Shown here: positions 1-64,000 of the stretch, in pieces | Position numbering within the stretch: position 1 is the first letter of the stretch | How the letters are laid out: every line of letters starts with the position of its first letter | NCBI RefSeq assembly: GCF_964355755.1 | Contig: NC_092670.1 | Coordinates: 18,586,795 to 18,650,794, forward strand | Length of the DNA: 64,000 nucleotides | Reading direction: 5' to 3' | DNA from: Antedon mediterranea | Taxonomy: Eukaryota > Animalia > Echinodermata | Notes under the pieces: model-generated | What the model was told of the DNA's origin: nothing | The model's input: the letters and a program-made list of their open reading frames with translations, nothing else | Databases searched by the model: none | Position numbers and translations under genes: made by a program

Positions 1-334
1 TTAACACTTTTTAAAATTAATTAATTCATCAAGTGCATTCTAAAGTAATGGCCTGTGTCATTATTGTATTTCTAGCAAGATCAGTATAAAACATATGAGG
101 AGGTCGATACATATAGAACATCCTTGTAACATGACGATGATGATAATAACAGTTTTTAATAAAATAATTAACAAAGTTAATAATTATTTATTGTCAAAGT
201 AGAACATAAATATAGCTTTATACAGTTTATGAATAAAATATGGTTAAGGTATTAAAACTAGGAAATAATGGAGCAGAATGATCATAACGTTGCATTAGAA
301 CACAATCTGATATATGTTTCTGTTTCAAATGAAC

Positions 335-580
335 TACTGTATCTTATATCCTTGGGTATAATCCCACTTTGGGTCTAATCCCACCCCTACTTATGTCTGA
401 TTTCACAAACAGACATATCCCTGGGTATATTCCCAGTATTGACTTTTGATCTGGATGTAGGCCTCTCTCTAGCCAGTTTATATGTTTACCAGGGTTTCCC
501 CGGGTATAGTCCCCCCACAAAATTGGCCCAATTTTGTGTTCTCAGAGGGTGTGGATTTATTATACCAGAGGATATATGGT
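335..580. mobile_element. Degenerate inverted-repeat element, possibly a Tc1/mariner (Tc2/pogo-like) MITE
   Basis: Left end tatatccttgggtataatcccac is roughly the reverse complement of right end gtggatttattataccagaggatatatggta; internal gggtata..ccc subrepeats. Confidence 0.4.
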
Positions 581-659
581 AACCGAAGATTAGTATTGTT
601 GGAGTCAGCCTAAACAATATTACAGTCTTTCACAGTTTAATATTTTTCTATTTTTTCAG

Positions 660-833
660 ATGATGCCTTTAGTAAAGGCCAATTTTGATTTTGAACCTCA
701 AGAAGACGGTGAATTACAGTTTAAAAACGGCCAGATAATTGAAGTATTGGATGATTCGGATCAGAATTGGTGGAGAGGCCGGTTGAACGGTCAAATTGGA
801 ATGTTTCCGGCTCCGTTTGTCACAAAACTTTGA
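660..833 (+). CDS. GRB2: Last coding exon of a GRB2/drk-like adaptor (C-terminal SH3); upstream exons lie outside the window
   Basis: Acceptor ttttttcag|, then [57 protein letters not shown], matching the GRB2 C-SH3 pattern (FDFDPQEDGEL..F..G..I.V.D.SD.NWW.G...GQ.GMFP). Long AT-rich 3' UTR follows. The SH3 call is secure; the symbol is less so. Confidence 0.75.
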
Positions 834-3152
834 AAGGACAAAAACGATTGTAAATGAAGAACTGAAACTATTGAGTCAGAATTTACATTTCTTTGCACCA
901 TAACTTTTTTTTATAAATATTTTTGGGTATCCTGAAAAATTACAAAGAAAGAAAAATGAAGCGAATACTGATATCAGGAAAATATGACAGAAGGAGAAAT
1001 TTGTTATATATAAAGGTCTGTCTACACTATCAAACTGTGACAAAAAATGTGATGTGCCCATATGTGGACATGATGATGTCATATACTACCATATTTGGGG
1101 ATATTACCACCATATTTGGGCACATCACACTTTTTGGTCAGTTTGCTTTAGTTTACTTCAACTAACATCACATGTATTTATGAAATGAAATTTACTACTA
1201 TTTGTGAAGGGAATTGGTGAGAGAAGAGGTACCAAGATTTGAGAAACTATACCGTCTTTCGTGAAATAAGATATTGCTATACGGTTTATTATGTAAAAAG
1301 TATATTTTTAAAAGAAAATTATTAAAGATCTATATTCTTGTAGTTACCTAAGGTTATCGTTTCGTAAAATATTGCTACAGAAACCAAAAAAAAAAAAAAA
1401 AAAAAATCAGATTGATTAGGGTTCTTGTGATTGGTAGGGAAGGGATGGCTGAGTACAGGTGCTGGCATTTTTGTATTTCTAAGGTGAAAGAAGACTATTC
1501 CTGTTTTATACACCCACCTTATACTACTGTACTTATAGATTTCATTTTCGTAGAATACTTACTGCACCAAATGCAAGATTACTGTACTGTAAAGTGATAA
1601 GTAGTATAAATGCATACATCTTGCATCTACCTCGACTATTGCACTCATTTTGTTATTTACCAAGAAGTGTCTATAATGCTTGTTTTAGAAATTTAAACAT
1701 TTATTTTTGTACCTCTCGTACTTTACAGAAGAATGTCGTACGAAATGTTATGTCTGGAAAATTGTTTATAAATGGGTTTTGACTTTTGAATGATTATACA
1801 TGTATATTTTTTTTTTGGGAAATTGAAACATTGAAAAAGCAGTTTTAAACAGATATTTTAGTAAAGCTGGTTTGTTATATGTTAGAATTTTTTCACATTT
1901 TTCAACCATTGTGTTTCATAATTTACTTTAATGTGTATTCTGGCCAAAAAGCATTATTTTTAAGAGTACAGTATTTTCTTTGATTTCACTTGAATGCAAT
2001 GTTTATCCGTCTTAAATACGTTTTTTGTTTCATAGTATTTATTTTTAATAACATTTTGTTAATTATATAGGCTATTTTCATTTGAATTTACACTGCCAAC
2101 CACGATGCATTGCAAATGTATATTTTTTAATGAATATTTGTTTATAAACAATGTCTTGCCCTCAAATGAATATCACATTACAACAATGTGACATAAAGAT
2201 TATTAGTCAAATGAGATAATTCTGATTATTCAAATATATTTGAGAACAAACTGCAACAACAATTACACCATGTCCATGAAAAAGAAAAGTTTTGTTAATT
2301 TAAGTTTTATGATCATAGAATTTATTTTTGTATGTGTCTGATGTCAGAATTTAATTCTTTGGTAGTTTTATGTATTCGGAAATCTTTGACTTTAATCTAT
2401 CTTTACTACTGAGGAAACACAGAATACATTCATAATGTAATTATGTAATGAGTAATCTATTATATTCATGAAATACATACCATAACTTGTATAGGCCTAG
2501 TAATGCAATTATGTGCAACTGCAAGGTGTATCAGAGATATATCATAACAAAGGCCTAAAGTGTAAGATTCAAGATTGTATGTTTCTACTACTTGTTGGCA
2601 ATAAACATGTGTACTATATCAAACAAGTTTGTTTACTTGCAATACTGTAACTTTGCGATTGACATATGCTTACTTCTGTACGTGTATAAGCCGAATAGGC
2701 ACACATTTGATGATCGACGCGTCGTGATTGGTCAAATTAATTTTGCTGTGCGCGACTAAAAAGTGGGAAAACCACACCCAAGCTGCACAGTTTGTCGTTT
2801 ACAAATGGCTACTTGCGCTTTATGAAAATGATATTGAATAAATAAAAATAATCAATATTAGGCTATATTAACGAAAAAAAATCAAGTATTTTTAATGAGA
2901 TGCAAAATTGTAAATGGAACCGGGAAACAGGACAGCTGAGATTAGCAAAATGGTCTTTGAGTTTTAATAAGTTAGCTCGATTATTTTTAATGTTGAGGGC
3001 GCTGTTTAACACAGAGTTTGCGCACAGGCGAAATTCACATGTGCCATTAATTTTGCGTTTCTCGGTGGACAGATTGTTGTTAATTTTATGATTATTTGAG
3101 ATAAATCCTTAAATATTTTAATACATTAATGAAAAGAAGTTTATGTTGAACG

Positions 3153-6100
3153 ATGTATGGTCCAAATGATGATTTTGCTGACGATGTAAGTGTGTAAACC
3201 TTGTTGTTTTTTCTGTAGGCTAGGCCTAGGCCAAACTGCCGCCGGTTTGCAGGATAGATAGGTAGGCCTAGAGGAGGAGCGTGCTAGATTGCTTGGATTG
3301 AGTAGCGGAATAGGTTGACCCCCGCCACTCTTAAACTAGAAATAGACTAGCCTAGGCCTAGCTAGAACGTAATGGGCGCTACTGCTGCCGTTTCGCACTC
3401 GCATCACACCATTAAATCTTCTATTTATATTAATTAATTGCATTGAATGATATACATACGAATAGGCCTAGCTAGCCTATATGGAACGCCGTTTATGCAA
3501 CATTTCGATGATATGAATTTTTTGACGAGATATGTGAATGAAATGCATCGATATGAATTGAATGGCGCGATATAAGATTGAAATGTTTTGAATTGAATGC
3601 TTTGAATTGAATTTTTTGAATGAAATGTTTTAAATTGAATGTTTTGAATGAAATGTTTTGAATTGAATGCTTTGAATTGAATTTTTTGAATGAAATGTTT
3701 TGAATGAAATGTTTTGAATGAAATGTTTTGAACGAAATTTTTTGAATGAAATGTTTTGAATGAAATGTTTGAATTTGAATTGAAATATCAAACTATTGGC
3801 GGCGTATGTCATTCACGCTAGCGATTTTTTTCTAAAAATATGCATTCCACTGTTTCAGGTCTGTTAGGATTCTCTGTAAAGGATCCATATTGATGACAGC
3901 GTGGAAAGGAGATGAGGGTACCCAGGCTTAGGCCTAAGCGGTTGATAAATAAATTGCGAGCGGGAATGACATACGCCACCAATAGTTTGACTATTCAATT
4001 CAAAACATTTCATTCAAAACATTTCATTCAAAACATTCAATTCAAAACATTCAATTCAAAGCATTCAATTCAAAACATTTCATTCATCTATTGGGCCATT
4101 CAATTCATATCGATGCATTTCATTCACATATCGCGTCATAAAATTCATACAGGGAATAATTTCGCCAGTGTAGCATAGCAAAAAGCTATACAAAACAACC
4201 TTTTTGCTACACATTGCTACAATTGTGTAGCAAAAAATACAATACAAAACTATGTTTCTTGACTAAATAATCAGTTTGATTAGCAATTTTGCTAAACAAA
4301 ATTTTCAAATGAAATTTTTCCCTGTCATATCATCGAAATGTTGCGTGAACGGCGTTCCATATAGCCTATATCTATACATTTTCTCTTGTAAATTTTTATT
4401 AAAAACTAAAAATATTTTATTTAAGCAGGGAGTCAACTTCCTGATTTATTTAAGTATGTAAATTTCTCAATCAATATTTAATGTAATTTATTATTTATTC
4501 TAGTCTTTAAAATTTGTTTATATTTATTTATTTTACAGTATAATTCGTATGAACATGACGCTGGTGAACGACAGTATGAAGGACATTCCGGTAAGTACAG
4601 TATCTTCTCTAGTTAAAATGGACAATGAATATATGTAAACAATAACAATGTTAAAGTGTACTCAACAGTTCTTAAATAATATCATCTGTTTTTTACTGTA
4701 GGTGATCCTAGGCAGGATTTAGAGTTTGAAAAACATGCAAACAATCCAAATTACCACATACCTGATGAGGTTCGGAGCTTTATATTACACTTCCAGCGTT
4801 GCATGAAGGAAGCTAAAATATTTGAAGTTGGAAACTGTTATGAAACGAGGTAAGTATTGCAATTCTAAATTTTTAATAATTTAATTAATTAACAAAACAA
4901 GACATAACAGCGGTGCAGCACCCTGAGGATTGCCATGAGTGCCAAGATGGCTCTCCGTATACTGCACTTGAACATATAGAAGAAGTAGAAGTAAACAATA
5001 AAAATACAAAGATATAAAAATTGAAATTTGACTTTTGTGAGCATTAGTAATAATAATACCACGCCCCTTTCATGAGTAATCCTGCTCAAAGGCGCTTTAC
5101 AAACATTATTACTCCGATCATTTTTTAAAAATCAAAAATGTTTGGAAACATACTCCCATACTGCAGCTAGTAATCAATGCAAAGTTGTGTCTTGATCTAA
5201 CTGGATACCCATTTAATACACCTGGGTGAGGAGAGGCAAATGTAAGTAAAGTGCCTTGCCTAAGGAATCAAGCAATGCGGCGAGAGTTGAATTCGAACCA
5301 CGACCTCACAATCGGTAATCCAGCATCCAACACACTGCGTCACATGCCCTTATTAGCAATTACTAATTAGAACATATATATTTTCAGATTATTTGTCCTT
5401 GTGTAATATAATAATAATGTGTTGTTTACTTTTTAATTAGTTATCCAAAATTGACGGAGAGGTATTTCAAAACAGAACCCTGGCCACTACCAGAGAGTGT
5501 TATTCTACTAGTTGAGAAAGGTGTGTTATTTTACTACTTGACTTGGTTTTTAAAAAATTTAATTTATGTAAAAATAATAACTTATGCACCGTAATATTTC
5601 CTTAATCGAAATAGTATCAGTAAAAACATATTTTTATTTGCAGACGTTGTATTTATGATATTGTACAAGGAACTGTATTACCGCCATCTGTATGCTAGGA
5701 TTCAGAGTGGTCTCACACAAGAGCAGCGGTTCGAATCCTACTACAACTACTGTAACCTATTCAATTTCATACTTAGTAAGTATTTTAGTTTTAATCAGTT
5801 TGTCAAATACAAAATACATACAAGTAAACACTAAAGCTCTATCTACACTATCAAACAAGTCTGACAAAATAAAGTGTGATGTACCCAAATTTGGTAGTTA
5901 TAATATCATCATCATCACCATATATGGGCACATCACATTTTTTGGTCACATAAAGTTTGATAGTGTAGACAGAGCTTTAGAATGAACTGTAAATACCCAA
6001 TTATTAGTTCCAAATTGTCTTCCTCCTCACGACAGAAATCTGATAAAAAGTCATGTACCTAAACTCCCAACCAAATACATCTCATTAAAAACATTTTTAT

Positions 6101-9100
6101 ATTTATATTTTGAACTATAAGTAGATATAATATAAACAGATTGAGTAGATGTATGTGTGTTGACTGCAATAGTGTTATGTTGTGTATTTAGATGCAGAAG
6201 GTCCAGTTCCATTGGAGATACCAGATCAGTGGCTTTGGGATATCATTGATGAATTCATATACCAGGTAAACTATTTGGTTACTCACTCATGCCCAATTAA
6301 ACAGTAGTTGTTGAGAAATAACCAATTGAATAGGACCTTTTCGCTGATATGCGAAATGAATAGTTTTTTTTTGGAAGTAAAATACATGGTTGTGGTTCAT
6401 TTTAATAACTTTTTTACCATGGCTAAACACTTTATATAAGTACAGTTATTTGGAAAGTATAATACACAAAATGAATTATGTTCTTTATGTATAAAGCCTT
6501 GTTTACACTATCAAACTTTATATTACATCAAAATAAAGATGTCATATTACTACCATATTTGGGCATATCACTACCAACCATATTTGGGCATATCGATACC
6601 ATATTTGAGCACTTTCTTTGTAAAACTAGTTTGGTAGTGTAGACAGAGATTAAGTCCACAAATATAAGGTTTGTTATTTAGTATTAATGTGCTGAAACGC
6701 ATCCTTTATCATTTATTTTTTACAATACTAAGTGCAGTGAACTAATAGTGTGGTTTATTTATATATTAGTTTCAAGAATTCAGCAAGTATCGATCCAAAT
6801 TGAACAACAAAACAGACACTGAAATTGAAATATTAAAACAGAATCCAAAAGTAAGTTTTATGTGATGTTAATTTATTTGTTTACAAAATTATTATTTATT
6901 TTTACCTTGAACTTTTATTAGTATAAATAATTAAATGTCACTATTTAAATTTAAAGAAACTCGTTTTTTTATTTCTAATAGATCTGGAATGTACACAGCG
7001 TTCTCAATGTACTTCACTCTCTTGTTGAGAAATCAAATATCAACCAACAATTAGAGGTGTATGCCACGCAAGGTATGTAAACATTTTCTTTCAATTCATG
7101 CTGGTACTGGTACAAATAGCTATCTTTTCTAAGATATTCAAAATACAGTTTAAATCAGTGTTCCAAAGACAGTGATTTTAAAATATGTCCTTTAATGGTA
7201 ATTGGGTCTGTACCACTGTTATGGTGGGTAATGATAGAGGGTTGATTTACATACATAGGTGATCCAGACAGTGTGGCCGGAGACTTTGGACGTAATCCAC
7301 TCTACAAGATGTTGGGATACTTCAGTCTTATTGGTCTTCTTCGTTTGCACTCGTTGCTAGGCGACTACTATCAAGCAATTAAAGCACTTGAAAATATTGA
7401 GTTGAACAAAAAGGTATGTTTTTGTATAATAATGAATGATACTTTTTTAACTACTGTGGAACAATATTGGTGCAGTACCCGCTGCTTACTTCAGCTCGAA
7501 CCCAACTCGGCCATCTGCGCAGGCTCGGTGGTCTAGATGTATGAACGCCAGGTTAGTGATCTGGAGGTTGTGGGTGAGAGTCCCATCCTGAGAGTTACTG
7601 AATGGTACAAAATTACATCAGAGTAAGGCAAACATCTGAACAAATGTTTCTTTGATATTGATTGATTACCTTGCAGTATCGTAACAGCTATAAGCGCTCA
7701 CTGGCTAAACCCAGGGTCCCCAAAGCTCAAGGTGCCCCAGAGCATAAGCAGTCCAATGCAACTAGCCAGCGTTAGAGGGCCCCTTAGGTGTGCTAAACCA
7801 GGGGCTTTTTCCCTGTGTGTTACGCCACTGTTGCCTTGGGTTGTTTTTCTTATTTTGTTTCTTTTCTCTTTGTAGAGTTTGTATTCTCGAGTACCAGCAT
7901 GCCAAGTTACCACATACTACTACGTGGGGTTTGCATACCTTATGATGCGCCGGTATCAGGACGCAACCCGAAGCTTTGCTAACATCCTGCTTTACATACA
8001 AAGAACGATGCGTCTGTTGCCACCAACTTCCTATCAGACTGACTTTGTAAGTATACTTAAAGATCTGTGTCAACATGCTTACTGTAGTATAATTACCAAA
8101 GATTAAGCACATGTAATGTAATTATTAATGCAATAGTATTGTGGGTAATATTCTATTTTTAGATCAAGAGTCTATTACTAAAGATTAAGCACATGTAATG
8201 TAATTATTAATGCAATAGTATTGTGGGTAATATTCTATTTTTAGATCAAGAGTCTATTACTAAAGATTAAGCACATGTAATGTAATTATTAATGCAATAG
8301 TATTGTGGGTAATATTCTATTTTTAGATCAAGAGTCTATTACTAAAGATTAAGCACATGTAATGTAAATATTAATGCGCTTGCATTGTGGGTAATATTCT
8401 ATTTTTAGATCAAGAAGATGAATGAACAGATGTACACTCTGCTTGCTATGTGCCTGACTCTTCATCCAATGCGAATCGATGAGAGTATTCACATGCAGAT
8501 GCGTGATAAAGTCGGTGATCGACATGGCCGTATGCAGAAAGGGTAAGTTTCTAATTAATAAATTTGTTGCTATGGTTTATGTTAATATTTGATAATTAAT
8601 AACACAAAACTTCCTTACAACTTGAATACAAATTTTCAGCATTGAAATTAATTGTATAAACTTTTCTTATCTAGAGACATTGCAGCATTCCAAGAGTGTT
8701 TCGTGTTTGCTGCTCCCAGATTTCTGTCACCAGTTCCACCAAATTATGATGTCCCTCTAGCCAACTACCACAAGGAACCCTCAATGTTGCAGACAAAAGT
8801 GTTCTTGGAAGAAGTCCGACAACAACTGCTGATTCCAGAAATTAGAAGGTACGATCTTCTTAGGTAGTTGTAAAATAAAAAGTAATGCTCTGTCTACACT
8901 ATAAAATTGTATGCGACAAAAAAGTGTGATGTGCCCAAATATGGTAGTGATATGGCCAAGTATGGTAGTGGTATTACATCATCATGTCCATATATGGGCA
9001 CATCACATTTTTTGGTCACATAAAATTTGATAGTGTAGACAGAGCTTAATGTAATTTCTATTGTATTTTAATTTGTTATCTGTTTATCATATTAATTTGA

Positions 9101-11504
9101 AACATTCTATTTTGTGTAGTTTCTTGAAGCTGTATACAACAATGCCAATATCAAAACTTGCAGCATTCCTTAACTTGGTAAGTGGTTGTACAGATTATTC
9201 CCATTGGTAAGTGGTTGTACAGATTATTCCCATTGGTAAGTGGTTGTACAGATTATTCCCATTGGTAAGTGGTTGTACAGATTATTCCCATTCGTACTCT
9301 TCAGGTAGACCTTAACTTGGTAAGTGGTTGTACAGATTATTCCCATTGGTAAGTGGTTGTACAGATTATTCCCATTGGTAAGTGGTTGTACAGATTATTC
9401 CCATTGGTAAGTGGTTGTACAGATTATTCCCATTGGTAAGTGGTTGTACAGATTATTCCCATTGGTAAGTGGTTGTACAGATTATTCCCATTGGTAAGTG
9501 GTTGTACAGATTATTCCCATTGGTAAGTGGTTGTACAGATTATTCCCATTCGTACTCTTCAGGTAGACCTTAACTTGGTAAGTGGTTGTACAGATTATTC
9601 CCATTCGTACTCTTCAGGTAGACCTTAACTTGGTAAGTGGTTGTACAGATTATTCCCATTCGTATTCTTCAGGTAGAGCTGTTTTTCACACTTAAACATG
9701 TTATATCATTTGTACAAACTAAAGCCTTATCAAACTTTAGTGAAAAAAAAATGTGAAGTACCCATATTTTGACATGATGTTATATCACTACCATATTTGG
9801 GTATATTACTACCATATTTGGACACATCACACTTTTTTTGTCTTTTGTCAAACTAGTTTGACAGCATAGACAGAGCTTAAGATATTTTCATGATATCACA
9901 GCAACACGCATCAAAAAAATGTATTTATGTGCGAGTCATATAATAATGATAATATTCATTTTTGTTTTCAATTTTCAGTCAGAAGAAGAGTTCAGGACAC
10001 AATTTTTATGTTTCAAGGTTTGTACATTGGTATTTTTTATCACTAGTGTTAATGCAAATGTCAACACCTTCACACAGTATCACACTGTTTAGGAAGATGT
10101 GCTAGTTTTTATTATTATTAAATTTTTATTTCACTCTTTACTGTAACCTCAACATTATTTTATGTTTGATTTTGTTGTTGTTGTCATTGCAGCACAAAAT
10201 GATGAACTTGGTCTGGACAAAGGGATCCAGCGGTCTTGATGGTGAATTTCAAGCTGCATCCGAAGTTGATTTCTATGTTGATGGTGTAAGTTATACTTTG
10301 ATCTACACAGGTTATTGTCTGGTTAAATTACAGTTTCTTTGGGACACACCTATGCAGGGGATACTTTCTGGTATGAACGAGGTTCGATGTTTAGCCCCAT
10401 ATAAGTCCTAGAGTATGTCTGAAGTCAATAATTTGTTTATAATGGTTGAATAGGGAAATTTGGATTTACGATAACCTAGGAACAAGTTGAGTCATGTAAG
10501 GTCATATTGCGCATGCATGGAACTTAGTAAATGCTTTATTGCTTGATATAGGTGGTTCTAGGTTCAGATGACAACAGATGACGCATAATGGGTAGGTCGT
10601 AGGTCATCACAAATTGAAATACCAATAAATAAATAATTGTTAATCTAGAATTCTAAAAGTTTCTCCAATCATGACAGAAATAAGAATTAAATATTTTGAG
10701 TTACTCTTACGACGTCATGCAGTGGATAGCCTCTCGATTGTTATTTTTAAAATAACATTTTTGTAATCCTGCCTCATTGTTTTAATTTTGTTCTGTGCCT
10801 GCGAAATAAATGATACAGATTATGTTTATTATCCAATATAATGGAAATTACAATGCTCATATCTTGGCTTGCCTTAAATAAGTATAAATAAAGAAAAAGA
10901 ACTATCTTACAAATCTAAAATGATATGATATATACTTTATACGCTGTTTTTTACTTACATCTTAGGACATGATTCATATAGCTGATACTAAGGTTGCTGC
11001 TCGCTATGGTGATTTCTTCATCAGACAGATCCACAAGTTAGAAGAGGTCAGTTATAAGTATTCTCATTTTAATATTTTCTCCTTTATGAAGAATACTCAA
11101 TCTTCATGTTCCTGACACCAATAACATTCACAGTTTCTTTTCATTTATTCCTTAAATCTCTGTCTACACTATCAAACTTTATGCGACAAAAAAGTATGAT
11201 GTGCCTATATATTGACACGACATGTCATATCACTACCATATTTGGGCACACTTTTTTTGTCAAACTATAGTTTGATAGTGTAGACAGAGCTTTACGGTAT
11301 AGAGGATGTTTGCCTAAATGGTCTGGTTTATCTTGACCACATATTCTATTGTCCATATATATATAAGAAATCTATATATGAAACTAGATTCAGATTCAAA
11401 TTATTGTCTAAGTACAAAAGCTTTGTTAATATCAGTTATATTTATTTTCTTTTCAGATGAATCGAACATTAAAAAAGAGTGAATTGTCTCTACATCAACA
11501 GTGA
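3153..11504 (+). CDS. EIF3L: Eukaryotic translation initiation factor 3 subunit L, about 17 coding exons
   Basis: Approximate exons 3153-3185, 4539-4590, 4702-4849, 5441-5520, 5644-5775, 6192-6265, 6770-6850, 6982-7072, 7259-7412, 7875-8046, 8409-8542, 8675-8848, 9120-9177, 9978-10016, 10193-10285, 10966-11046, 11457-11504. Diagnostic peptides: [141 protein letters not shown]. Confidence 0.97.
3481..4360. mobile_element. Non-autonomous foldback element with long TIRs carrying internal (gaatgaaatgtttt)n repeats, in EIF3L intron 1
   Basis: atggaacgccgtttatgcaacatttcgatgatatga at left mirrors tcatatcatcgaaatgttgcgtgaacggcgttccat at right; arms about 330 bp; flanks ctagcctat / atagcctat (9-bp TSD with 1 mismatch, Mutator-like). 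Confidence 0.85.
4150..4324. mobile_element. 175-bp MITE (CAGGG...CCCTG ends, 5-bp TSD tcata) nested in the right arm of the foldback element
   Basis: Interrupts the arm sequence aaattcata|tcatcg with tcata duplicated; a second, inverted copy lies at 36222-36386. Confidence 0.85.
5045..5349 (-). mobile_element. tRNA-derived SINE with conserved central core and L2-like 3' tail
   Basis: Minus strand: A box tgacgcagtgtg, B box ggttcgaattc, core ccttaggcaaggcacttta..tgcctctc..cacccaggtgta..aaatggggta, tail gtaaagcgcctttgagca..(tat)n. Confidence 0.8.
5833..5980. mobile_element. MITE family A (TIR agctctgtctacactatcaaac, TWA flanks, PIF/Harbinger-like); representative copy
   Basis: About 15 full or partial copies near 1014, 5833, 6494, 8886, 9720, 11154, 14839, 17486, 18015, 22170, 25268, 29703, 38540, 40085, 44423, 46825, 47700; internal accatatttgggcacatcac subrepeats. 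Confidence 0.9.
7674..7830. mobile_element. hAT-type MITE (family C), degenerate copy
   Basis: Ends cagtatcgtaac / gttacgccactg; 8-bp TSD ttaccttg / ttgccttg; homologous to 21331-21515 and 45547-45748. Confidence 0.8.
8094..8416 (+). repeat. 82-bp tandem repeat x4 containing the EIF3L splice acceptor
   Basis: Unit actaaagattaagcacatgt...ttctatttttagatcaagagtctatt starts at 8177, 8259, 8341, plus a first copy near 8095. Confidence 0.95.
9168..9678 (+). repeat. 29-bp minisatellite, with longer variant units, built from an EIF3L splice donor
   Basis: Unit ggtaagtggttgtacagattattcccatt, about 14 copies; longer units add cgtactcttcaggtagaccttaactt. Confidence 0.95.
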
Positions 11505-12494
11505 ATCAATCAACAAATTCATTTACACCCAAATCTCTTCTTTTTTTTTCAAAGAGAGTGTTCAAGAACTCAAATTTATATACAATGACCTATGACCTGG
11601 ACTGTTATTGTCATTGCCTTAAAAGCAATAGATTTTAGTTTAAACTATTTGTGAATTAAATAGGCTAATATAAAATGTTTTACCTACATTGTATCAGCTA
11701 TAAAAGTATTGTGTATCATTTCTTATCAGTTAGTTTTGAAATTATTTAACTGTCAGACTTAACGTAGAAATCCCCCCAAAAAAGGCAACACACCTGAATT
11801 TGATTTTGTAAGACTATATTAGAGAAATTAGAATTTACAGATCACTGTATAAAAGAAATAAAATGCCTAAAAAAGCAATTTGAGCAGTGTTTATTTTGTT
11901 TACAATGTAATAGCCACAACAAAATGTTTGTACGATTCTGAATAAGTTTTCTATACACCACCATCGGGCTCTGATGACCGGCCAATGGTGGCGCCCTCTA
12001 TTTTTTAACCTTGATTATTATTATGAATCAATCGCGTGCACCACCGCCGGCGTGGCGGCACAGAAGCACATCACTCGCAATTAGGCCTAACTAAGAAAAA
12101 GGGTAGGTGATCATTTTTGGCATAACAAATACTTTTTAATTATTTTTGAAAAAGCACAAAAATATTATAATTTTGAGCTTCAATATTGACATGTTGTTTG
12201 TATGTTAAATAGTAGTACAATAGTAATAGTTGAAGTACAAAATTATTGGACGCTTGGTACCAAATATAGTCGACTGGTACTATGCCTAGGCCTAAGCCTC
12301 TAGCGCGCAATGGAATCCTCCACTATTTGTAGCGGAAGAGAAAGGTGGCGCACTATCCATTTAATATATATTGGTCAATTCGTACCAATTTGTGTCACTT
12401 AATAATTTGAGTAATTATAAAAAACAAAAAATAGTATAATAAATAATTTTTGCTAGGGAGAAAGGAAGTGTTCTTTGCAAGTTTTGAATTAAAA

Positions 12495-15400
12495 ATGCAG
12501 AACTCTGACACTGTTGTTGAATCAACTGAAGACGAAGTTAATCGCTTAATTGAATATACCTGTGCAGAACCTGAAGATGATGGTTTAGATAAAGATGTGC
12601 AAATTATTAAAGGTATAAACTAATAATATAATAAAGGAATTCTATATTAATATTAAATTAATTAAAATAAATTCAATTCTACTGTGGACTGCTGTCATAG
12701 CCTGTGATTGTGTATAGCGAATACAGTTAAGATTTTCTGAATGTTTCATCAAAAAAAAAATTGTCTAATTAAAAAACAAATTTTTAGTAAATATTGCTGT
12801 TCTGACATAGAGAAGTGGAAATAAAGGTGCCCTCACACAGAACAACATGAGTATCGATCATGCGGTTTGAGGGGATATTACAGAATATACACATTTTGAG
12901 TTAATGCTATTATAATGCTTATTATTATGCTTTTGTCATTTCAGACAGTCTGATTTCAAAAATTGAAAGTGCTGATCCAGAATTAAATCAGTAGGTTTTT
13001 TATTTTTAACAGTTTTAAAATCCTACCATAAGTAAAATAATGTATTGTCCTTGCTTGTGGCTCATTAACCATGGTGGAAAACATATTCACAAATTTATTT
13101 CCACATTTCCTATAACCTGTGTATTTGCATTATTCAGGAATGATGGAGTAGTCCCAGAGACTGAATCTGATGTGGTTTTTACTGTTGCTGAATCCGGCTC
13201 ACAGCGTGGATGTCGTCTTCTCTTGGACAGCAGAGGTTATTCATACACAGTTAAAGTATGCACTTCTTGTTCATGGTACATATAAAGGCCTCAGGGGAGG
13301 ATCCAAAGTGGGTGCCCAGGCCCCCAGCCCCCACCTAAATTTTGCAAATTGTAATGCAAAAGATAGGACATCCAATTAAGCTCAGCCCTTCATTTTACAA
13401 TTTTTAGGACCTGGGCTGCCTATTTCAATATTCTGAAAACACCACTAGGCTTGCCCGACTTTGGCTACACTGGTATGGTGCAACCAGTTTCAAGGAGATA
13501 TAGTTCTTAACTAGAGTGTTAACACCATTCAGGAATTAATCTATGTAACTTATACAATTTTAAATGTTTTATCCGTCATTTTACAAGATTTTAATAGTTT
13601 TCTTGTTTTAACATTCTGCTATTTTTTATTTTACCATTTTTTATAAATATTTCCTCTTTTAACTGAACTCATACTTACAACCTATTTTAGGGTTTTATTG
13701 AGTTCCATTTTTTGTCAGTAATTTTAACTTTTTATTGTATTCATGTTTTTTAAAAAACAAAATAAAGATTGAATTGAAGTGAAAGCCGTTCACTACTACC
13801 AAATGAAAAATGAAATGAAGTTCCTCAATTGAAATGTTCTATTTGTTTTCAGCTTTATGGGAAAACAGGCACTTGGTGGTGGTGCTCAATGCGTAACAGG
13901 ACAAAGCGTTGTCTGGCAACTGTGAAGCAGATGCCAAACGGATTTAGGATAGGCAAGAAAGAACACAGCCATGAGCCTAAACCGAAAACAATATCTAAAG
14001 TTAACATTTATACAGAGGTAATTTGATTGTATTTAATGACGCAGAAACATTTTGATGTTGAAATGATTATTTATTAAATAAATCATCATTCAAATTAAGT
14101 GGCTCATAGCTGGATGGAATAAACTTTAGTAGATTGGGAATGGTTGTTTTATGTATTTTTCTGCTTTTCTCATTGGTGAAAGGACAGAGGGAAGTATGCT
14201 ATTTTTGAAATTAGCCCTGATTTGGATACTTGTGAATTTAACTATAATTATTACTACCATGGGCTTACAACTGAGCTTCTTAATGCTTATTCATTTTTTT
14301 TCTAGATTAAAAGGCTCTCAAAATCACAGATCAATGACACTGCTCGAAACATAGTAGCTCATGTAATACGTAAACATTGTGATTCCCAAACACTACTTGA
14401 GACATTGCCCTCTACAGCAACGCTGATACGACTTGCCAATAGGGCACGGGAAACTCTACGTCCAACTCATCCGAAGAACCTAAATTTCAAGGTAGAATTT
14501 ATTTTTCTCATAAACAAAAGTTTATCGTCTTCGTTTATATTATGGAAGTATGTTTCCATACCAGGGTAATAATATGCAGCGCATTGAGAGCTTGCTTATA
14601 TGCGCTATATAAGGATGAACTGTTATTATGTTATTGTCTAGCAAAGTTACATTAATTGGTAAATATTGATTTTATTCCAAAGATCAATGAAGAATTTATG
14701 CCAGAAGATTTCATTAAGGGTGATATGCACTGTGATGCTGACCACCATATCCTGATGGCCACTACAGACCAACTGTCCATTCTGGCTGATACTAAAATCT
14801 GGTTGGTTGACTGCACCAATAAGGTATAGTTGTGTTATTAAGCTCTGTCTACACTATCAAACTTTATGTGATAACCAAAAGATGAGTGATGTGCCCATAT
14901 ATGGACACGATGCCATACCACCACCATATTGAGACACGTCACACTTTTTTTGTCAAACTAGTTTGATAGTGTAGACAAAGCTTTAGAATTGTGACCATTT
15001 CAAAACATAGTTTCTTACTATCAGCCTTTTGATTTCTGTGCCTCCTCAGGTCTAGGCATGTCCCTAGTACAACTATGAATATTAAAACATAAATAAAAAT
15101 CAATAGGATAGGCCCTGTTTATGTGGTTAATGTTTACTACCATTAAAATCTTTATTCTCTCATGTTTACAGTTTGTTCGTAAACCTTTCACGCATCTTCT
15201 AACAATACAAACATTTATTCGTCTACAACGTGATCTACACACAATTCCATTGGCTTTTGTTTTGATGTCAAATAATCGAATGCGTGATTACAATTCTGTA
15301 AGTATCTATTTGTGCGTTCACAACATACATATTTATATTGATTTCCAACCTTTTGGATAATTAAATAGTTTTTGTATACAGGAACTTTAGCTAGTGAGTA

Positions 15401-18400
15401 ACTAAATATCTTATGGTGAAATGAGAATACAGTAGTAGAACCCCTCATTTGAGACATCTCTATTAAAGGGACACCCTATTAAAGGGACACCTCTATTAAA
15501 GGGACACCCCTATTAAAGGGACACCTCTATTAAAGGGACACCCCTATTAAAGGGACACCTATTAAAGGGACACACCCCTATTAAAGAGACACCCCTATTA
15601 AAGGGACACCCCTATTAAAGGGACACCCCTATTAAAGGGACACCTCTATTAAAGGGACACCTCTATTAAAGGGACACCTCTATTAAAGGGACACCCCTAT
15701 TAAAGGGACACCCCTATTAAAGGGACACCCCTATTAAAGGGACACCTCTATTAAAGGGACACCTCTATTAAAGGGACACCTCTATTAAAGGGACACCTCT
15801 ATTAAAGGGACACCCCTATTAAAGGGACACCCCTATTAAAGGGACACCCCTATTAAAGGGACACCCCTATTAAAGGGACACCCCTATTAAAGGGACACCT
15901 CTATTAAAGGGACACCCCTATTAAAGGGACACCTCTATTAAAGGGACACCCCTATTAAAGGGACACCTCTATTAAAGGGACACCCCTATTAAAGGGACAC
16001 CTCTATTAAAGGGACACCCCTATTAAAGGAACACCCCTATTAAAGGGACACCCCTATTAAAGGGACACCCCTATTAAAGGGACACCCCTATTAAAGGGAC
16101 ACCCCTATTAAAGACACCCTTATTTAGGAGACACCCTTATTTAGGAGACACCCCTATTAAAGGGACACTTTTCTACAGAACTAATGAGAGGAAATACATG
16201 TTTTAACATTATGGCCATTATGACATTATGGTTACACCAGTGTACTAGTTCACACACACACACACTGGACAGACGTAATGGCGCCGTAGTTGGCTGCCGA
16301 TGACACGAGTCCCCGTAATAGAGGTTCTAATGTACTGTACTCTTATATCCTTGTGTATTAAAATACAAAATTAAAAATGTTTTTTATTCTGTACTTTTAT
16401 CTTTTAGGTTTTAGAACTTTTACTTAAGATTCTCCCCCATCGGCATCGTGTCAGAAAATGTATACTTCCTTTAAAGATCCCATTATGGAAGGCGTTTAAA
16501 TCTAATATGCCAAGAACTTCTCTTCAAGGATGCTCTTTCCATTGGATTCAAGAAGTCCAAAAGAAATCGCAGAAAACACTTAACGATGTAAGTGATTGTT
16601 GTAAGACATAATTATATATTGATAATGTCGATGACCCTCCACTGCACCCTGTCTCAGCATAGGACAATCCAAAACCAATTCTGAAATACTAGCTAACTTT
16701 TTTGAGACATAGTATGTGGTCCAGAGGATAGACAAAATAGCTTTTATAGTACAGTTGCCAGAAGGGGTATCGTGCACCCCCGGAAATATTTGTTAATTGA
16801 TGCCACTACACTAAAAAAAATTGCATAGAAATTGATTTTCTATGTTAACACACACACGCATAGAGTTTCCCATTTACCTTTTTTATGAAAATTAGTGCCA
16901 CCTGAGTAACATAGACAATTGTTTTCCACACAATTTTATATAGTCTAGTGGTATCAATTAAAAAAAATATTTATGGTGGGGGTGGGGGGTGATGATACCC
17001 CCTCGGGAGGGAAATTGTACTATTAATGCAAATTATTTTTAATAAAATACTGTAATATAACAATAATAAAATGAATTTTTTTAAGGCAATACAATTACAA
17101 GTATTAGCGTTAGTTTACTTGCCACCTGAAGAAATCAAAGAAGCACTTACAAGGTAAGAAGCAGATATTTTATTTCTTGTTGTTTTTGTCTCAACACTGA
17201 GATGCCTTTTTCACTCGAGCTCCTGTGAATACGGTGCCGACGAGCTCTCATACGGGACCTTCAAAGTGCTAGAGAATGGAGCAGTGTAAAGGGTTCCTTT
17301 GCTTTTCTTCATTTTTTTTATCAACTTTCAATGGATCATTTTTGTGTGTAAATTGCTTAGAAACATTATATTAGGCGCTATAAGACTATCATTATTATTA
17401 AACCTTCAAGGTGCAGAAGGAAAACCAAGTCTTTTTCCAAAGGTTGAGGCTACAGTGCCTTTATTACATACTCTAATTCTTCTTAAAGCTCTGTCTACAA
17501 CTCAAACTAATTTACAAAAAAAGTGTAATGTGCCTAAATATGGCAGTGATATGACATCATCGTATCCATATATGGGTTACATTTTTTGTCACATGAAGTA
17601 TGTACTTAATCATAGCCAGAGATGAAACCTTTCCTACTGGAAACCAACCACGATCATAACTGCACTTTTTATAATGTTGTTTTCAGAATAGAAAAAAATA
17701 CTAAGAAATGTCCAGCTGCACAAAGCCTTATTCAATATGTTCGTAAACAATGGGTTAATCATGCTTATTGGGAACCAAAAGATTGGAGTACGTTTGACGG
17801 AATCTTACGGACAACTGAGGCTGTTGAGGGCTGGCAAGACAAAATGGATAAAGCAGATGGTAGATTTGAAATTGATTTTTCCTTTATTTATTATTACTTT
17901 ATAAACAATCTTCTTGGCAAATTTAATGTTTCAAATTAAAATTCAATTTGGCTGTTGGCTGTATATTTTTAAAACAATCATATCTTTAATATCATTTTGT
18001 AGGTAAACACTTATGCTCTGTCTACACTATCAAACTTTATGTGACAAAAAATGTAATGTGCCCATATATGGACATGATGATGTCATACCACTACCATATT
18101 TGGGCACATCACACTTTTCTTGTCAAATTAGTTTGATAGCGTAGAGAGAGCTTAAAGAATTTCAATCCTTTGATTTGATGATTTAACTTACTACTTCAAA
18201 TGTATTTATTGGATAGAAGTAAGTTGCACAAGTAGTTGCACCACAATCAATCAATTTCTCAAAACATTCACCAAAATCAATATGAGCGAATCACTCTGTT
18301 GGATGCATACCTAATGGACCACTATCTCATTATTATTGTTTTAGAGACTGTTGGGTTGTACAAATTAGTAAATCAACTTCATACAGTATCAATTGATATA

Positions 18401-18800
18401 CCACTACAATGGAAATTGGTATCTGAGGGGAAATTGAATTCCGCACAAAGGTCACAGGTACTGTTTTGCCAGGTTTTTTTTGCATACTTTCTGTATACTA
18501 GTTATTGCAATAGAAAGATAAACAGTATTCTTACTTACGTATTGTTGACTATCCACCTTTCAAAGTTTCTTTCTGTTGTCTTTCCATTCTAATTCTCCTT
18601 CCCTTTCTAACTTCAGCACCCTGTTGCCCAAAAGTTAATACTGTAGCATTTTCAGTTCTTCTAATTATTTTTTTTCACTTTTATAGGACCGTTTTCAGCC
18701 AAACGAGTTATTTAGACTCTGGCGTAAATATTTGAAGAGCAAGATAACTGTAGAAGAACTTTTAGATGGCTGCACGTACCTGGATTATCCATTACCGTGA
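12495..18800 (+). CDS. FLYWCH zinc finger + MULE transposase-domain protein, paralog 1 (domesticated Mutator-like transposase, 12 coding exons)
   Basis: Approximate exons 12495-12612, 12945-12990, 13138-13255, 13853-14017, 14306-14491, 14683-14823, 15172-15297, 16408-16587, 17086-17152, 17687-17859, 18345-18457, 18687-18800, joining in phase without stops. FLYWCH: LLLDSRGYSYTVK..WWCSMRNRTKRCLATV..EHSH. MULE: WLVDCTNK, IPLAFVLMS, QGCSFHWIQ, LALVYLP, YVRKQWV, RTTEAVEGWQ. Confidence 0.88.
15428..16339. repeat. 17-bp minisatellite (ctattaaagggacacc[c/t], about 40 copies) expanded inside a Tc1/mariner-like MITE
   Basis: Array 15459-16168; element ends tacagtagtagaacccctc ... gaggttctaatgtactgta. 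Confidence 0.9.
16745..17025. mobile_element. Non-autonomous inverted-repeat element
   Basis: atagtacagttgcc..ggggtatc..ccccc..aaatatttgttaattgatgccacta mirrors tagtggtatcaattaaaaaaaatattt..ggggg..gatacccc..aaattgtactat. Confidence 0.65.
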
Positions 18801-21246
18801 AAGAAACACGTACCCAAAGGATTTTAGATTATTCTGTATTACCTTTTACATGACATTTGCATACATGACTGTTATGAATGAACATAATACTGAGTTGACA
18901 ATGGATTTACACAAATCTTTTGAAGAATCATCTGTCACTGTTGAAGGGTTTTGTCTTTGTGGGTAAAGAAAAGAATAATCATGTAATCAAATGTATAATA
19001 CTGTACATTCATTATTGAAATAAAACTTTTTAAGCAGCACAAATAAATGTTTATATGATTTATTTTTATGTTTCTTTAGCAAGTTTAAAAAAATATAGTT
19101 TTTAAGTACAAAAATAAAAACAATATTAAATAATATCAAACTGTAAGAAAATACATGATGGATATTATAACAGTGAGATGAGATATATTATAAGTACAGT
19201 ATGGTAAAAGTATGTTATTGTTTTTTTATTTTAGAGAAAAAAAACACGTGTGATGTTTGTTTATGTTTTTTAAGACATGCGCAAAAGTTTATTCTAAAGA
19301 TTGTTATAGCGCCCCCGCGTAGCGTGGAGCTAGCGAGAGAGAGAGCGGCGCTATACACAGTCTTCTTAGGCCTAGTTCTTTTTTATGCATGGTAAGTAAG
19401 GGCAAAGCTAAACAGTTTATATTCACTATTTTTAACGTTTTTATGCCGTTGTAGCTTTTGATACTATTATCAATCTAAACACTATTGAGTCTAGACTGAA
19501 AATAAAGTGTCGAATACAACAAAAGGTATTAAAAAATGGTCATTTTGAACCAATTTTAGTCGATTCGTACTAAAAACCTTAACGGGATTAGCTTTCCCAC
19601 CACGCGCTGCCTGAACAATTTTCGCGGGCGTGGTCGGTTTGTACATACTGCTTGGCATTATTGCACAGACTGACCGGCCACATTGTGTTTTGCCAATTGT
19701 ACAGAGTCGCTTCGCTCCCATCTCGGGTCATTTTGACCTGAGTGATTAACAAATGCAATTGTTAATTAGGCTATTTGTATCAAATGATGTATTTTTAAAT
19801 GACATTTTAGTTTATTATAATAATATTTTAAGTAATAATACAGTATAGCCTAGATAGGCCTAGCCTAGGCCTAACTAGTAAATGAATAGTGCCATACACA
19901 CAGTATAGGCCTAGTAGTAATACAGTAATCCACTACAGTACTAAGGGTCCACTGTTGTAAATATACAGTAGTTGTACTGTGTTGTTGCTGGTGTGTGACC
20001 AAAACAACATTTTCTATGGGACGCCAATACTGTCGCAGCTACATACAAGCCAATACTGTACAGCACCGCCGTACAGTATTCTGAATATTGATTTATTATG
20101 AACTTACAGTAAGCCTATGAAACCAACCAATATGTTTAAAGATGTATTGTCCCTTTGACTAATTCCAAAAAAATTTTTAAAAAAGATTTCGAAAAAAGGT
20201 GGGTCATTTTGAAGTATCATAATAGTTTATATTAACTTTCACAAAAAATTTGTCTAAAAAAAAATAACTTTGACTTCCGGTCAAAGTTTTCTATCAAAAC
20301 ATATCTCATAATGCAACGTGCTTGTTTGGCTACTCTGTATGCATAATCATAAAACGCGATATGTTTTTTGAAAACACCTTCTCAACCGTGACGAGTTGTA
20401 AACAATCCTAATTAGCATACATGAGTAGCATGCATACTAATTTACCTGTTAATTACGTAAACTTGTTGTTTTTGGCTCGAATTTTCAACTTAAAGTGAAT
20501 GACTTTGATATGGCCAATTTAAATTTAGATTACTTTGACCTTCATTTTTTTGTGTTTCAAGGGACAATACATGTTCTTATGAAAATAATGATTATTATAA
20601 TCATTCACCGTTCTAAGCGCAGTATATAGGTTAAAGCAGTACAACAATAACATATAAAAAGATAAATATGGTATGTCAATATTTTCAAGTTAAAATGGGT
20701 AAAAATAGGAACGTACTCTAATTTAATATTTAGTAAAGCTATTTATATTGTTATTTATTAAAATATTAGGTCCATAGTGAATTCAATAAAATATTAAATT
20801 GTGTAATAATATTCAAAAGACTACGAAAATACAATATAGTATTAACATCTTAATATTATGCCAATAAGTTTTTTCATAAGTACATGTTATTCCTTCTGAA
20901 TAATATATTTTGTATATAATAATATTTTTTTTATTTTTTTTTTATACACATCTAAATATATTGTTTATTATAAATTTAATTGTTAAGATCATGTGACTGC
21001 TGACTTTTGAAGTTGTATCTTGTTTACTTTAGCAACTGACCAAATCAAATCTCTGTATGATTTGTTGGTCAAATAAATGAAATATGTACCTTATCACGAA
21101 AGATGCATAATTATGATTTGAATATAATTGTCTGTTTACTGTATGTCTTTATTATTTATTTCTTGTGTTAAATAGCTAAATTTCATGTTGTGTAAAATAC
21201 AGGTTAAGTGTCTTTTTTGATAGGTGGAATTTTGCGGGAATCCAAG

Positions 21247-24200
21247 ATGGAGAAGAATGTATCGGAAGAAGAAGCTGCAGGAGATGTAGAAGCTGAATCC
21301 ACAAATTGTAAAAAAGGTAAGGGGAATCCCCAGTGGCATAATGCTGAGGCCCCTGGTTTAGGAACCTTAAGTTTCCCGTCCAACGCTGGAGGCCTTGGAT
21401 ATATTTAGCCTTTTTCAACATATTCTAATGCCAGTTTTTTCCTCTTGGCCCTGCTCAGTGACCCCCATTAGCCCCTGGGTTTAGCCAGTGAGCGCTCATA
21501 GCCGTTATGCCACTGGGAATCCCTTCATTTACAGTACCCTCTCTAAAAACGATACATTCCTGTTTGGTAAAACTGAACATGGTTCATCATTTTGAAATCT
21601 CCAGCTGGCTGAAATTGTGTATAATGAGAGTTCAAAACCCTAGTTTTAATTTTTACTTTTGCTTTTCATCAAATTGCAGTAAATGATTTTCTTATTTCCA
21701 GAATCAGAAATGTCATTGCCCATGGAGCTAGGCCCTATTGAACAAGATGTACAGATGATTAAAGGTAAGAAAACATGCATCACAGGCCTTTATCTTTTAA
21801 AAATTGCAGGGGTGCTGTTTGTATCTTGATGTGTTGGTGGCCTATAAATCGCACACCATGAAGACATTTTATCAGTGTGTAGGCGAGTGATCGCACTCCC
21901 ACCCCTCAAAAGACCAGGCCTGGCATCAACTACAGAGATCTGTAGGTGGTTTAACATAATTGATTTAAAAGGCCACAATCCATTGCCCAATGCTGTGTTC
22001 AGTTCATGTATACTACCATGAAGACGTTTTCTAATATCTCTATTATACTACACTGGTGACTGAGAGTGGTACATTACTACAGTATATCAGTATTTGCTAT
22101 TGTTTTCAGAACTTCAATCGACTCAAGTAAGAACAATTCAAGAAGAGCTACAGCTTATAAAAGGTAGATAAAGCTCTGTCTACACTATCAAACTAGTTTG
22201 ACAAAAAAGTGTAATGTGCCCAGATATTCGATGGTTGTCATATGACATCATGTCCATATATGGGCACATCACATTTTTTTTGTCACATAAAGTTTGTAAA
22301 GTGTAGACAGAGCTTAACTGTAGATTGTGTAACAAATGATCGTGGTGGTATTAGTAGTAATCAATCAGTCTTGAAATTTAGCTATAAATACAACACTTTA
22401 TTGGGTTGTTCCAACAACAATCTAAAACATAGTCTCTCTATCCTCAACACCCACAAAGTCTCACCCTGAACGCCCTCTATAGAGTGATGTTCACTTATAG
22501 GGTTTCAATTGCACAGCCCAATATGCCTTTTTCCAAACCTAAACTAGCATTACAAAATTGAAGTATAGACCATGTTGTGTTGATCTTTTTGTTAAATATC
22601 TCTGGTTCTAGTAATCCTTGCCAGTTGGCTAGTTCAGATGAGATTGAATGAGACTTAAACTGGGTTAGTTTTAAAGCTCTCATTTACATAATTGTTATGA
22701 TTATATTTTTATATCTTTTTAGAAACTCGGAATGCAGCAATGTCTATCGTTAGGTAAGTTAGTTGATTTTTAGTTGGTAAAAGTATTTTATTTGTGGAAA
22801 GTTACTTTTTGAAAGTTTTATTGTCATTTATTGATAAGTGAAATATATCATTAAATATGTACAAAAAAGAAATTTGATTAAGTCACATTTTGAATAACTA
22901 ACAATTAAAATTTCATTTTTATTTTGAGCCAACCTATCACCATTTTCTTTTCACTGTTGTCCAATACTTGTATCAACTACTGTAGCTATTTTTTGCAACT
23001 TTCTTTTCAGTGAAGACCCTGCAGCCGAAGAAACAGTTTCTCTATCAGATGGAGTAGTAGTCCTACAGTAAGTATTAGTTTTATTTATGAATATTATTAC
23101 AGTCAACTCTTTCAATACCCTTGGTCTGGCCTAATACGTCTGTATCATAGATTCTATAATCGTGTGCGTATATGTTTCTTTACGTCATGACAAGCAAGAA
23201 TTTCTCCAAAAGATTTCAACAAAGATAAAATTTATTTTGTCAATGAACCACATTTTGAACGGTTAATAAAGGCGTATAGAAGTCAAGAGGAATATCCAAC
23301 TCATATTCCAAATATGTTTTGATGGTAAAGAATTTTGGAACTTGTGATTCTGGTTATCAGATAATTCAATTATGAGAGTTAACTGTATAAAATATTTTTA
23401 TTTCTAATTGTTCTTTTGTATAGAAATGACATTGATATGTCTGAGATTGTTGGTCCGGTCTATACGATTGCTGATAATGGAACAAAGCGTGGAGGGCGTC
23501 TGCTTCTGGATAGTAGAGGATTCTCATTTACAGTCAAGGTACAGTATTACTTATTTAAAGCTTGCAAATTGCCTTTCTTGTATTCATACTTCAATTAACA
23601 AGAGTTCTAGTAAGCTTAAAATTATTTTGTACATGCCCCTTACACTTATACAATACTCTGAAGTTTACACACTGGAGTGTCAACACTGGTGTTGCACATA
23701 CCGTACTGTCAACACTGGTGTTGCACATACCAGAGTGTCAACACTGGTGTTACACATACTGGAGTGTCCACACTGGTGTTACACATACCAGAGTGTCAAC
23801 ACTGGTGTTACACATACTGGAGTGTCCACACTGGTGTTACACATACTAGAGTGTCAACACTGGTGTTACACATACCGGAGTGGCAACACTGGTGTTACAC
23901 ATACTAGAGTGTCAACACTGGTGTTACACATACCAGAGGGTCAACACTGGTGTCACACATACTGGAGTGTCAAAACTGGTGTTACACATACTAGAGTTTC
24001 AACACTGGTGTTACACATACCGGAGTGTCAACACTGGTGTCACACATACCGGAGTGTCAACAATGGTGTTACACATACCAGAGTAACAACACTGGTGTTA
24101 TACATATCAGAGTGATAACACTGGTGGTATACATACCGGAGTAACAACACCGGTGTTACACACACACACCAGTGTCAACACTAGTGTTACACATACTTGA

Positions 24201-27200
24201 GTGTCAACACTGGTGTGTTTAAACTCTGGAGTTTGAAGAGGGTAATAATTTAGTTTATTACTGTAAATGTATTCAATGAAGAGTACAGATTGACATACCA
24301 TCATATATTTACTGACAGCTTCAAGGAAAAAATACCACTACCTGGAAATGCAGTGTTCGGAATAAAGTGAACCGTTGTCCTGCTTCCATCAAGCAGACAC
24401 TGGAGGGCTTCAAAGAAGGAAAGCAAAGCCACAATCATGAACCTAAACCAAAATCGATTACTAAAGTTAACATTATAACTGAGGTATGCTTTTTATCAGT
24501 CTAATTTTCTGACCTCTATACATGTTTACAATGATTTCATTTGTTACTACCTAAATTACAGTAGTGTTAGTCTACTAAAGTTAACATTATAACTGAGGCA
24601 TGCTTTTTATCAGTCTAATTTTCTGACCTCTATACATGTATACAATGATTTCATTTGTTACTACCTAAATTACAGTAGTGTTAGTCTACTAAAGTTAACA
24701 TAACAGAGGTATGCTTTTAATTAATTTTCAGACCTCTATAGGCCTACATCTATACAATGATTTCTCTTATTACTTATATTAGTGTTAGCATCTATTAGTA
24801 CTGTATTATACTAATGCGTGGTTCCCACTAGCGACGCAACGCAAGGACGTAACGCAACGCAAGTGAATTGACCAATCACAAGCGATGGCTTATTCGCTTG
24901 TGATTGCTAACTGTCTATAACTTCGCTTGTCATTGGTTAAAACGCTTGCGTTGCGTTTACGTCCTTGCGTTACGTTCTACTGGGAACCAAGCTTTACTTT
25001 GTTATCTCCTGCAACAATCTAATTTAGACGGGAGTAAACACATTATAAACATTTGTTATTCGGTTTTTACAGATCAAAGAGCGTTCAAGGCTAATGATGA
25101 ATGATACTGCTCGCAAGGTAGTTAGGGATGTGGTATCTAAATATTACAATGCAGGAATTGTGGCTGGAGGACTGCCAAGCACTCCAGTGTTAATAAGACT
25201 TGCAAATAGAGCAAGGGCTACGTTACGGCCTAACAATCCAAAGAATTTAAATTTCAAGGTAATTCTTACAAAACAATGTGATGTGCCCGTATATGGACAC
25301 AATGATGTCATATCACACAGAGATTTAGTCCTTATTTTTTTTTCTACCTGTTTCTACCTTATGCATAACACTCACTATATAACATACAGGGTACATAAAT
25401 TAATTCATTAATTTGATTTTATTTTCACTTTTTTAGATAAATGACCATTACATGCCTCAAGACTTTATTAAAGCTGATATACAGTGTGATTCTGACCGCC
25501 ATATCTTAATGGCCTCAAATGACCAACTGTCCATTTTGGCCGATACTAAAATCTGGTTGGTTGACTGCACAAACAAGGTAAGTTGAAGTACAGTATGTGT
25601 AAGATTAGTGGCGTTGTAGCTGGGTGGTTTGCTGCTTGTCTTAAATATACCACAGTCCTCTGTTCAACTCCCAGGCCTCTGCAATATGTTTAATACCACT
25701 CTATTACATTACAAATTTGATTTTTAATTATTTCTTTTTTAGCATTGTCTGGTTCTTGCCTTTCTTACTATTCCTTAAAAATGTGCATATTTTTAAAATT
25801 ATGAATGATAAAATGATTAATTTTAATATGTTTTTTCCTACAGTTTGTGCAACATCCCTTTACACATGTCTTATCAATCCAGACGTATGTGCGCCTGGAA
25901 CTTGAAGTGATTCTAATACCACTTGCTTTTGTTTTGATGTCAAAACATCGCCAACGTGACTATAAAGCGGTGAGTGTAACAAACCAACTGATTTGTTTTG
26001 TTGTAATGTAATTCTAGACAAGTTTGAAATGCAAACTATATTACTGTATTCACTATTTCAATAAAGTTACATTTTATGATGTTGTAAAAATCACTGTAAA
26101 TACACGTTATTATGGTTACCATTATAATACCAAAAAAATGTACGATTGATGGAATAAAGTTACATATACATACTGTTATAGGAACACTTTTTAACCCAAC
26201 TAGTGTCCACTGAATATTATTTAAAGTTACAGTAAAATCACTATTAAAGGGACACGTTTTGAACCCAACTAAGTCTCCCCTGAATATTATTTAAAGTTAC
26301 TGTACAGTAAAACCACAATAAAGGGACACTTTTTGAACCCAACTAAGTCTCCCCTGAATATTATTTAAAGTTGAAGTAGAACCACTATTAAGGGGACACG
26401 TTTTGAACCCAACTAAGTTTTCCCTTAATAGTATTTAAAGTTAAAATAGAACCACTATTAAAGGGACACTTTTTGAACCCAACTAAGTCTCCCCTTAATA
26501 GTATTTAAAGTTAAAATAGAACCACTATTAAAGGGACACGTTTTGAACCCAACTAAGTCTCCCCTGAATAGTATTTAAAGTTAAAATAGAACCACTATTA
26601 AAGGGACACGTTTTGAACCCAACTAAGTCTCCCCTTAATAGTATTTAAAGTTAAAATAGAACCACTATTAAAGGGACACGTTTTGAACCCAACTAAGTCT
26701 CCCCTTAATAGTATTTAAAGTTAAAATAGAACCACTATTAAAGGGACACGTTTTGAACCCAACTAAGTCTCCCCTTAATAGTATTTAAAGTTAAAATAGA
26801 ACCACTATTAAAGGGACACGTTTTGAACCCAACTAAGTCTCCCCTTAATAGTATTTAAAGTTAAAATAGAACCACTATTAAAGGGACACGTTTTGAACCC
26901 AACTAAGTCTCCCCTTAATAGTATTTAAAGTTAAAATAGAACCACTATTAAAGGGACACGTTTTGAACCCAACTAAGTCTCCCCTTAATAGTATTTAAAG
27001 TTAAAGTAGAACCACTATTAAAGGGACACTTTTTGCATCCACAAAGTGTCCCTTAATATTTATTAGTGGCTTTAGTGTTAAGTTGCCCCTTATTTGTGTC
27101 AAGTCTTCGATTTCAATTTGTTTCCACAAACATATAGCAACACAGTTATGATAAAACAAATTCTTCAATTCAATTCACATTTATGTACTCATCGTTTATA

Positions 27201-29416
27201 AATACAGTTTCATTGCATAAATGATGGCAAGGATCCTGCATAGAGAAGTTTACACTTCTGTTTTCGCAGGACCCTTTTACATAAAAAACATAAAACAATA
27301 AACACAAGATAATAGATACAAAATAAAAAAAAACATTTCCTATATACATTTTAGAGTTGTTCATCATCAAAAAGCGATAGTCTTTTTCCAACATGATTAT
27401 TTATACATTTTTTCTTAAAAAAGAAGATATTCAGTTTATTACTTCCAGTACATGTGGATTCTTTCTATATATATATTATAGCAAATGCAGTTTAAAAGTT
27501 TAGTTTCACGTTCATTAGGTGTGTCTCCTGAATAGGGTGTGTCCCCTGAATAGGGTGTTTCCCCTGAATAGGGTGTGTCTCAAAAGAGGGATTTACTGTA
27601 TTAGCATAATATGTTCTACAATCTGTACCTAATAGGTTCTCGAACACCTTGTTAAACTTCTACCACACAGACAGTCTGTCAAAAAGGCTGTGCTGGATTT
27701 TGATGTTCCGTTGTGGAAGGCGTTTCAGTCTGCAATGCCCAACGTATTGATTCAAGGCTGTGCATTCCATTGGATGAAGAACATCAAGAAAAAAATGCCA
27801 AGAACAAAACTAGTAAGTATGCGTAACGTAAAGTTTCTGTCAGTGATAGAACCTCATGACTATTTTTGTATGATGGCAGTTATTTATTTTACCATGTTTC
27901 GCGAGTGGAACCCTGCCAGCGTGTGCTGATTTTATGGAGGGCCTCAACAAGACAATTAACATGACAACAAATTAGTATAAAATATGACAAATATATAGAG
28001 ATAGTGACATTGGTACTATTGTCTTCACCAAAGTACAAGAATATCATACTGATTTCTTTCTGCTTTAAAACATGTTGTTTTTAATTAATCTATGTATTTT
28101 AGGAGGCAGAAATTAGTTTATCAAGGAAAATAATGGCTTTAGTGTACTTGCCATCTGAGGAGATACCAGATGCTCTAATTAGGTAAGGAATTTAAAATCC
28201 AAATAAACACAACATCACCATTTACAGTATATAAATCCTTTCCAAAGATCAAAGTCATTTACATGGACTGATCAGAGAAGAGTCTCTAACACTAATCAGT
28301 GAATTTATTGTGAAACCAAATTACAGTATTACCGGTATTATTTCTTTATTTTTAAACGAACCTCCATGCTTCTATATGCAAGACAGTATTAATGTGGTTT
28401 TCATATTCAGGTTACAGAAAAAAAACAAAAAGTGCCAAAGCCTATTCAGTCATGTTGAAAGCAACTGGGTGAAACACACTTTTTGGAGACCACATCATTG
28501 GAGTGTTTTTGAACAAGTTGTACGAACAGAGACCGATGTTGAAGAATGGCACAGGAAAATAGAAAAGCACATAGATGGTAAGATTGCTTTGTTATCTGTG
28601 TGCATGCTCATACATATTCATGACGTATTAAAGTTGAGATAGCTACCCAGTAGGTACGCAATTACTTGCCTTTGTTGCTAGGCCTAGCATAAGAGATGGA
28701 ATACAAATGATTCATAGCTATTAATATATTGTGTAAATCTTGGCCAATGAATATAATGTAATGTAAACCCCATATCATCTTTATTGTAAGTTTTAATGCT
28801 TGTAAATTTTTATTGTAAGTTTTAATGCGTGTCATTTTAAGATTTATCCATTTAAGTATTGTGATGTATGTACGGCGCTCTGGGAAGGGGCCTTATAAAT
28901 ACCATATATTATTATTATTATTTGTTTTATAGGGAAAACGACCGGTTTGTATGAATTAGTTGGTCAATTTGACAGCATATCAAAACTTGATTTACCAGCG
29001 CATTGGAAATTAGTATCTGAAGAGAAACTCTGTAGTCTAAAAAAGGTAAGGAAACGGTACAGTGATGTGAGTGATTAGAATAATTTAATTCAGTTCTTTA
29101 TTAATATATCAAACAAATTTGATAAAATTAACGTCAAGAAGGTAAGCAAAAAAACAAGCAAATAAACAATATCAGAACTTTCATTTCAAAAACAATTATG
29201 TCTCCTAAAAAAGGCGGAGTTACAGTAACATAATTGATAACGGGCAAAATAGGGTTTCAACTCCATTCTCTAAACCTAAATATTTATTTTGGTTTTTCCC
29301 CCCAGAAACAATGGCAACATGCAAAGTTATTCAGACTGTGGAAGAAGTATTTAAAACACAGGATAAGCATTGAAGACCTCCTTGAATCCTGCACCATTCT
29401 GGACTTCCCAATCTAA
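21247..29416 (+). CDS. FLYWCH zinc finger + MULE transposase-domain protein, paralog 2 (15 coding exons)
   Basis: Approximate exon starts 21247, 21702, 22110, 22723, 23011, 23424, 24319, 25073, 25437, 25844, 27636, 28103, 28411, 28933, 29306; same intron positions as paralog 1 through the core. Motifs LLLDSRGFSFTVK..WKCSVRNKVNRCPASI..SHNH, WLVDCTNK, AVLDFDVPLWKAFQSAMPNVLIQGCAFHW, VRTETDVEEWH. A probable non-coding first exon ends near 19391 (atg|gtaagt). Confidence 0.88.
21331..21515. mobile_element. hAT-type MITE (family C)
   Basis: TIR cagtggcataa / ttatgccactg with a perfect 8-bp TSD ggaatccc. Confidence 0.9.
23668..24215. repeat. 29-bp quasi-palindromic minisatellite, about 18 copies, intronic
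   Basis: Unit acacataccagagtgtcaacactggtgtt; source of the spurious repetitive ORFs at 23408-24115. Confidence 0.95.
24460..24740 (+). repeat. 114-bp tandem duplication x3 including an exon end and splice donor
   Basis: actaaagttaacattataactgag|gtatgc at about 24460, 24574 (gc instead of gt) and 24688. Confidence 0.9.
24814..24995. mobile_element. MITE family B (TIR agc[g/t]tggttcccactag, Harbinger-like); representative copy
   Basis: Near-identical copies at 44792-44972 and 47516-47699; older relatives near 44741, 52905, 50970, 34270. Confidence 0.9.
26175..27060. repeat. 70-bp tandem repeat, about 12 copies, derived from a Tc1/mariner-like MITE end
   Basis: Unit accactattaaagggacacgttttgaacccaactaagtctccccttaatagtatttaaagttaaaataga; MITE right end gagggatttactgta near 27600. 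Confidence 0.92.
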
Positions 29417-30353
29417 TGCAACTTTTTTGGCGGAGAAAAATACTCCGTAGAATTCCGAAAGGCTGTCTTTTAATGAAGCATTGAAAGAGACGCTGTCAAA
29501 AAATATTTAAAACATTGTGTACTGATAAACTATTAATTTTCAGTTATGAATTTTAAATCTTGTTTTTAATTAATTGTAATATTTGTTATTGTACAATAAT
29601 TATGTTATTGAACACTTTATTGGACTAACGATAATTTAAACACGGTTGTTCTAAAATTAGGAATTACTGGAAAGAATTAAAACACTTTGGAATTTTATAG
29701 ACTAAATCTCTACACTATCAAAATTCAAGTGACAAAAAAGTGTGATATACCCAAATATGGTAGTGATATGACAACATCATGTCCATACATGGGCACATCA
29801 CATTTTTTTTTTCATAAAGTTTGACAGTGTAGACAGAGCTTTAAATTGCACTGATTCAGTATTAAATAATGTGTGTACAGGGTGAAACATTCTGTCATTA
29901 CAGACTGTTCCATTTTTAATTGGGGGATGTACACCCAACTACTGTAAATGTTAATGTTTGTAAATAAAAAGTGGTGTATAACATTAAATATGTTAGTTTA
30001 ATTATAATTTGATTTTTTAGTTGATTTTTACTAGGTATGTTATAGCTCAAGCAATTATTATTTTTGTATTATACTGTACAGGTATGTGTGTGTTTTAGTA
30101 ACTGTATATGGTTTAGTGATAATACATCTTATGATACAAAATAACCAGTTATTTAATTGGCAAGAACAATCCGGTCAAAGTTCATGTCCTGTGGCATCCC
30201 ACACCTTCATTCAGAGGCGCGTTCATCCATTGTGTTATTTCCGAAAAAGGATAATATTTCCACTAATGACACTATATAACCTAAATGAAAATTTATTGTC
30301 ATAAATAAATGTGTTTTCTCATAGCCTGTATCTGATGAACAGAGATTTAAAAC

Positions 30354-32089
30354 ATGACAAAACAAAGGACAAATAAAAGACCAAAATCTTATTACATCAA
30401 GTCTGCTCATAAGAAGGGCAAGTATGCCGAGCAGGAGCTGGATGCTGGAATGAAAGGATTCATAATAACCTGCAATTACAACGAGTTTAAATGCAGACAA
30501 GATGCTTATCAACTCTTAAATGAATATGCTGATGAAATGTATGGCCCAGCAGTTCAAGGCTTTGTAAAAGGTATATGTTGTTTGTTTTGTCTTATTTGAG
30601 ACAACTTTCAGGTCTTATCCATCTTCATTCACTGGAAGCTGAGATTGTTGTCTCAGCTGGAAGTGAGAATATGTTCTGTGGATTGAGTAACTAAGTAACA
30701 AAAAATACATGTAGAAACTGCTGATTGGATTATGGTTATGTGTTCAAGAAAATGGAGATTTTAAACAATTATATTATTTTGATTTATAAAATAATTTTCC
30801 CATTAGTCTTTGTACATATACTGTACTTTCCTCATTCATAACTTTATTTTTTCTTTAGAAGAAGAAAGTGATGATGATGATGAGGAAGATTTTGATTTGG
30901 CATTGAAAAAGGAAGTATCCAGCATAAAAGAGAGAAAGCAATTTAGATTCCAGGCGTTAAAAACTAGTGCAAACAATGTGTTGTTTATTAAAGCTGATGT
31001 AAGTACACATTTGCTATACATGTCAGCTGCTACTGCTATGGTCTCTTGACATGGTTGTGCTCCCCACTTTGCTTTCGTTTAAAGGGAAGACACCTTTTTT
31101 TTATAGTAAAACTGTATACCTGCTTTCACTTAGTACCAGATGATATTCACTTGAAGCAATAGTTTATAACTCGACTGCTTCATGGTTACAGGATGGAGCT
31201 ATACAATTGTATAGCTCCATGGTTAAAGAAACTGCTCTTGCATGGCTTGTCGTCTGGCTTTTGATTCATTCAGACTATTATTAAGACATTTAAGTGTTAT
31301 TTAAATGTTATTTTTATCTAGATTGAAAATCCATGCGAGCTAGCCCATTACATTCTCAGTGATCTCCAAGAAACAAAGAAGTTAAAATCACGCGCCATCC
31401 TTCGTCTTCTCCCTGTCAGCGGAACGTGTAAAACCTACGACGACAAGTTAGAGCAACTTGCAGACAAAATTGTTGCACCTCATTTTGAATTTTCATGTAA
31501 AACATATATGTATGTTATTAAAATAAGAATCAATACCACTGTGAAAAGCAAGACTATTATGGGTATCTTGGATAGGATTATTCGGAGGAATGAAGATTTG
31601 AATCATCGGGCAAACATGGATAATCCGGAATTGGTCATCCTTGTTGAAGTTATCCGTAATGTATGTTGCATGAGCGTTATCAAGGATTTCAAGAAGTTTA
31701 GGAAGTATAACTTGCATTCCATTGTTGAAGTTCTTGAAGATAAAAAGGAAGGAAAAGAAGAAAGCAAAAGAGATGGAGAAATAGAAGAAAACCAGGATAG
31801 TGCAGAAACTGAAGAAAAGAAGGATAGCGGAGAAACGGGAGAAAACAAGGATAGTGGAGAAAAAGAAAAACACAAAGATAGTGGAGCAAACAATACTTCT
31901 GGTAATGGTAAACCAGAAGAAATAAAGACTGAAAAGGCTGAACAGGATAAATGTGAAGGATTGCAAAAAGCTGGTGGAGAACAAAAAGAACCAACAACAG
32001 ATAAGAAGATGGTAGATGTCAATACTATAAAAGAGGAAGCTGTGGATGTTGATGATGAACCAAAACTAGAAACAAATGCCAGTAACTAA
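30354..32089 (+). CDS. THUMPD1: THUMP domain-containing protein 1 (tRNA acetylation adaptor)
   Basis: Exons about 30354-30570, 30859-30998, 31322-32089; GMKGFIITCN..E.KC..DAYQLLNEYADEMYG, LKKEV..IK..RFQ..NNVLFI, SRAILRLLPVSGTCK, NPELVILVEVIRNVCCMSVIKDFKKFRKYNL, acidic tail. Confidence 0.95.
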
Positions 32090-32399
32090 AGACAACTATA
32101 TCCAAATTTAGGAATAATAATTTACATATACATTTATAATTTGTCCAATACAGTATTGGTTTTCTTTATTTTGCACATCAAGACTCCCAGAACAACCCTC
32201 ACTACTAACAGATTAAATAACAGATCAAAAATGTACTTATTTCTTTTTTGCTATTGAAGGAAGAAAAACTCTTTACCATATTAAATTAGATTTAAAATGC
32301 ATTATGTAATACTAAATACTGTACTAATTTACTTGGAATTACAAGCCAATATAATATTAATTTATTGCATCTATGCTAACTAACATCTCATAATAATTC

Positions 32400-32975
32400 A
32401 TCTTACAAAAATAATGCTAAGACCTTGTACCTTGATTTTATACTGAAAAACTTTGTAGGGTATTAAATAAAATATTTTGATGCTATGATAATGCAATTTA
32501 ATCTTAACTGCATCTTTCCTATATAACATCAAAATATGAATATCCTACTGTATACAAAATATTGGTAAGTTTTAAACATTTTACCCTGATTTTATTTAAT
32601 AAATATATACTGTAATTCTAAGTAGGTCGGGTATTAAATAAATAGGACATTTTGATGTTCAATATTATGCTATTAATTTAAATTCCTGATATCTCAATAT
32701 GAATACCCTATAAAAGTATTGCCAAATTCTCAACTTTGTACCCTGATTTTATTTAATAAATATATACTGTAATCCTAAGAAAAGTAATTAAATAAATAGG
32801 ATATTTTGATGTTCAATATTATGCTATTAATTTAAATTCCTGATATATCAATATGAATACCCTATACAAATATTGCCAAATTCTCAACTTTGTACCCTGA
32901 TTTTATTTAATAAATATATACTGTAAATCTAAGAAAAGTAATTAAATAAACACGATATTTTGATGTTCTAGTAGC
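32400..32975. repeat. About 155-bp tandem repeat (3-4 copies) between the convergent THUMPD1 and MSRB1-like 3' ends
   Basis: taccctgattttatttaataaatatatactgtaa recurs near 32583, 32739, 32893; one related copy near 34606 in the other MSRB1 3' UTR. Confidence 0.85.
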
Positions 32976-32977
32976 AT

Positions 32978-33044
32978 GGCCAGATACCTCAACTCTCAAA
33001 GTCTTCCATTAAGGCTTTAACTTGAGCGTGTCATACTTTGGTCC
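32978..33044 (-). promoter_or_regulatory. SECIS-like element in the 3' UTR of the non-selenoprotein MSRB1 paralog
   Basis: Minus strand ggaccaaagt ATGAc acgctcaagtt AAA gccttaatggaa gactttgagagt tGAg gtatctggcc: AUGA/GA quartet, about 11-bp helix, unpaired AAA, lower stem. Confidence 0.85.
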
Positions 33045-33218
33045 GTCGTAATGCCACAAAAACATTAAAATATGTTCTCGAGGTTTAATGCTGTTGCATT
33101 TCTTTATTCATTTCTAGAATTAAAGAAAAAAAAACATGGCTGTGAAATAAATAATGAGAATATTTAGAGCTATTACATTTTTAGAGGTTTTAATCATGTG
33201 AGTGACAAACTGCTTACC

Positions 33219-34194
33219 TTAAGCAGGAACAAAGCTTAAAGATGACGAGAATATTTGGAAGCTTGACTTGCCATCGGGACCACCGCCGAGAATTTCATAT
33301 CCCAGATCATTACCACATTTTGCACAGGTTACCTACACAGAAAAATACAATTTGAATCTCTTGGCCAAACTTTTTGCACAAACCAGCATTTTCTGACTTT
33401 AATTGGTTTGTAAGCATGTGCAGATATTTATAATAAGTTTTATTGCTTCATCATAGTTGACATGTCTACCAATACAAAAAGTCAGTAATATACAGTATTG
33501 CTATTCAGTTTGTTGACTTTACCTTTAATTTATTCTGGCTTTCATCTCTTTTGAAAACACTATCGGCATTGATAGTCTCTGTAAAGGCAGGCCAAGCTGA
33601 AGAGTCTTTATATTTTGCTTTGCTGTCAAATAGCTCATTGTTACATTTTGAGCATTTGTAGATACCTTGCAAAGACAGAAAAAATTAAGCAGTTTAAACT
33701 ATTTCGAGCTTGGTTTAATTAATGGATTTGATTAACGTGCTGAAATCAAAATGTTATGCACCATGCCTCCCTCGATAATATTGTCATTCGTTACTAAGAG
33801 GCAGTGCAGAGTAAAACTTTATTCAAATAATCTACAACTTAAATTAATAAATAAATTGCACTTGGAATTTGCCTGCACTGCAAGGTAATTATGCAAGAAT
33901 TTCTTTCTAACAGTTCTACTATATGATTTTTGGTAATAAAAGAAAATTGCTAAAATGTGTACTAGTTTTTATTAACTAAAGGCTTTACAAAGTGGGCCCT
34001 AGGCCTAACTTAGGTAGTACTAACTAGGGGTGTAACCCTCTAGCCAGTTGCGACCTTCTAGTACTATAACTGGTATGTTGATCGGCAGTCGTTAAAGAGA
34101 AACTTTACTTTACTACCAATTAAAACTCCAAATTACCATCTTCAAAATGATCTTTGTATAATATTTCTCCACCCCATCCAGCAGCGAACGACAT
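33219..34194 (-). CDS. MSRB1 (SelR/SelX) paralog with Gln in place of selenocysteine; probably not a reductase
   Basis: Three exons: [107 protein letters not shown] and splice sites intact; CAA at 33255-33257. Confidence 0.9.
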
Positions 34195-34675
34195 TTTGAT
34201 CAATTAATTGACGGCAAACGGGCAAAACGAAAAAATGATTTTGTTGCGTTTACTTAGTTGATTTTAAGCTTGGTTTCTCAACAGGTATGTCGTTTAATGT
34301 TTCCCCTCGAACACTGTATATTATTTGACCAATTAAACCGCGATGGATCATCCGAACTGTCCTTTGTGATTGATCAACTCACTTGTGTTGTCAAGCGGTA
34401 ACTTATGTGTTGTTCGTGTGAGCGTGGACGTGACGACGATGACAAAGGATTTGCATAGGCGGCGACATCAAGGAACATGCACTGCTGTCAATAAAACGCA
34501 CTCTCTTTGAACACAATGTTTTTATTTATTTAGTCCTTGATTCATTTATTACATCTTTGCTAACGTTTCAATATAACTTATCATATAAAAATATTGCTCA
34601 ACATTGTACCTTGATTTTATTTAATATATACTGAGTAGATTAAATAAATAGGATATTTTGATGTTCTAGTAGCAT

Positions 34676-34743
34676 GGCCAGATACTTCAACTCTCCAAGT
34701 CGTCCATTTAAGGCTTTAACTTGAGCGTGTCATACTTTGGTCC
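34676..34743 (-). promoter_or_regulatory. SECIS element of the MSRB1 selenoprotein
   Basis: Minus strand ggaccaaagt ATGAc acgctcaagtt AAA gccttaaatggac gacttggagagt tGAa gtatctggcc. Confidence 0.9.
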
Positions 34744-35621
34744 GTAATGCTACAAAAATATTAAAATATGCTCTTCCCTGGAGGTTTGATGTAATAATGC
34801 AAACTTAAGTGCTTAGTTTCATAGTTAACTCATGAAATATACTGTGTTTAATAAATATTTGATAATAGTACTGTACTACTATCAATTGCATTTAATGTTA
34901 AAAATGTATTGTCTTCCAAAAACATTAAGATTAATCAAATTAGTATGCCATTTTGCAGTTTTAATAAAGTTAATCTCCTCTGTAGGAAAAAAACGAAAAA
35001 AAAAATGTTTTCACTTAGAAAAAGACAAAATAATTGGTTAAATGCAACTAAATACCCATTGACTGGCAGCCAATTTTACTATTTTTTTGTTTCAATTTTG
35101 TTTATTCAATGTTTAGTCAAAGTGAATAACTAATATGTGACATTAAAATGGCATATTCAACAACAACAAAAATGTTTACAAGGGACAAACAATATACCTT
35201 TAATTAGTTAAATTGATAAAGAAATGTTTTGTACTATCTGCGTTAAGGTAACTAGTTTTCTCCAGGGGAATGCGTACATTGTTAGTTGAATGGTTTCTAC
35301 TGCTGCACCTCTCCATTCTTTTCTAGAAAGTAAAGAAAAAACATGGTTATTATATAATAATAATACATTTTATTTTAACAATTTACAATATAAAAAAATA
35401 AAAGCACATACAAAAATCATCATAAAACATCAAAGCATCACTAAAAAGAAAAGCCAATAAAAAACAAATAAAGCCCTGAGAAGAGCCACACTGTTAAAGT
35501 GTAGCTTCCAATCTTTGTTACTATATTGATAGCATGAGTATATTATAATTATTATACATATATAATGACATGAGTATATTTTGACAACAATTTTTAGAGG
35601 TTAGATGAAAAAGTACTCACC

Positions 35622-36648
35622 TTAAGTCTTCAAAGCAACAAACTTCAAAGACTCTGAGAATATTCAAAAGCGCGATTTGCCATCAGGACCGTCGGTAAGA
35701 AATTCATGCCCCAAACCATTACCACATTTTCCACAGGATACCTACACAAAACAAAATCTCTTGGTCAAAATTTTGTGAAGCGATAGGAAGGTGTCACAAC
35801 ATTGATCGGTTTGCAGAGAATCGAAAATTGGAAAATATAATTGCAGGAGCAATGACTTATCTCTGAAATAGCGCTATACAAAGAATTTATTCATAAAAAA
35901 AGTTTATATATACTTCCTTGTTGACTTACTTTTAAGGCATTCTTGCTTTCTTCTCTTTTGGAGACACTGTCAGCGTGAATGGTATCTGTAAATGCAGGCC
36001 AAGGTGACGAGTGTTTGTATTTCTTCTTGCTGTCAAATAGTTCATAGCCACATTTTGAGCATGTGTACATACCTTGGAAAAAAAACATTAAAATAATACC
36101 TTTTTTGCGTTTACTATATTACGGACACAACAAAACGCAAGAGATTTCAAACACTACTTGGATCTGGTTTGTTAAAAAACAATTTGACTACTACTACTAG
36201 GCCTAGGTCTACTTCTACTGACAGGGAAAAATTTCATTTTAAAATCAAATTGATTTTTGAGTTGAGAAACATAGTTTTGAATTGTATTTTTTGCTAGACA
36301 ATTTTAGAAATGTGTACAGTACAGTGTAGCAATAAGGTTTTTTTGTATAGCTTTTTGCTATGCTACACTGGCGAAATTATTCCCTGATTGACTAAACTAG
36401 CTAAAAGCTAGGAACAACAACTAGGCCTACTTCCGCCTAAATATGGAGAGACAGGGCCTGTTGGTTCTACTCTCTCTGATCTAGCCCTAGCCTATCCAGG
36501 GAGAGAGGCCGAATGCCCTACTCTCTCTCTATAATTTAAGTCTAGCTAGCTAGGCCTAACCCTAAAAAACAGTAAATTTTGGGTCGAAATTACCATCTTT
36601 AAAATGGTCTTTGTACTTTTCCCCAGAAAACCACCCACAGTACGACAT
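35622..36648 (-). CDS. MSRB1: Methionine-R-sulfoxide reductase B1, selenoprotein (in-frame TGA = Sec at 35664-35666)
   Basis: [105 protein letters not shown]; matches the MsrB1 motif SRFUIFS, two CxxC zinc motifs and the N-terminal resolving Cys; SECIS downstream. Confidence 0.96.
36222..36386. mobile_element. CAGGG...CCCTG MITE, second copy (inverted relative to 4150-4324), in MSRB1 intron 1
   Basis: tgctatgctacactggcgaaattattccctg is the reverse complement of the start of the 4150 copy; flanks actga / attga. Confidence 0.85.
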
Positions 36649-36649
36649 C

Positions 36650-37020
36650 TTGACCAATTACTCGATAGCAAAGAAAATGATGACAACGCGAAATTGTTTT
36701 TATTGTGGTTCCGGATTCAGATTAATTAGCTCAACGCCGATGATCATGATTGATTTGTTTTGTTTTTTTGAGAGCCAACTAGCGCCCTCTACAACAAATA
36801 AAGAAGAGTTAAATTTAGCTTTGGTTATGCCGCGCCGTCGTGTTGTGTGTGTGTCTCTCTCGCGCGGCGGCGATTATCGCGTTTTTTATTTTGTAAATAG
36901 AGGGCGATAGATAAAATCTCGAATTTTCCCCGTGGATCCCATGTCTACCTTTTCTCTCTCTCGCGACCAAATATTTTTTTGAAAAAGTGATTTTGAATGA
37001 TGTTGCAATAATCGGATAGT
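36650..37020. promoter_or_regulatory. Probable bidirectional promoter of MSRB1 and UBFD1
   Basis: CpG-enriched stretch between head-to-head genes; tctcgcg motifs near 36858 and 36959; tagcgccctcta at 36780. Confidence 0.6.
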
Positions 37021-37565
37021 AGGTTGTTTTTCATCTTAATTCATAGAAGATTAAACCAAACTAGGCCTATCTTTATGAAAATAAAAATATGACTTTATTT
37101 TATTAATATTAGTATGCTTTCTCTTCTAGTAGTAGGAGGAGGGCCTAGCCTAGGCTATAATAATACTTGGTATTGTAGGCTCAGTATTATAGGTCTGGCG
37201 GAGCCAGACCTACTTCTACTACTACCGTGTTAGGCCTAACACCTATTTATTAGGCCTAGCCCATCCGACAAACGATGACCATACACAGACTGGTGTGTGT
37301 TTTCGAATCGAAAAGTGCTACACGATCGTACATCATGAACAAATCAATCGTAGCATATTTGGAAGGAAGTGAATAAATAATTATAATATTAATAATGAAC
37401 AGAAACAAAAAAAAAACACGAAAAAATACACAATGAAAAATATGTATACTATATTAGTATTTGTATAAATTATTAATTAAGCCTATGCTATAGAAAAGAA
37501 ATATGTTTATGAATATGATTTTTTTTAAACAATTTTACTCTACTTAGAAAAACTACATAAAAACA

Positions 37566-40383
37566 ATGGAAGCCCCAACAAATTCAGATGAGACATCTGC
37601 AACAGAAACAGAAATAACTCAATCAATGGAGACATGTGACAAAATTGAACCTGGAGTGAAAGAAAATCATTCTTCGGTCAATACTACCAGTAACGAATCC
37701 TTAAAAATTGAAGATAATTCATCAGAAAAAAAAGAAACTGATTTACAAAATGAAAAAATAAATGAGGATGGTGACAACGTCTCATCAGAAACTGTTACTT
37801 TTAAACTTGTTTACATGAAGAAAAATTATGACATTACCTTTGAACTAGATGCTAAAATATCGCAGCTGAAACAGAAAATTCAAAGTTTAACAGGTAACAA
37901 AGATTAATCCAGGAAACAGATCAGATCTCTTTTAATATTATTTTTAGGGAGTTTTTGGTCGAACAATTAAACCTTAATTTTAACGGATTAACATTCTATT
38001 AATTTGCATAACAGCATAGTTGCGAACAGTTGTGTTAACATACTTCAATTTTTATTCAATGAAGGCTTAGAAAAAACACTTGCCAGTGTTTAAAACCATA
38101 GGACTAGAGGAGGTGTAGATCTTTTTTTGCATTGAACTGAGTTTACAAGTTAGAAAATATTGTTAAAATTAAGGTTTACAAAAAGTCTCTATTATTAGAA
38201 AAATAATCCTTTCATTTTAAAGATCACTCTGTAATTTTTGTAAAATATAGATTTTTGTCTTGTGGTAAAAGACATCAATTCAATACAATTATATTTGGTG
38301 ATCTCTCTAAACCTTACTTGATATTTATTTAACGAAATTATATTTTTGTTAGATGTGCCGCCAGCTATGCAAAAATTAATGTACAAAGGGTTGGTGAAAG
38401 ACGAACAGACATTACGAGAGTCAAAGGTCACGAAGGGTGCTAAGATGATGATGATTGGTTCTACACTTAAGGATGTGTTGACGGTAACAACCACTCCAAC
38501 AGCATCTGGTGTACCTATTCAAGAAACAGGTATGTAATAAAGTTTATGTGACAAAAGAATGTGATGTGCCCATATATGGACATGATGATGTCAAATTACT
38601 ACCATATTTGGGCACATCACACTTTTTTGTTAAACTAGTAGAATTTATTCTTTATATTATGTACACCCTTCATTCAGTATCAATATCATTTTAAAGTAAA
38701 TTATAAAAAAGAGCATTTTTAAGATGTATAACAGGCAAATTTAAAGTTGGTTGTTATGGCATATGGTAGGTTGTTCATGTTCCTTAAATTCAGTAATAAT
38801 ATTAATGAAGATTTCTTTCGCCGCCAAAGGTGCTCAAGCATTGTACTTTTTTAATGGTACTTTTTAAATTTACATAAAACTATTTCAAAATTATGATTTT
38901 CGTAATAAGTTCTATGCATGTCATCTGAAATTAATACTTTAATTTACTCTATTTGCATATTATATATCTATACACATCCATTGAATTCAAAGTATTGTTT
39001 GTGTTACAGCAGGCACCACGAAAGAGCCATTAAGTCGGCAAAAGCTTCATAAAAAGGTTCTAGATAAAGGAAAACCAGAGGATATCATGCCAGGAATCAA
39101 AAATAAAAAGGTATCAGGAGTCAAATTCATCAAATGTGCTTATAAAAAAAACCCAACAAATTATTTTAAAACTTTATTTTAAACTTAAACTAACATATAG
39201 AAATTATTTAAAGATATTTAAATGAAGTCAGATAATAAAAAAATGCTTGATAAATGAAACCTCCTGTTTTTCACTTAAGTACCTTTTGACTATCTTTCAC
39301 TTAAGCAAAAAGATTGATAACTGCCAGTCCTGGTAATCTTCTATCTCATTCCAGATTATTGTTAGTACAAAGTTACAATCTTTACTTTCTTTGCAGGAAC
39401 CATTACCAAATTTCCCAATATCAGGAATGTTCAACAAATCTGGTGGAAAAGTACGGCTAACTTTTAAACTTGAACTAGACCAGTTATGGTTAGGAACAAA
39501 AGGTATTATTTGTTTTTTATTTTGATGTTTACAGTTACAATTCCATGTTTGAACTCTTTTTTATTTATCATCGTTAAAATATAAAGAAATCAGAAACTAA
39601 GGTCGATAAAGAGGTAAAAATGAAACACATAAATATTTGAAATGAGCTTGTAATGTACCCTAAAATTAAGTATCATATTATTATTTAAAATCATAACTAC
39701 AGAACATAGACTAACTTTAACCATGAACTATAGAGTAGTTCCATGCTTTAACCATTAAGTGGCATTTTCATTTTAAAGATCAGCAAAAGAGATCAGAAGT
39801 GATGGTAAATAAGCCTAACAAGCTAATGACGGTTTTTCCCCTTTCATTGAAAAACTAAACCCTCTGTAAAAATCTTGTATATTGTCTTGTATGTATTACT
39901 TTTCTTGTATAAATATGTCAATTTCAGAGAGAACTGAAAAGTTAAAGATGGAATCGATTAAAAAGGTTGTAAGTGAACCAATTGAAGGCCACGAAGAATA
40001 TCATATTTTGGTGAGTTCTCTGAAATCTTTATTTTGCATTTATAATTTATTAATAAAATAATTAATTGCAGGATTTTTTGAAAAAGTTTGATAGTGTAGA
40101 CAGGGCTTTATAGCCAGTCGGTTATAACAAACATATAGTATTACTGTATACATGAATGCATTGTGTGGTGTGGTTTACACAAACAGCGACATTTCAATCA
40201 AGAAAGAGATCAAATAAACCAGCAAATTGCCTAGCTAACCAAAACAAATATATATAAACTTATTTTTAGGCCCTCCAGCTTGGCCCAACTGAAGCCTCGA
40301 GATATTGGATATATTGGGTGCCAGCACAATATGTGGATTCTATCAAAGATGCAGTTCTTGGTAAATGGCAGTCTTTCTTCTGA
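37566..40383 (+). CDS. UBFD1: Ubiquitin family domain-containing protein 1
   Basis: Exons about 37566-37893, 38352-38529, 39011-39110, 39397-39502, 39928-40010, 40270-40383; VPPAMQKLMYKGL, KEPLSRQKLHKKVLDKGKPED, GMFNKSGGKVRLTFKLELDQLWLGTKERTEK, ALQLGPTEASRYWIYWVPAQYVDSIKDAVLGKWQ. Confidence 0.96.
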
Positions 40384-41087
40384 CAAAAACTTATCTTCAT
40401 AAAAAAGCTGCTTATATCCAGCGCGCTAATTCATCAAAAGGTCAACAAATGGAAAAGTAACACAACTGACATAATTTGTACTAATTTTGTACAATGTAAA
40501 TAACATCTAATGTATTATAAATCAATTGCTTGAAGGTTAAAGTTCATGGAGGTCACAGTGCATATCTTATGCTGTGTGGTTCTTCAGAATAAGCGGTTTT
40601 TTTCATTGCACGATCGTGACGCATTTCATAAAAAGCAAAATTAAGAAGATTAGGAAAAAGATTGCATGGATGCCCATGAAACAATCTCTCCACTTTATCT
40701 TTCATAGCTTATTTCCCTCATTGCCCAAAGTAAGATGTTATTAAAGATATTATTTTTTCAACCATTGTGTTTCATAATTTATATAAAAAAAGATGAATGA
40801 TAGATTATATGAATAATTAAAAATGCTTAATCAAAATGATCAAAATTTCAGGATTTGTTGGAAGAAAGATAAAAAGACACAACATTTTGGCGCTTATAGC
40901 GTGTCATACCTGAGTTAAGACAAATATTAAACAAATGAATATTACATAATTTAAGATTTTTCAAAATAATGCTCCGGATATAGAGTTTTACAGTTGCTAT
41001 CATTTTACTGTAAAAGTTGTAACCCCACCTACTGTAAAGTTAATTTAATTGTTTTATTTAAAAAAAAGAAGAAACTTCAAATACTTA

Positions 41088-41240
41088 CCAAAGCCCAATG
41101 AATCCTAGCTAAAGCCTTTTGTTAACTGTTAGATTTCACAAAGCCCTATGAATCCTAGCTAAAGCCTTTTGTTAACTGTTAGATTTCACAAAGCCCTATG
41201 AATCCTAGCTGAAGCCTTTTGTTAACTGTTAGATTTCAGA
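41088..41240. repeat. 50-bp tandem repeat x3
   Basis: Unit caaagccctatgaatcctagctaaagccttttgttaactgttagatttca. Confidence 0.9.
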
Positions 41241-41589
41241 ATTCGTACGTACAAGAAAGTAGAAAGTATTCTATGGTCTTGTAATCTCTGTGATTTGTTC
41301 ATAATAAAGTTATTCATAAGAAAGATTTGTTTTTGTTTCTGAAATTGAGATTATTTGCACAGCAGATTTTTGTTTATATACCTTTTGTATATTTAATGTT
41401 AAAGACCGGGAAGAATTATATTATTCGATACCTTGTTTGATTATTTGTTGATCCCCTTTGCACCACTTATCCCATGTTCACACCATTATCTTTTTTTTGT
41501 GGGAACCTCTGGGCTACACAAATTTCTATTGTATTAAATGTTGTAATTATTTCTAATTATTTAGTCAAACTTCGACTTGGTAACAAGTT

Positions 41590-42337
41590 TTAAGATTGCT
41601 TATCAGTTTCATCTTTGTAACCAAGCAATGTCAGGAGAATCGTGGCGTAGTTACATTCCCAACCATTCCAAGAAAGGCCCACCGTTTTCCTCAGTAGATT
41701 TGGGAGATCTGGAACACCAGATAGCGCCCTAAGAATCGCTAAATTATTCACACTACTCGTCACTAAGGTATAAATGCACCATCTGGTCATCCGTGGGTCG
41801 GTTGTCGATCCTAGGTTATCTGTGATGGAACTAATCCCCCCGTTTCTCACGAAGCTGTCGATATTGTCCCTATGACCCTTGCAGATCTCACTGACACTTC
41901 GCACAGCTTGTATGCGTAGAGCTCGTGGATTCTCAATGTTGTTCAGTATTTCGAGAACGAGATGAATGTATTTTCCGGCACTCTTCGATGCTTCGGGTCC
42001 TCCTATAGAATTGAAATATAACATTAATGCCCATCTAGGCCCTAGTATTTGTTGTCACAATATTTAAATGAATATTTGAACCCCTTGGTTGGTTAGTTTC
42101 CTTTGAGAATATTTTGTTGGCTGACCTACCTGTGTATGCTAAGTGTCCAATTTTTTTCAACGCTTCAATTTTTGTGTCAACGTCAACTCTATCTGAAAGA
42201 ATCTGAGCGTTCATTAATATACCACGTTTGTACAAGTTGGTTTCATTGTCCCACGCGTTGCCTTGCTCGGCGTGCGAAGCTAAATGCTGCCATGTTTTCT
42301 CCACACTTTGAACAACTTTTTTCATGGAATTAAACAT
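41590..42337 (-). CDS. ARMH2: Armadillo-like helical domain protein, ARMH2 (C6orf229)-like, 2 exons
   Basis: Exons about 42130-42337 and 41590-42003; KIGHLAYTGGPEA, WCIYTLVTSSVNNL and WNGWECNYATILLTLLGY resemble my recollection of ARMH2 (KIGLLAFTGGP, WTCYVLSVMTCNNL, WSGWTENFAEVLYFLIGF). Confidence 0.8.
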
Positions 42338-44689
42338 TTTGAATGAAGTGTATTAGATAGACAATAGGAAAAAGGTGTTTTTAAGGTTTAAACATACAGC
42401 AGTAATGGTCCAAAAGACTCCGCGTGGAATAAGCTCCTTTTAAATTGCGCGCGAAAATTCTTAAGACGTTAATTTAAATTAAAGCGCGTGTGAATAAATT
42501 AATACGCGCTCTTTACAACGACTGCCAAAGATAATATAGCGCTGCTGCTATACCATCTACCTCCTTTAACAACTATAATCTAATTGTGATTATAAAACGG
42601 TCTCTATTTAAAGTAGTGTATACTATAAAATTTGAATATATGTTTAATTGCCTTTTCCATTCCCGGCCGGGCAACAATTGTCATCACAAGAACCTGTAAC
42701 TAATCAGTTAAAATGATCAAATAAATTGCTTTTAAATTCTCTCTATAATATTCCACTAATCTACAATTTTTTTTTTAAATCTGCGTTGTTTCTGATATTA
42801 ATGTAGCCTATACATTTTTACATTTTATTCATTCATTAAATCCTGCTCTTTGCCTGTCCGTCATAGAGGGCCTTATCCGCGTTACGTTTAAATGCAAGTA
42901 CATTACTATAATATTCACACACCATGTACCGAGGTCTTATATAGATTCAAGACGAAAGATATTAAGCCTTCAGAATAATTACTTTCTATCTCTGTACCAA
43001 AGAGGGATATCTATACGTCACATCCGGTTGATTAGGATTTGAAATAAATGTCATGTTAGCTACTGCAGTGCTTGTCTAGTTCGTGCCGTTTTCCAATCCA
43101 TCAATTTGTCTTATTGTAAACCATTGATCTATGTTTCTCTTATCACTGTCACGAAACGTATCCATACAATTTAATGATGATGCGATACTGTTGTAGATTT
43201 GTGTACATCTATTTCTGTTGTTGTAGTGACTTGCTTGCTTATATCGTTGAAGCATTTTACTTATATTATTAAGTCTTATGTAGATTTGTTTCGGTATATC
43301 TAACACAATTATGTTAATGTGTTGGAGAGTTGTACTAACAACGTTTTTAAAACTATAGGCATATATAACGATCTCATGTTTCTTGTTTTGGCTGCTGATA
43401 GTACTGAGTTATGCACATTTATTAGTCTTCTTTCGAACAAATCGTGTCACTATACCATTATGTTAATGCTTTTATGTAGCGACCCTGGATTGTTGTATAA
43501 CATTTTCAGTACTGAGTCAAATGGTTATGAAGCAGTGTTTAACTTAACTGGAGTTTTTGAATCTAGAAACTGGCCTCATGCTGGATGATGGTGTAATAGA
43601 ATTTCATTTTAGAAATAACGTCCATAACAGAAACAAAATTAAATGAAACAGAACCCCTATTAACGGGACACCCTCCCTTGAAAAGAAATGTACCCTAAAT
43701 AGCCTTAAATATATCGCTCGTCATTCGTTTAACTTAAAAATGTCCATTATTAGGGGTGTCCCAAAGGATGGAAAGAGGGGAGGGGTGTTTGGTGTGCACC
43801 GGTACGTCTCCTGCGTATTACTTATGCCGTTCCTGATATTCCTGACATTTCAATTAGATTTTTGTAGAAAGTATAATTGTGTATATACAGCATTATATAG
43901 ACCTACCGTATATTATAAAAATACTGATTTTTGTTGCTGTATACAATTGTGCTGGTGATTAGAAATAATGGAATATACACTGTACATACATTACGATGAC
44001 AAAGACCGGAATTAGAGTGCAGCAAAAAAAAAAGAAATCAATGACATTATGTTACAATAATACCGTAGCTTATGCCAGGCATATTTCAATTCAATTAATT
44101 TATTTACCAATGGCAAAATGGACTGTACAGGCCTACGCCAGTTATCTATAATTGAGAGTAGGCGATTGCTAAGAGCAATTCCTGTAATGTTGTGTATCTG
44201 CATTGGATTTGTGAAAGGTTAGCGACCAGCAGTCTAAAATCCCAAACCCACGATTGCAGGTTCAGCGTACTGATGATGATTTTATTTTGAACGACAATAA
44301 ATAAAAAAACAAAGTCCGTTAAAATTGACGTATAAAAAAACAAATTTAATTTTGTTCGCAGATATTCAAAGTCTTAGGCTAGCTATTTACACACGTCGTA
44401 CGACACACAGCAAGAACGTCTTAATCTCTGTTTACACCATCAAACAATTTTGACAAAAACAGTTGTGATGTGCTTAAATATGGTAGTGATATGACATCAT
44501 CCTGTCCATATTGTTTTGTCACAGTTTGATAGTGTAGACAGAGCTTTTAAGTCGACTGCTTCTTATTAGTTCGCTCAGAACCATTGTTTATCCCGTATAT
44601 TTGATTATTGGTTTAAATTTGCATAATAACCACAATAAACACAGCAAGGATGAAGTATTACCCCGGATACATTATTTTTTTCCTATTAG

Positions 44690-45115
44690 GTTAAGGCAGA
44701 AGTCATGAATAATTCACGACCCTCATTATTTTCTATGATAAAGCTTGGTTCCCACTAGGACGCAACGCAAGGACGCAATGTAAGCTTGTTAAAGCGTGGT
44801 TCCCACTAGCGACGCAACGCAAGGACGTAACGCAACGCAAGTGAATTGACCAATCACAAGCGATGGCTTATTCGCTTTTGATTGCTAACTGTCTATAACT
44901 TCGCTTGTCATTGGTTAAAACGCTTGCGTTGCGTTTACGTCCTTGCGTTACGTTCTAGTGGGAACCAAGCTTTACCAATGAGAAACGACAGCTCGAATAA
45001 TCCATCGCTGGTCAACTCACTTACGTTGCGTTACATCCTTGTGTTGCGTCTTTGATGAGAACCAAAACAAATATATAGCGTAGGTCATGAATTATTCATG
45101 ATTTCTGCCTTAACA
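44690..45115. mobile_element. Triple-nested MITEs: outer TTAA-GG element, older family-B-like copy, young family-B copy
   Basis: Outer ttaaggcagaagtcatgaataattca / tgaattattcatgatttctgccttaa; middle 44741-45065; inner 44792-44972. Confidence 0.8.
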
Positions 45116-45546
45116 TCAAAGGAGAAAAATAACCCACCCCGCATGGGTGCGGCCTATTAGTATTACATTTAATATTTTCAGTACAGCAAGCATTGATCAC
45201 CTACACCATTTTTATACTGACTTTAGGCCTAATAGCAGTAGACACAATAACTGTAACAAATATTCATTATCGATTTATGTGTTTTTGTGACTGATACGAG
45301 GTGTAAATGTTGTATTTTCAAGTGTTAAAATCAATAAAAATAATATTCTTTACGTGAAAGAAGTATACAGTAGAGATTATAATGTTTAGAATGTACCGTT
45401 ATTACTATTATTATGTTCATATCTTAAGATATCATGTTGCATAATGATTATCAGTTGGGTGATATACATTATATAGTGACCGTTTTGAGTTTTCGAAGTT
45501 GCTCAGTAAAATAATGTCGTTCGTATTCGTTTATTGTTGTTCCATC

Positions 45547-45748
45547 CAATGGCGTAACGCAGATGCCTGACGCCCCTGGTTTAGGGAACCTTTGTGGTCC
45601 TCCAATGCTAGCTGGAGGCCTCGGGCGTTTTTAGCTTTTTCGACATATTTGAATGCCCTTTTCCTCTTGGCACTGCTCAGGGGCCCCCATGAGCTCCGTG
45701 GCCCGTGGGTTGATCCAGTGAACGCTCATCATAGCCGTTACGCCACTG
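45547..45748. mobile_element. hAT-type MITE (family C)
   Basis: Ends caatggcgtaacg / cgttacgccactg; TSD gttccatc / gttcaaac; internal homology to 21331-21515. Confidence 0.8.
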
Positions 45749-46021
45749 GTTCAAACAACAATAAATAATGCATTTGTTTAATTCAGAACGTCACTGTTTC
45801 AATGTGAATGTCTTGTTTCTCCATTTCCTTCTTCCTGCCCGTATTAGTTATTCCTGACATTTTTGTTATAAAGTCGTCGCATTGGTATAGCACAATTCGT
45901 ACATGATGATAGCACATCAAGGAGCATTTCCAATGTTTACACAAAGCCTAAATACAATTGTTTAAATTAATAATGTAGCAGGTTGTAACACGTGCGCCAG
46001 AATGGTGCATGATTTGAGTCT

Positions 46022-49000
46022 TTACTTATAAATAGCTCCACACGAGGCACACCTCTGTTTCGACATCATGAGGCAACATATCAACCCCATAGGAAAAAAG
46101 AAAACCGCACAACAAATTCCAAGAACAGAATATGACACTTTTAAGTCAGTTCTACAAGTTGGACAGACGCTGTCCAGGGCTACCCACTCGTTCTGTTGCT
46201 CTTGCATTTTGATTGTATGTTGATCCGAACCTGGCGGACCATGCGTGTAAGCTACTACAGTAGTTTTTGTTGCCATATTCGTCGATTGATTTGCTTGAAG
46301 AAGGCCAGATGATGAATATTTAGGAATCTGCTGGAATTGGCCGGTGTGGTACTGACCACCGGTGTGTGGTGGTGGTGGGTACACAGGCTGGTTTGCCAAG
46401 TATTGACCAGTGTTTGGTTGGTAAATCGGTGGTTGGCAAATCGGTTGATTCGTCTGGGGCGGGTAATAGCCCGTCTGATGTGATTGCTGCCACAGCGGAG
46501 GATATGACGGATCTGTAAATCAGAAAAGAAAAAGAAGTTAAAATTTAAATTCATTATAAACTAGATACTGTATTTACTATTTGATTAAGAATACCTCTTG
46601 GTCAACAACAGCAATGTGCGATGAGTTCACAGAATATAGAACACTGTACGGTGATTAACGTCACTTTGGTAAATGCATGCTACCTCAATATTTCAGCGTT
46701 GTGTATTTACAGTTTTTTTTTAAAGCTAAGTATTCGGTACCGAGTAAAGAATGGAATTCTGGGCGATTCCATTAGTGGCACTGCGCATTAGTGTCCTTTC
46801 GTACCTTTATAAAAAGTACGATGTAAAACTCTACACTATCAAACTAAAAAAGGTCATATACAATATGGCTGCTGTCGCGTGCTTAAATTTGAGTTAGTGT
46901 TTACCGACCGACCGACCGACCAACCGACCGACATAGTGAGAGCTGTAGAGTCGCGTTTGCACGCGACTAAAAACACAAAAAAATGTGCAGTGATGTGCTC
47001 AAATATGGTAGTGATGCCCAAATATGGTAGTGATATGACATCATCATGTCCATATATGGGCAAATATATTTTATCATCAAACTAGTTTGATCATGGACCT
47101 ATTAGTCCATGGTTTGATAGTGTAGACAGAGTTTTAAGCACATACCAGATATTGCTTGATTAACTTATTGCAAAAGATCGCGTTATAAATTGATATATAC
47201 TGTTGCATTTTAGTGCACTACCCCTGAGCATCGAATGATGACGTAGCACTGATACCTAATGAGCTGTTCATCGAAGCTGTCAAGCAATAGAAACAAATGG
47301 CGATTGCTATATATTAATTTTCACATTTATTTCAAAACCGTTTCACATATAACCTTTTACGTTCATTTGAGACTATTATAATTTTGCACACTTTTAATCA
47401 AATTTGTTTTCACTTTTAATCGTTACTCGCATAATTGATATGTTTTCAAATTACAATTCCCGATCATTTTATCTCGCATATGTTTGCTGTCCTACGTACG
47501 CACGTACGTGCCTTCAAGCTTGGTTCCCACTAGTGACGCAACGCAAGGACGTAACGCAACGCAAGTGAATTGACCAATCACAAGCGATGGCTTATTCGCT
47601 TGTGATTGCTATAACTGTCTATAACTTCGCTTGTCATTGGTTAAAACGCTTGCGTTGCGTTTACGTCCTTGCGTTACATTCTAGTGGGAACCAAGCTTTA
47701 AGCTCTGTCTACACTATCAAATTTTATGTGACTAAAAAATGTGATGTGCCCATATATGGACACGAGGATGTCATATCACTACCATAATTGGGTATAACGC
47801 TTGGGCACATTGATTTTATGCTCGTTTTATTTATTTATTCTATGTTATTATACTTTGTTTCTGTGTTTATCGTATGAATACACACAAAATACCGGTCCTT
47901 GCGCACTATCTACCAAAATATGTTTGCCTGATCATCAATAATACGTATTCGATCGTAGATGGCTGTTATTATTGTAACTCTCCGTGGAACGATAAACAAC
48001 GACTCTTCTGGCCAGAGCAAACTTCAAATAAATTATTATAATATACAATATTCTACAACTAGTTCGTTATGAACTATTCTCGCTGTAATTCAGGAGATCA
48101 CATTGTTGTTGTTTTACCGTTGCTGAAACGTTAAAACGAAATATAATGTAGCGGCTATCTATGGGAAAATAAGTGCTTATTACCTTCCTCCGTGGCTACT
48201 ATGACTAAACCGACTATGTTATACCAGGGAGTTGTAAATTAGTAATTACAACTCCCTGGTTAGGAACCTTCAATGATGGTTATACGGTTTGCGATTTATA
48301 GTTTATCTATAGTTTTACTGATATAACTCTATCGAACGACCTGATCACTCTTTATAAACAATCATCAACTGCACTACCCCTAGGATCAATAGCATAACAG
48401 ATATAGAAATGATTCGGAGAATAGCAGAAAACAAACAGGAGGAGAGCAATACGATATTATAAACAAAGCAGCCGAGGCGGGAAAGTCAGACTATCTGGCG
48501 AACCGACAATAAAGTATAAGTAAAGTTGTTTAACTGAGAATGGTTTCTTGCTAGGTTAGTAATTGGTCACTCGGTTGGTTAGTAAATGGTTAGTTAATTG
48601 TTTTGCTTCCCAGACAGTTGATTGGTTGCAAGAATCAGTTACCCAATCCGTCGGCTGGCTGTGGTTAACTGATTTGTAAAGTAAAGTTTAGATTGACTGA
48701 TATATGTTGGAAGTTTGCTTTGAAATCGTTCTTTGTAAAGCGATATAAATGATCAAAACGAAAAACATACAAATAACCAATTACCGTTAAATATAAGTAT
48801 CGTATCATGAATAGCCTAATTACCATAACAATTATTTTATGTAATTTTTAGCAATTATTATTGATAATCCAATCATAGTCATGAATTGTAATCTTCTCAG
48901 AAAATGCAAATTTGACTTATTGAGATTATACAGCTATCTGCTGATAGCCTGGAGAATTCTGCTTAATATCCTTGACGACTTCAGATTTGCGATCGCAGAG

Positions 49001-50538
49001 TATGACAATGTGTTAATAACATGTCAAATGAGAGACAGACAAACAGACCATCAGGCTAAATATGTTTGAATAACAATATTCAATTAAACTATATTCTCAT
49101 TTACGAATGATTTTTTTTTATTAAAACAAAAATTAATAATAATGATAATAACTACTTTTAGTATTTGGATTTTTCTACAAAATAATCTTTATTGAATAAA
49201 ATTCAATTAAAACTCATTTTCGATGTTTGTCCGAACAGTGATTTAAAAAAAAATCAATTATCTGTCATTGATAATAACTAACTAAAATTTGGATTTTTCT
49301 ACAAAATAATCTTTGTTATAAGAACGACAAACCGAAGACAAACACCGAAACAGCGGCGTAAAAAATATATTATTATTACAATTTCAGTTTACAGTAGTAC
49401 ATATATATGTAATTATAAATAGTTATACATGTCAAGTTTAATTAGAAGTGTCTACTTAAGAGACTGTTAAATGGTGTGCATTAACCGTCACTTAACGCAT
49501 CCACACAATTCTTACATTTTGTATCGTAAAGTACAAATGGAAATATGAAAATGCATTTCATCTCTGTGCGTAGTAAAATATGAATAAATTCATGTATCAG
49601 ATTTATTGCGATATGTATGATATTAAAAAATGATTTAACTAAAAGGTTTAAACGCCTCCTGCTCCACGTCGTCGTCAATAGTGACGACGGTGATAACAAT
49701 TAAATATCTTATAAGAAACTGGAAAATTAAAGCCCCTGGTAGCTAGCTCGCGTATACAACTTTTTTTTTAAATTAGCCAATTTAGATACTGTATCGGTCA
49801 TGAATATTGATGCGTACATTTTATCATCCTAAATATTAATAAATTTATGTATACTAGTTAGACCTATTTATTGCAACATTTATAATGTTAATGTTTTACT
49901 AAATGTTTTAAGCGCCTAGGCCTATGCCTACTATACTACTACCGTACTTACGTCTATGCACATAGATTGGAGAGGCAAAAGATATTAGCTCAAACTTCTG
50001 TTTTTTTTTAATGAACCAATTTAGGTATCGGTGAAGAATAGTTGAAACAACTTGCATGCATTTTATATATAAAATAATTTACTAAATGTTTTAAGCGCCC
50101 AGGCCTACTACATATCGTACTTATTCTACATGTGATCAGTAAATGGATGCACAGTAGATTGGAAAGGAAAAAGATATTAGCTCAAACTGATTTTTTTAAT
50201 GAGGCAATTTAGTTATCGGTGAAGAATATTGTGAACAACTTTTATACATTTTGTATATACATTGTATATACTATAAAATATAAAAACTATATATTTTGGT
50301 GATGATTGTTGAATATTATACGGAGTGTTGATATTTTTGGTATTTTAACTATTATATTTATCAATATTTGAGTTGCATTTCAACACTAATAACTCACCCA
50401 CGTTACAAAGAAATAATGACCATCTTTTTATTTTTAGCATTCCCCAAGGAAATTGTAAATTTATTTCTTACCTGAGTTCGCCAAACCGGCTTCAAGTAAT
50501 GGATAAGACGCCTGTTGTGCCGCCGACTGATTTGTCAT
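46022..50538 (-). CDS. BRI3-like membrane protein, divergent paralog
   Basis: Exon 1 50472-50538 (MTNQSAAQQASYPLLEAGLANS, phase-1 donor) plus exon 2 46022-46512: Pro/Gln/Tyr-rich region, then CPTC...LGICCAVFFFPMGLICCLMMSKQRCASCGAIYK*. Confidence 0.85.
46850..46973 (-). mobile_element. Helentron-associated non-autonomous element (HINE/DINE-1-like) inserted in a family-A MITE
   Basis: Minus strand: ttttt agtcgcgtgcaaacgcgact (palindromic subTIR), (gtcg)n microsatellite, second subTIR gcacgcgac, short terminal hairpin; sits in a T-run. Confidence 0.75.
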
Positions 50539-52159
50539 TTTTATAATGATAGCCGTTTCAGTTACCGTACGATGAGAGAAAACACAATAAATCCTTTTAA
50601 TTCGCCAGACCACGATATAATTTCTACTTCTTTTTGATTTGTTTGTATTAATATTACAGTGATATTTTCTATCTGGTAGAACGAATTGCTATTGATATTC
50701 AATAATCATTTGCGATATACGTAATGCGTGGTTGTAATTAACAGTTTAGTGTCCAATCTCGCGAAAGTGATGTGCGCCCTCTCTTTGAGGTTTTATCAGG
50801 TTACCGTACTTCAACCTTGTTGTATTACAGATAATAAAATAGTCTAACTATTTAATCCATGATTACAGTGGACACTTTCCTGTGAAATAAAATGTTTAAA
50901 TACACGGGAAAAACAATTCAGTGAACGCCGCTATGTATTAGCATTAGCGATAGATAATTAGGGTTGGAGCTCCACCCACTATAGGACGCAATGCAATCAG
51001 GGACGTAAAAAGTGATTTGACCAATCACAAGCAATGGGTTATTGGAACTTTCGCTTGCCAATGGTCACCTCGCTTGCGTTACGTCCTTGTGTTGCGTAAT
51101 TTTCACTACAAAAAATACATTTAGGGGCGGGGGTTGGAAGGGTTACGTTGAGCGAACACCCAACATAATAAATTATAAATAGGGGTTTGGGAAAAACATC
51201 TCTCTCCTCTGGCCTAATTCTACCGCGTCCGATATCGTAAAGACAGTGGGTCACAATGAAACTAAGAGTACCGTCCAGAAACAGAATCGTACCCAATCAT
51301 TAATATATCGATGAACTCGTGTTTTATTTCGCTGGATATAGGCCTAAGCTGACGTGAACAGACTAACGTCTGACACTCCGATTCAGCACTGGAGACGTCA
51401 CACACACACACACACACACACGTTAGAGAGTAGATTCTTTTTTTTTTTTTGCGAGACTCATTTTTTCAGACACTTGAGAGTGCAGAGGTGGACAACTAAG
51501 CATCGAGAGACTGTACTCACGTGACTTTTGGATGGCTTATACACTCACCATTGCGTGACATGGCATTCATTGAGGGTGAATATTGTTGCTTTTTGCAAGG
51601 CCGGTTTTAAATAAGACTGACAATAAATTATGGCACTGCTGGACATCGACAATCTGGTTCAGAGACGTACATAAACTTTATTCCAACATACAGTAGTTAC
51701 ATTTACAAACAATTTAAACTAAATATTAAAATTCATAAATTGATTGAGCATCAAATTATATTAGATGAGCATTTATGATTTGCCTTGATTCTGTAATGAT
51801 GCAGACATTTTGTAAAAAACTTTACTTATACACACAAACATCAAATTTGTAGTAAAATCTTTAGTAAAATCTAATCATTATACTTGAATAAGTAGTGAAC
51901 GGGTCAGACAGGGTAGGAACAAAGTCCTCCATACACAGTTCACTAATGCCTCAGTAAGCCTATTTGAACTGCTACTTTCTTCTGATAATTATTTGTAAAT
52001 TTTTACATAAAAAACACTCGTCCTTTTCAATTATTAATTGCTTTTTTAGATGCTAAACAAATTGGTGTTTGGTTTATTTTTAAGCTGCTTTGTTTTCTTT
52101 ATTTATACGTGATGACAAAATTTCGATTTTCTTCTGATGATTTGGCTTGTGATGGTGCT

Positions 52160-54481
52160 TTATTGGTATATAGCGCCACAAGATGGACAATGCCTGTTCC
52201 TCATCATTAAACAACACAGCAAACCGAGCGGGAAAAAGAAAATAGCACAACATATGCCAAGTGGGGTAAACGACTCCTGTAGAATACCGATGTGACACCG
52301 TGGACAAGTCGTACCAACGACTACCACTTGACTTGTGGTAGCGCCTTGTTGTACAGTGACGGTTTGGTGTACTGCTCCTGAGGGACCGGATGAGTAAACA
52401 GTCGTTCTGGTGTTTGGTGGTGGATAGGCTGCCATCGGCTGGTTTGCTTGTGGAGGGTATGGAGAATATCCAGCCGGTTGCGCTGGGTATCCTGTCGGCT
52501 GTGGTGGATACACTGGATCACCAGTAGCTATAAAATACAAATTCAGTTCAATTTATTTCCACAATACATAATAACATACAGGATACTAAATACAATAAAG
52601 TAATCATGGGGTGGGGGGTCATATAAGTCAGAAAGACTTTAAGTTTGACCCATCCCAACATATAACAATAAATACAAATACGAAAAAGAAAAAAAATACA
52701 TAAACTAATAATTATTAATATTAAATAAAAGAAAAACAAAGCTACAATTTGATTCATCATAAATACTATGGTACGATATGAGGGGAGCCAGCCCGTAGAC
52801 TCGCATTTCTTTCTATGAAACAGTCTTTAGAAAATGTGTCTTTCATGATCATGTTTCTTTGATCCTCCTCCTAGGAGGACGCAGCGTAAGTGCAGCGCAA
52901 GTAATGCTTGGTTTCCACTAGCGACGCAATCCACGCAACGTAAGAAAAATTTCCAATCCTTCCAATCGGTTGCCTCCGCGCGCCTGTGTGAAATCAAAGC
53001 TACGATGTTTGCAGCACAATTGTATCAAAGATTGTATAGCGCCGCTACGCGGCGCTATACAATCTTTGATTGTATCGTCGGTTCCCACTTATACAACACT
53101 TTGCTTCAATACGTCGTTGCGTTGCGTTCTAGTGGGAACAACCAAGCTTTAGTCCCTTTTATACGCCGCAGGAAAAAATGATTATTCCATGCCTATTTTT
53201 CAATTTTAACGCTCATCCCAATGACGTAATTAATTTGAATTGTATACACCCCTACCTGATCGTCAGGCCTATATTAATAATATTCATATTGAACAAAGGT
53301 TAATTCATATTGTTAAATTAATCATGTAACGATGTTTGTATTTTGGATGATGTATATTGATTTCCCTTCGGTTATTACTTCCCCTTTGGCCTATTAAAAT
53401 GCATGATCTCTATGTCGACATTAACATGAGACCTAATGTTCATATAATACACCATGGACAAAATTGATATAGTACTTGTTTTGTCCATGCATAGACTGGT
53501 ATTTATTCGATAAAGCCTGGACCCGTACTCATTTTTGTTTGGAACGAATTACAAACTTTCATAAAATAAAATAATTATTAGACTTTTATGTGGTTTCGGT
53601 CAATTAAAAATGGAATTGTTGCTTAATATGTCGATAATAACTGTAATGAACTTTTAATCTAAAAAAAAAGACACGCCAAGCAAATTTTTGAAAATAAATT
53701 CAACAGTGGACTTGAACAGAACCCATCGAAAAACCGTTTCAACTGCCGTTTCAATCCATCCCACCTGAAGTAAATTTATGTATGATTACTATCCTACTGT
53801 ATCAGAATAGCGTTTTATTCAGCACTGCTCAGGCTGGTATATTATAAACATTATTTTTATCGACTTATTATTGTATTGATTTCGACAAAGGGCTTGATTC
53901 TAATAGGCATAATGGTTATTTAATTGCTCCTTATTGCATTTTGTTATTTTAAAACTATTGTTGTTTTATTACCATTATTGAATAAATGTTATTGAACTTG
54001 AAAATAAACAGTACCGCTGCTTACAGCAAAACACGTATGATTTTTTGAACTCCGGGAATGTTTTGTTTTAACATGCTTGAATGTGATCTAATACATCACG
54101 GTACATAAAAGAATTTGGCTAAGAAGACATAAAATAGTCAAAATCCAACTACCCACTCTTTTCTTTTCTTTTTTCCCACTGGGAATTTTCGATATCATCA
54201 TCTTGTTTAATGTCTTAATAAATTTAGACACCAATTGGCACTTTTTATGCGATAATTTGCACCACCATCATGTCCAATATATTATAAGCGATTTTAAAAG
54301 CAAATCTGCCACGGGCCTCAAACCCAGTCTCTGCCTGATAAGTAATTAATCGTCCGCGCCATCTTCTCTGAAATGATGGCAATCAAGAAAGAAATTTAAT
54401 TGTCTTCTTACCGGATTTTGTCCATCCTGCTTCGGGTGGTGAGTATGGTGGCGGCTGCGTGTTTCCTGCAGGGTCTGCCAT
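52160..54481 (-). CDS. BRI3-like membrane protein, paralog 2
   Basis: Exon 1 54412-54481 (MADPAGNTQPPPYSPPEAGWTKS) plus exon 2 52160-52527 ending VVVVGTTCPRCHIGILQESFTPLGICCAIFFFPLGLLCCLMMRNRHCPSCGAIYQ*. Confidence 0.9.
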
Positions 54482-56226
54482 AACGACTGTTCAAAATATT
54501 AGCCAAAAAATGATATAAAATGACTAGGATAAAATAAGTTGGTTGATCGTCACAAGAAATTTTAGATCCAATTTTTGTATTCAATATACAGTAACTAATA
54601 ATGTTGCTACGTTATAATGTAAACTCGTGATTGGACCTTGTACCGGGTGTGCTTTCGCTGTCGAGAACAATTAAGACCGTGTCATCCATTCAGAATTTAA
54701 TAAATAACTTATTAACTTTCATCAGCCTTTTAACTGTGATCGTCCGATGACATTTAGACTACAATAGCCAACTTGTTTGATTACCGTCGAATGTTTATGT
54801 AATAGGCGGTATAGTAGGTATAGTACGTATATAGGTAAATTGCCTATTATAAATCATTCAATTCGCCCTATGAGTGGTGATGTAAACCGCACAGGCAATG
54901 TAGGCCTTACGCTTTGAGTGGTGGTGGATACTACCGGATAACATTTCATTGCTGATGATAGGCTGATTATTGTTAAAATTAATCACAATCATCATGATTC
55001 AGTGGGGTAGAGGTGTTAAGTAAATTGTTTGTTAGGAAATGTTTTCGAGAGTCATATCCTGTTCGCCAGTCGCTACCCCCTTTCCCCCTCCAAACCGTCC
55101 CTATCCATTTTCTCCTCCCATTTGAGCTCAACTTCGGTCAACAATGATCTTTATTATAAGTAATTACTAAATAACCATTTTTTTCTTTTCTTATCTGAAT
55201 ATTTTAAAGAAATCGAGTACTTGTTTGTTTGCTATCCATTAAGGTAGTAAATACTGGTTGTGTACGTTTAATAATTTTATTTTTATTAACTGTTTATAGT
55301 TCACCCAGGGAGTTGTAAAATGATTATTATTATTATTTTACAAGTCATGGTTCACCCATATATAAGTGTAAGTAAATAAATAAAAAAAATAAAGTGTGTT
55401 AAAGTTCATTGGATGACCGAACAGTTTTAAATACCGCCCTCTTTAATTTCAGAATAGTTCCTGTTCCTTGTCATGTGACCATATCGAAATAGAATGTTTT
55501 TCACATGATTGTTTATGACGAAAAATAAAATTCTCTACTGAACTGTTGTTTTCAGCATATTGTTGTGATATACTGACATTTGCTATATAATTAATATATA
55601 TCGGACACGTAATAGTGCTTTTATGTTGTACCAAACAAATAAGGTAAACATTGTCGTTAGTTTTTTTGTACTTATTTAGGTATTTCTCCCTCTTTCTTAG
55701 TTAGGCCTCCAGGCTCTAGCCTCCTACCTATGCTGCTAGGCGTAGGACTTGGCCGGTTTGGTTGTTTGGTGCTCGGAGATTAGCAGGTAGGCCCAACCTT
55801 CTTTAATAGGCCTACTAGACTAGGTAACAGTGCTAGGAGGTGGTAGGGGCTAGGTCTAGTAGCAGTATTACTTGGTATTTAGACTAAAAAGCTACTGTTT
55901 TTTATGTGGTGTAGGCCTATATGTTAGATTTTAGTTTTACTACTTGGCTAGAAGAGAACAGATGTATAATGGAGCTAAAATAAGACAGCTCAGTGCAGTG
56001 CTGTCACATTTTCTGTGGAAAGTCTATATACTTATTTTTAGGAATCTTATATGTATATTAACGATACAAAACTGTACAAACAGAACAGAGAATTATAGCA
56101 ATTAATGCTATATAATATTAAATAAATGTATCATAATTTCTATTGTTAATGTTAATATTAAAGGTAATCACTACATTCCAGAGAACCGAAAAACAACAAC
56201 TCTACTAAGCTACAATATCATAAAAC

Positions 56227-57454
56227 ATGTCAGCACCTCAACAACCTCCACCTGAAGAGAAACCCCCAGCATATAATGGCCAAGGGATGATGCCACCAAA
56301 AATGGCCAATGGTGCACCACAAGGCTATGGCATGCCACCACCTGGATATACAAGTAAGGACTGTCATTATTATGGCTATATTGTATGTTCTAACAGTACA
56401 TTGAATTTGTATTCTGTGTAATGTATTAAATTATGCTTATCACTAATTATGTAACCTGGAAATTTATCTTTATCATTTCAATTTACGTTTTAGTCCAGTA
56501 AAATTACATCTTATTATAAATTTCTTCATTTAATTATCTCTTTATATATTGTTCTGATCTTATTTTTGAGATGAAGATAATGATCTATACAAAATTTACT
56601 GTAAAGTGCTGAAATCCAAATTTATAAGAACATTTTTTTATATGGCCGCCACTTTATACTTGAGTATTTATTATTATTAAACATCAAAAGCTTTGGAAAT
56701 ATTTATCAACTATGAATCATAATGACTTGAGGCATGGAGTGAGAGAATCAATGAATTGCTAACATAGAGCAGTCTACCAGCATACTATATCTAATTATGA
56801 TATAATAAAATGACTGTACTGTATTACACATAATCAATAAAGTAATCAATGTTGAGAAATAAGGGGATTTTCAAACATTGTAAAATAGTCAGCAATAAAT
56901 ATTATGCTGTTACTGAATATGAATAAAACTTATACTCCAAATAAAAGATTAAATCAACCTTTCGATTTTTATTGGATCATCATCAGTGTATCATATTTAT
57001 TTTAATACCTACCTACCTTATAGTGTTGGTATGGTTGGTATTTGTATTTATAATGCATTTTAATTTAAATATATGTAGTATAATTTAATGCAGTGACCAT
57101 TTCTTTATTATACAGTTCTAATTTATATAATAATTAAAGCATGTAATTGGTTATAAAATAACTTTTTATTTTTATTTTCTAGGCTACCAATCAGGGGCAC
57201 CACCAGGTTATCAGCCAGCGCCACCACAACCAGGATACCCCCCTCAACAGGCATACGGCCAACCAGTCACAGTCACGCACACCACAAATGTGGTTGTTGT
57301 AGGTGGGTGCCCTGCCTGTCGAGTTGGTGTTCTCGAAGATGATTTTACCGTCCTTGGTGTGCTCTGTGCCATTTTATTTTTTCCGCTCGGAATTCTGTGC
57401 TGTTTAGCAATGAGGCAGAGGCGATGCCCAAATTGCGGAGCTGTATTTGGTTAA
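56227..57454 (+). CDS. BRI3: Brain protein I3, the most conserved copy
   Basis: Exons 56227-56353 and 57183-57454; EKPPAY...VVVVGGCPACRVGVLEDDFTVLGVLCAILFFPLGILCCLAMRQRRCPNCGAVFG*, close to the vertebrate BRI3 C-terminus. Confidence 0.95.
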
Positions 57455-60400
57455 TATTTATTATTAAGAATCATGTTTGGGGTCAGGAGATGGAGCAATT
57501 GAATCATTTGAATTACCTGGCTGGCTCAGAGGGGAAAAAACTTTAGACAAACATGTTTTGAGTCTTGGCTTTCACTCTTTAAGAGAAATTTATGATTCGA
57601 AAACTGACCATTAGGCCTAAAAAAATGTTATTGTTATATTGTCCAATATTTAAATAATTAAATGAGAGAAATATTGGATTTGTGAGTTACATTTCCACAA
57701 TTTTATCATGTATTATTTCGCTGTCTTTCCCCTCTGAGCTGGGATGGAATATTTTTTTAATTTAAAACATTTCTACTACTACGCAATGCAAGCATTTTAA
57801 CCTCTTAAGTTATTTCCTTCGTAAACATGGAATAACCAAGATTGTTTATTTAAATGATTTTTCAGGTTTTGTTTTGAAAAAGAATTTGTAATTTTAGTGA
57901 TATATTTATAAACATATACAAAGGTAATCTTGGGACTTTCTGTATATAATTAACATAATTATTATTTGCTTGATATTGTTATTTCCCATATTTGTTCATT
58001 ATTTCCCATATTTGTTCATTATTTCCCATATTTGTTCATTATTTACACAAGAATATATAGATATTATTTTAATATCTTTGAAGGTTATTGTCTATTGAAT
58101 ATACAATATAGTTTAAAATATTTATTTTTAATATTGCAATCCTTTATTACCGTATAATTTGCCGTTTTTCTGCTTATTAGAGTTTCTACTTTTTTGTGCT
58201 TATATTTCACTTTGAGTAAGCCAATTTTAAAAATAATGTTATCCAAATAAAATAATTGTTGGCTGCTCAAATAAATTGTAGGGATTCGTTATTGAACCAT
58301 GCAACTATAAATTAGGTAGGTCCATAAAGGAACAATGGTGGTTTTGTTTATTGTCCAAATTCCTGGATTTGAACCAACAATACTGTGGAATTGATATCGT
58401 ATTACAATGCAATATTACATCTAGTTTATGGTTTTTATATTCTCCGTGAACCACTGCATATTCTGTCATGGCTATACTAGACGAATTTCTTCTCAACAAC
58501 ATTCCATGCACGTAACACATTTACGTTATTTAATTAGGCACAAATATAACGTATGAAATCGAATTTATATTTCAGCCCAGTATAGTTATATTTGAATATA
58601 GTATGTTTAAAAAAATTTTTTTTATTATTCATGGAATAGATAAAATTAAACAATAATTGCTTTATACTTGTTTGTTGATAAATTACATATAGCGATAATG
58701 CTATAATAACATGTTAGGTACTATTAAAGTAGCTATATTGGTGTTATCACCGTTTTCAGTAAACTATAATAGAATAATAAATCATTTATACAGTAATTGG
58801 TTTTGTTTTCTTCTGTGTCTACTTTAAATAATATTCGCGCCGCGCGAATGTATGAGTTCAGATTGGTTGCGCACTTATGTTGCATGCTACAGGGCGATAA
58901 CGATCGACGAAATATATTACATAAAACAAGTTTTCATTCTATTACTATAGGATAACCATTTATACTGTCGTTGAGAAAAATAAGATTTTTTTAAATCAAT
59001 TGACGATTAAAAACAAAATCGTTGTATCGCCACGATGTTATTGCCCTTACTAATCATGACGTCATTTGAACGTGTGAAATGGTCATCATGGTTCCTAGTT
59101 CTATAGCATGGAGTTGGTTCTAGGAGGGAGTTGTAATTTACAAATCCCTGGTTCTAGGATGAAAACTTAGTATCTATCGTGGATCGTTATTTCTTTTGTT
59201 TTATGTTTGAAAAATGCAAATCTGTTCAATCGTATAAAAAATGAATGATGAACAAGTTTGTTTAAAAACTAAATGGTGACTGGATGGGTATTTATTTTGT
59301 GTGAATAGGCCTATGTGGACGTTTTAGCTAGTAAGTTTTTGCACTGGCGGGATTTTAGCCCTGTTACCGTATATTTTTCGAGAATATACACATTGTCTTT
59401 GGATTTAATTTTGGTAAAAGATGAGTCTCGGCGTCATTAGGTCTATAAAATGTAAATTCTTTAGAGTTGTATAATGAGATGTTGATGTAGGCCTGGTTTA
59501 ATCATGAAGGTATAAACAATCAATGTTATACCTCTAAATTAATTCACGGCAGTGGTTTTTAATCCATTTTGTGCGTTTATCCGTCTTTTATGTAGGGCCT
59601 GGGCCTAAATCAAGGACTTTAGATAACAGTTAAAGTCCTTGGTCTAATACATGTTTAAAATGTTGCCCATGTATAATAGGCCTACAGTACTAGTTACTCT
59701 GTAGTGTTAATTGAATTCACGGATTTAAAAAAAGGTCGATTCGTTAATGACCAGTTATTAACTCGTGCAAGAAGAATGCTATACCTGCACAAAATGTGCT
59801 AAATAATCAATAATCCTGATGGTACGTGAAGTCAATATAGAATAGTACTGTGGTAGGTCATAGAGATAATTAATATCTCTATGATGAATATGCAGAGTTC
59901 GGTTGATTGAGAGGAACTAGACTGCGCTTGTTGCCGTGTCATGAGTTTTTATTTATTTATTTCCATAATTGCCAGTTAAGGTAACCTTGGTAGATAATAT
60001 TGGTGAATTGAAAAAATTGACCAAATATTATTGTTAGACGATAATATCAAAATTATGAAATACAATTACGTCATTGCCTCAAAAGTGGGAGGCGGTAGAG
60101 GGCGGTAGTCAACTTTTGAGTTGGTGATAGTACTGTACTAATGATTGAGAGATTTATTAGTATCCAAACAATTATACTTGACACAATGCAGAATCTTCCC
60201 AATTAAAAACGAATGTTATTCTAACGAAATTAATTTCAAGATACCACTGGGACACCATATGCCGGTAGCGTATATACAAGAAAATTCAAATAAATAATTT
60301 CAGTTTGCTTGATATTAATTAATTTGATGCTGAATTGGATTGGGATAAGCAGAGACAAGTATATGCTTATTTTAAATCCCAACCAGAATTGTATTAAATA

Positions 60401-61892
60401 TGACAATGTTAAATATTTAATTGTTATAGGCCTACTGTTCAAAATTAAGGTAGTTTGTGCTATTTAACCGGTTTTTGTTGTTTTTTTGATTTTCTGATCG
60501 TTAACTTTGTACATTTTGATGCCTATATAGTATATTTTAATTTTATGTATTAATTATATTTGAGTTTTTTAGACATCCTGTAATTATTGGCGATTTTGCT
60601 GTTGGATGTATGTGAAATAAAATAAAGTAAAAACACTATTTTGGTTGATCATGTACTGTATTGTTGTCCTGTTGTTTGAAACCCATAAAATATGACTACG
60701 TTCCAATGGAAATAAGTTGACATACTTTTAATTGTCGACTTAATTGGTTATCTAGGTATTCTTTTACTTTTCTATTTTACTATTTTAATATCGAATAAAA
60801 TCAATCAATCAATCAATCATGGAGGTATATTTATACCTCCATGAATCAATCAATAATTATTACGATAATGAATTAATTTATTAAAATATTAACAATAAAT
60901 TATTAATAAAACTAATCATTTTCAGTCTCGTATCTAAACTTGTGCGAACATTTTTACAGGATTTCCTCTCGTAGTTTATGCTGTTTTTCAAGGAATCATT
61001 ATCTCTTTCTAATTAATCACAAAAAAACCTATAAGAAATTGAATATCTATATTCGTAATTTCCGATGAATAAGTGGCGCTATACAACAAAATACTTACTT
61101 TATATAGATCATGGAATGGCACGATTGACCTAGTCGGGCCGTGCTAATATCATATTTTTCGATATTTATAATTGCATAAAAAAATAATAGTGGAAAAAAG
61201 TTCGCGCTGGGTGTTTGTTGGGTTTCGACTGCTGATGGAAGTTAATTTTTAGCAGTTTTACTAGAAAATAATTTATTTGCGCATGGTTCATCGCCTTGAA
61301 CGTTTGGATGAAGGTATGTACATGTAATAAATTGTAATCTGGTATTATTTTAAAAGTTTAATAATGTTGTAGGTTGAATGTTGGCTAGGCCTAGGCCTAG
61401 GCCCGGTTTATTTTACTAGACTAGAGCGCGAGAGACTCAGTCCATACGTCACACACAGTACACACACCGACTGCTGTGTAGTCGTTTCCTGATGACAGAT
61501 GTTGTCCCTTGTTTTATTTATAAAGGTAGGCCTAGCATAGCCAGCCATATTAAATCAGATTTGTTTGCACAAGACCAAGTATTGACGTATTACTTATTTT
61601 AAAAGTAATTAAAAACTTTCTCATGAACATTTATGAATTTATTTAGTTAGGCAGGGCCTAGGCCTAGTAGTAGGAGGCTAGCCTACCTAGGCCTAGTGTG
61701 AATTTGAAAAAAAAAACAAATAATATTAAATATTATTATTTAAGTTTTTGTTTATTTTCTGCCTTAAAATTAAAAAGATTGTTTTTCCCCTTTTCATACT
61801 CATACCACTGTAATTTATAATATATATTCAAATTCATTAAAACATGCATGCTTTTTTACAGTATTCTCTTTTTCTACAGCCTATGTTACACC

Positions 61893-62922
61893 ATGGTAGT
61901 GTCGTACCTATGGGGAGTGGATAGTTTTGGTAAAGCCTACACTCTCTCCACAGAGAATCAGTACTGGGAGCTACGAACCAACGCATTCAAGGGACGGAAC
62001 ATTGATTTCAAGCGAATCTCAGCTGTACAACAATGTGCTTGGGGCTTAGGCTGTAACCAACATGTATATGTGTATGTACACAACACAGACGTACCAATTA
62101 GATATCAAGAATACACATATGAAAATCAGGTTAGAGGAATGCCTTAAATATTAGTTAATGTACATCTTATTGCTGTTGTGTCCCCTATCAATGTATCTAC
62201 TTTAATATATATATTTTTTAAATACAGAAAAAGAAATTGATGAGAAATATAATATTTATTTTATTCAGAGATGGAACCCAATCCATGGATTCTCACCTCG
62301 TTCTCTATTCCCAACGGATCGCAATCCATGGAGTAATGAAACTGGATCACGTACCACCGTTGAACCACAGCTATTCTGTCTTCCCTCAGAGCACTGGAGC
62401 TGGGAAGGTGACTGGTATATAGATGAGAATATAAGAGGACAACCAACAGGAAGAGGGGTAAGTTACAGTAATACATGAATAGTGAATTACTCCAGTTAAT
62501 ACAACCATGCTTAAAATATACGAACTTGGAGTTTAATCTGTAGATTATTCATTGGGATACATACAGTATGCATGATTAAATTCTACACCTACAGTAGTTG
62601 CCATTTTGTTACACACATGCAAAAATATCATCTTTCTTAATCATTGTAATTGTTTGTACTGTGGAATAGCTTTGCGTCAGGCAAGTAGTATACTCAATGT
62701 ACTTAGTATAAAGTACAAATTACGTCAGAGCAGGGCAAAACATTTGACCAATTTCTTAATCTTTATATTTCTATCTCATTTCTATTTTATAAGGGATGGC
62801 AATATGCTGTTAACTTCAATGCCAATGATCGCTACACCGCTGACAAGAAATGGAACTCTTGCGTTAGGCGGAGAAAATGGATACGTTATCGGCGGTACAC
62901 TGCAATGGACGTTTGGGCGAAG
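61893..62922 (+). CDS. TECPR1: Tectonin beta-propeller repeat-containing protein 1, first three coding exons (continues beyond the window)
   Basis: Exons 61893-62129, 62269-62457, 62794-62922; LWGVDSFGKAYTLST, FKRISAVQQCAWGLGC..VYVYV..DVPIRYQE.TYENQRWNP..GF, dysferlin-domain motifs WEGDWYIDEN, GWQYA.NF, KKWNSCVRRRKWIRYRR. Probable non-coding first exon ends near 61313. Confidence 0.95.
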
Positions 62923-64000
62923 GTTAGATTCAGACAACATACAGGCTACTTAAATTAATATGTAAAAAGTATTATAGACAGTTAAAACAAGGCAATTTAA
63001 CAACAGGCCACTGAGCTTGCCTTGCTAAGATAGAAATTTGTAACAGTCCTTTGATCTTAGGTCTGGCTGCAACAAATACCAACAGTACTGTACTGTGTAC
63101 ATATTCTCTGTGGCGCGCAGTGTCTATTAAGAGGCGTGGAAGCAACAAATAAACCCTTTGATCTCCAGAGCTCAGCATCCTGTTGTTAGATTGCCATGTT
63201 TAAAACCACTATACAATATTGCATTTATATTCAATAGGGAAATCTAACAATATTAATGAAGACTAGTTGGGTGAAAGGTTCATAAAATCAATATGGTCCT
63301 TTTATTAAATTTTATGAGCCACACTTAGAATAAGAACAGTCAGCATTATGAACTAAATCATTCATGATTCAAAGGCAAATTGTTTAAACAAATGTTTACT
63401 TTTTATTTTACCAATATTGATCATCTTAACCTTTCCAAAATTTTTGAAAAAAGAAAGAAATTATTTTAACATACCAATTCGTTTTTCTTTATTGTGTTTT
63501 TTTCTCTTGATGTTTTTTTATTTTTGATCTCTCAAGACTTCTATAATCATTGTTTTCTTCTATTTAGTCTACTTATTGATTATTGATTATTGATTGTTGA
63601 TTCAGCACATAGGGTGTTGGATATTAATTTTTGCCCAATTCTACACATATACAATTATATTTCTATTCAGTCTAAGTTGTGTTCTTTACAGCACTAAAAC
63701 AGAAGAATTTTCTCTTAATGGATTTTATTATTAATGACCTTAACCTATCTGAAATTGGATGCAATAATAATAGTTCATAATTAGCTAATAAAGCGAGGAA
63801 AGATAAAATTATAAAATAATCATGATCTTATTTGATCATATTTTGAATTATATTTACAATATTACTGAACGAATATACCCTTTTTTCTGTTTTATTGTTA
63901 TTCAAGCTCAGATTTATAGGTCTCCTCAGGATTTTGTAGTTGCAGGCACAAACACTCTTAAAAAACTTGGCAATAAAAATATAAAAAATGTTAACATACA

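Follow-up and report, generated by a model that had tools for sequence, protein, structure and literature searches.

Phantom/Muta transposons correspond to group 20 of the MULE elements (classification in the accessible part of PMC6446971). In Muta1, a member from Aedes aegypti, loss of any of the residues D, D and E abolished transposition (PMC5225508, in the portion available). Domestication of whole MULE transposases is well described in plants, where FAR1/FHY3, a paralogue pair of transcription factors, and MUSTANG were built from such proteins (PMC8616336, as far as its accessible text goes). In invertebrates, FLYWCH and FHY3-like factors that derive from transposons have been reported as species-specific sets with no one-to-one homologues, and the accessible main text of that report contains no occurrence of "echinoderm" or "crinoid" (PMC10027918). 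The ZSWIM genes were considered as a vertebrate precedent and dropped, as PMC10236294 states no MULE origin for them in its accessible part. In the literature searched, the animal work consisted of candidate lists, and no paper was found that treats a complete FLYWCH-MULE gene having a counterpart in another family, any such gene in crinoids, or the gene pair described here.

The window is the whole 64,000-nucleotide stretch of Antedon mediterranea DNA that was analysed. An earlier note had placed two FLYWCH-MULE genes at 12495..29416, and both ends proved exact. The 12 and 15 coding exons that it claimed were recovered with uninterrupted frames and no internal stop, and 25/25 introns of the two models are GT-AG. 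The features are as follows.

7258..8849, +, three exons of an EIF3L/Paf67-family gene, upstream neighbour (Pfam Paf67 on 3/3 exons scanned)
12000..12399, unstranded, putative promoter and non-coding first exon of gene A (CpG o/e 1.05)
12495..29416, gene pair, from the ATG of gene A to the last base of the gene B stop
12495..18800, +, gene A, 12 coding exons, FLYWCH + MULE protein of 515 aa
12495-12612, 12945-12990, 13138-13255, 13853-14017, +, gene A exons 1-4
14306-14491, 14683-14823, 15172-15297, 16408-16587, +, gene A exons 5-8
17086-17153, 17687-17859, 18345-18457, 18687-18800, +, gene A exons 9-12
13138..14017, +, gene A FLYWCH zinc finger, intron-split, C, C, H, H retained
14809..14811, +, gene A first catalytic Asp, D254, in DCTN, not DGTF
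16468..16470, +, gene A second catalytic Asp position, Pro321 (Ser in a related organism)
17826..17828, +, gene A catalytic Glu, E430, in RTTEAVE, not RTNNDVE
18798-18800, +, gene A stop codon
18801..18963, +, gene A 3' UTR, to the reach of the run X5 contig
19200..19599, unstranded, CpG-rich stretch (o/e 1.34) holding the gene B first exon (donor 19391; NCBI N-terminus MHG)
19385..29416, +, gene B including the NCBI first exon (ATG 21247 in our own model), 551 or 561 aa
19385-19391 (7 coding bases, NCBI), 21224-21316, 21702-21764, 22110-22163, 22723-22753, +, gene B exons
23011-23067, 23424-23538, 24319-24483, 25073-25258, 25437-25577, 25844-25969, +, gene B exons, continued
27636-27812, 28103-28182, 28411-28577, 28933-29045, 29306-29416, +, gene B last five exons
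23424..24483, +, gene B FLYWCH zinc finger, split by the same intron as in gene A, C, C, H, H retained
25563..25565, +, gene B first catalytic Asp, D300 (XP_071962323 numbering)
27696..27698, +, gene B second catalytic Asp, D367 (XP_071962323 numbering), retained
28541..28543, +, gene B catalytic Glu, E476 (XP_071962323 numbering), in RTETDVE
30366..32086, +, THUMPD1-like gene, downstream neighbour and synteny anchor (Pfam THUMP; protein P0005)

The gene A model matches the NCBI protein XP_071948621 (P0002) letter for letter. Our gene B model, with 15 coding exons from ATG 21247 and 551 aa, equals XP_071962323 (P0001) minus 10 N-terminal residues; the extra residues and the 16 coding exons of the NCBI model arise because its start, ATGCATG/GT at 19385-19391, is spliced to 21224. 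The promoter-like 5' regions noted earlier coincide with CpG o/e peaks of 1.05 and 1.34, compared with mostly 0.1-0.7 in the gene bodies, and fit promoters. The 5' UTR of gene A is about 112 bases, as inferred from run X5 contig offsets, and the CpG-rich stretch of gene B begins about 400 bases past the 3' end of gene A.

Splicing was evaluated on contigs of one run, X5, which is presumed to be RNA, over gene A exons 8-12 and gene B exons 10-15. All introns in the examined stretch of gene B (4/4, among exons 11-15) were present as GT..AG joints at a depth of 46, with a loose end entering exon 10, and no X5 contig of gene B ran over the introns. For gene A, a 1547-base contig at a depth of 88 holds exons 8 and 10, separated by 66 letters, and the depth of unspliced pieces was 3-9. 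Run X9 had no contigs over the gene B exons, which speaks neither way. The X5 contigs indicate that both genes are spliced and expressed.

Consistent with the earlier claim that flanking TIRs are absent, no inverted-repeat pair brackets gene A, gene B or the pair, and the only strong flank match was a dispersed palindromic MITE. Autonomous Phantom elements are expected to have TIRs and TSDs of 8-10 bp. Free Phantom-type loci do show TIRs (L006, L015, L021 and L058), and the end repeats of these four elements had no match within the window. Copy number was judged from DNA runs X1 and X6 at 80-85% likeness. Both gave one contig per exon at flat depth, with 37 and 42 records matched over 2.1 kb vs. 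tens of thousands at MITEs, so that many dispersed near-identical copies were not seen in either run. Moreover, out of 8000 candidates the protein search retained 3 proteins, and the closest other protein named as Antedon, among 10 looked up, was 31-33% identical. Viral contigs yielded 38 pattern matches and no relatives.

A single counterpart, 61% identical to gene B, was found in Anneissia japonica in the searches run. This protein, P0003 (LOC117117559), is encoded on a contig of 472,813 bases, which is also the size given for the contig of Anneissia THUMPD1, and the accessions of the two run XP_033117787/797 and then 807/816. Judged from equal contig size and accession order, a test that covers the THUMPD1 side, the counterpart lies on the THUMPD1 scaffold, which indirectly indicates an orthologue at the corresponding locus in another feather-star family. 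Two trees were read, a quick one of the first 45 of 66 aligned rows and one of 15 rows. The three crinoid proteins formed one clade (support 100) on a long stem of 0.9-1.3 changes per site. Gene A grouped with gene B (UFBoot 92), although topology tests on the 15-row tree left two other arrangements unrejected (AU 0.12 and 0.21). Because the searches run gave only one gene in Anneissia, domestication is taken to be older than the pair. The term lineage-specific, used in the earlier note, therefore suits the duplication but not the gene itself. The literature searched gave no date for the split between Antedon and Anneissia.

The common intron positions reported earlier were compared in an alignment: 7 of the 11 gene A introns share alignment column and phase with a gene B intron, three have the same phase but are shifted by 1-2 columns in gappy stretches, and one is ambiguous. 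The argument that intron-rich means domesticated was dropped, because 20 of the 45 long free Phantom-type loci hold extra DNA within the coding region and three of their intron sites coincide with sites in gene A or gene B. Some introns of such genes can thus come from the element itself, and intron count is therefore unfit as a test of domestication. The core of these genes has nine introns vs. at most three called per free locus.

The domain content was assessed against the Pfam curated cut-offs (MULE 27.6 bits, FLYWCH 23.6 bits). Gene B lies above both (30.3 and 27.5) and gene A below both (22.2 and 14.5), and the Anneissia protein is below the FLYWCH cut-off; the FLYWCH ligands C, C, H, H are retained in 3/3 crinoid proteins. 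The presence of the MULE RNase H-like domain was indicated by Pfam MULE, Atlas features (0.97) and a fold match of the gene B model to the ISCth4 transposase, its best PDB match (6xgx/6xg8; E 5e-7, probability 1.0). No FAR1, MuDR or SWIM domain was matched in Pfam at E up to 1. The protein block DQLSILADTKIWLVDCTNK is, as claimed, identical between gene A and gene B. Predicted structures had pLDDT values of 85 and 86 with low-confidence N-termini, and the N-terminal motif DVQ(I/M)IK(D/E) occurs in 3/3 crinoid genes and 0/149 relatives.

Of the architecture proposed earlier, FLYWCH and CxxH hold, whereas the DDE core is broken in gene A, which the earlier note did not mention, and non-canonical in all three proteins. 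The D-D-E triad is complete in gene B, with non-canonical neighbours, and retained in Anneissia, and CxxH (C388, H391), W451 and W462 are kept in 3/3 crinoid proteins. The second Asp, present in 55/63 relatives, is Pro in gene A. In all three crinoid proteins the F of DGTF (48/63 relatives) is replaced by N, and both N of RTNN (53/63 and 56/63) are replaced. Set against 39 canonical relatives, nearly all of which keep them, all three lack DGTF F303, N472, N473, N483 and the GL..Y segment. They also have a shortened insertion domain; their spacing from the second Asp to the Glu is 109-114 vs. a median of 119 in relatives (spacing ranges are also given in the accessible part of PMC13359780). If the MULE rule derived from Muta1 holds, the gene A protein cannot cut, and the gene B and Anneissia proteins, which keep D, D and E within an altered pocket, probably have little or no nuclease activity.

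The dN/dS check pointed to purifying selection between the paralogues (dN 0.33, dS 1.63, about 0.21 over 442 codons). In a related organism, 4/257 bases of gene B exons 11-12 differ among the differences listed, all synonymously, vs. 31/277 in introns (Fisher p 5e-6). Constraint was weaker on gene A exon 8, where 7/180 bases differ among those listed, with two residues changed and three silent codons. Such ratios alone cannot separate the possible readings, because active transposases are also under purifying selection. Between gene B and Anneissia, identity was 70% in the linker, 69% in the RNase H-like core and 60% in FLYWCH, and lowest in the insertion domain (46%) and C-terminus (47%). The core of canonical relatives is 44% identical, and that of gene A is as conserved (64-65%).

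Taken together, these results support the earlier view of a host gene pair built from whole Mutator transposases; none of the three outcomes named against it (dispersed near-identical copies, absence from the syntenic site in relatives, no spliced transcripts) occurred. We consider it fairly probable that these are expressed single-locus host genes from one whole Phantom-type transposase that now act as DNA-binding regulators and not as transposases. One such transposase would have inserted next to THUMPD1 in an ancestor of feather stars; a later tandem duplication likely produced gene A and gene B. The FLYWCH finger and helical linker may still read a DNA motif, probably related to the ancestral element ends, and the RNase H-like core may persist as a folded platform through which the protein contacts DNA or associates with itself. 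Host cofactors could be recruited by the N-terminal tail, which is acidic, modelled at low confidence and carries the DVQ(I/M)IK(D/E) motif. Both proteins are likely nuclear DNA-binding regulators, and we speculate that they serve as transcription factors.

Among the alternatives, the best placed, which we nevertheless regard as unlikely, is that the proteins repress transposons, binding the ends of active Phantom elements or poisoning their transposases, with no regulation of host genes. The retention of the whole transposase length, C-terminal helices included, and the presence of other FLYWCH-MULE proteins in the genome (P0014) are consistent with this. However, the long stem branch and the failure to find a close free relative imply that the elements now in the genome probably end in different sequences, and the unmatched end repeats of the four free elements also argue against it. 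Next comes the possibility, likewise improbable, that gene B and the Anneissia protein are host nucleases or recombinases that cut DNA as part of a host process, with gene A a dead partner aiming or restraining gene B. In its favour, both keep D300, D367, E476, CxxH and both Trp; their core identity well exceeds that of canonical relatives, and the gene B exon with the second Asp shows silent changes only, among the differences listed, in the related organism. Against this, the pocket residues and GL..Y segment are lost in all three proteins and no cognate TIRs were found nearby. Furthermore, gene A lost its second Asp while its core stayed as conserved, and core conservation therefore needs no catalysis. 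Very improbable is that the genes are not host genes but transposons that lack TIRs or lost their mobility recently, or else relics in decay. Free loci do contain introns, and three of the sites coincide; non-TIR MULE groups are also listed in the accessible part of PMC6446971. This is opposed by the counterpart in another family on the scaffold of THUMPD1, the cover of exons by single contigs, the excess of silent changes, the spliced contigs and at least 26 open exons across two genes.

With domesticated regulators as the preferred reading, three stages stand side by side: unduplicated (Anneissia), triad kept (gene B) and triad broken (gene A). The locus offers a direct way to ask whether the loss of catalysis preceded or followed the gain of a host role, in an animal that is an emerging developmental model.

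In comparison with known systems, ISCth4, a bacterial transposase of the IS256 family, shares fold likeness only with the gene B model (11-12% identity, TM-score 0.31-0.34 by query). In Paramecium, PiggyMac and its Pgm-like partners form a catalytic/dead domesticated pair. The crinoid genes resemble them in keeping the acidic triad in one paralogue and losing it in another, but belong to a different superfamily, and their locus shows no sign of programmed DNA rearrangement. Like Phantom/Muta as described in the accessible sources, the crinoid proteins have an N-terminal FLYWCH, a DDE core, CxxH, a conserved Trp, a length of about 500 aa and a gene in which introns are possible, and relatives, named and unnamed, are 30-35% identical to them over the whole length; Muta1 was compared by description. 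In contrast to Phantom/Muta, they have no TIRs, one locus, degenerate DGTF and RTNN motifs, a shorter D2-E spacing and, in gene A, no second Asp. They share with FAR1/FHY3 and MUSTANG, as far as these are described in the accessible text, the making of host genes from whole MULE transposases, whereas the plant proteins use FAR1/MuDR and SWIM instead of FLYWCH and had an independent origin. Finally, like the invertebrate factors of PMC10027918, as portrayed in its accessible part, they are lineage-restricted animal genes from Mutator transposases, but unlike those factors they have a cross-family counterpart.

Joining the enumerated splice sites gave open frames for two tandem paralogues derived from FLYWCH and MULE transposase sequence. 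Gene A (12495-18800) encodes 515 aa in 12 exons, and gene B (21247-29416) encodes 551 aa in 15. Every intron has GT-AG ends, confirming the uninterrupted pair with 12 and 15 coding exons described in the earlier note. One exon of B, used as query, matched two Antedon mediterranea (feather star) proteins; P0002 (XP_071948621) was identical to modelled A, and P0001 (XP_071962323) was modelled B plus ten N-terminal residues encoded by an exon ending at 19391. Against Pfam, gene B scored above the thresholds of both domains, FLYWCH and MULE, and gene A below them. The neighbouring features are as follows.

Neighbours of the gene pair
Upstream of the pair: EIF3L/Paf67-family gene
About 950 bases downstream of the pair: THUMPD1
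657-830, forward strand: SH3 exon, ordinary neighbouring gene
35957-36073, reverse strand: SelR/MsrB exon, ordinary neighbouring gene
38358-38519, forward strand: ubiquitin-like exon, ordinary neighbouring gene
46025-46519, reverse strand: proline-rich gene, one of three similar
52163-52552, reverse strand: proline-rich gene, one of three similar
57134-57451, forward strand: proline-rich gene, one of three similar

The one proline-rich gene scanned belonged to the BRI3 family. As had been claimed, no inverted repeats bracketing the genes were found in the window, and the repeats within A and B were intronic MITEs and satellites. The equivalent intron of A (15298-16407) and B (25970-27635) contains a repeat filled with satellite units that have the common core TATTAAAGGGACAC (17-mer ×42 and 70-mer ×13), which did not recur elsewhere in the window; this may reflect either an old common insertion or repeated targeting. 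In addition, a palindromic MITE family of ~140 bases occurred at about 11 places in the window (1011 to 47734) and was extremely abundant in the sequencing runs compared with the window.

Each listed exon lay on one contig of flat depth in the DNA runs X1 (same organism), X6 and X8 (related organism). A protein search with B residues 95-561 returned three proteins among 8000 candidates, namely B, A and one from Anneissia japonica. A profile search of 50% representatives gave 7842 protein hits with E values no higher than 0.001, and full-length relatives among the best 150 shared at most 35% identity. Dispersed similar copies were not seen in the runs or protein searches, although decayed, distant ones may exist. 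Expression data were contigs from one study, run X5, whose RNA status is a guess. A 943-base contig skipped four B introns at GT..AG ends (4/4 in the stretch compared) and reached into exon 10, a 1547-base contig carried A exons 8 and 10 with 66 letters between them (exon 9 measures 68 bases), and the last exon and 3' UTR of A were covered by a further contig. The contigs, which represent the 3' parts of the genes (A exons 8-12, B exons 10-15), are consistent with spliced transcripts of both.

The Anneissia protein, P0003 (LOC117117559, two isoforms), was 61% identical to B by BLASTP. The contigs carrying P0003 and Anneissia THUMPD1 have the same length, 472,813 bases, and the THUMPD1 accessions come directly after those of P0003. 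This evidence, indirect but specific, suggests a syntenic position in two feather-star families (Anneissia in Comatulidae, Antedon in Antedonidae). Since the THUMPD1 core is 75% identical between Antedon and Anneissia, the divergence of P0003 from B resembles a host-gene rate. In the tree, the three crinoid proteins (A, B and P0003) formed one clade with support of 100 and a long stem. The A+B grouping had UFBoot 92, and a topology test did not reject the alternatives; the simplest reading would be duplication after the Antedon/Anneissia split, with A and B each accelerating afterwards (0.34-0.39 plus 0.08 vs. 0.17 for Anneissia).

Comparison of A with B gave dN 0.33 and dS 1.63 (442 core codons). 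Among the differences listed for 27621-28300, B exons 11-12 differed from the related organism at 4/257 bases, all silent, and the introns at 31/277. Gene A exon 8 differed at seven bases, one of which also varies within Antedon mediterranea, with two residue changes, one at the dead D2 site. Constraint is therefore looser in A exon 8 than in B exons 11-12.

The catalytic residues D1, D2 and E were present in 58/63, 55/63 and 55/63 full-length relatives, respectively. D1, CxxH, both Trp and E were kept in A, B and P0003, and D2 was kept in B and P0003 but is Pro in A; the claimed whole DDE core with CxxH therefore holds for B and lacks D2 in A. Muta1, an active Phantom-type MULE of Aedes aegypti, no longer transposed when any member of the triad was replaced by alanine (PMC5225508). 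On that basis, the A protein, having lost D2, is predicted to be catalytically dead. Furthermore, 66 positions are shared by 85% or more of 39 canonical relatives; all three crinoid proteins retain 40 of them, and the remaining 26 were changed in at least one. F303, N472, N473, N483 (P0001 numbering) and the GL..Y segment were changed in all three, and the D2-E spacing was 109-114 vs. 119 in canonical relatives. For B, whose triad is complete, this common decay near D1 and E suggests that chemistry was probably lost or altered before the duplication.

Conservation across the three proteins was highest in the helical linker, core and finger, and drift was greatest in the insertion domain and C-terminus. 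The AlphaFold models of A and B were confident except at the N-terminus, where the tails are acidic (A: 18 D/E per 62 residues). The crinoid tails carry DVQ(I/M)IK(D/E), absent from 149 relatives, which we take, as a lead only, to resemble a SUMO-interacting motif; the second of two copies in B looks like an exon duplication. A and B are very probably domesticated genes. Because linker, core and finger are best conserved and a low-confidence acidic tail keeps its motif, they would probably act as DNA-binding regulators built like FAR1/FHY3. A role as transposon repressors is an unlikely second reading. Slightly less likely still is that B remains an active nuclease and A its inactive partner; the triad is complete in B and P0003, but the changes common to all three proteins near D1 and E argue against intact chemistry. 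That the genes are non-domesticated elements is highly improbable, given that neither TIRs in the window nor copies in the runs and protein searches were found.

Relatives were found at 80 metagenome loci, 45 of which match at least 330 residues; by length, 25 of these are intronless and 20 contain extra DNA, several loci being near-duplicates. The crinoid genes have nine intron sites in the core, and at three of these automatic splice calling also placed introns in free loci.

Core intron sites shared with free loci
196/0: 5 free loci
305/0: 4 free loci
347/0: 6 free loci

None was seen at the other six sites in the sampled free loci. The chance of such overlap is ~3e-4 under a simple model ignoring preferred insertion contexts, and locus L021 combines two of the shared sites with inverted repeat ends. 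Given this coincidence, part of the intron set probably either came with the element or arose in parallel. L015:388-5644, L021, L058 and L006:130-3097 are free Phantom-type elements from the metagenomes with inverted ends, built in three of them of short tandem units.

Another Antedon protein, P0014 (other chromosome, 25 Mb; 741 aa, two FLYWCH fingers, annotated isoforms), has degenerate motifs (DVNSK, DFV, CSYLW). As it falls outside the A/B group in the tree, it is a candidate independent domestication. Eight long relatives with degenerate catalytic motifs (P0019, P0023, P0031, P0037, P0039, P0040, P0051 and P0068) are possibly more domesticated genes in other animals. P0008 (fish) and P0015 (crayfish) have 9 and 6 tandem matched FLYWCH-region stretches, respectively.

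Among the literature matches listed for domesticated FLYWCH-Mutator, invertebrate MULE, and crinoid and Anneissia transposon-derived genes, no title or abstract contained the locus. Phantom-type MULEs are the source of A and B, which differ from them in that no TIRs and no copies were found in the window, runs and protein searches, and the closest solved structure to the B model was the IS256-family transposase ISCth4. The pair belongs to neither the FAR1 nor the MUSTANG family, and is a real, well-supported addition to the domesticated Mutator transposases.

What the first reader, a model, noticed from the sequence alone, without database searches (positions are those of the whole stretch)
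31185..60850. Dispersed 20-45 bp hairpins with CA..TG ends and 7-bp target duplications: probable P/Galileo excision footprints
Seen: gtttgat[catggacctattagtccatg]gtttgat (47092-47111, inside a family-A MITE whose other copies show the empty site); attgtat[caaagattgtatagcgccg..cggcgctatacaatctttg]attgtat (53026-53068); ctttaac[catgaacta..tagttccatg]ctttaac (39722-39745); gttcacc[cagggagttgtaa..ttacaagtcatg]gttcacc (55306-55349); gttctag[.agggagttgtaatttacaaatccctg]gttctag (59124-59150); aatcaat[catggaggtata..tatacctccatg]aatcaat (60818-60843). Weaker cases: 31192-31221, 48225-48258, 53453-53489, 59611-59641. The same cagggagttgtaa end occurs three times with different middles, and targets lean towards a palindrome like GTTNAAC. 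Established: P-superfamily TIRs start CA.RG, Galileo makes 7-bp palindromic TSDs, and P transposase leaves about 17-nt overhangs that end-joining repairs into short TIR-TIR footprints. Inference: a dense record of excisions by several THAP-transposase families, or ultra-minimal mobile units.
Basis: partly seen in the sequence, partly recalled or inferred. Interest (0 to 1): 0.78.

Follow-up and report, generated by a model that had tools for sequence, protein, structure and literature searches.

The report
Excision scars of P-type transposons
These 20-44-letter hairpins in an animal genome mostly sit between two copies of a 7-letter target, and one family recurs at dozens of other places with constant ends but varying middles; they are likely scars left when jumping genes related to the fruit-fly P and 1360 elements cut themselves out, although no parent element was found.

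Summary
Real, not chance. All ten sites are at the stated coordinates and six have an exact 7-bp duplication. Six hairpins with perfect CADRG ends and 10-bp arms stand against 0-0.02 in Markov controls. 47092 is a clean 20+7-nt insertion against six sibling MITE copies. Contigs of one individual show at least 26-31 other loci per run matching the 48225 hairpin end to end, with unrelated flanks and many different middles. Targets fit the 1360/Hoppel motif GTTNAAC (4.0 of 6; background 1.67) better than Galileo's GTANTAC (2.8). Lengths (20-44, median 30.5) match fly P-excision junctions (median 30 for those of 18 nt or more). Not shown: a parent with the same ends, a THAP transposase, an empty allele, or a 17-nt cap (53026 has 20-bp arms). 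New here: a 211-bp MITE with the same end and target grammar (62988-63198), and local clustering of sister scars. The scan reported such scars in six findings on other genomes. Verdict: new member of a known kind.

The parts
31192..31221 (.). 30-nt perfect palindrome (first base G for C), CATGGAGCTATAC end; flanks GTTACAG/GTTAAAG; between THUMP-gene frames
   Evidence: reads as 17+17 joined on a self-complementary AATT (one reading among several)
39722..39745 (.). 24-nt hairpin, CATGGAACTA-type ends, exact TSD CTTTAAC; between UBFD1 exons
47092..47111 (.). 20-nt hairpin, exact TSD GTTTGAT, inserted in a high-copy MITE
   Evidence: 27-nt gap in 6 of 6 sibling copies
48225..48258 (.). 34-nt hairpin, type copy of the CAGGGAGTTGTAA family; left flank GTTATAC, right flank disturbed
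   Evidence: pile-up of contigs from other loci with variable centres
53026..53068 (.). 43-nt hairpin with 20-bp perfect arms, exact TSD ATTGTAT, inside a MITE-like element; longer arms than a 17-nt cut predicts unless the centre is templated filler
53453..53489 (.). 37-nt hairpin, 11-bp arms, TSD 5/7
55306..55349 (.). 44-nt CAGGGAGTTGTAA-family copy with (ATT)n centre and damaged right end, exact TSD GTTCACC
   Evidence: fly junctions carry similar TTA-run fillers
59124..59150 (.). 27-nt CAGGGAGTTGTAA-family copy, exact TSD GTTCTAG
   Evidence: fits a 17+13 join on a 3-nt overlap with 2 mismatches
59611..59641 (.). 31-nt hairpin, CAAGGAC ends, 11-bp arms, TSD 3/7
60818..60843 (.). 26-nt hairpin, CATGGAGGTATA ends, 12-bp arms, inside an (ATCA)n run
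4426..4443 (.). added: 18-nt possible fourth CAGGGAGT-family copy; left ATTTAAG, right ATTT+ATTTAAG
   Evidence: weak
42526..42558 (+). added: degenerate sister of 53026 (first 17 nt with 2 mismatches, then a GCT run and part of the other arm), no TSD
58298..58326 (.). added: degenerate hairpin with ends like 39722 and 47092; left flank ATTGAAC
   Evidence: weak
59503..59539 (.). added: degenerate sister of 60818, right end lost; left flank GTTTAAT
59859..59883 (.). added: 25-nt CATAGAG hairpin with 10-bp arms but no TSD; membership doubtful
62988..63198 (.). added: 211-bp non-coding element with CAAGG/CATGG ends, about 30-bp imperfect TIRs and TSD GTTAAAA/TTTAAAA; likely a P/1360-type MITE, the kind of element whose excision would leave such scars, but not the parent of any hairpin here
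   Evidence: only hit of its kind in the window against Markov mean 0.02

Best explanation
The hairpins are insertions with a 7-bp target duplication and are likely end-joined donor-site scars of P-superfamily transposons of the 1360/Hoppel target type. Shown: insertion, 7-bp register, GTTNAAC-type target, dispersed families with constant ends and variable centres. Inferred: (1) a longer element, autonomous or a MITE like 62988-63198, inserted and duplicated 7 bp; (2) its transposase cut flush on one strand and some way inside the terminal repeat on the other, as fly P does at 17 nt, so both chromosome ends kept a single-stranded stub of the element's end; (3) end joining trimmed the stubs, joined them on 2-4-nt overlaps or added short filler, giving TSD-stub-stub-TSD of about 20-44 nt, different at each event. 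The scars would be dead, because P mobility needs transposase sites lying inside the 31-bp TIR. At least four end types in the window imply several transposon families.
For: Enrichment. Clean 20+7 insertion. 26-31 listed contigs per run from other loci end at 48258-48262 with unrelated flanks (agreement about 0.5), and 28 of 31 in run X1 continue with GT. The 11 best-supported indel rows on the hairpin all fall at its positions 11-22, and no single change exceeds 18-24% of depth. TSDs score 4.0 of 6 to GTTNAAC against background 1.67 (0 of 200,000 draws), and 2.8 to GTANTAC (motifs from PMC3276498 and PMC4168063). 1360 makes 7-bp TSDs in 274 of 279 insertions. Fly junctions keep both TSDs and two TIR stubs: of 63 isolates coded from PMC2895639 Table 1, 39 are 18 nt or longer (25 of 18-34, 14 of 35-44, median 30), against 7 of 10 at 34 or less and median 30.5 here. 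TTA-run fillers occur in both. 9 of 10 sites have ungapped arms of 15 bp or less. No element with these ends between 46 nt and 15 kb in the window. Fly mechanism and internal binding sites: PMC7776569.
Against: No parent with any hairpin's end was found (5 metagenome hits were chance; 0 viral). No P/THAP frame in the window. 53026 has 20-bp arms, and its sister 42526 also continues past position 17 in a similar way. The three simplest joins predicted from the 48225 end (32, 28, 27 nt) match the length classes but not the exact gap positions. only sees copies at least 80% like a 34-nt reference, so it cannot show a size cap. Palindrome centres can also mutate after insertion. No empty or full allele was seen in the one individual. 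The CA.RG consensus is recalled, not retrieved.
Confidence: 0.74

Rival explanations
1. Same transposon families, different route: the hairpins are extreme internal deletions made by aborted gap repair, or by deletion between the TIRs of a MITE during replication, so arm length reflects where copying stopped and not where the transposase cut.
For: Abortive gap repair plus microhomology joining is proposed for MITE birth, including P derivatives (PMC3814204). It explains 20-bp arms at 53026. A 211-bp element of the same grammar exists.
Against: 10 named sites at 20-44 nt and none with those ends at 46 nt-15 kb in the window suggests a size gap, which this route does not predict. The length spectrum matches direct end joining in flies.
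Confidence: 0.13
2. They are mobile mini-MITEs made only of two TIRs (like an ultra-short Made1), copied as units and later decayed in the loop.
For: Dispersed at dozens of loci with intact ends and TSDs. Some centre variants sit on single high-depth contigs, which suggests a few identical copies (for example the row 'left out 2 at 48241'). Made1 is a mobile near-palindrome (its size is recalled).
Against: No dominant middle (at most 18-24% for any one change). Excess depth bounds near-identical copies at about 13-21 for 48225, 53453 and 59611, against about 8,000-14,000 for true MITE bins (depth is only a rough guide). P needs binding sites 9 and 21 bp inside a 31-bp TIR.
Confidence: 0.07
3. 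The parent is not a P-superfamily element but another cut-and-paste family with 7-bp TSDs (a hAT branch with 7-bp TSDs is recalled), with the hairpins as deletion remnants.
For: No transposase ties these ends to P. The window also has a CAGGGA-ended MITE pair with 5-bp TSDs, so CAGGG ends are not unique to this group.
Against: 7 bp with GTTNAAC is the measured 1360 signature. hAT/Transib/MULE excision hairpins the flanking DNA and would not leave TIR stubs between two whole TSDs (established knowledge; PMC5499845 seen as abstract only).
Confidence: 0.04
4. Chance palindromes, or transposon-independent template-switch insertions.
For: A+T-rich window; 3 of 9 loose-pattern hits look like chance; 59859 lacks a TSD; 60818 lies in a microsatellite.
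Against:: shared ends at unrelated loci, a fixed 7-bp register and a target motif cannot come from local copying.
Confidence: 0.02

Closest known systems
Drosophila melanogaster P-element donor-site junctions (PMC2895639 Tables 1-3, passages read; mechanism PMC7776569, passages read)
   Same: Both target copies kept, two head-to-head stubs of the terminal repeat, variable centre with short overlaps or A+T-rich filler, same length range
   Different: 7-bp rather than 8-bp target; natural and fixed or common rather than induced; several end types; cut depth unknown; one site has 20-bp arms
1360/Hoppel/ProtoP (P superfamily; PMC3276498 Tables 3-4 and PMC3698922, passages read)
   Same: 7-bp TSD and GTTNAAC target motif
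   Different: Its TIR sequence and cleavage pattern could not be retrieved; no transposase here; found in a non-insect animal
Galileo (PMC4168063, passages read)
   Same: 7-bp palindromic TSD, P superfamily
   Different: Target GTANTAC fits worse (2.8 against 4.0 of 6); the long foldback TIRs have no counterpart here
Zebrafish Pdre2 / THAP9 (PMC10983969, passages read)
   Same: Deuterostome P element with short 13-bp TIRs starting CA; short TIRs would explain asymmetric stubs as at 53453 and 59611
   Different: 8-bp TSD; its transposase gave larger flanking deletions in cell assays
Made1 and other miniaturised MITEs (PMC3814204, passages read)
   Same: Near-palindromic TIR-TIR unit born by end joining
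   Different: Amplified as a uniform family; the hairpins here vary from copy to copy and are far fewer

Membership tests
P-superfamily excision footprint (1360 type) | Fixed 7-bp TSD, both copies kept | tested here: met
   6 of 10 exact, 1 at 6/7; 6- and 8-bp registers fail; 27-nt gap against siblings
P-superfamily excision footprint (1360 type) | Target motif GTTNAAC | tested here: met
   4.0 of 6 against 1.67; 28 of 31 other-locus flanks start GT; motif from PMC3276498
P-superfamily excision footprint (1360 type) | Two TIR stubs head to head with event-specific junctions | tested here: met
   for the CAGGGAGTTGTAA family only
P-superfamily excision footprint (1360 type) | Stubs no longer than the staggered cut (17 nt in fly P) | tested here: inconclusive
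   9 of 10 arms 15 bp or less, 53026 has 20; without the parent, stub and filler cannot be told apart
P-superfamily excision footprint (1360 type) | Terminal consensus CA.RG | tested here: inconclusive
   Ends fit CA.RG, but the consensus is recalled; search found no source; fly P and Pdre2 share only CA(T)
P-superfamily excision footprint (1360 type) | Longer parent element with the same ends | tested here: inconclusive
   None in 64 kb; genome not held; the 17-nt match is probably too short for the contig tool; a 211-bp element of the same grammar but other ends exists
P-superfamily excision footprint (1360 type) | THAP + P-type DDE transposase acting on these ends | not testable with these tools
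   0 of 210 window frames hit a P or THAP family; the rest of the genome could not be searched
Galileo | Target GTANTAC and long foldback TIRs | tested here: not met
   2.8 of 6, below GTTNAAC; no long TIR element
MITE (mobile mini-element) | Uniform size and sequence, high copy number | tested here: not met
   Many middles, none dominant; tens of copies against thousands for true MITEs

The most novel reading that the evidence does not exclude
The scars are a readable fossil record of 1360-type transposases, whose cleavage I found measured in no paper held. Each family's scars would give its own cut depth (about 17 nt for CAGGGAGTTGTAA, 20 or more for the 53026 family), and the clusters of sister scars (three within 11 kb, from a family seen at only tens of loci; 11 of 15 sites in 14 kb) would be trails of single elements hopping locally in a natural germline.
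Probability: 0.25. Interest if true: 0.62.

Novelty: new member of a known kind. Interest (0 to 1): 0.4.

Why it matters
Excision is hard to see in genomes because most transposons leave 0-4 letters. P-type scars keep the family's identity, so they would let one count past excisions per family, read the cut depth of uncharacterised P-superfamily enzymes, and study germline end joining in an animal without genetics. At about one per 4-6 kb here they are an unannotated source of small hairpin insertions in introns and near promoters, too short for repeat libraries. The mechanism itself is long known from flies, and the scan has met it in other animals, so the gain is extension rather than surprise.

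Tried and rejected
Whole-genome scan: no genome is held. Parent search in the window by exact and relaxed TIR/TSD pairing: only chance pairs, pairs made of two different hairpins, internal repeats of a MITE, and the unrelated-end 211-bp element. Metagenome scan with the 17-nt end: 5 hits, none with a second end within the DNA held, judged chance. Viral scan with the hairpin pattern: 0. Rfam: 0 matches in 64 kb, so no support for an RNA gene. Allele test: four contig sets, all one sample and possibly the window's own source. Contigs bridging 48225, 53453, 55306, 59124, 59611 never lose the 34-51 nt an empty allele needs (largest gap totals 18-35 letters); contigs drop variants, so this is no proof of fixation. 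The first lay was swamped by high-copy MITEs, and 47092, 53026 and 60818 were not bridged by any listed piece. A second version of 48090-48383 is 17 nt shorter with 27 gap letters, but its place was not among the rows shown. Exact prediction of junctions from the 48225 end matched length classes only. Other TSD lengths: 8-bp hits were 14 of 15 in one tandem array, and none was a hairpin. Papers not held: Yuan and Wessler 2011, Majumdar and Rio 2015, Beall and Rio 1997, Marzo 2008, Kapitonov and Jurka 2003; the P terminal consensus and the 1360 TIR therefore stay unchecked. PMC10045372, PMC2817418 (passages) and the PMC8969392 supplements gave nothing usable. Look-ups of earlier findings by sequence or relatives found nothing.
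Full report
Setting. The window is animal DNA of about 33% G+C with eIF3L/Paf67, THUMP, SelR, UBFD1, ARMH2 and three BRI3 frames, and MULE/FLYWCH fragments. Earlier notes on this genome call it a feather star; I did not test that. No whole genome is held, so genome-wide evidence comes only from laying public contigs of one individual on the window.

Observation. All ten sites read as written. Six have an exact 7-bp duplication, and the other four match 6, 5, 4 and 3 of 7; 6- and 8-bp registers fail at the exact sites. Against 60 order-2 and 60 order-4 block-wise Markov windows, hairpins with perfect CADRG ends and 10-bp perfect arms number 6 against means of 0.0 and 0.017. Exact-TSD sites with ends within one mismatch number 9 against 0.8 and 2.1 (maxima 3 and 6), and three of the nine look like chance. 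The pattern came from the finding, so these tests are post hoc; the next three lines of evidence do not depend on it.

First, insertion. 47092-47111 interrupts a high-copy MITE, and 6 of 6 sibling copies aligned lack exactly 27 nt, which is hairpin plus one target copy. Second, target. The six exact TSDs match GTTNAAC at 4.0 of 6 specified positions (background 1.67; 0 of 200,000 random draws reach it) and GTANTAC at 2.8. GTTNAAC with a 7-bp TSD is the measured signature of 1360 (274 of 279 insertions at 7 bp; PMC3276498 Tables 3-4, passages). GTANTAC is Galileo's (PMC4168063, passages). Both are P-superfamily members with 7-bp TSDs (PMC3698922, passages).

Third, dispersal with variable centres. 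Laying four contig sets (one sample) on 48090-48400 at 80% likeness gave 47-50 contigs per run, about 40 only partly laid. Some belong to another repeat at 48324-48397; the rest pile on 48225-48258. Listed loose ends lie at 48218-48225 on the left and 48258-48262 on the right (31, 30, 28 and 26 contigs on the right in X1-X4; 55 rows not shown), with unrelated flanks (agreement about 0.5). In X1, 28 of the 31 continue with GT, and the left consensus ends in GTCTAAT, again the 1360-type target. The 11 best-supported indel rows on the hairpin lie at its positions 11-22 (+1, -1, -2, -5, -6 and 6+1 letters; 45 more rows not shown), and the commonest single change holds 18-24% of depth. Depth excess bounds near-identical copies at about 13-21 for 48225, 53453 and 59611 (134 for 60818 and 309 for the 59124 bin, where other repeats may contribute), against 8,000-14,000 for the MITE bins. 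The tool warns that depth is no copy number, so these are orders of magnitude only.

Mechanism. Fly P transposase cuts flush at the 3' end and 17 nt inside the TIR on the other strand, and the donor break can be repaired by end joining; its binding sites lie inside the 31-bp TIR (PMC7776569, passages; also PMC10983969). Sequenced fly junctions keep both target copies around two TIR stubs (PMC2895639 Tables 1-3, passages). I coded 63 isolates of Table 1 by length, leaving out 3 with deletions beyond the target; the passage was cut, so a row may be missing. 39 are 18 nt or longer, 25 at 18-34 and 14 at 35-44, median 30. The ten sites here are 20-44 nt, median 30.5, seven at 34 or less. The (ATT)n centre of 55306 resembles the fly's TTA-run fillers. 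59124 fits a 17+13 join of the 48225 end on a 3-nt overlap with two mismatches, and 31192 reads as 17+17 on a self-complementary 4-mer, though each has other readings. Steps shown: insertion, TSD, target, family structure. Steps inferred: the longer parent, the staggered cut, end joining, immobility.

Against. No parent with a hairpin's end lies in the window at 46 nt-15 kb, and none of 210 frames of 58 aa or more hits a P or THAP family. A metagenome scan gave five chance hits and a viral scan none. 53026 has 20-bp perfect arms, and its degenerate sister 42526 also runs on past position 17 in a similar way. Templated filler after a GCGC overlap explains both, but so does a deeper cut or an internal deletion. 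Predicted simple joins (32, 28, 27 nt) agree in length class but not in gap position. cannot see copies much shorter or longer than 34 nt: the window's own three sisters score only 50-74% against 48225. No empty or full allele was seen. A second version of 48090-48383 is 17 nt shorter (27 gap letters), which is not the 41 nt of an empty site, and its place is unresolved. The CA.RG consensus is recalled; the papers that would hold it are not available, and fly P and Pdre2 share only CA(T).

Additions. 62988-63198 is a 211-bp element with CAAGG/CATGG ends, 20-bp arms with two mismatches (about 30 bp imperfect) and a 6/7 TSD of GTTNAAC type. It is the only such hit, against a Markov mean of 0.02. 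It shows that longer elements of this grammar exist in the genome. Five weaker hairpins extend the list (4426, 42526, 58298, 59503, 59859). Eleven of 15 sites lie in 47-61 kb (binomial p 3e-5 on a hand-picked list). Two or three sisters of 48225 in one window are unlikely if the family has 200-1,000 copies (p 0.001-0.02 for two or more) but not if it has 5,000. Local hopping and promoter preference are both known for P; I cannot separate them.

Prior art. Searches for natural, genome-wide P-type footprints listed no paper describing them outside fly experiments, but most subscription papers are not held and I saw those hits as listings only. The scan itself has six findings of the same kind in other animal genomes; these are unchecked notes and are not counted as support, but they gave me the PMC2895639 lead.

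Verdict. A real, dispersed class of short insertions that works like, and probably is, the end-joined excision scar of 1360-type P-superfamily transposons (0.74). Membership stays open on parent, transposase and cut depth. New member of a known kind; interest 0.4.

Noticed in passing
window 62988-63198: 211-bp MITE-like element with CAWGG ends, about 30-bp imperfect TIRs and a 6/7 TSD of GTTNAAC type, between frames of a gene with a weak Pex24p-domain hit; its left 37 nt form a hairpin of their own (62988-63024).
   Followed up: partly
window 4150-4324 and 36222-36386: Two copies (84% column identity) of a 165-175-bp element with CAGGGA ends and apparent 5-bp TSDs (TCATA exact; ACTGA/ATTGA); a different family from the 7-bp group.
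   Followed up: partly
window 48090-48383: A second haplotype in three of four contig sets is 17 nt shorter with 27 gap letters and no substitutions; it may involve the 20 nt between the hairpin and the recurring GTTATAC at about 48279, or a different scar at the same site.
   Followed up: partly
window 59087-59157: Upstream of the 59124 hairpin lies a near-duplicate of target plus first 10 nt of the end (59100-59116), like a templated repeat made during repair.
   Followed up: no
window 55306-55349: Contig depth at 55325 is about 60 times single-copy with a consistent 2-letter gap; either a larger subfamily or unrelated ATT-rich repeats.
   Followed up: no
window 46022-46519 (-), 52160-52552 (-), 57134-57454 (+): Three Brain protein I3 (BRI3) paralogous last exons within 11.5 kb, two on the minus strand and one on the plus strand.
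   Followed up: no
window 13019-28642: Scattered MULE/FLYWCH transposase-like fragments (weak hits at 24316-24501 and 27636-27926), interrupted by MITEs and tandem arrays of 17, 29, 70 and 114 bp.
   Followed up: no
window 33508-33684 (-) and 35894-36118 (-): Two frames hit the same part (about 26-73) of the SelR domain, suggesting a duplicated exon or gene.
   Followed up: no
window 1011-47801 (many copies): Two very high-copy MITE families with TTAA-like ends dominate the window; at 47698-47700 one abuts the other.
   Followed up: no
window 3512-4149: Opposed 14-bp tandem arrays form 157-nt inverted arms 324 nt apart, a foldback-like element.
   Followed up: no

What the first reader, a model, noticed from the sequence alone, without database searches (positions are those of the whole stretch)
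32978..36648. Tandem MSRB1 pair: a true selenoprotein next to a Sec->Gln twin that keeps its SECIS
Seen: the copy at 35622-36648 has SRF-TGA-IFS, the N-terminal Cys and a SECIS. The copy at 33219-34194 has an intact ORF and identical exon structure, but CAA (Gln) at the Sec codon, no N-terminal Cys (MSFAAG), and coordinated changes at active-site positions (GHEF->GYEI, SRF->SSF, HSSPW->DSSAW). Both zinc CxxC motifs and the WPAFT core are kept. Its 3' UTR still has a SECIS nearly identical to its twin's (AUGA/GA quartet and AAA intact), although no in-frame UGA remains and the stop is TAA. Established: Sec is normally exchanged for Cys, and MsrB needs Sec/Cys at this position. Inference: a neofunctionalised pseudo-enzyme (binder or regulator) whose orphan SECIS could act as an SBP2 decoy, or is kept by gene conversion.
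Basis: partly seen in the sequence, partly recalled or inferred. Interest (0 to 1): 0.88.

Follow-up and report, generated by a model that had tools for sequence, protein, structure and literature searches.

The report
Dead-enzyme twin of feather-star MSRB1
A feather star carries, next to its normal selenium-containing protein-repair gene MSRB1, an intact duplicate that has lost the catalytic residues and likely survives as a non-catalytic zinc protein, while its selenium-insertion RNA signal was likely copied recently between the two genes rather than kept for a job of its own.

Summary
The window is Antedon (feather star). Copy A is a spliced MSRB1 with UGA, Cys4 and a SECIS. Copy B has an intact frame and splice sites, CAA at the Sec codon (also in sequencing contigs of two samples) and only the four zinc cysteines, so it cannot work as an MsrB. 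The duplication is old (dS about 0.77, introns largely unalignable) and pairwise dN/dS is 0.24. B changed 8 of 12 literature-defined pocket residues but only 7 of 63 other conserved ones (p=1e-4; A changed 0 of 12). That fits a fold-preserving pseudo-enzyme better than a decaying pseudogene, but the pocket rate fits relaxation as well as positive selection. The SECIS claim is weaker. The whole 220-nt 3' block, flanks included, is 83-95% identical between copies against 52% at synonymous sites, so it was likely homogenised late. The SECIS divergence is what one constrained plus one neutral copy would give, so a decoy role is not needed. Spliced B mRNA was not seen: the single RNA contig over B keeps its introns. 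No B-like protein was found elsewhere. Real, apparently lineage-restricted, moderately interesting.

The parts
35622..36648 (-). Copy A: MSRB1 selenoprotein gene; coding exons 36648-36594, 36072-35930, 35741-35622
   Evidence: Translation; Pfam SelR; best PDB matches are MsrB1; both coding introns spliced in run X1
35664..35666 (-). Copy A in-frame TGA (Sec), 43 nt upstream of the 3' UTR intron
35323..35620 (-). Copy A 3' UTR intron, starting 1 nt after the stop
   Evidence: joint 35322-35621 in X1
34925..35170 (.). Multi-copy element (approximate limits) inside the ~500-nt stretch of A's 3' UTR that B lacks; it lies just upstream of the homogenised block
   Evidence: very high DNA-run depth and loose ends; gap in the A/B alignment
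34660..34762 (-). Copy A SECIS hairpin (AUGA at 34733)
   Evidence: covered by an X1 contig 34167-34973
34568..34791 (-). A side of the ~220-nt homogenised 3' block (SECIS plus both flanks)
34195..34500 (-). CpG-rich putative promoter / 5' region of copy B; the 12 nt before the ATG match A's at 10 of 12
   Evidence: CpG o/e 1.42 against 1.58-1.73 upstream of A; start context
33219..34194 (-). Copy B: MSRB1-derived pseudo-enzyme gene; coding exons 34194-34137, 33665-33523, 33332-33219; 104 aa; four zinc cysteines only
33255..33257 (-). CAA (Gln) at the Sec position
   Evidence: unchanged in X1-X4 contigs
33114..33217 (-). Copy B 3' UTR intron (predicted), same position as in A
32962..33066 (-). 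Copy B SECIS hairpin (AUGA at 33034), with no in-frame UGA to serve in B's own ORF
32848..33090 (-). B side of the homogenised 3' block
32340..32968 (.). Four tandem ~154-nt copies (U1-U4) of the post-SECIS flank; used as a local clock

Best explanation
Copy B is an intact tandem duplicate of MSRB1 that has lost its catalytic residues and is likely kept as a non-catalytic zinc beta-tent protein, and its SECIS is likely a passenger of a late gene-conversion event between the 3' ends of the two genes. Shown: intact frame and splice sites, no cysteine or Sec at the active site, loss of the Sec95-Arg93-Asp85 triad, Cys4, His80 and Phe82, changes concentrated in the pocket, and a 3' block far more alike than the coding sequence. 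Inferred steps: (1) After duplication the Sec codon went TGA>CGA (Arg)>CAA (Gln), the second step being a CpG transition, so Gln need not be specially selected. (2) With catalysis gone, pocket residues drifted at about the neutral rate, while the zinc site and core stayed constrained because the folded protein is still used, most likely as a binder of a protein partner or of a ligand other than Met-R-sulfoxide. (3) Ectopic conversion later overwrote one 3' block with the other, and B's SECIS has had too little time to decay.
For: dS 0.77 (bootstrap 0.45-1.48) and pairwise dN/dS 0.24 (0.10-0.47) over 91 codons (0.29 over all 103 aligned codons). Intron 1 and the 5' regions align no better than shuffles; intron 2 and the UTR intron align only in short stretches, near the acceptor where shown. 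In a neutral simulation the ORF, ATG and coding splice sites survived 0.35 substitutions/site in 0.07% of runs without indels, and in 0 of 20000 with them. They survived 0.06/site, the least that gives B's ~15 excess replacements, in 23%, 6% and 0.5% of runs at indel ratios 0, 0.1 and 0.3; the 3' flank itself shows 3-6 indels per 7-16 substitutions. B-only changes: 8 of 12 pocket positions against 7 of 63 other conserved positions, Fisher p=1.3e-4; A 0 of 12; p=2.8e-4 without positions 41 and 66. The pocket list comes from PMC1278935 and PMC4287342. Branch lengths A 0.12, B 0.5. Flank mismatches 11 of 110 against synonymous differences 29 of 61, p=9e-8. A's flank is 82-85% identical to B's repeat units U1-U3, while U4 is 67-70% from all of them. 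A neutral SECIS still passes my scanner after 3, 5 or 7 random substitutions in 51%, 31% and 19% of trials. B has a CpG-rich upstream region. 0 of 7 listed variants in B's gene body are coding (p=0.12, not significant).
Against: In run X1, which shows A fully spliced, the one contig over B (33036-33897) runs unspliced through both ends of B's UTR intron, both ends of intron 2 and the intron 1 acceptor, and A's 3' contig reaches 34167, inside B's first exon. This may be read-through from A, pre-mRNA or DNA carry-over; it is one sample and has no strand. No partner or ligand of B is known. Constraint measured between A and B is historical and does not show that B is used today. Branch-specific dS is assumed to be half of the pairwise value, since no DNA outgroup was available. 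The pocket list was drawn up after I had seen the substitutions. At the stiffest gap setting the SECIS is significantly more conserved than its flanks (p=0.008), and none of the five substitutions hits the core. The direction of conversion is not determined.
Confidence: 0.5

Rival explanations
1. B was a constrained gene for most of its history but is now silent or dying: a young pseudogene whose ORF has not yet been hit, transcribed only as read-through from A.
For: Only unspliced sequence over B in X1, and A's 3' contig enters B's first exon. The ORF survives a short neutral spell of 0.03 substitutions/site in 7-46% of simulations.
Against: Pure decay from a working MSRB1 does not explain the pocket clustering (p=1e-4) or several codons hit two or three times. 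This rival therefore needs an earlier non-catalytic phase. The CpG-rich upstream region and start context persist, and no coding variant was listed.
Confidence: 0.22
2. B's SECIS is functional in cis for copy A: a long A transcript reads through B unspliced (spliced forms would likely be removed by nonsense-mediated decay), ends at B's poly(A) site and carries two SECIS elements.
For: A's 3' contig extends past its poly(A) signals to 34167 and the B contig is unspliced. B's element scores better against Rfam SECIS_1 than A's. All five differences spare the core.
Against: No contig links A to B across 33898-34166, and a contig would not prove one transcript. A has its own intact SECIS. The divergence fits neutrality of B's element.
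Confidence: 0.12
3. B mRNA is selected as an SBP2 decoy that tunes selenoprotein synthesis.
For: The element is structurally intact. Free SECIS RNAs do compete for SBP2 in vitro (PMC4615290 passages).
Against: The SECIS is not more conserved than one constrained plus one neutral copy predicts, and the flanks were homogenised too. A decoy would need B mRNA near the summed level of all selenoprotein mRNAs (inference). A decoy role would not explain constraint on the protein fold.
Confidence: 0.07
4. The pocket was positively selected for a specific new ligand or a new, non-thiol chemistry (true neofunctionalisation rather than relaxation).
For: 13 nucleotide differences in 12 pocket codons, 11.5 of them non-synonymous, with A unchanged at the protein level. 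Point estimate of dN/dS 1.4. New polar groups (Lys66, Asp77, Tyr80, Ser93, Gln95) sit in the groove that beta-tent proteins use for binding (PMC4287342).
Against: The range 0.7-2.4 includes 1. Gln is the expected CpG product of an Arg codon (inference).
Confidence: 0.09

Closest known systems
MSRB1 (SelR/SelX), Pfam PF01641; PDB 3MAO, 2KV1
   Same: Exon 2 of both copies matches SelR and best matches MsrB1. B keeps both CxxC, Trp43, Ser41, Glu81 and Phe97.
   Different: B lacks Sec95, Arg93, Asp85, Cys4, Gly77, His80 and Phe82; its exon 3 gives no Pfam hit at E up to 1. The fish MSRB1b duplicates are described as Sec-containing (PMC13134290 passage).
Pufferfish SelW2c (Sec>Arg)
   Same: A duplicate selenoprotein gene with Sec replaced by a non-Cys residue (CGA), with EST support (PMC3316567 passage).
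   Different: There the SECIS was lost or degenerated. Here it is intact, and the whole pocket has changed.
Metazoan SPS1 genes (Arg, Gly, Thr at the Sec site) and Ciona SPS-ae
   Same: Non-Sec, non-Cys paralogs of a selenoenzyme with a function other than the parent's. The Ciona gene makes a Gly isoform from a gene that has a SECIS in its 3' UTR (PMC4561486 passages).
   Different: SPS1 is ancient, recurrent and functionally tested, and separate SPS1 genes lose the SECIS. B was found in one genome only and is untested.
Non-catalytic beta-tent domains (CULT/cereblon, Yippee, RIG-I regulatory domain)
   Same: Zinc beta-tent fold with a binding groove at the MsrB pocket position; CULT needs no catalytic residue (PMC4287342 passages).
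   Different: Those are remote, ancient families. B is 67% identical (69 of 103) to its MSRB1 neighbour and has no CULT tryptophan cage. It may work like them but is not a member.

Membership tests
MSRB1 selenoenzyme (copy A) | In-frame UGA in SRFUIFS, Cys4, Arg93/Asp85/His80, two CxxC | tested here: met
MSRB1 selenoenzyme (copy A) | Spliced mRNA with a SECIS in the 3' UTR | tested here: met
   three joints in X1 and a contig over the SECIS; scanner hit; no Rfam hit
MsrB enzyme (copy B) | Catalytic Cys or Sec at position 95 | tested here: not met
   Gln; only the four zinc cysteines
MsrB enzyme (copy B) | Arg93-Asp85 of the triad, and His80/Phe82 of the pocket | tested here: not met
   Ser, Gly, Tyr, Ile; H/F/D/R in 5 of 5 prokaryote-type MsrB loci
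MsrB structural family (copy B) | SelR domain homology with the zinc CxxC pair and WPxF | tested here: met
   Pfam SelR E 1e-9 for exon 2
MsrB structural family (copy B) | Folded beta-tent with bound zinc | not testable with these tools
   the spliced protein could not be submitted for folding
Selenoprotein gene (copy B) | In-frame UGA paired with the SECIS | tested here: not met
   The ORF ends in TAA and read-through ends in TAA; the only UGA-ending ORF of 10 codons or more in the modelled mRNA is an 11-codon out-of-frame one
Eukaryotic SECIS (copy B element) | AUGA...AA...GA core with helices I and II | tested here: met
   Rfam SECIS_1 full-length but below the gathering score
Eukaryotic SECIS (copy B element) | SBP2 binding and UGA recoding | not testable with these tools
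   needs an assay
Pseudo-enzyme | Catalytic residues lost with the fold under purifying selection | tested here: met
   pairwise dN/dS 0.20 at non-pocket conserved sites
Pseudo-enzyme | Expressed as spliced mRNA and protein | tested here: inconclusive
   one RNA-like run, contigs only, unspliced over B
Unprocessed pseudogene | Stops, frameshifts or broken splice sites; uniform neutral change | tested here: not met
CULT / Yippee | Family profile match or aromatic cage | tested here: not met
   Pfam gives only SelR

The most novel reading that the evidence does not exclude
Copy B is an expressed MsrB-derived binding protein with a selected new pocket, an MsrB-to-binder transition caught early that parallels how CULT- or Yippee-type domains may have arisen. 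Its intact SECIS is in use, either as a second SECIS for long copy-A transcripts or as an SBP2 competitor, so the dead twin regulates its active neighbour at both protein and RNA level.
Probability: 0.08. Interest if true: 0.85.

Novelty: new variant of a known kind. Interest (0 to 1): 0.45.

Why it matters
Sec is nearly always exchanged for Cys. The exceptions I could read about (SPS1, pufferfish SelW2c) lose the SECIS once they are separate genes. If B is expressed it would be a catalytically dead MSRB1 paralog, which my literature searches did not find described. It would be a natural probe for what MSRB1 does apart from reducing Met-R-sulfoxide, and a small model of an enzyme-to-binder switch in the beta-tent fold. 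It is also a practical warning for selenoprotein annotation: an intact SECIS behind a gene without UGA can be a gene-conversion passenger. The weight is limited because B was found in one genome, with no spliced transcript and no function shown.

Tried and rejected
No whole genome is held, so other MsrB copies and orthologous loci could not be searched; the window itself has only these two. No holder is on record as RNA among the 5 listed; X1 is flagged as a guess, but it shows spliced joints. No spliced B joint and no A-to-B splice was listed in X1; contigs drop rare forms, so this is no evidence of silence, and contig depths were not used to rank the genes. Searches for a B-type protein with exon 2 found none: 2 candidates, 0 significant; 102 hits among 116 candidates, at most 71% identity; 225 hits, best 150 listed, at most 71%. 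Of 223 MsrB-like proteins collected, 70 alignments spanned His80-Arg93; none has Gln at the Sec site, and the deviants look like mis-joined or alternative C-termini. These searches had length limits and 50%/90% clustering, so absence is weak evidence. The protein tree did not resolve A+B as a clade (open forks); their sister status rests on tandem position and shared residues such as D18, D32 and D88. The Atlas gave no result. Look-ups of earlier findings returned nothing. The bacterial promoter scan is irrelevant to an animal gene. Rejected readings: sequencing error or haplotig (two changes from TGA, dS 0.77, runs agree); RNA editing of CAA to UGA (needs C-to-U plus A-to-I in one codon, and X1 reads CAA); read-through to a downstream UGA (ends in TAA); recent conversion within the coding sequence (synonymous differences are spread evenly); a Met-sulfoxide substrate trap (a trap should keep His80, Phe82 and Arg93; inference). 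My guess that H39D is the bacterial state was wrong (Ser in 5 of 5). In one search I joined B's last exon one base off; this was corrected, and it affects only ORFs that cross that joint. A structural paper on mouse MsrB1 that I recalled could not be read.
Full report
Source and setting. The THUMPD1 gene just downstream (30354-32089, plus strand) is 97-100% identical to a protein named from Antedon mediterranea, and 59-73% to that of Anneissia japonica. The window is therefore an Antedon feather star (crinoid echinoderm); the species is not fixed by this. No whole genome was available.

Observation. A encodes 105 aa with TGA at 35666-35664. B encodes 104 aa with CAA at 33257-33255 and a TAA stop; they share 69 of 103 aligned residues. 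Both have a further intron 1 nt after the stop. Exon 2 of each matches Pfam SelR, and B's exon 2 and A's exon 3 match MsrB1 best in the PDB; B's exon 3 gives no Pfam hit. Run X1 shows all three introns of A spliced. Contigs from four runs of two samples bridge B's CAA without a listed difference. Both SECIS hairpins fold, and they are the only hits of a pattern-plus-helix scanner that I wrote from the recalled consensus; 0.25 hits per strand are expected by chance. Rfam supports B weakly and A not at all.

Can B be an enzyme? No thiol or selenol is left outside the zinc site. PMC1278935 (passages and section 7) names the Cys/Sec95-Arg93-Asp85 triad, the resolving Cys4, position 41, and Gly77, Glu81 and Phe97 as required in MsrB1. 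PMC4287342 (passages) names a Trp, an Arg, a His and a Phe as the MsrB binding site. I map these to positions 43, 66, 80 and 82; position 66 is Arg in 4 of 5 prokaryote-type loci. Of these 12 positions B changed 8 (C4A, A66K, G77D, H80Y, F82I, D85G, R93S, U95Q) and A none. B is thus not a member of the MsrB enzymes, though it is of MsrB descent.

Pseudo-enzyme or pseudogene? The pair is old: dS 0.77 (0.45-1.48), and intron 1 and the 5' regions align no better than shuffles. Pairwise dN/dS is 0.24 (0.10-0.47). Change is lopsided: against 12 outgroup proteins, 20 replacements plus the Sec site are B-specific, 6 are A-specific and 7 others are ambiguous (21 against 6, p=0.006). It is also clustered: 8 of 12 pocket positions against 7 of 63 other conserved positions (p=1.3e-4; 2.8e-4 without positions 41 and 66). 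The list was drawn up after I saw the changes, though from the two papers. In simulation, neutrality since duplication almost never leaves the frame intact (0.07% even without indels). A short neutral spell long enough for 15 excess replacements leaves it intact in 23%, 6% or 0.5% of runs at indel ratios 0, 0.1 and 0.3, and would not cluster the changes. The one length change against A in exon 1 is 3 nt, in frame. B also has a CpG-rich upstream region, and 10 of the 12 bases before its ATG match A's (a post hoc test). So the fold has been under purifying selection after catalysis was lost. The pocket itself evolved at dN/dS about 1.4 (0.7-2.4, assuming equal dS on both branches), which cannot tell relaxation from positive selection. 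Gln is readily reached by TGA>CGA>CAA (inference); Sec>Arg(CGA) has a precedent in pufferfish SelW2c (PMC3316567 passage).

The SECIS. The similarity is not confined to the element. A 34791-34568 aligns with B 33090-32848. The hairpin has 5 mismatches in 102 and the flanks 11 in 110 (p=0.20). Over four gap settings the flank rate is 8-17% and the p value runs from 0.42 to 0.008. The flanks are far closer than synonymous sites (29 of 61 differ; p=9e-8). B's flank is also present as four tandem units. A's flank is 82-85% identical to U1-U3, while U4 is 67-70% from all of them, so the A and B 3' ends appear to share an ancestor more recently than B's own oldest repeat unit does (inference, assuming a clock). 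Just upstream of the block, A carries ~500 extra nt with a multi-copy element, a natural boundary for a conversion tract. If A's SECIS is constrained and B's has been neutral since, the expected divergence is half the flank rate, and the observed value fits at all four settings (P 0.14-0.78). A neutral element often still passes the scanner after 3-7 substitutions (51-19%). Late homogenisation therefore explains the retained SECIS without a decoy function. The direction of transfer is not determined, and mild constraint on B's element is not excluded, since all five changes spare the core. SECIS decoy activity is known in vitro (PMC4615290 passages).

Expression. This is the weak point. In X1, the single RNA-like run, the contig over B (33036-33897) is unspliced, and A's 3' contig runs to 34167, inside B's first exon. 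Read-through from A, pre-mRNA or DNA carry-over could each give this. It raises a rival in which B's SECIS serves a long A transcript, and another in which B is now silent. Contigs of one sample cannot decide between them.

Relatives. No B-type protein was found with exon 2 as the query (limits in Tried and rejected), so B is so far known from this genome only.

Comparison with what is known. Non-Cys replacement of Sec in a duplicate is known for SPS1 (PMC4561486 passages) and SelW2c, where separate genes lose the SECIS. MSRB1 duplicates in fish are described as Sec-containing (PMC13134290 passages). A table of invertebrate selenoproteomes lists 1-2 SelR genes per species (PMC3473315 passage). 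Non-catalytic beta-tent binders exist as remote families. PMC6316033 was seen as passages only. Searches for a crinoid or pseudo-enzyme MsrB and for a retained SECIS gave nothing of this kind in the listings; the library lacks most subscription papers. No supplements were read, and those of the selenoproteome papers could list similar cases.

Verdict. A real, old, apparently lineage-restricted, catalytically dead MSRB1 duplicate whose fold is conserved. It is most likely a non-catalytic binder, with a SECIS refreshed by gene conversion (joint confidence 0.5). It is a new variant of a known kind.

Noticed in passing
window 46025-46393 (-), 52163-52549 (-), 57308-57448 (+): Three BRI3-like (Brain protein I3) gene copies, 41-62% identical to the middle one, one inverted: another local duplication.
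   Followed up: partly
window 41590-42054 (-): Exon matching Pfam ARMH2.
   Followed up: no
window 30354-32089 (+): THUMPD1 gene converging on copy B; an X1 contig extends to 32524, over repeat unit U4.
   Followed up: partly
window 37566 onward (+): Gene divergent from copy A with a CpG-rich stretch between them; it looks like a UBFD1-type ubiquitin-domain gene from recall, with no Pfam hit for the first exon at E 0.01.
   Followed up: no
window 38551-38630 and 29732-29809: 80-nt hairpin element with 29-nt arms, with a 91% inverted copy 8.7 kb away; MITE-like.
   Followed up: no
window about 36180-36413 and 34308-34400: Multi-copy elements in A's intron 1 and in B's upstream region, seen as high DNA-run depth; the latter holds a CCAAT-like motif (recalled) shared with other loci.
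   Followed up: no
window 35620 and 33217: Both genes have an intron 1 nt after the stop. In A it lies 43 nt after the UGA, inside the 50-55 nt limit (recalled), so failed Sec insertion would likely escape nonsense-mediated decay.
   Followed up: partly
protein P0120 (unnamed ENA record): Holds two different MSRB1 exon-2-like stretches in one short predicted protein, hinting at tandem MSRB1 exons or genes in another organism.
   Followed up: no
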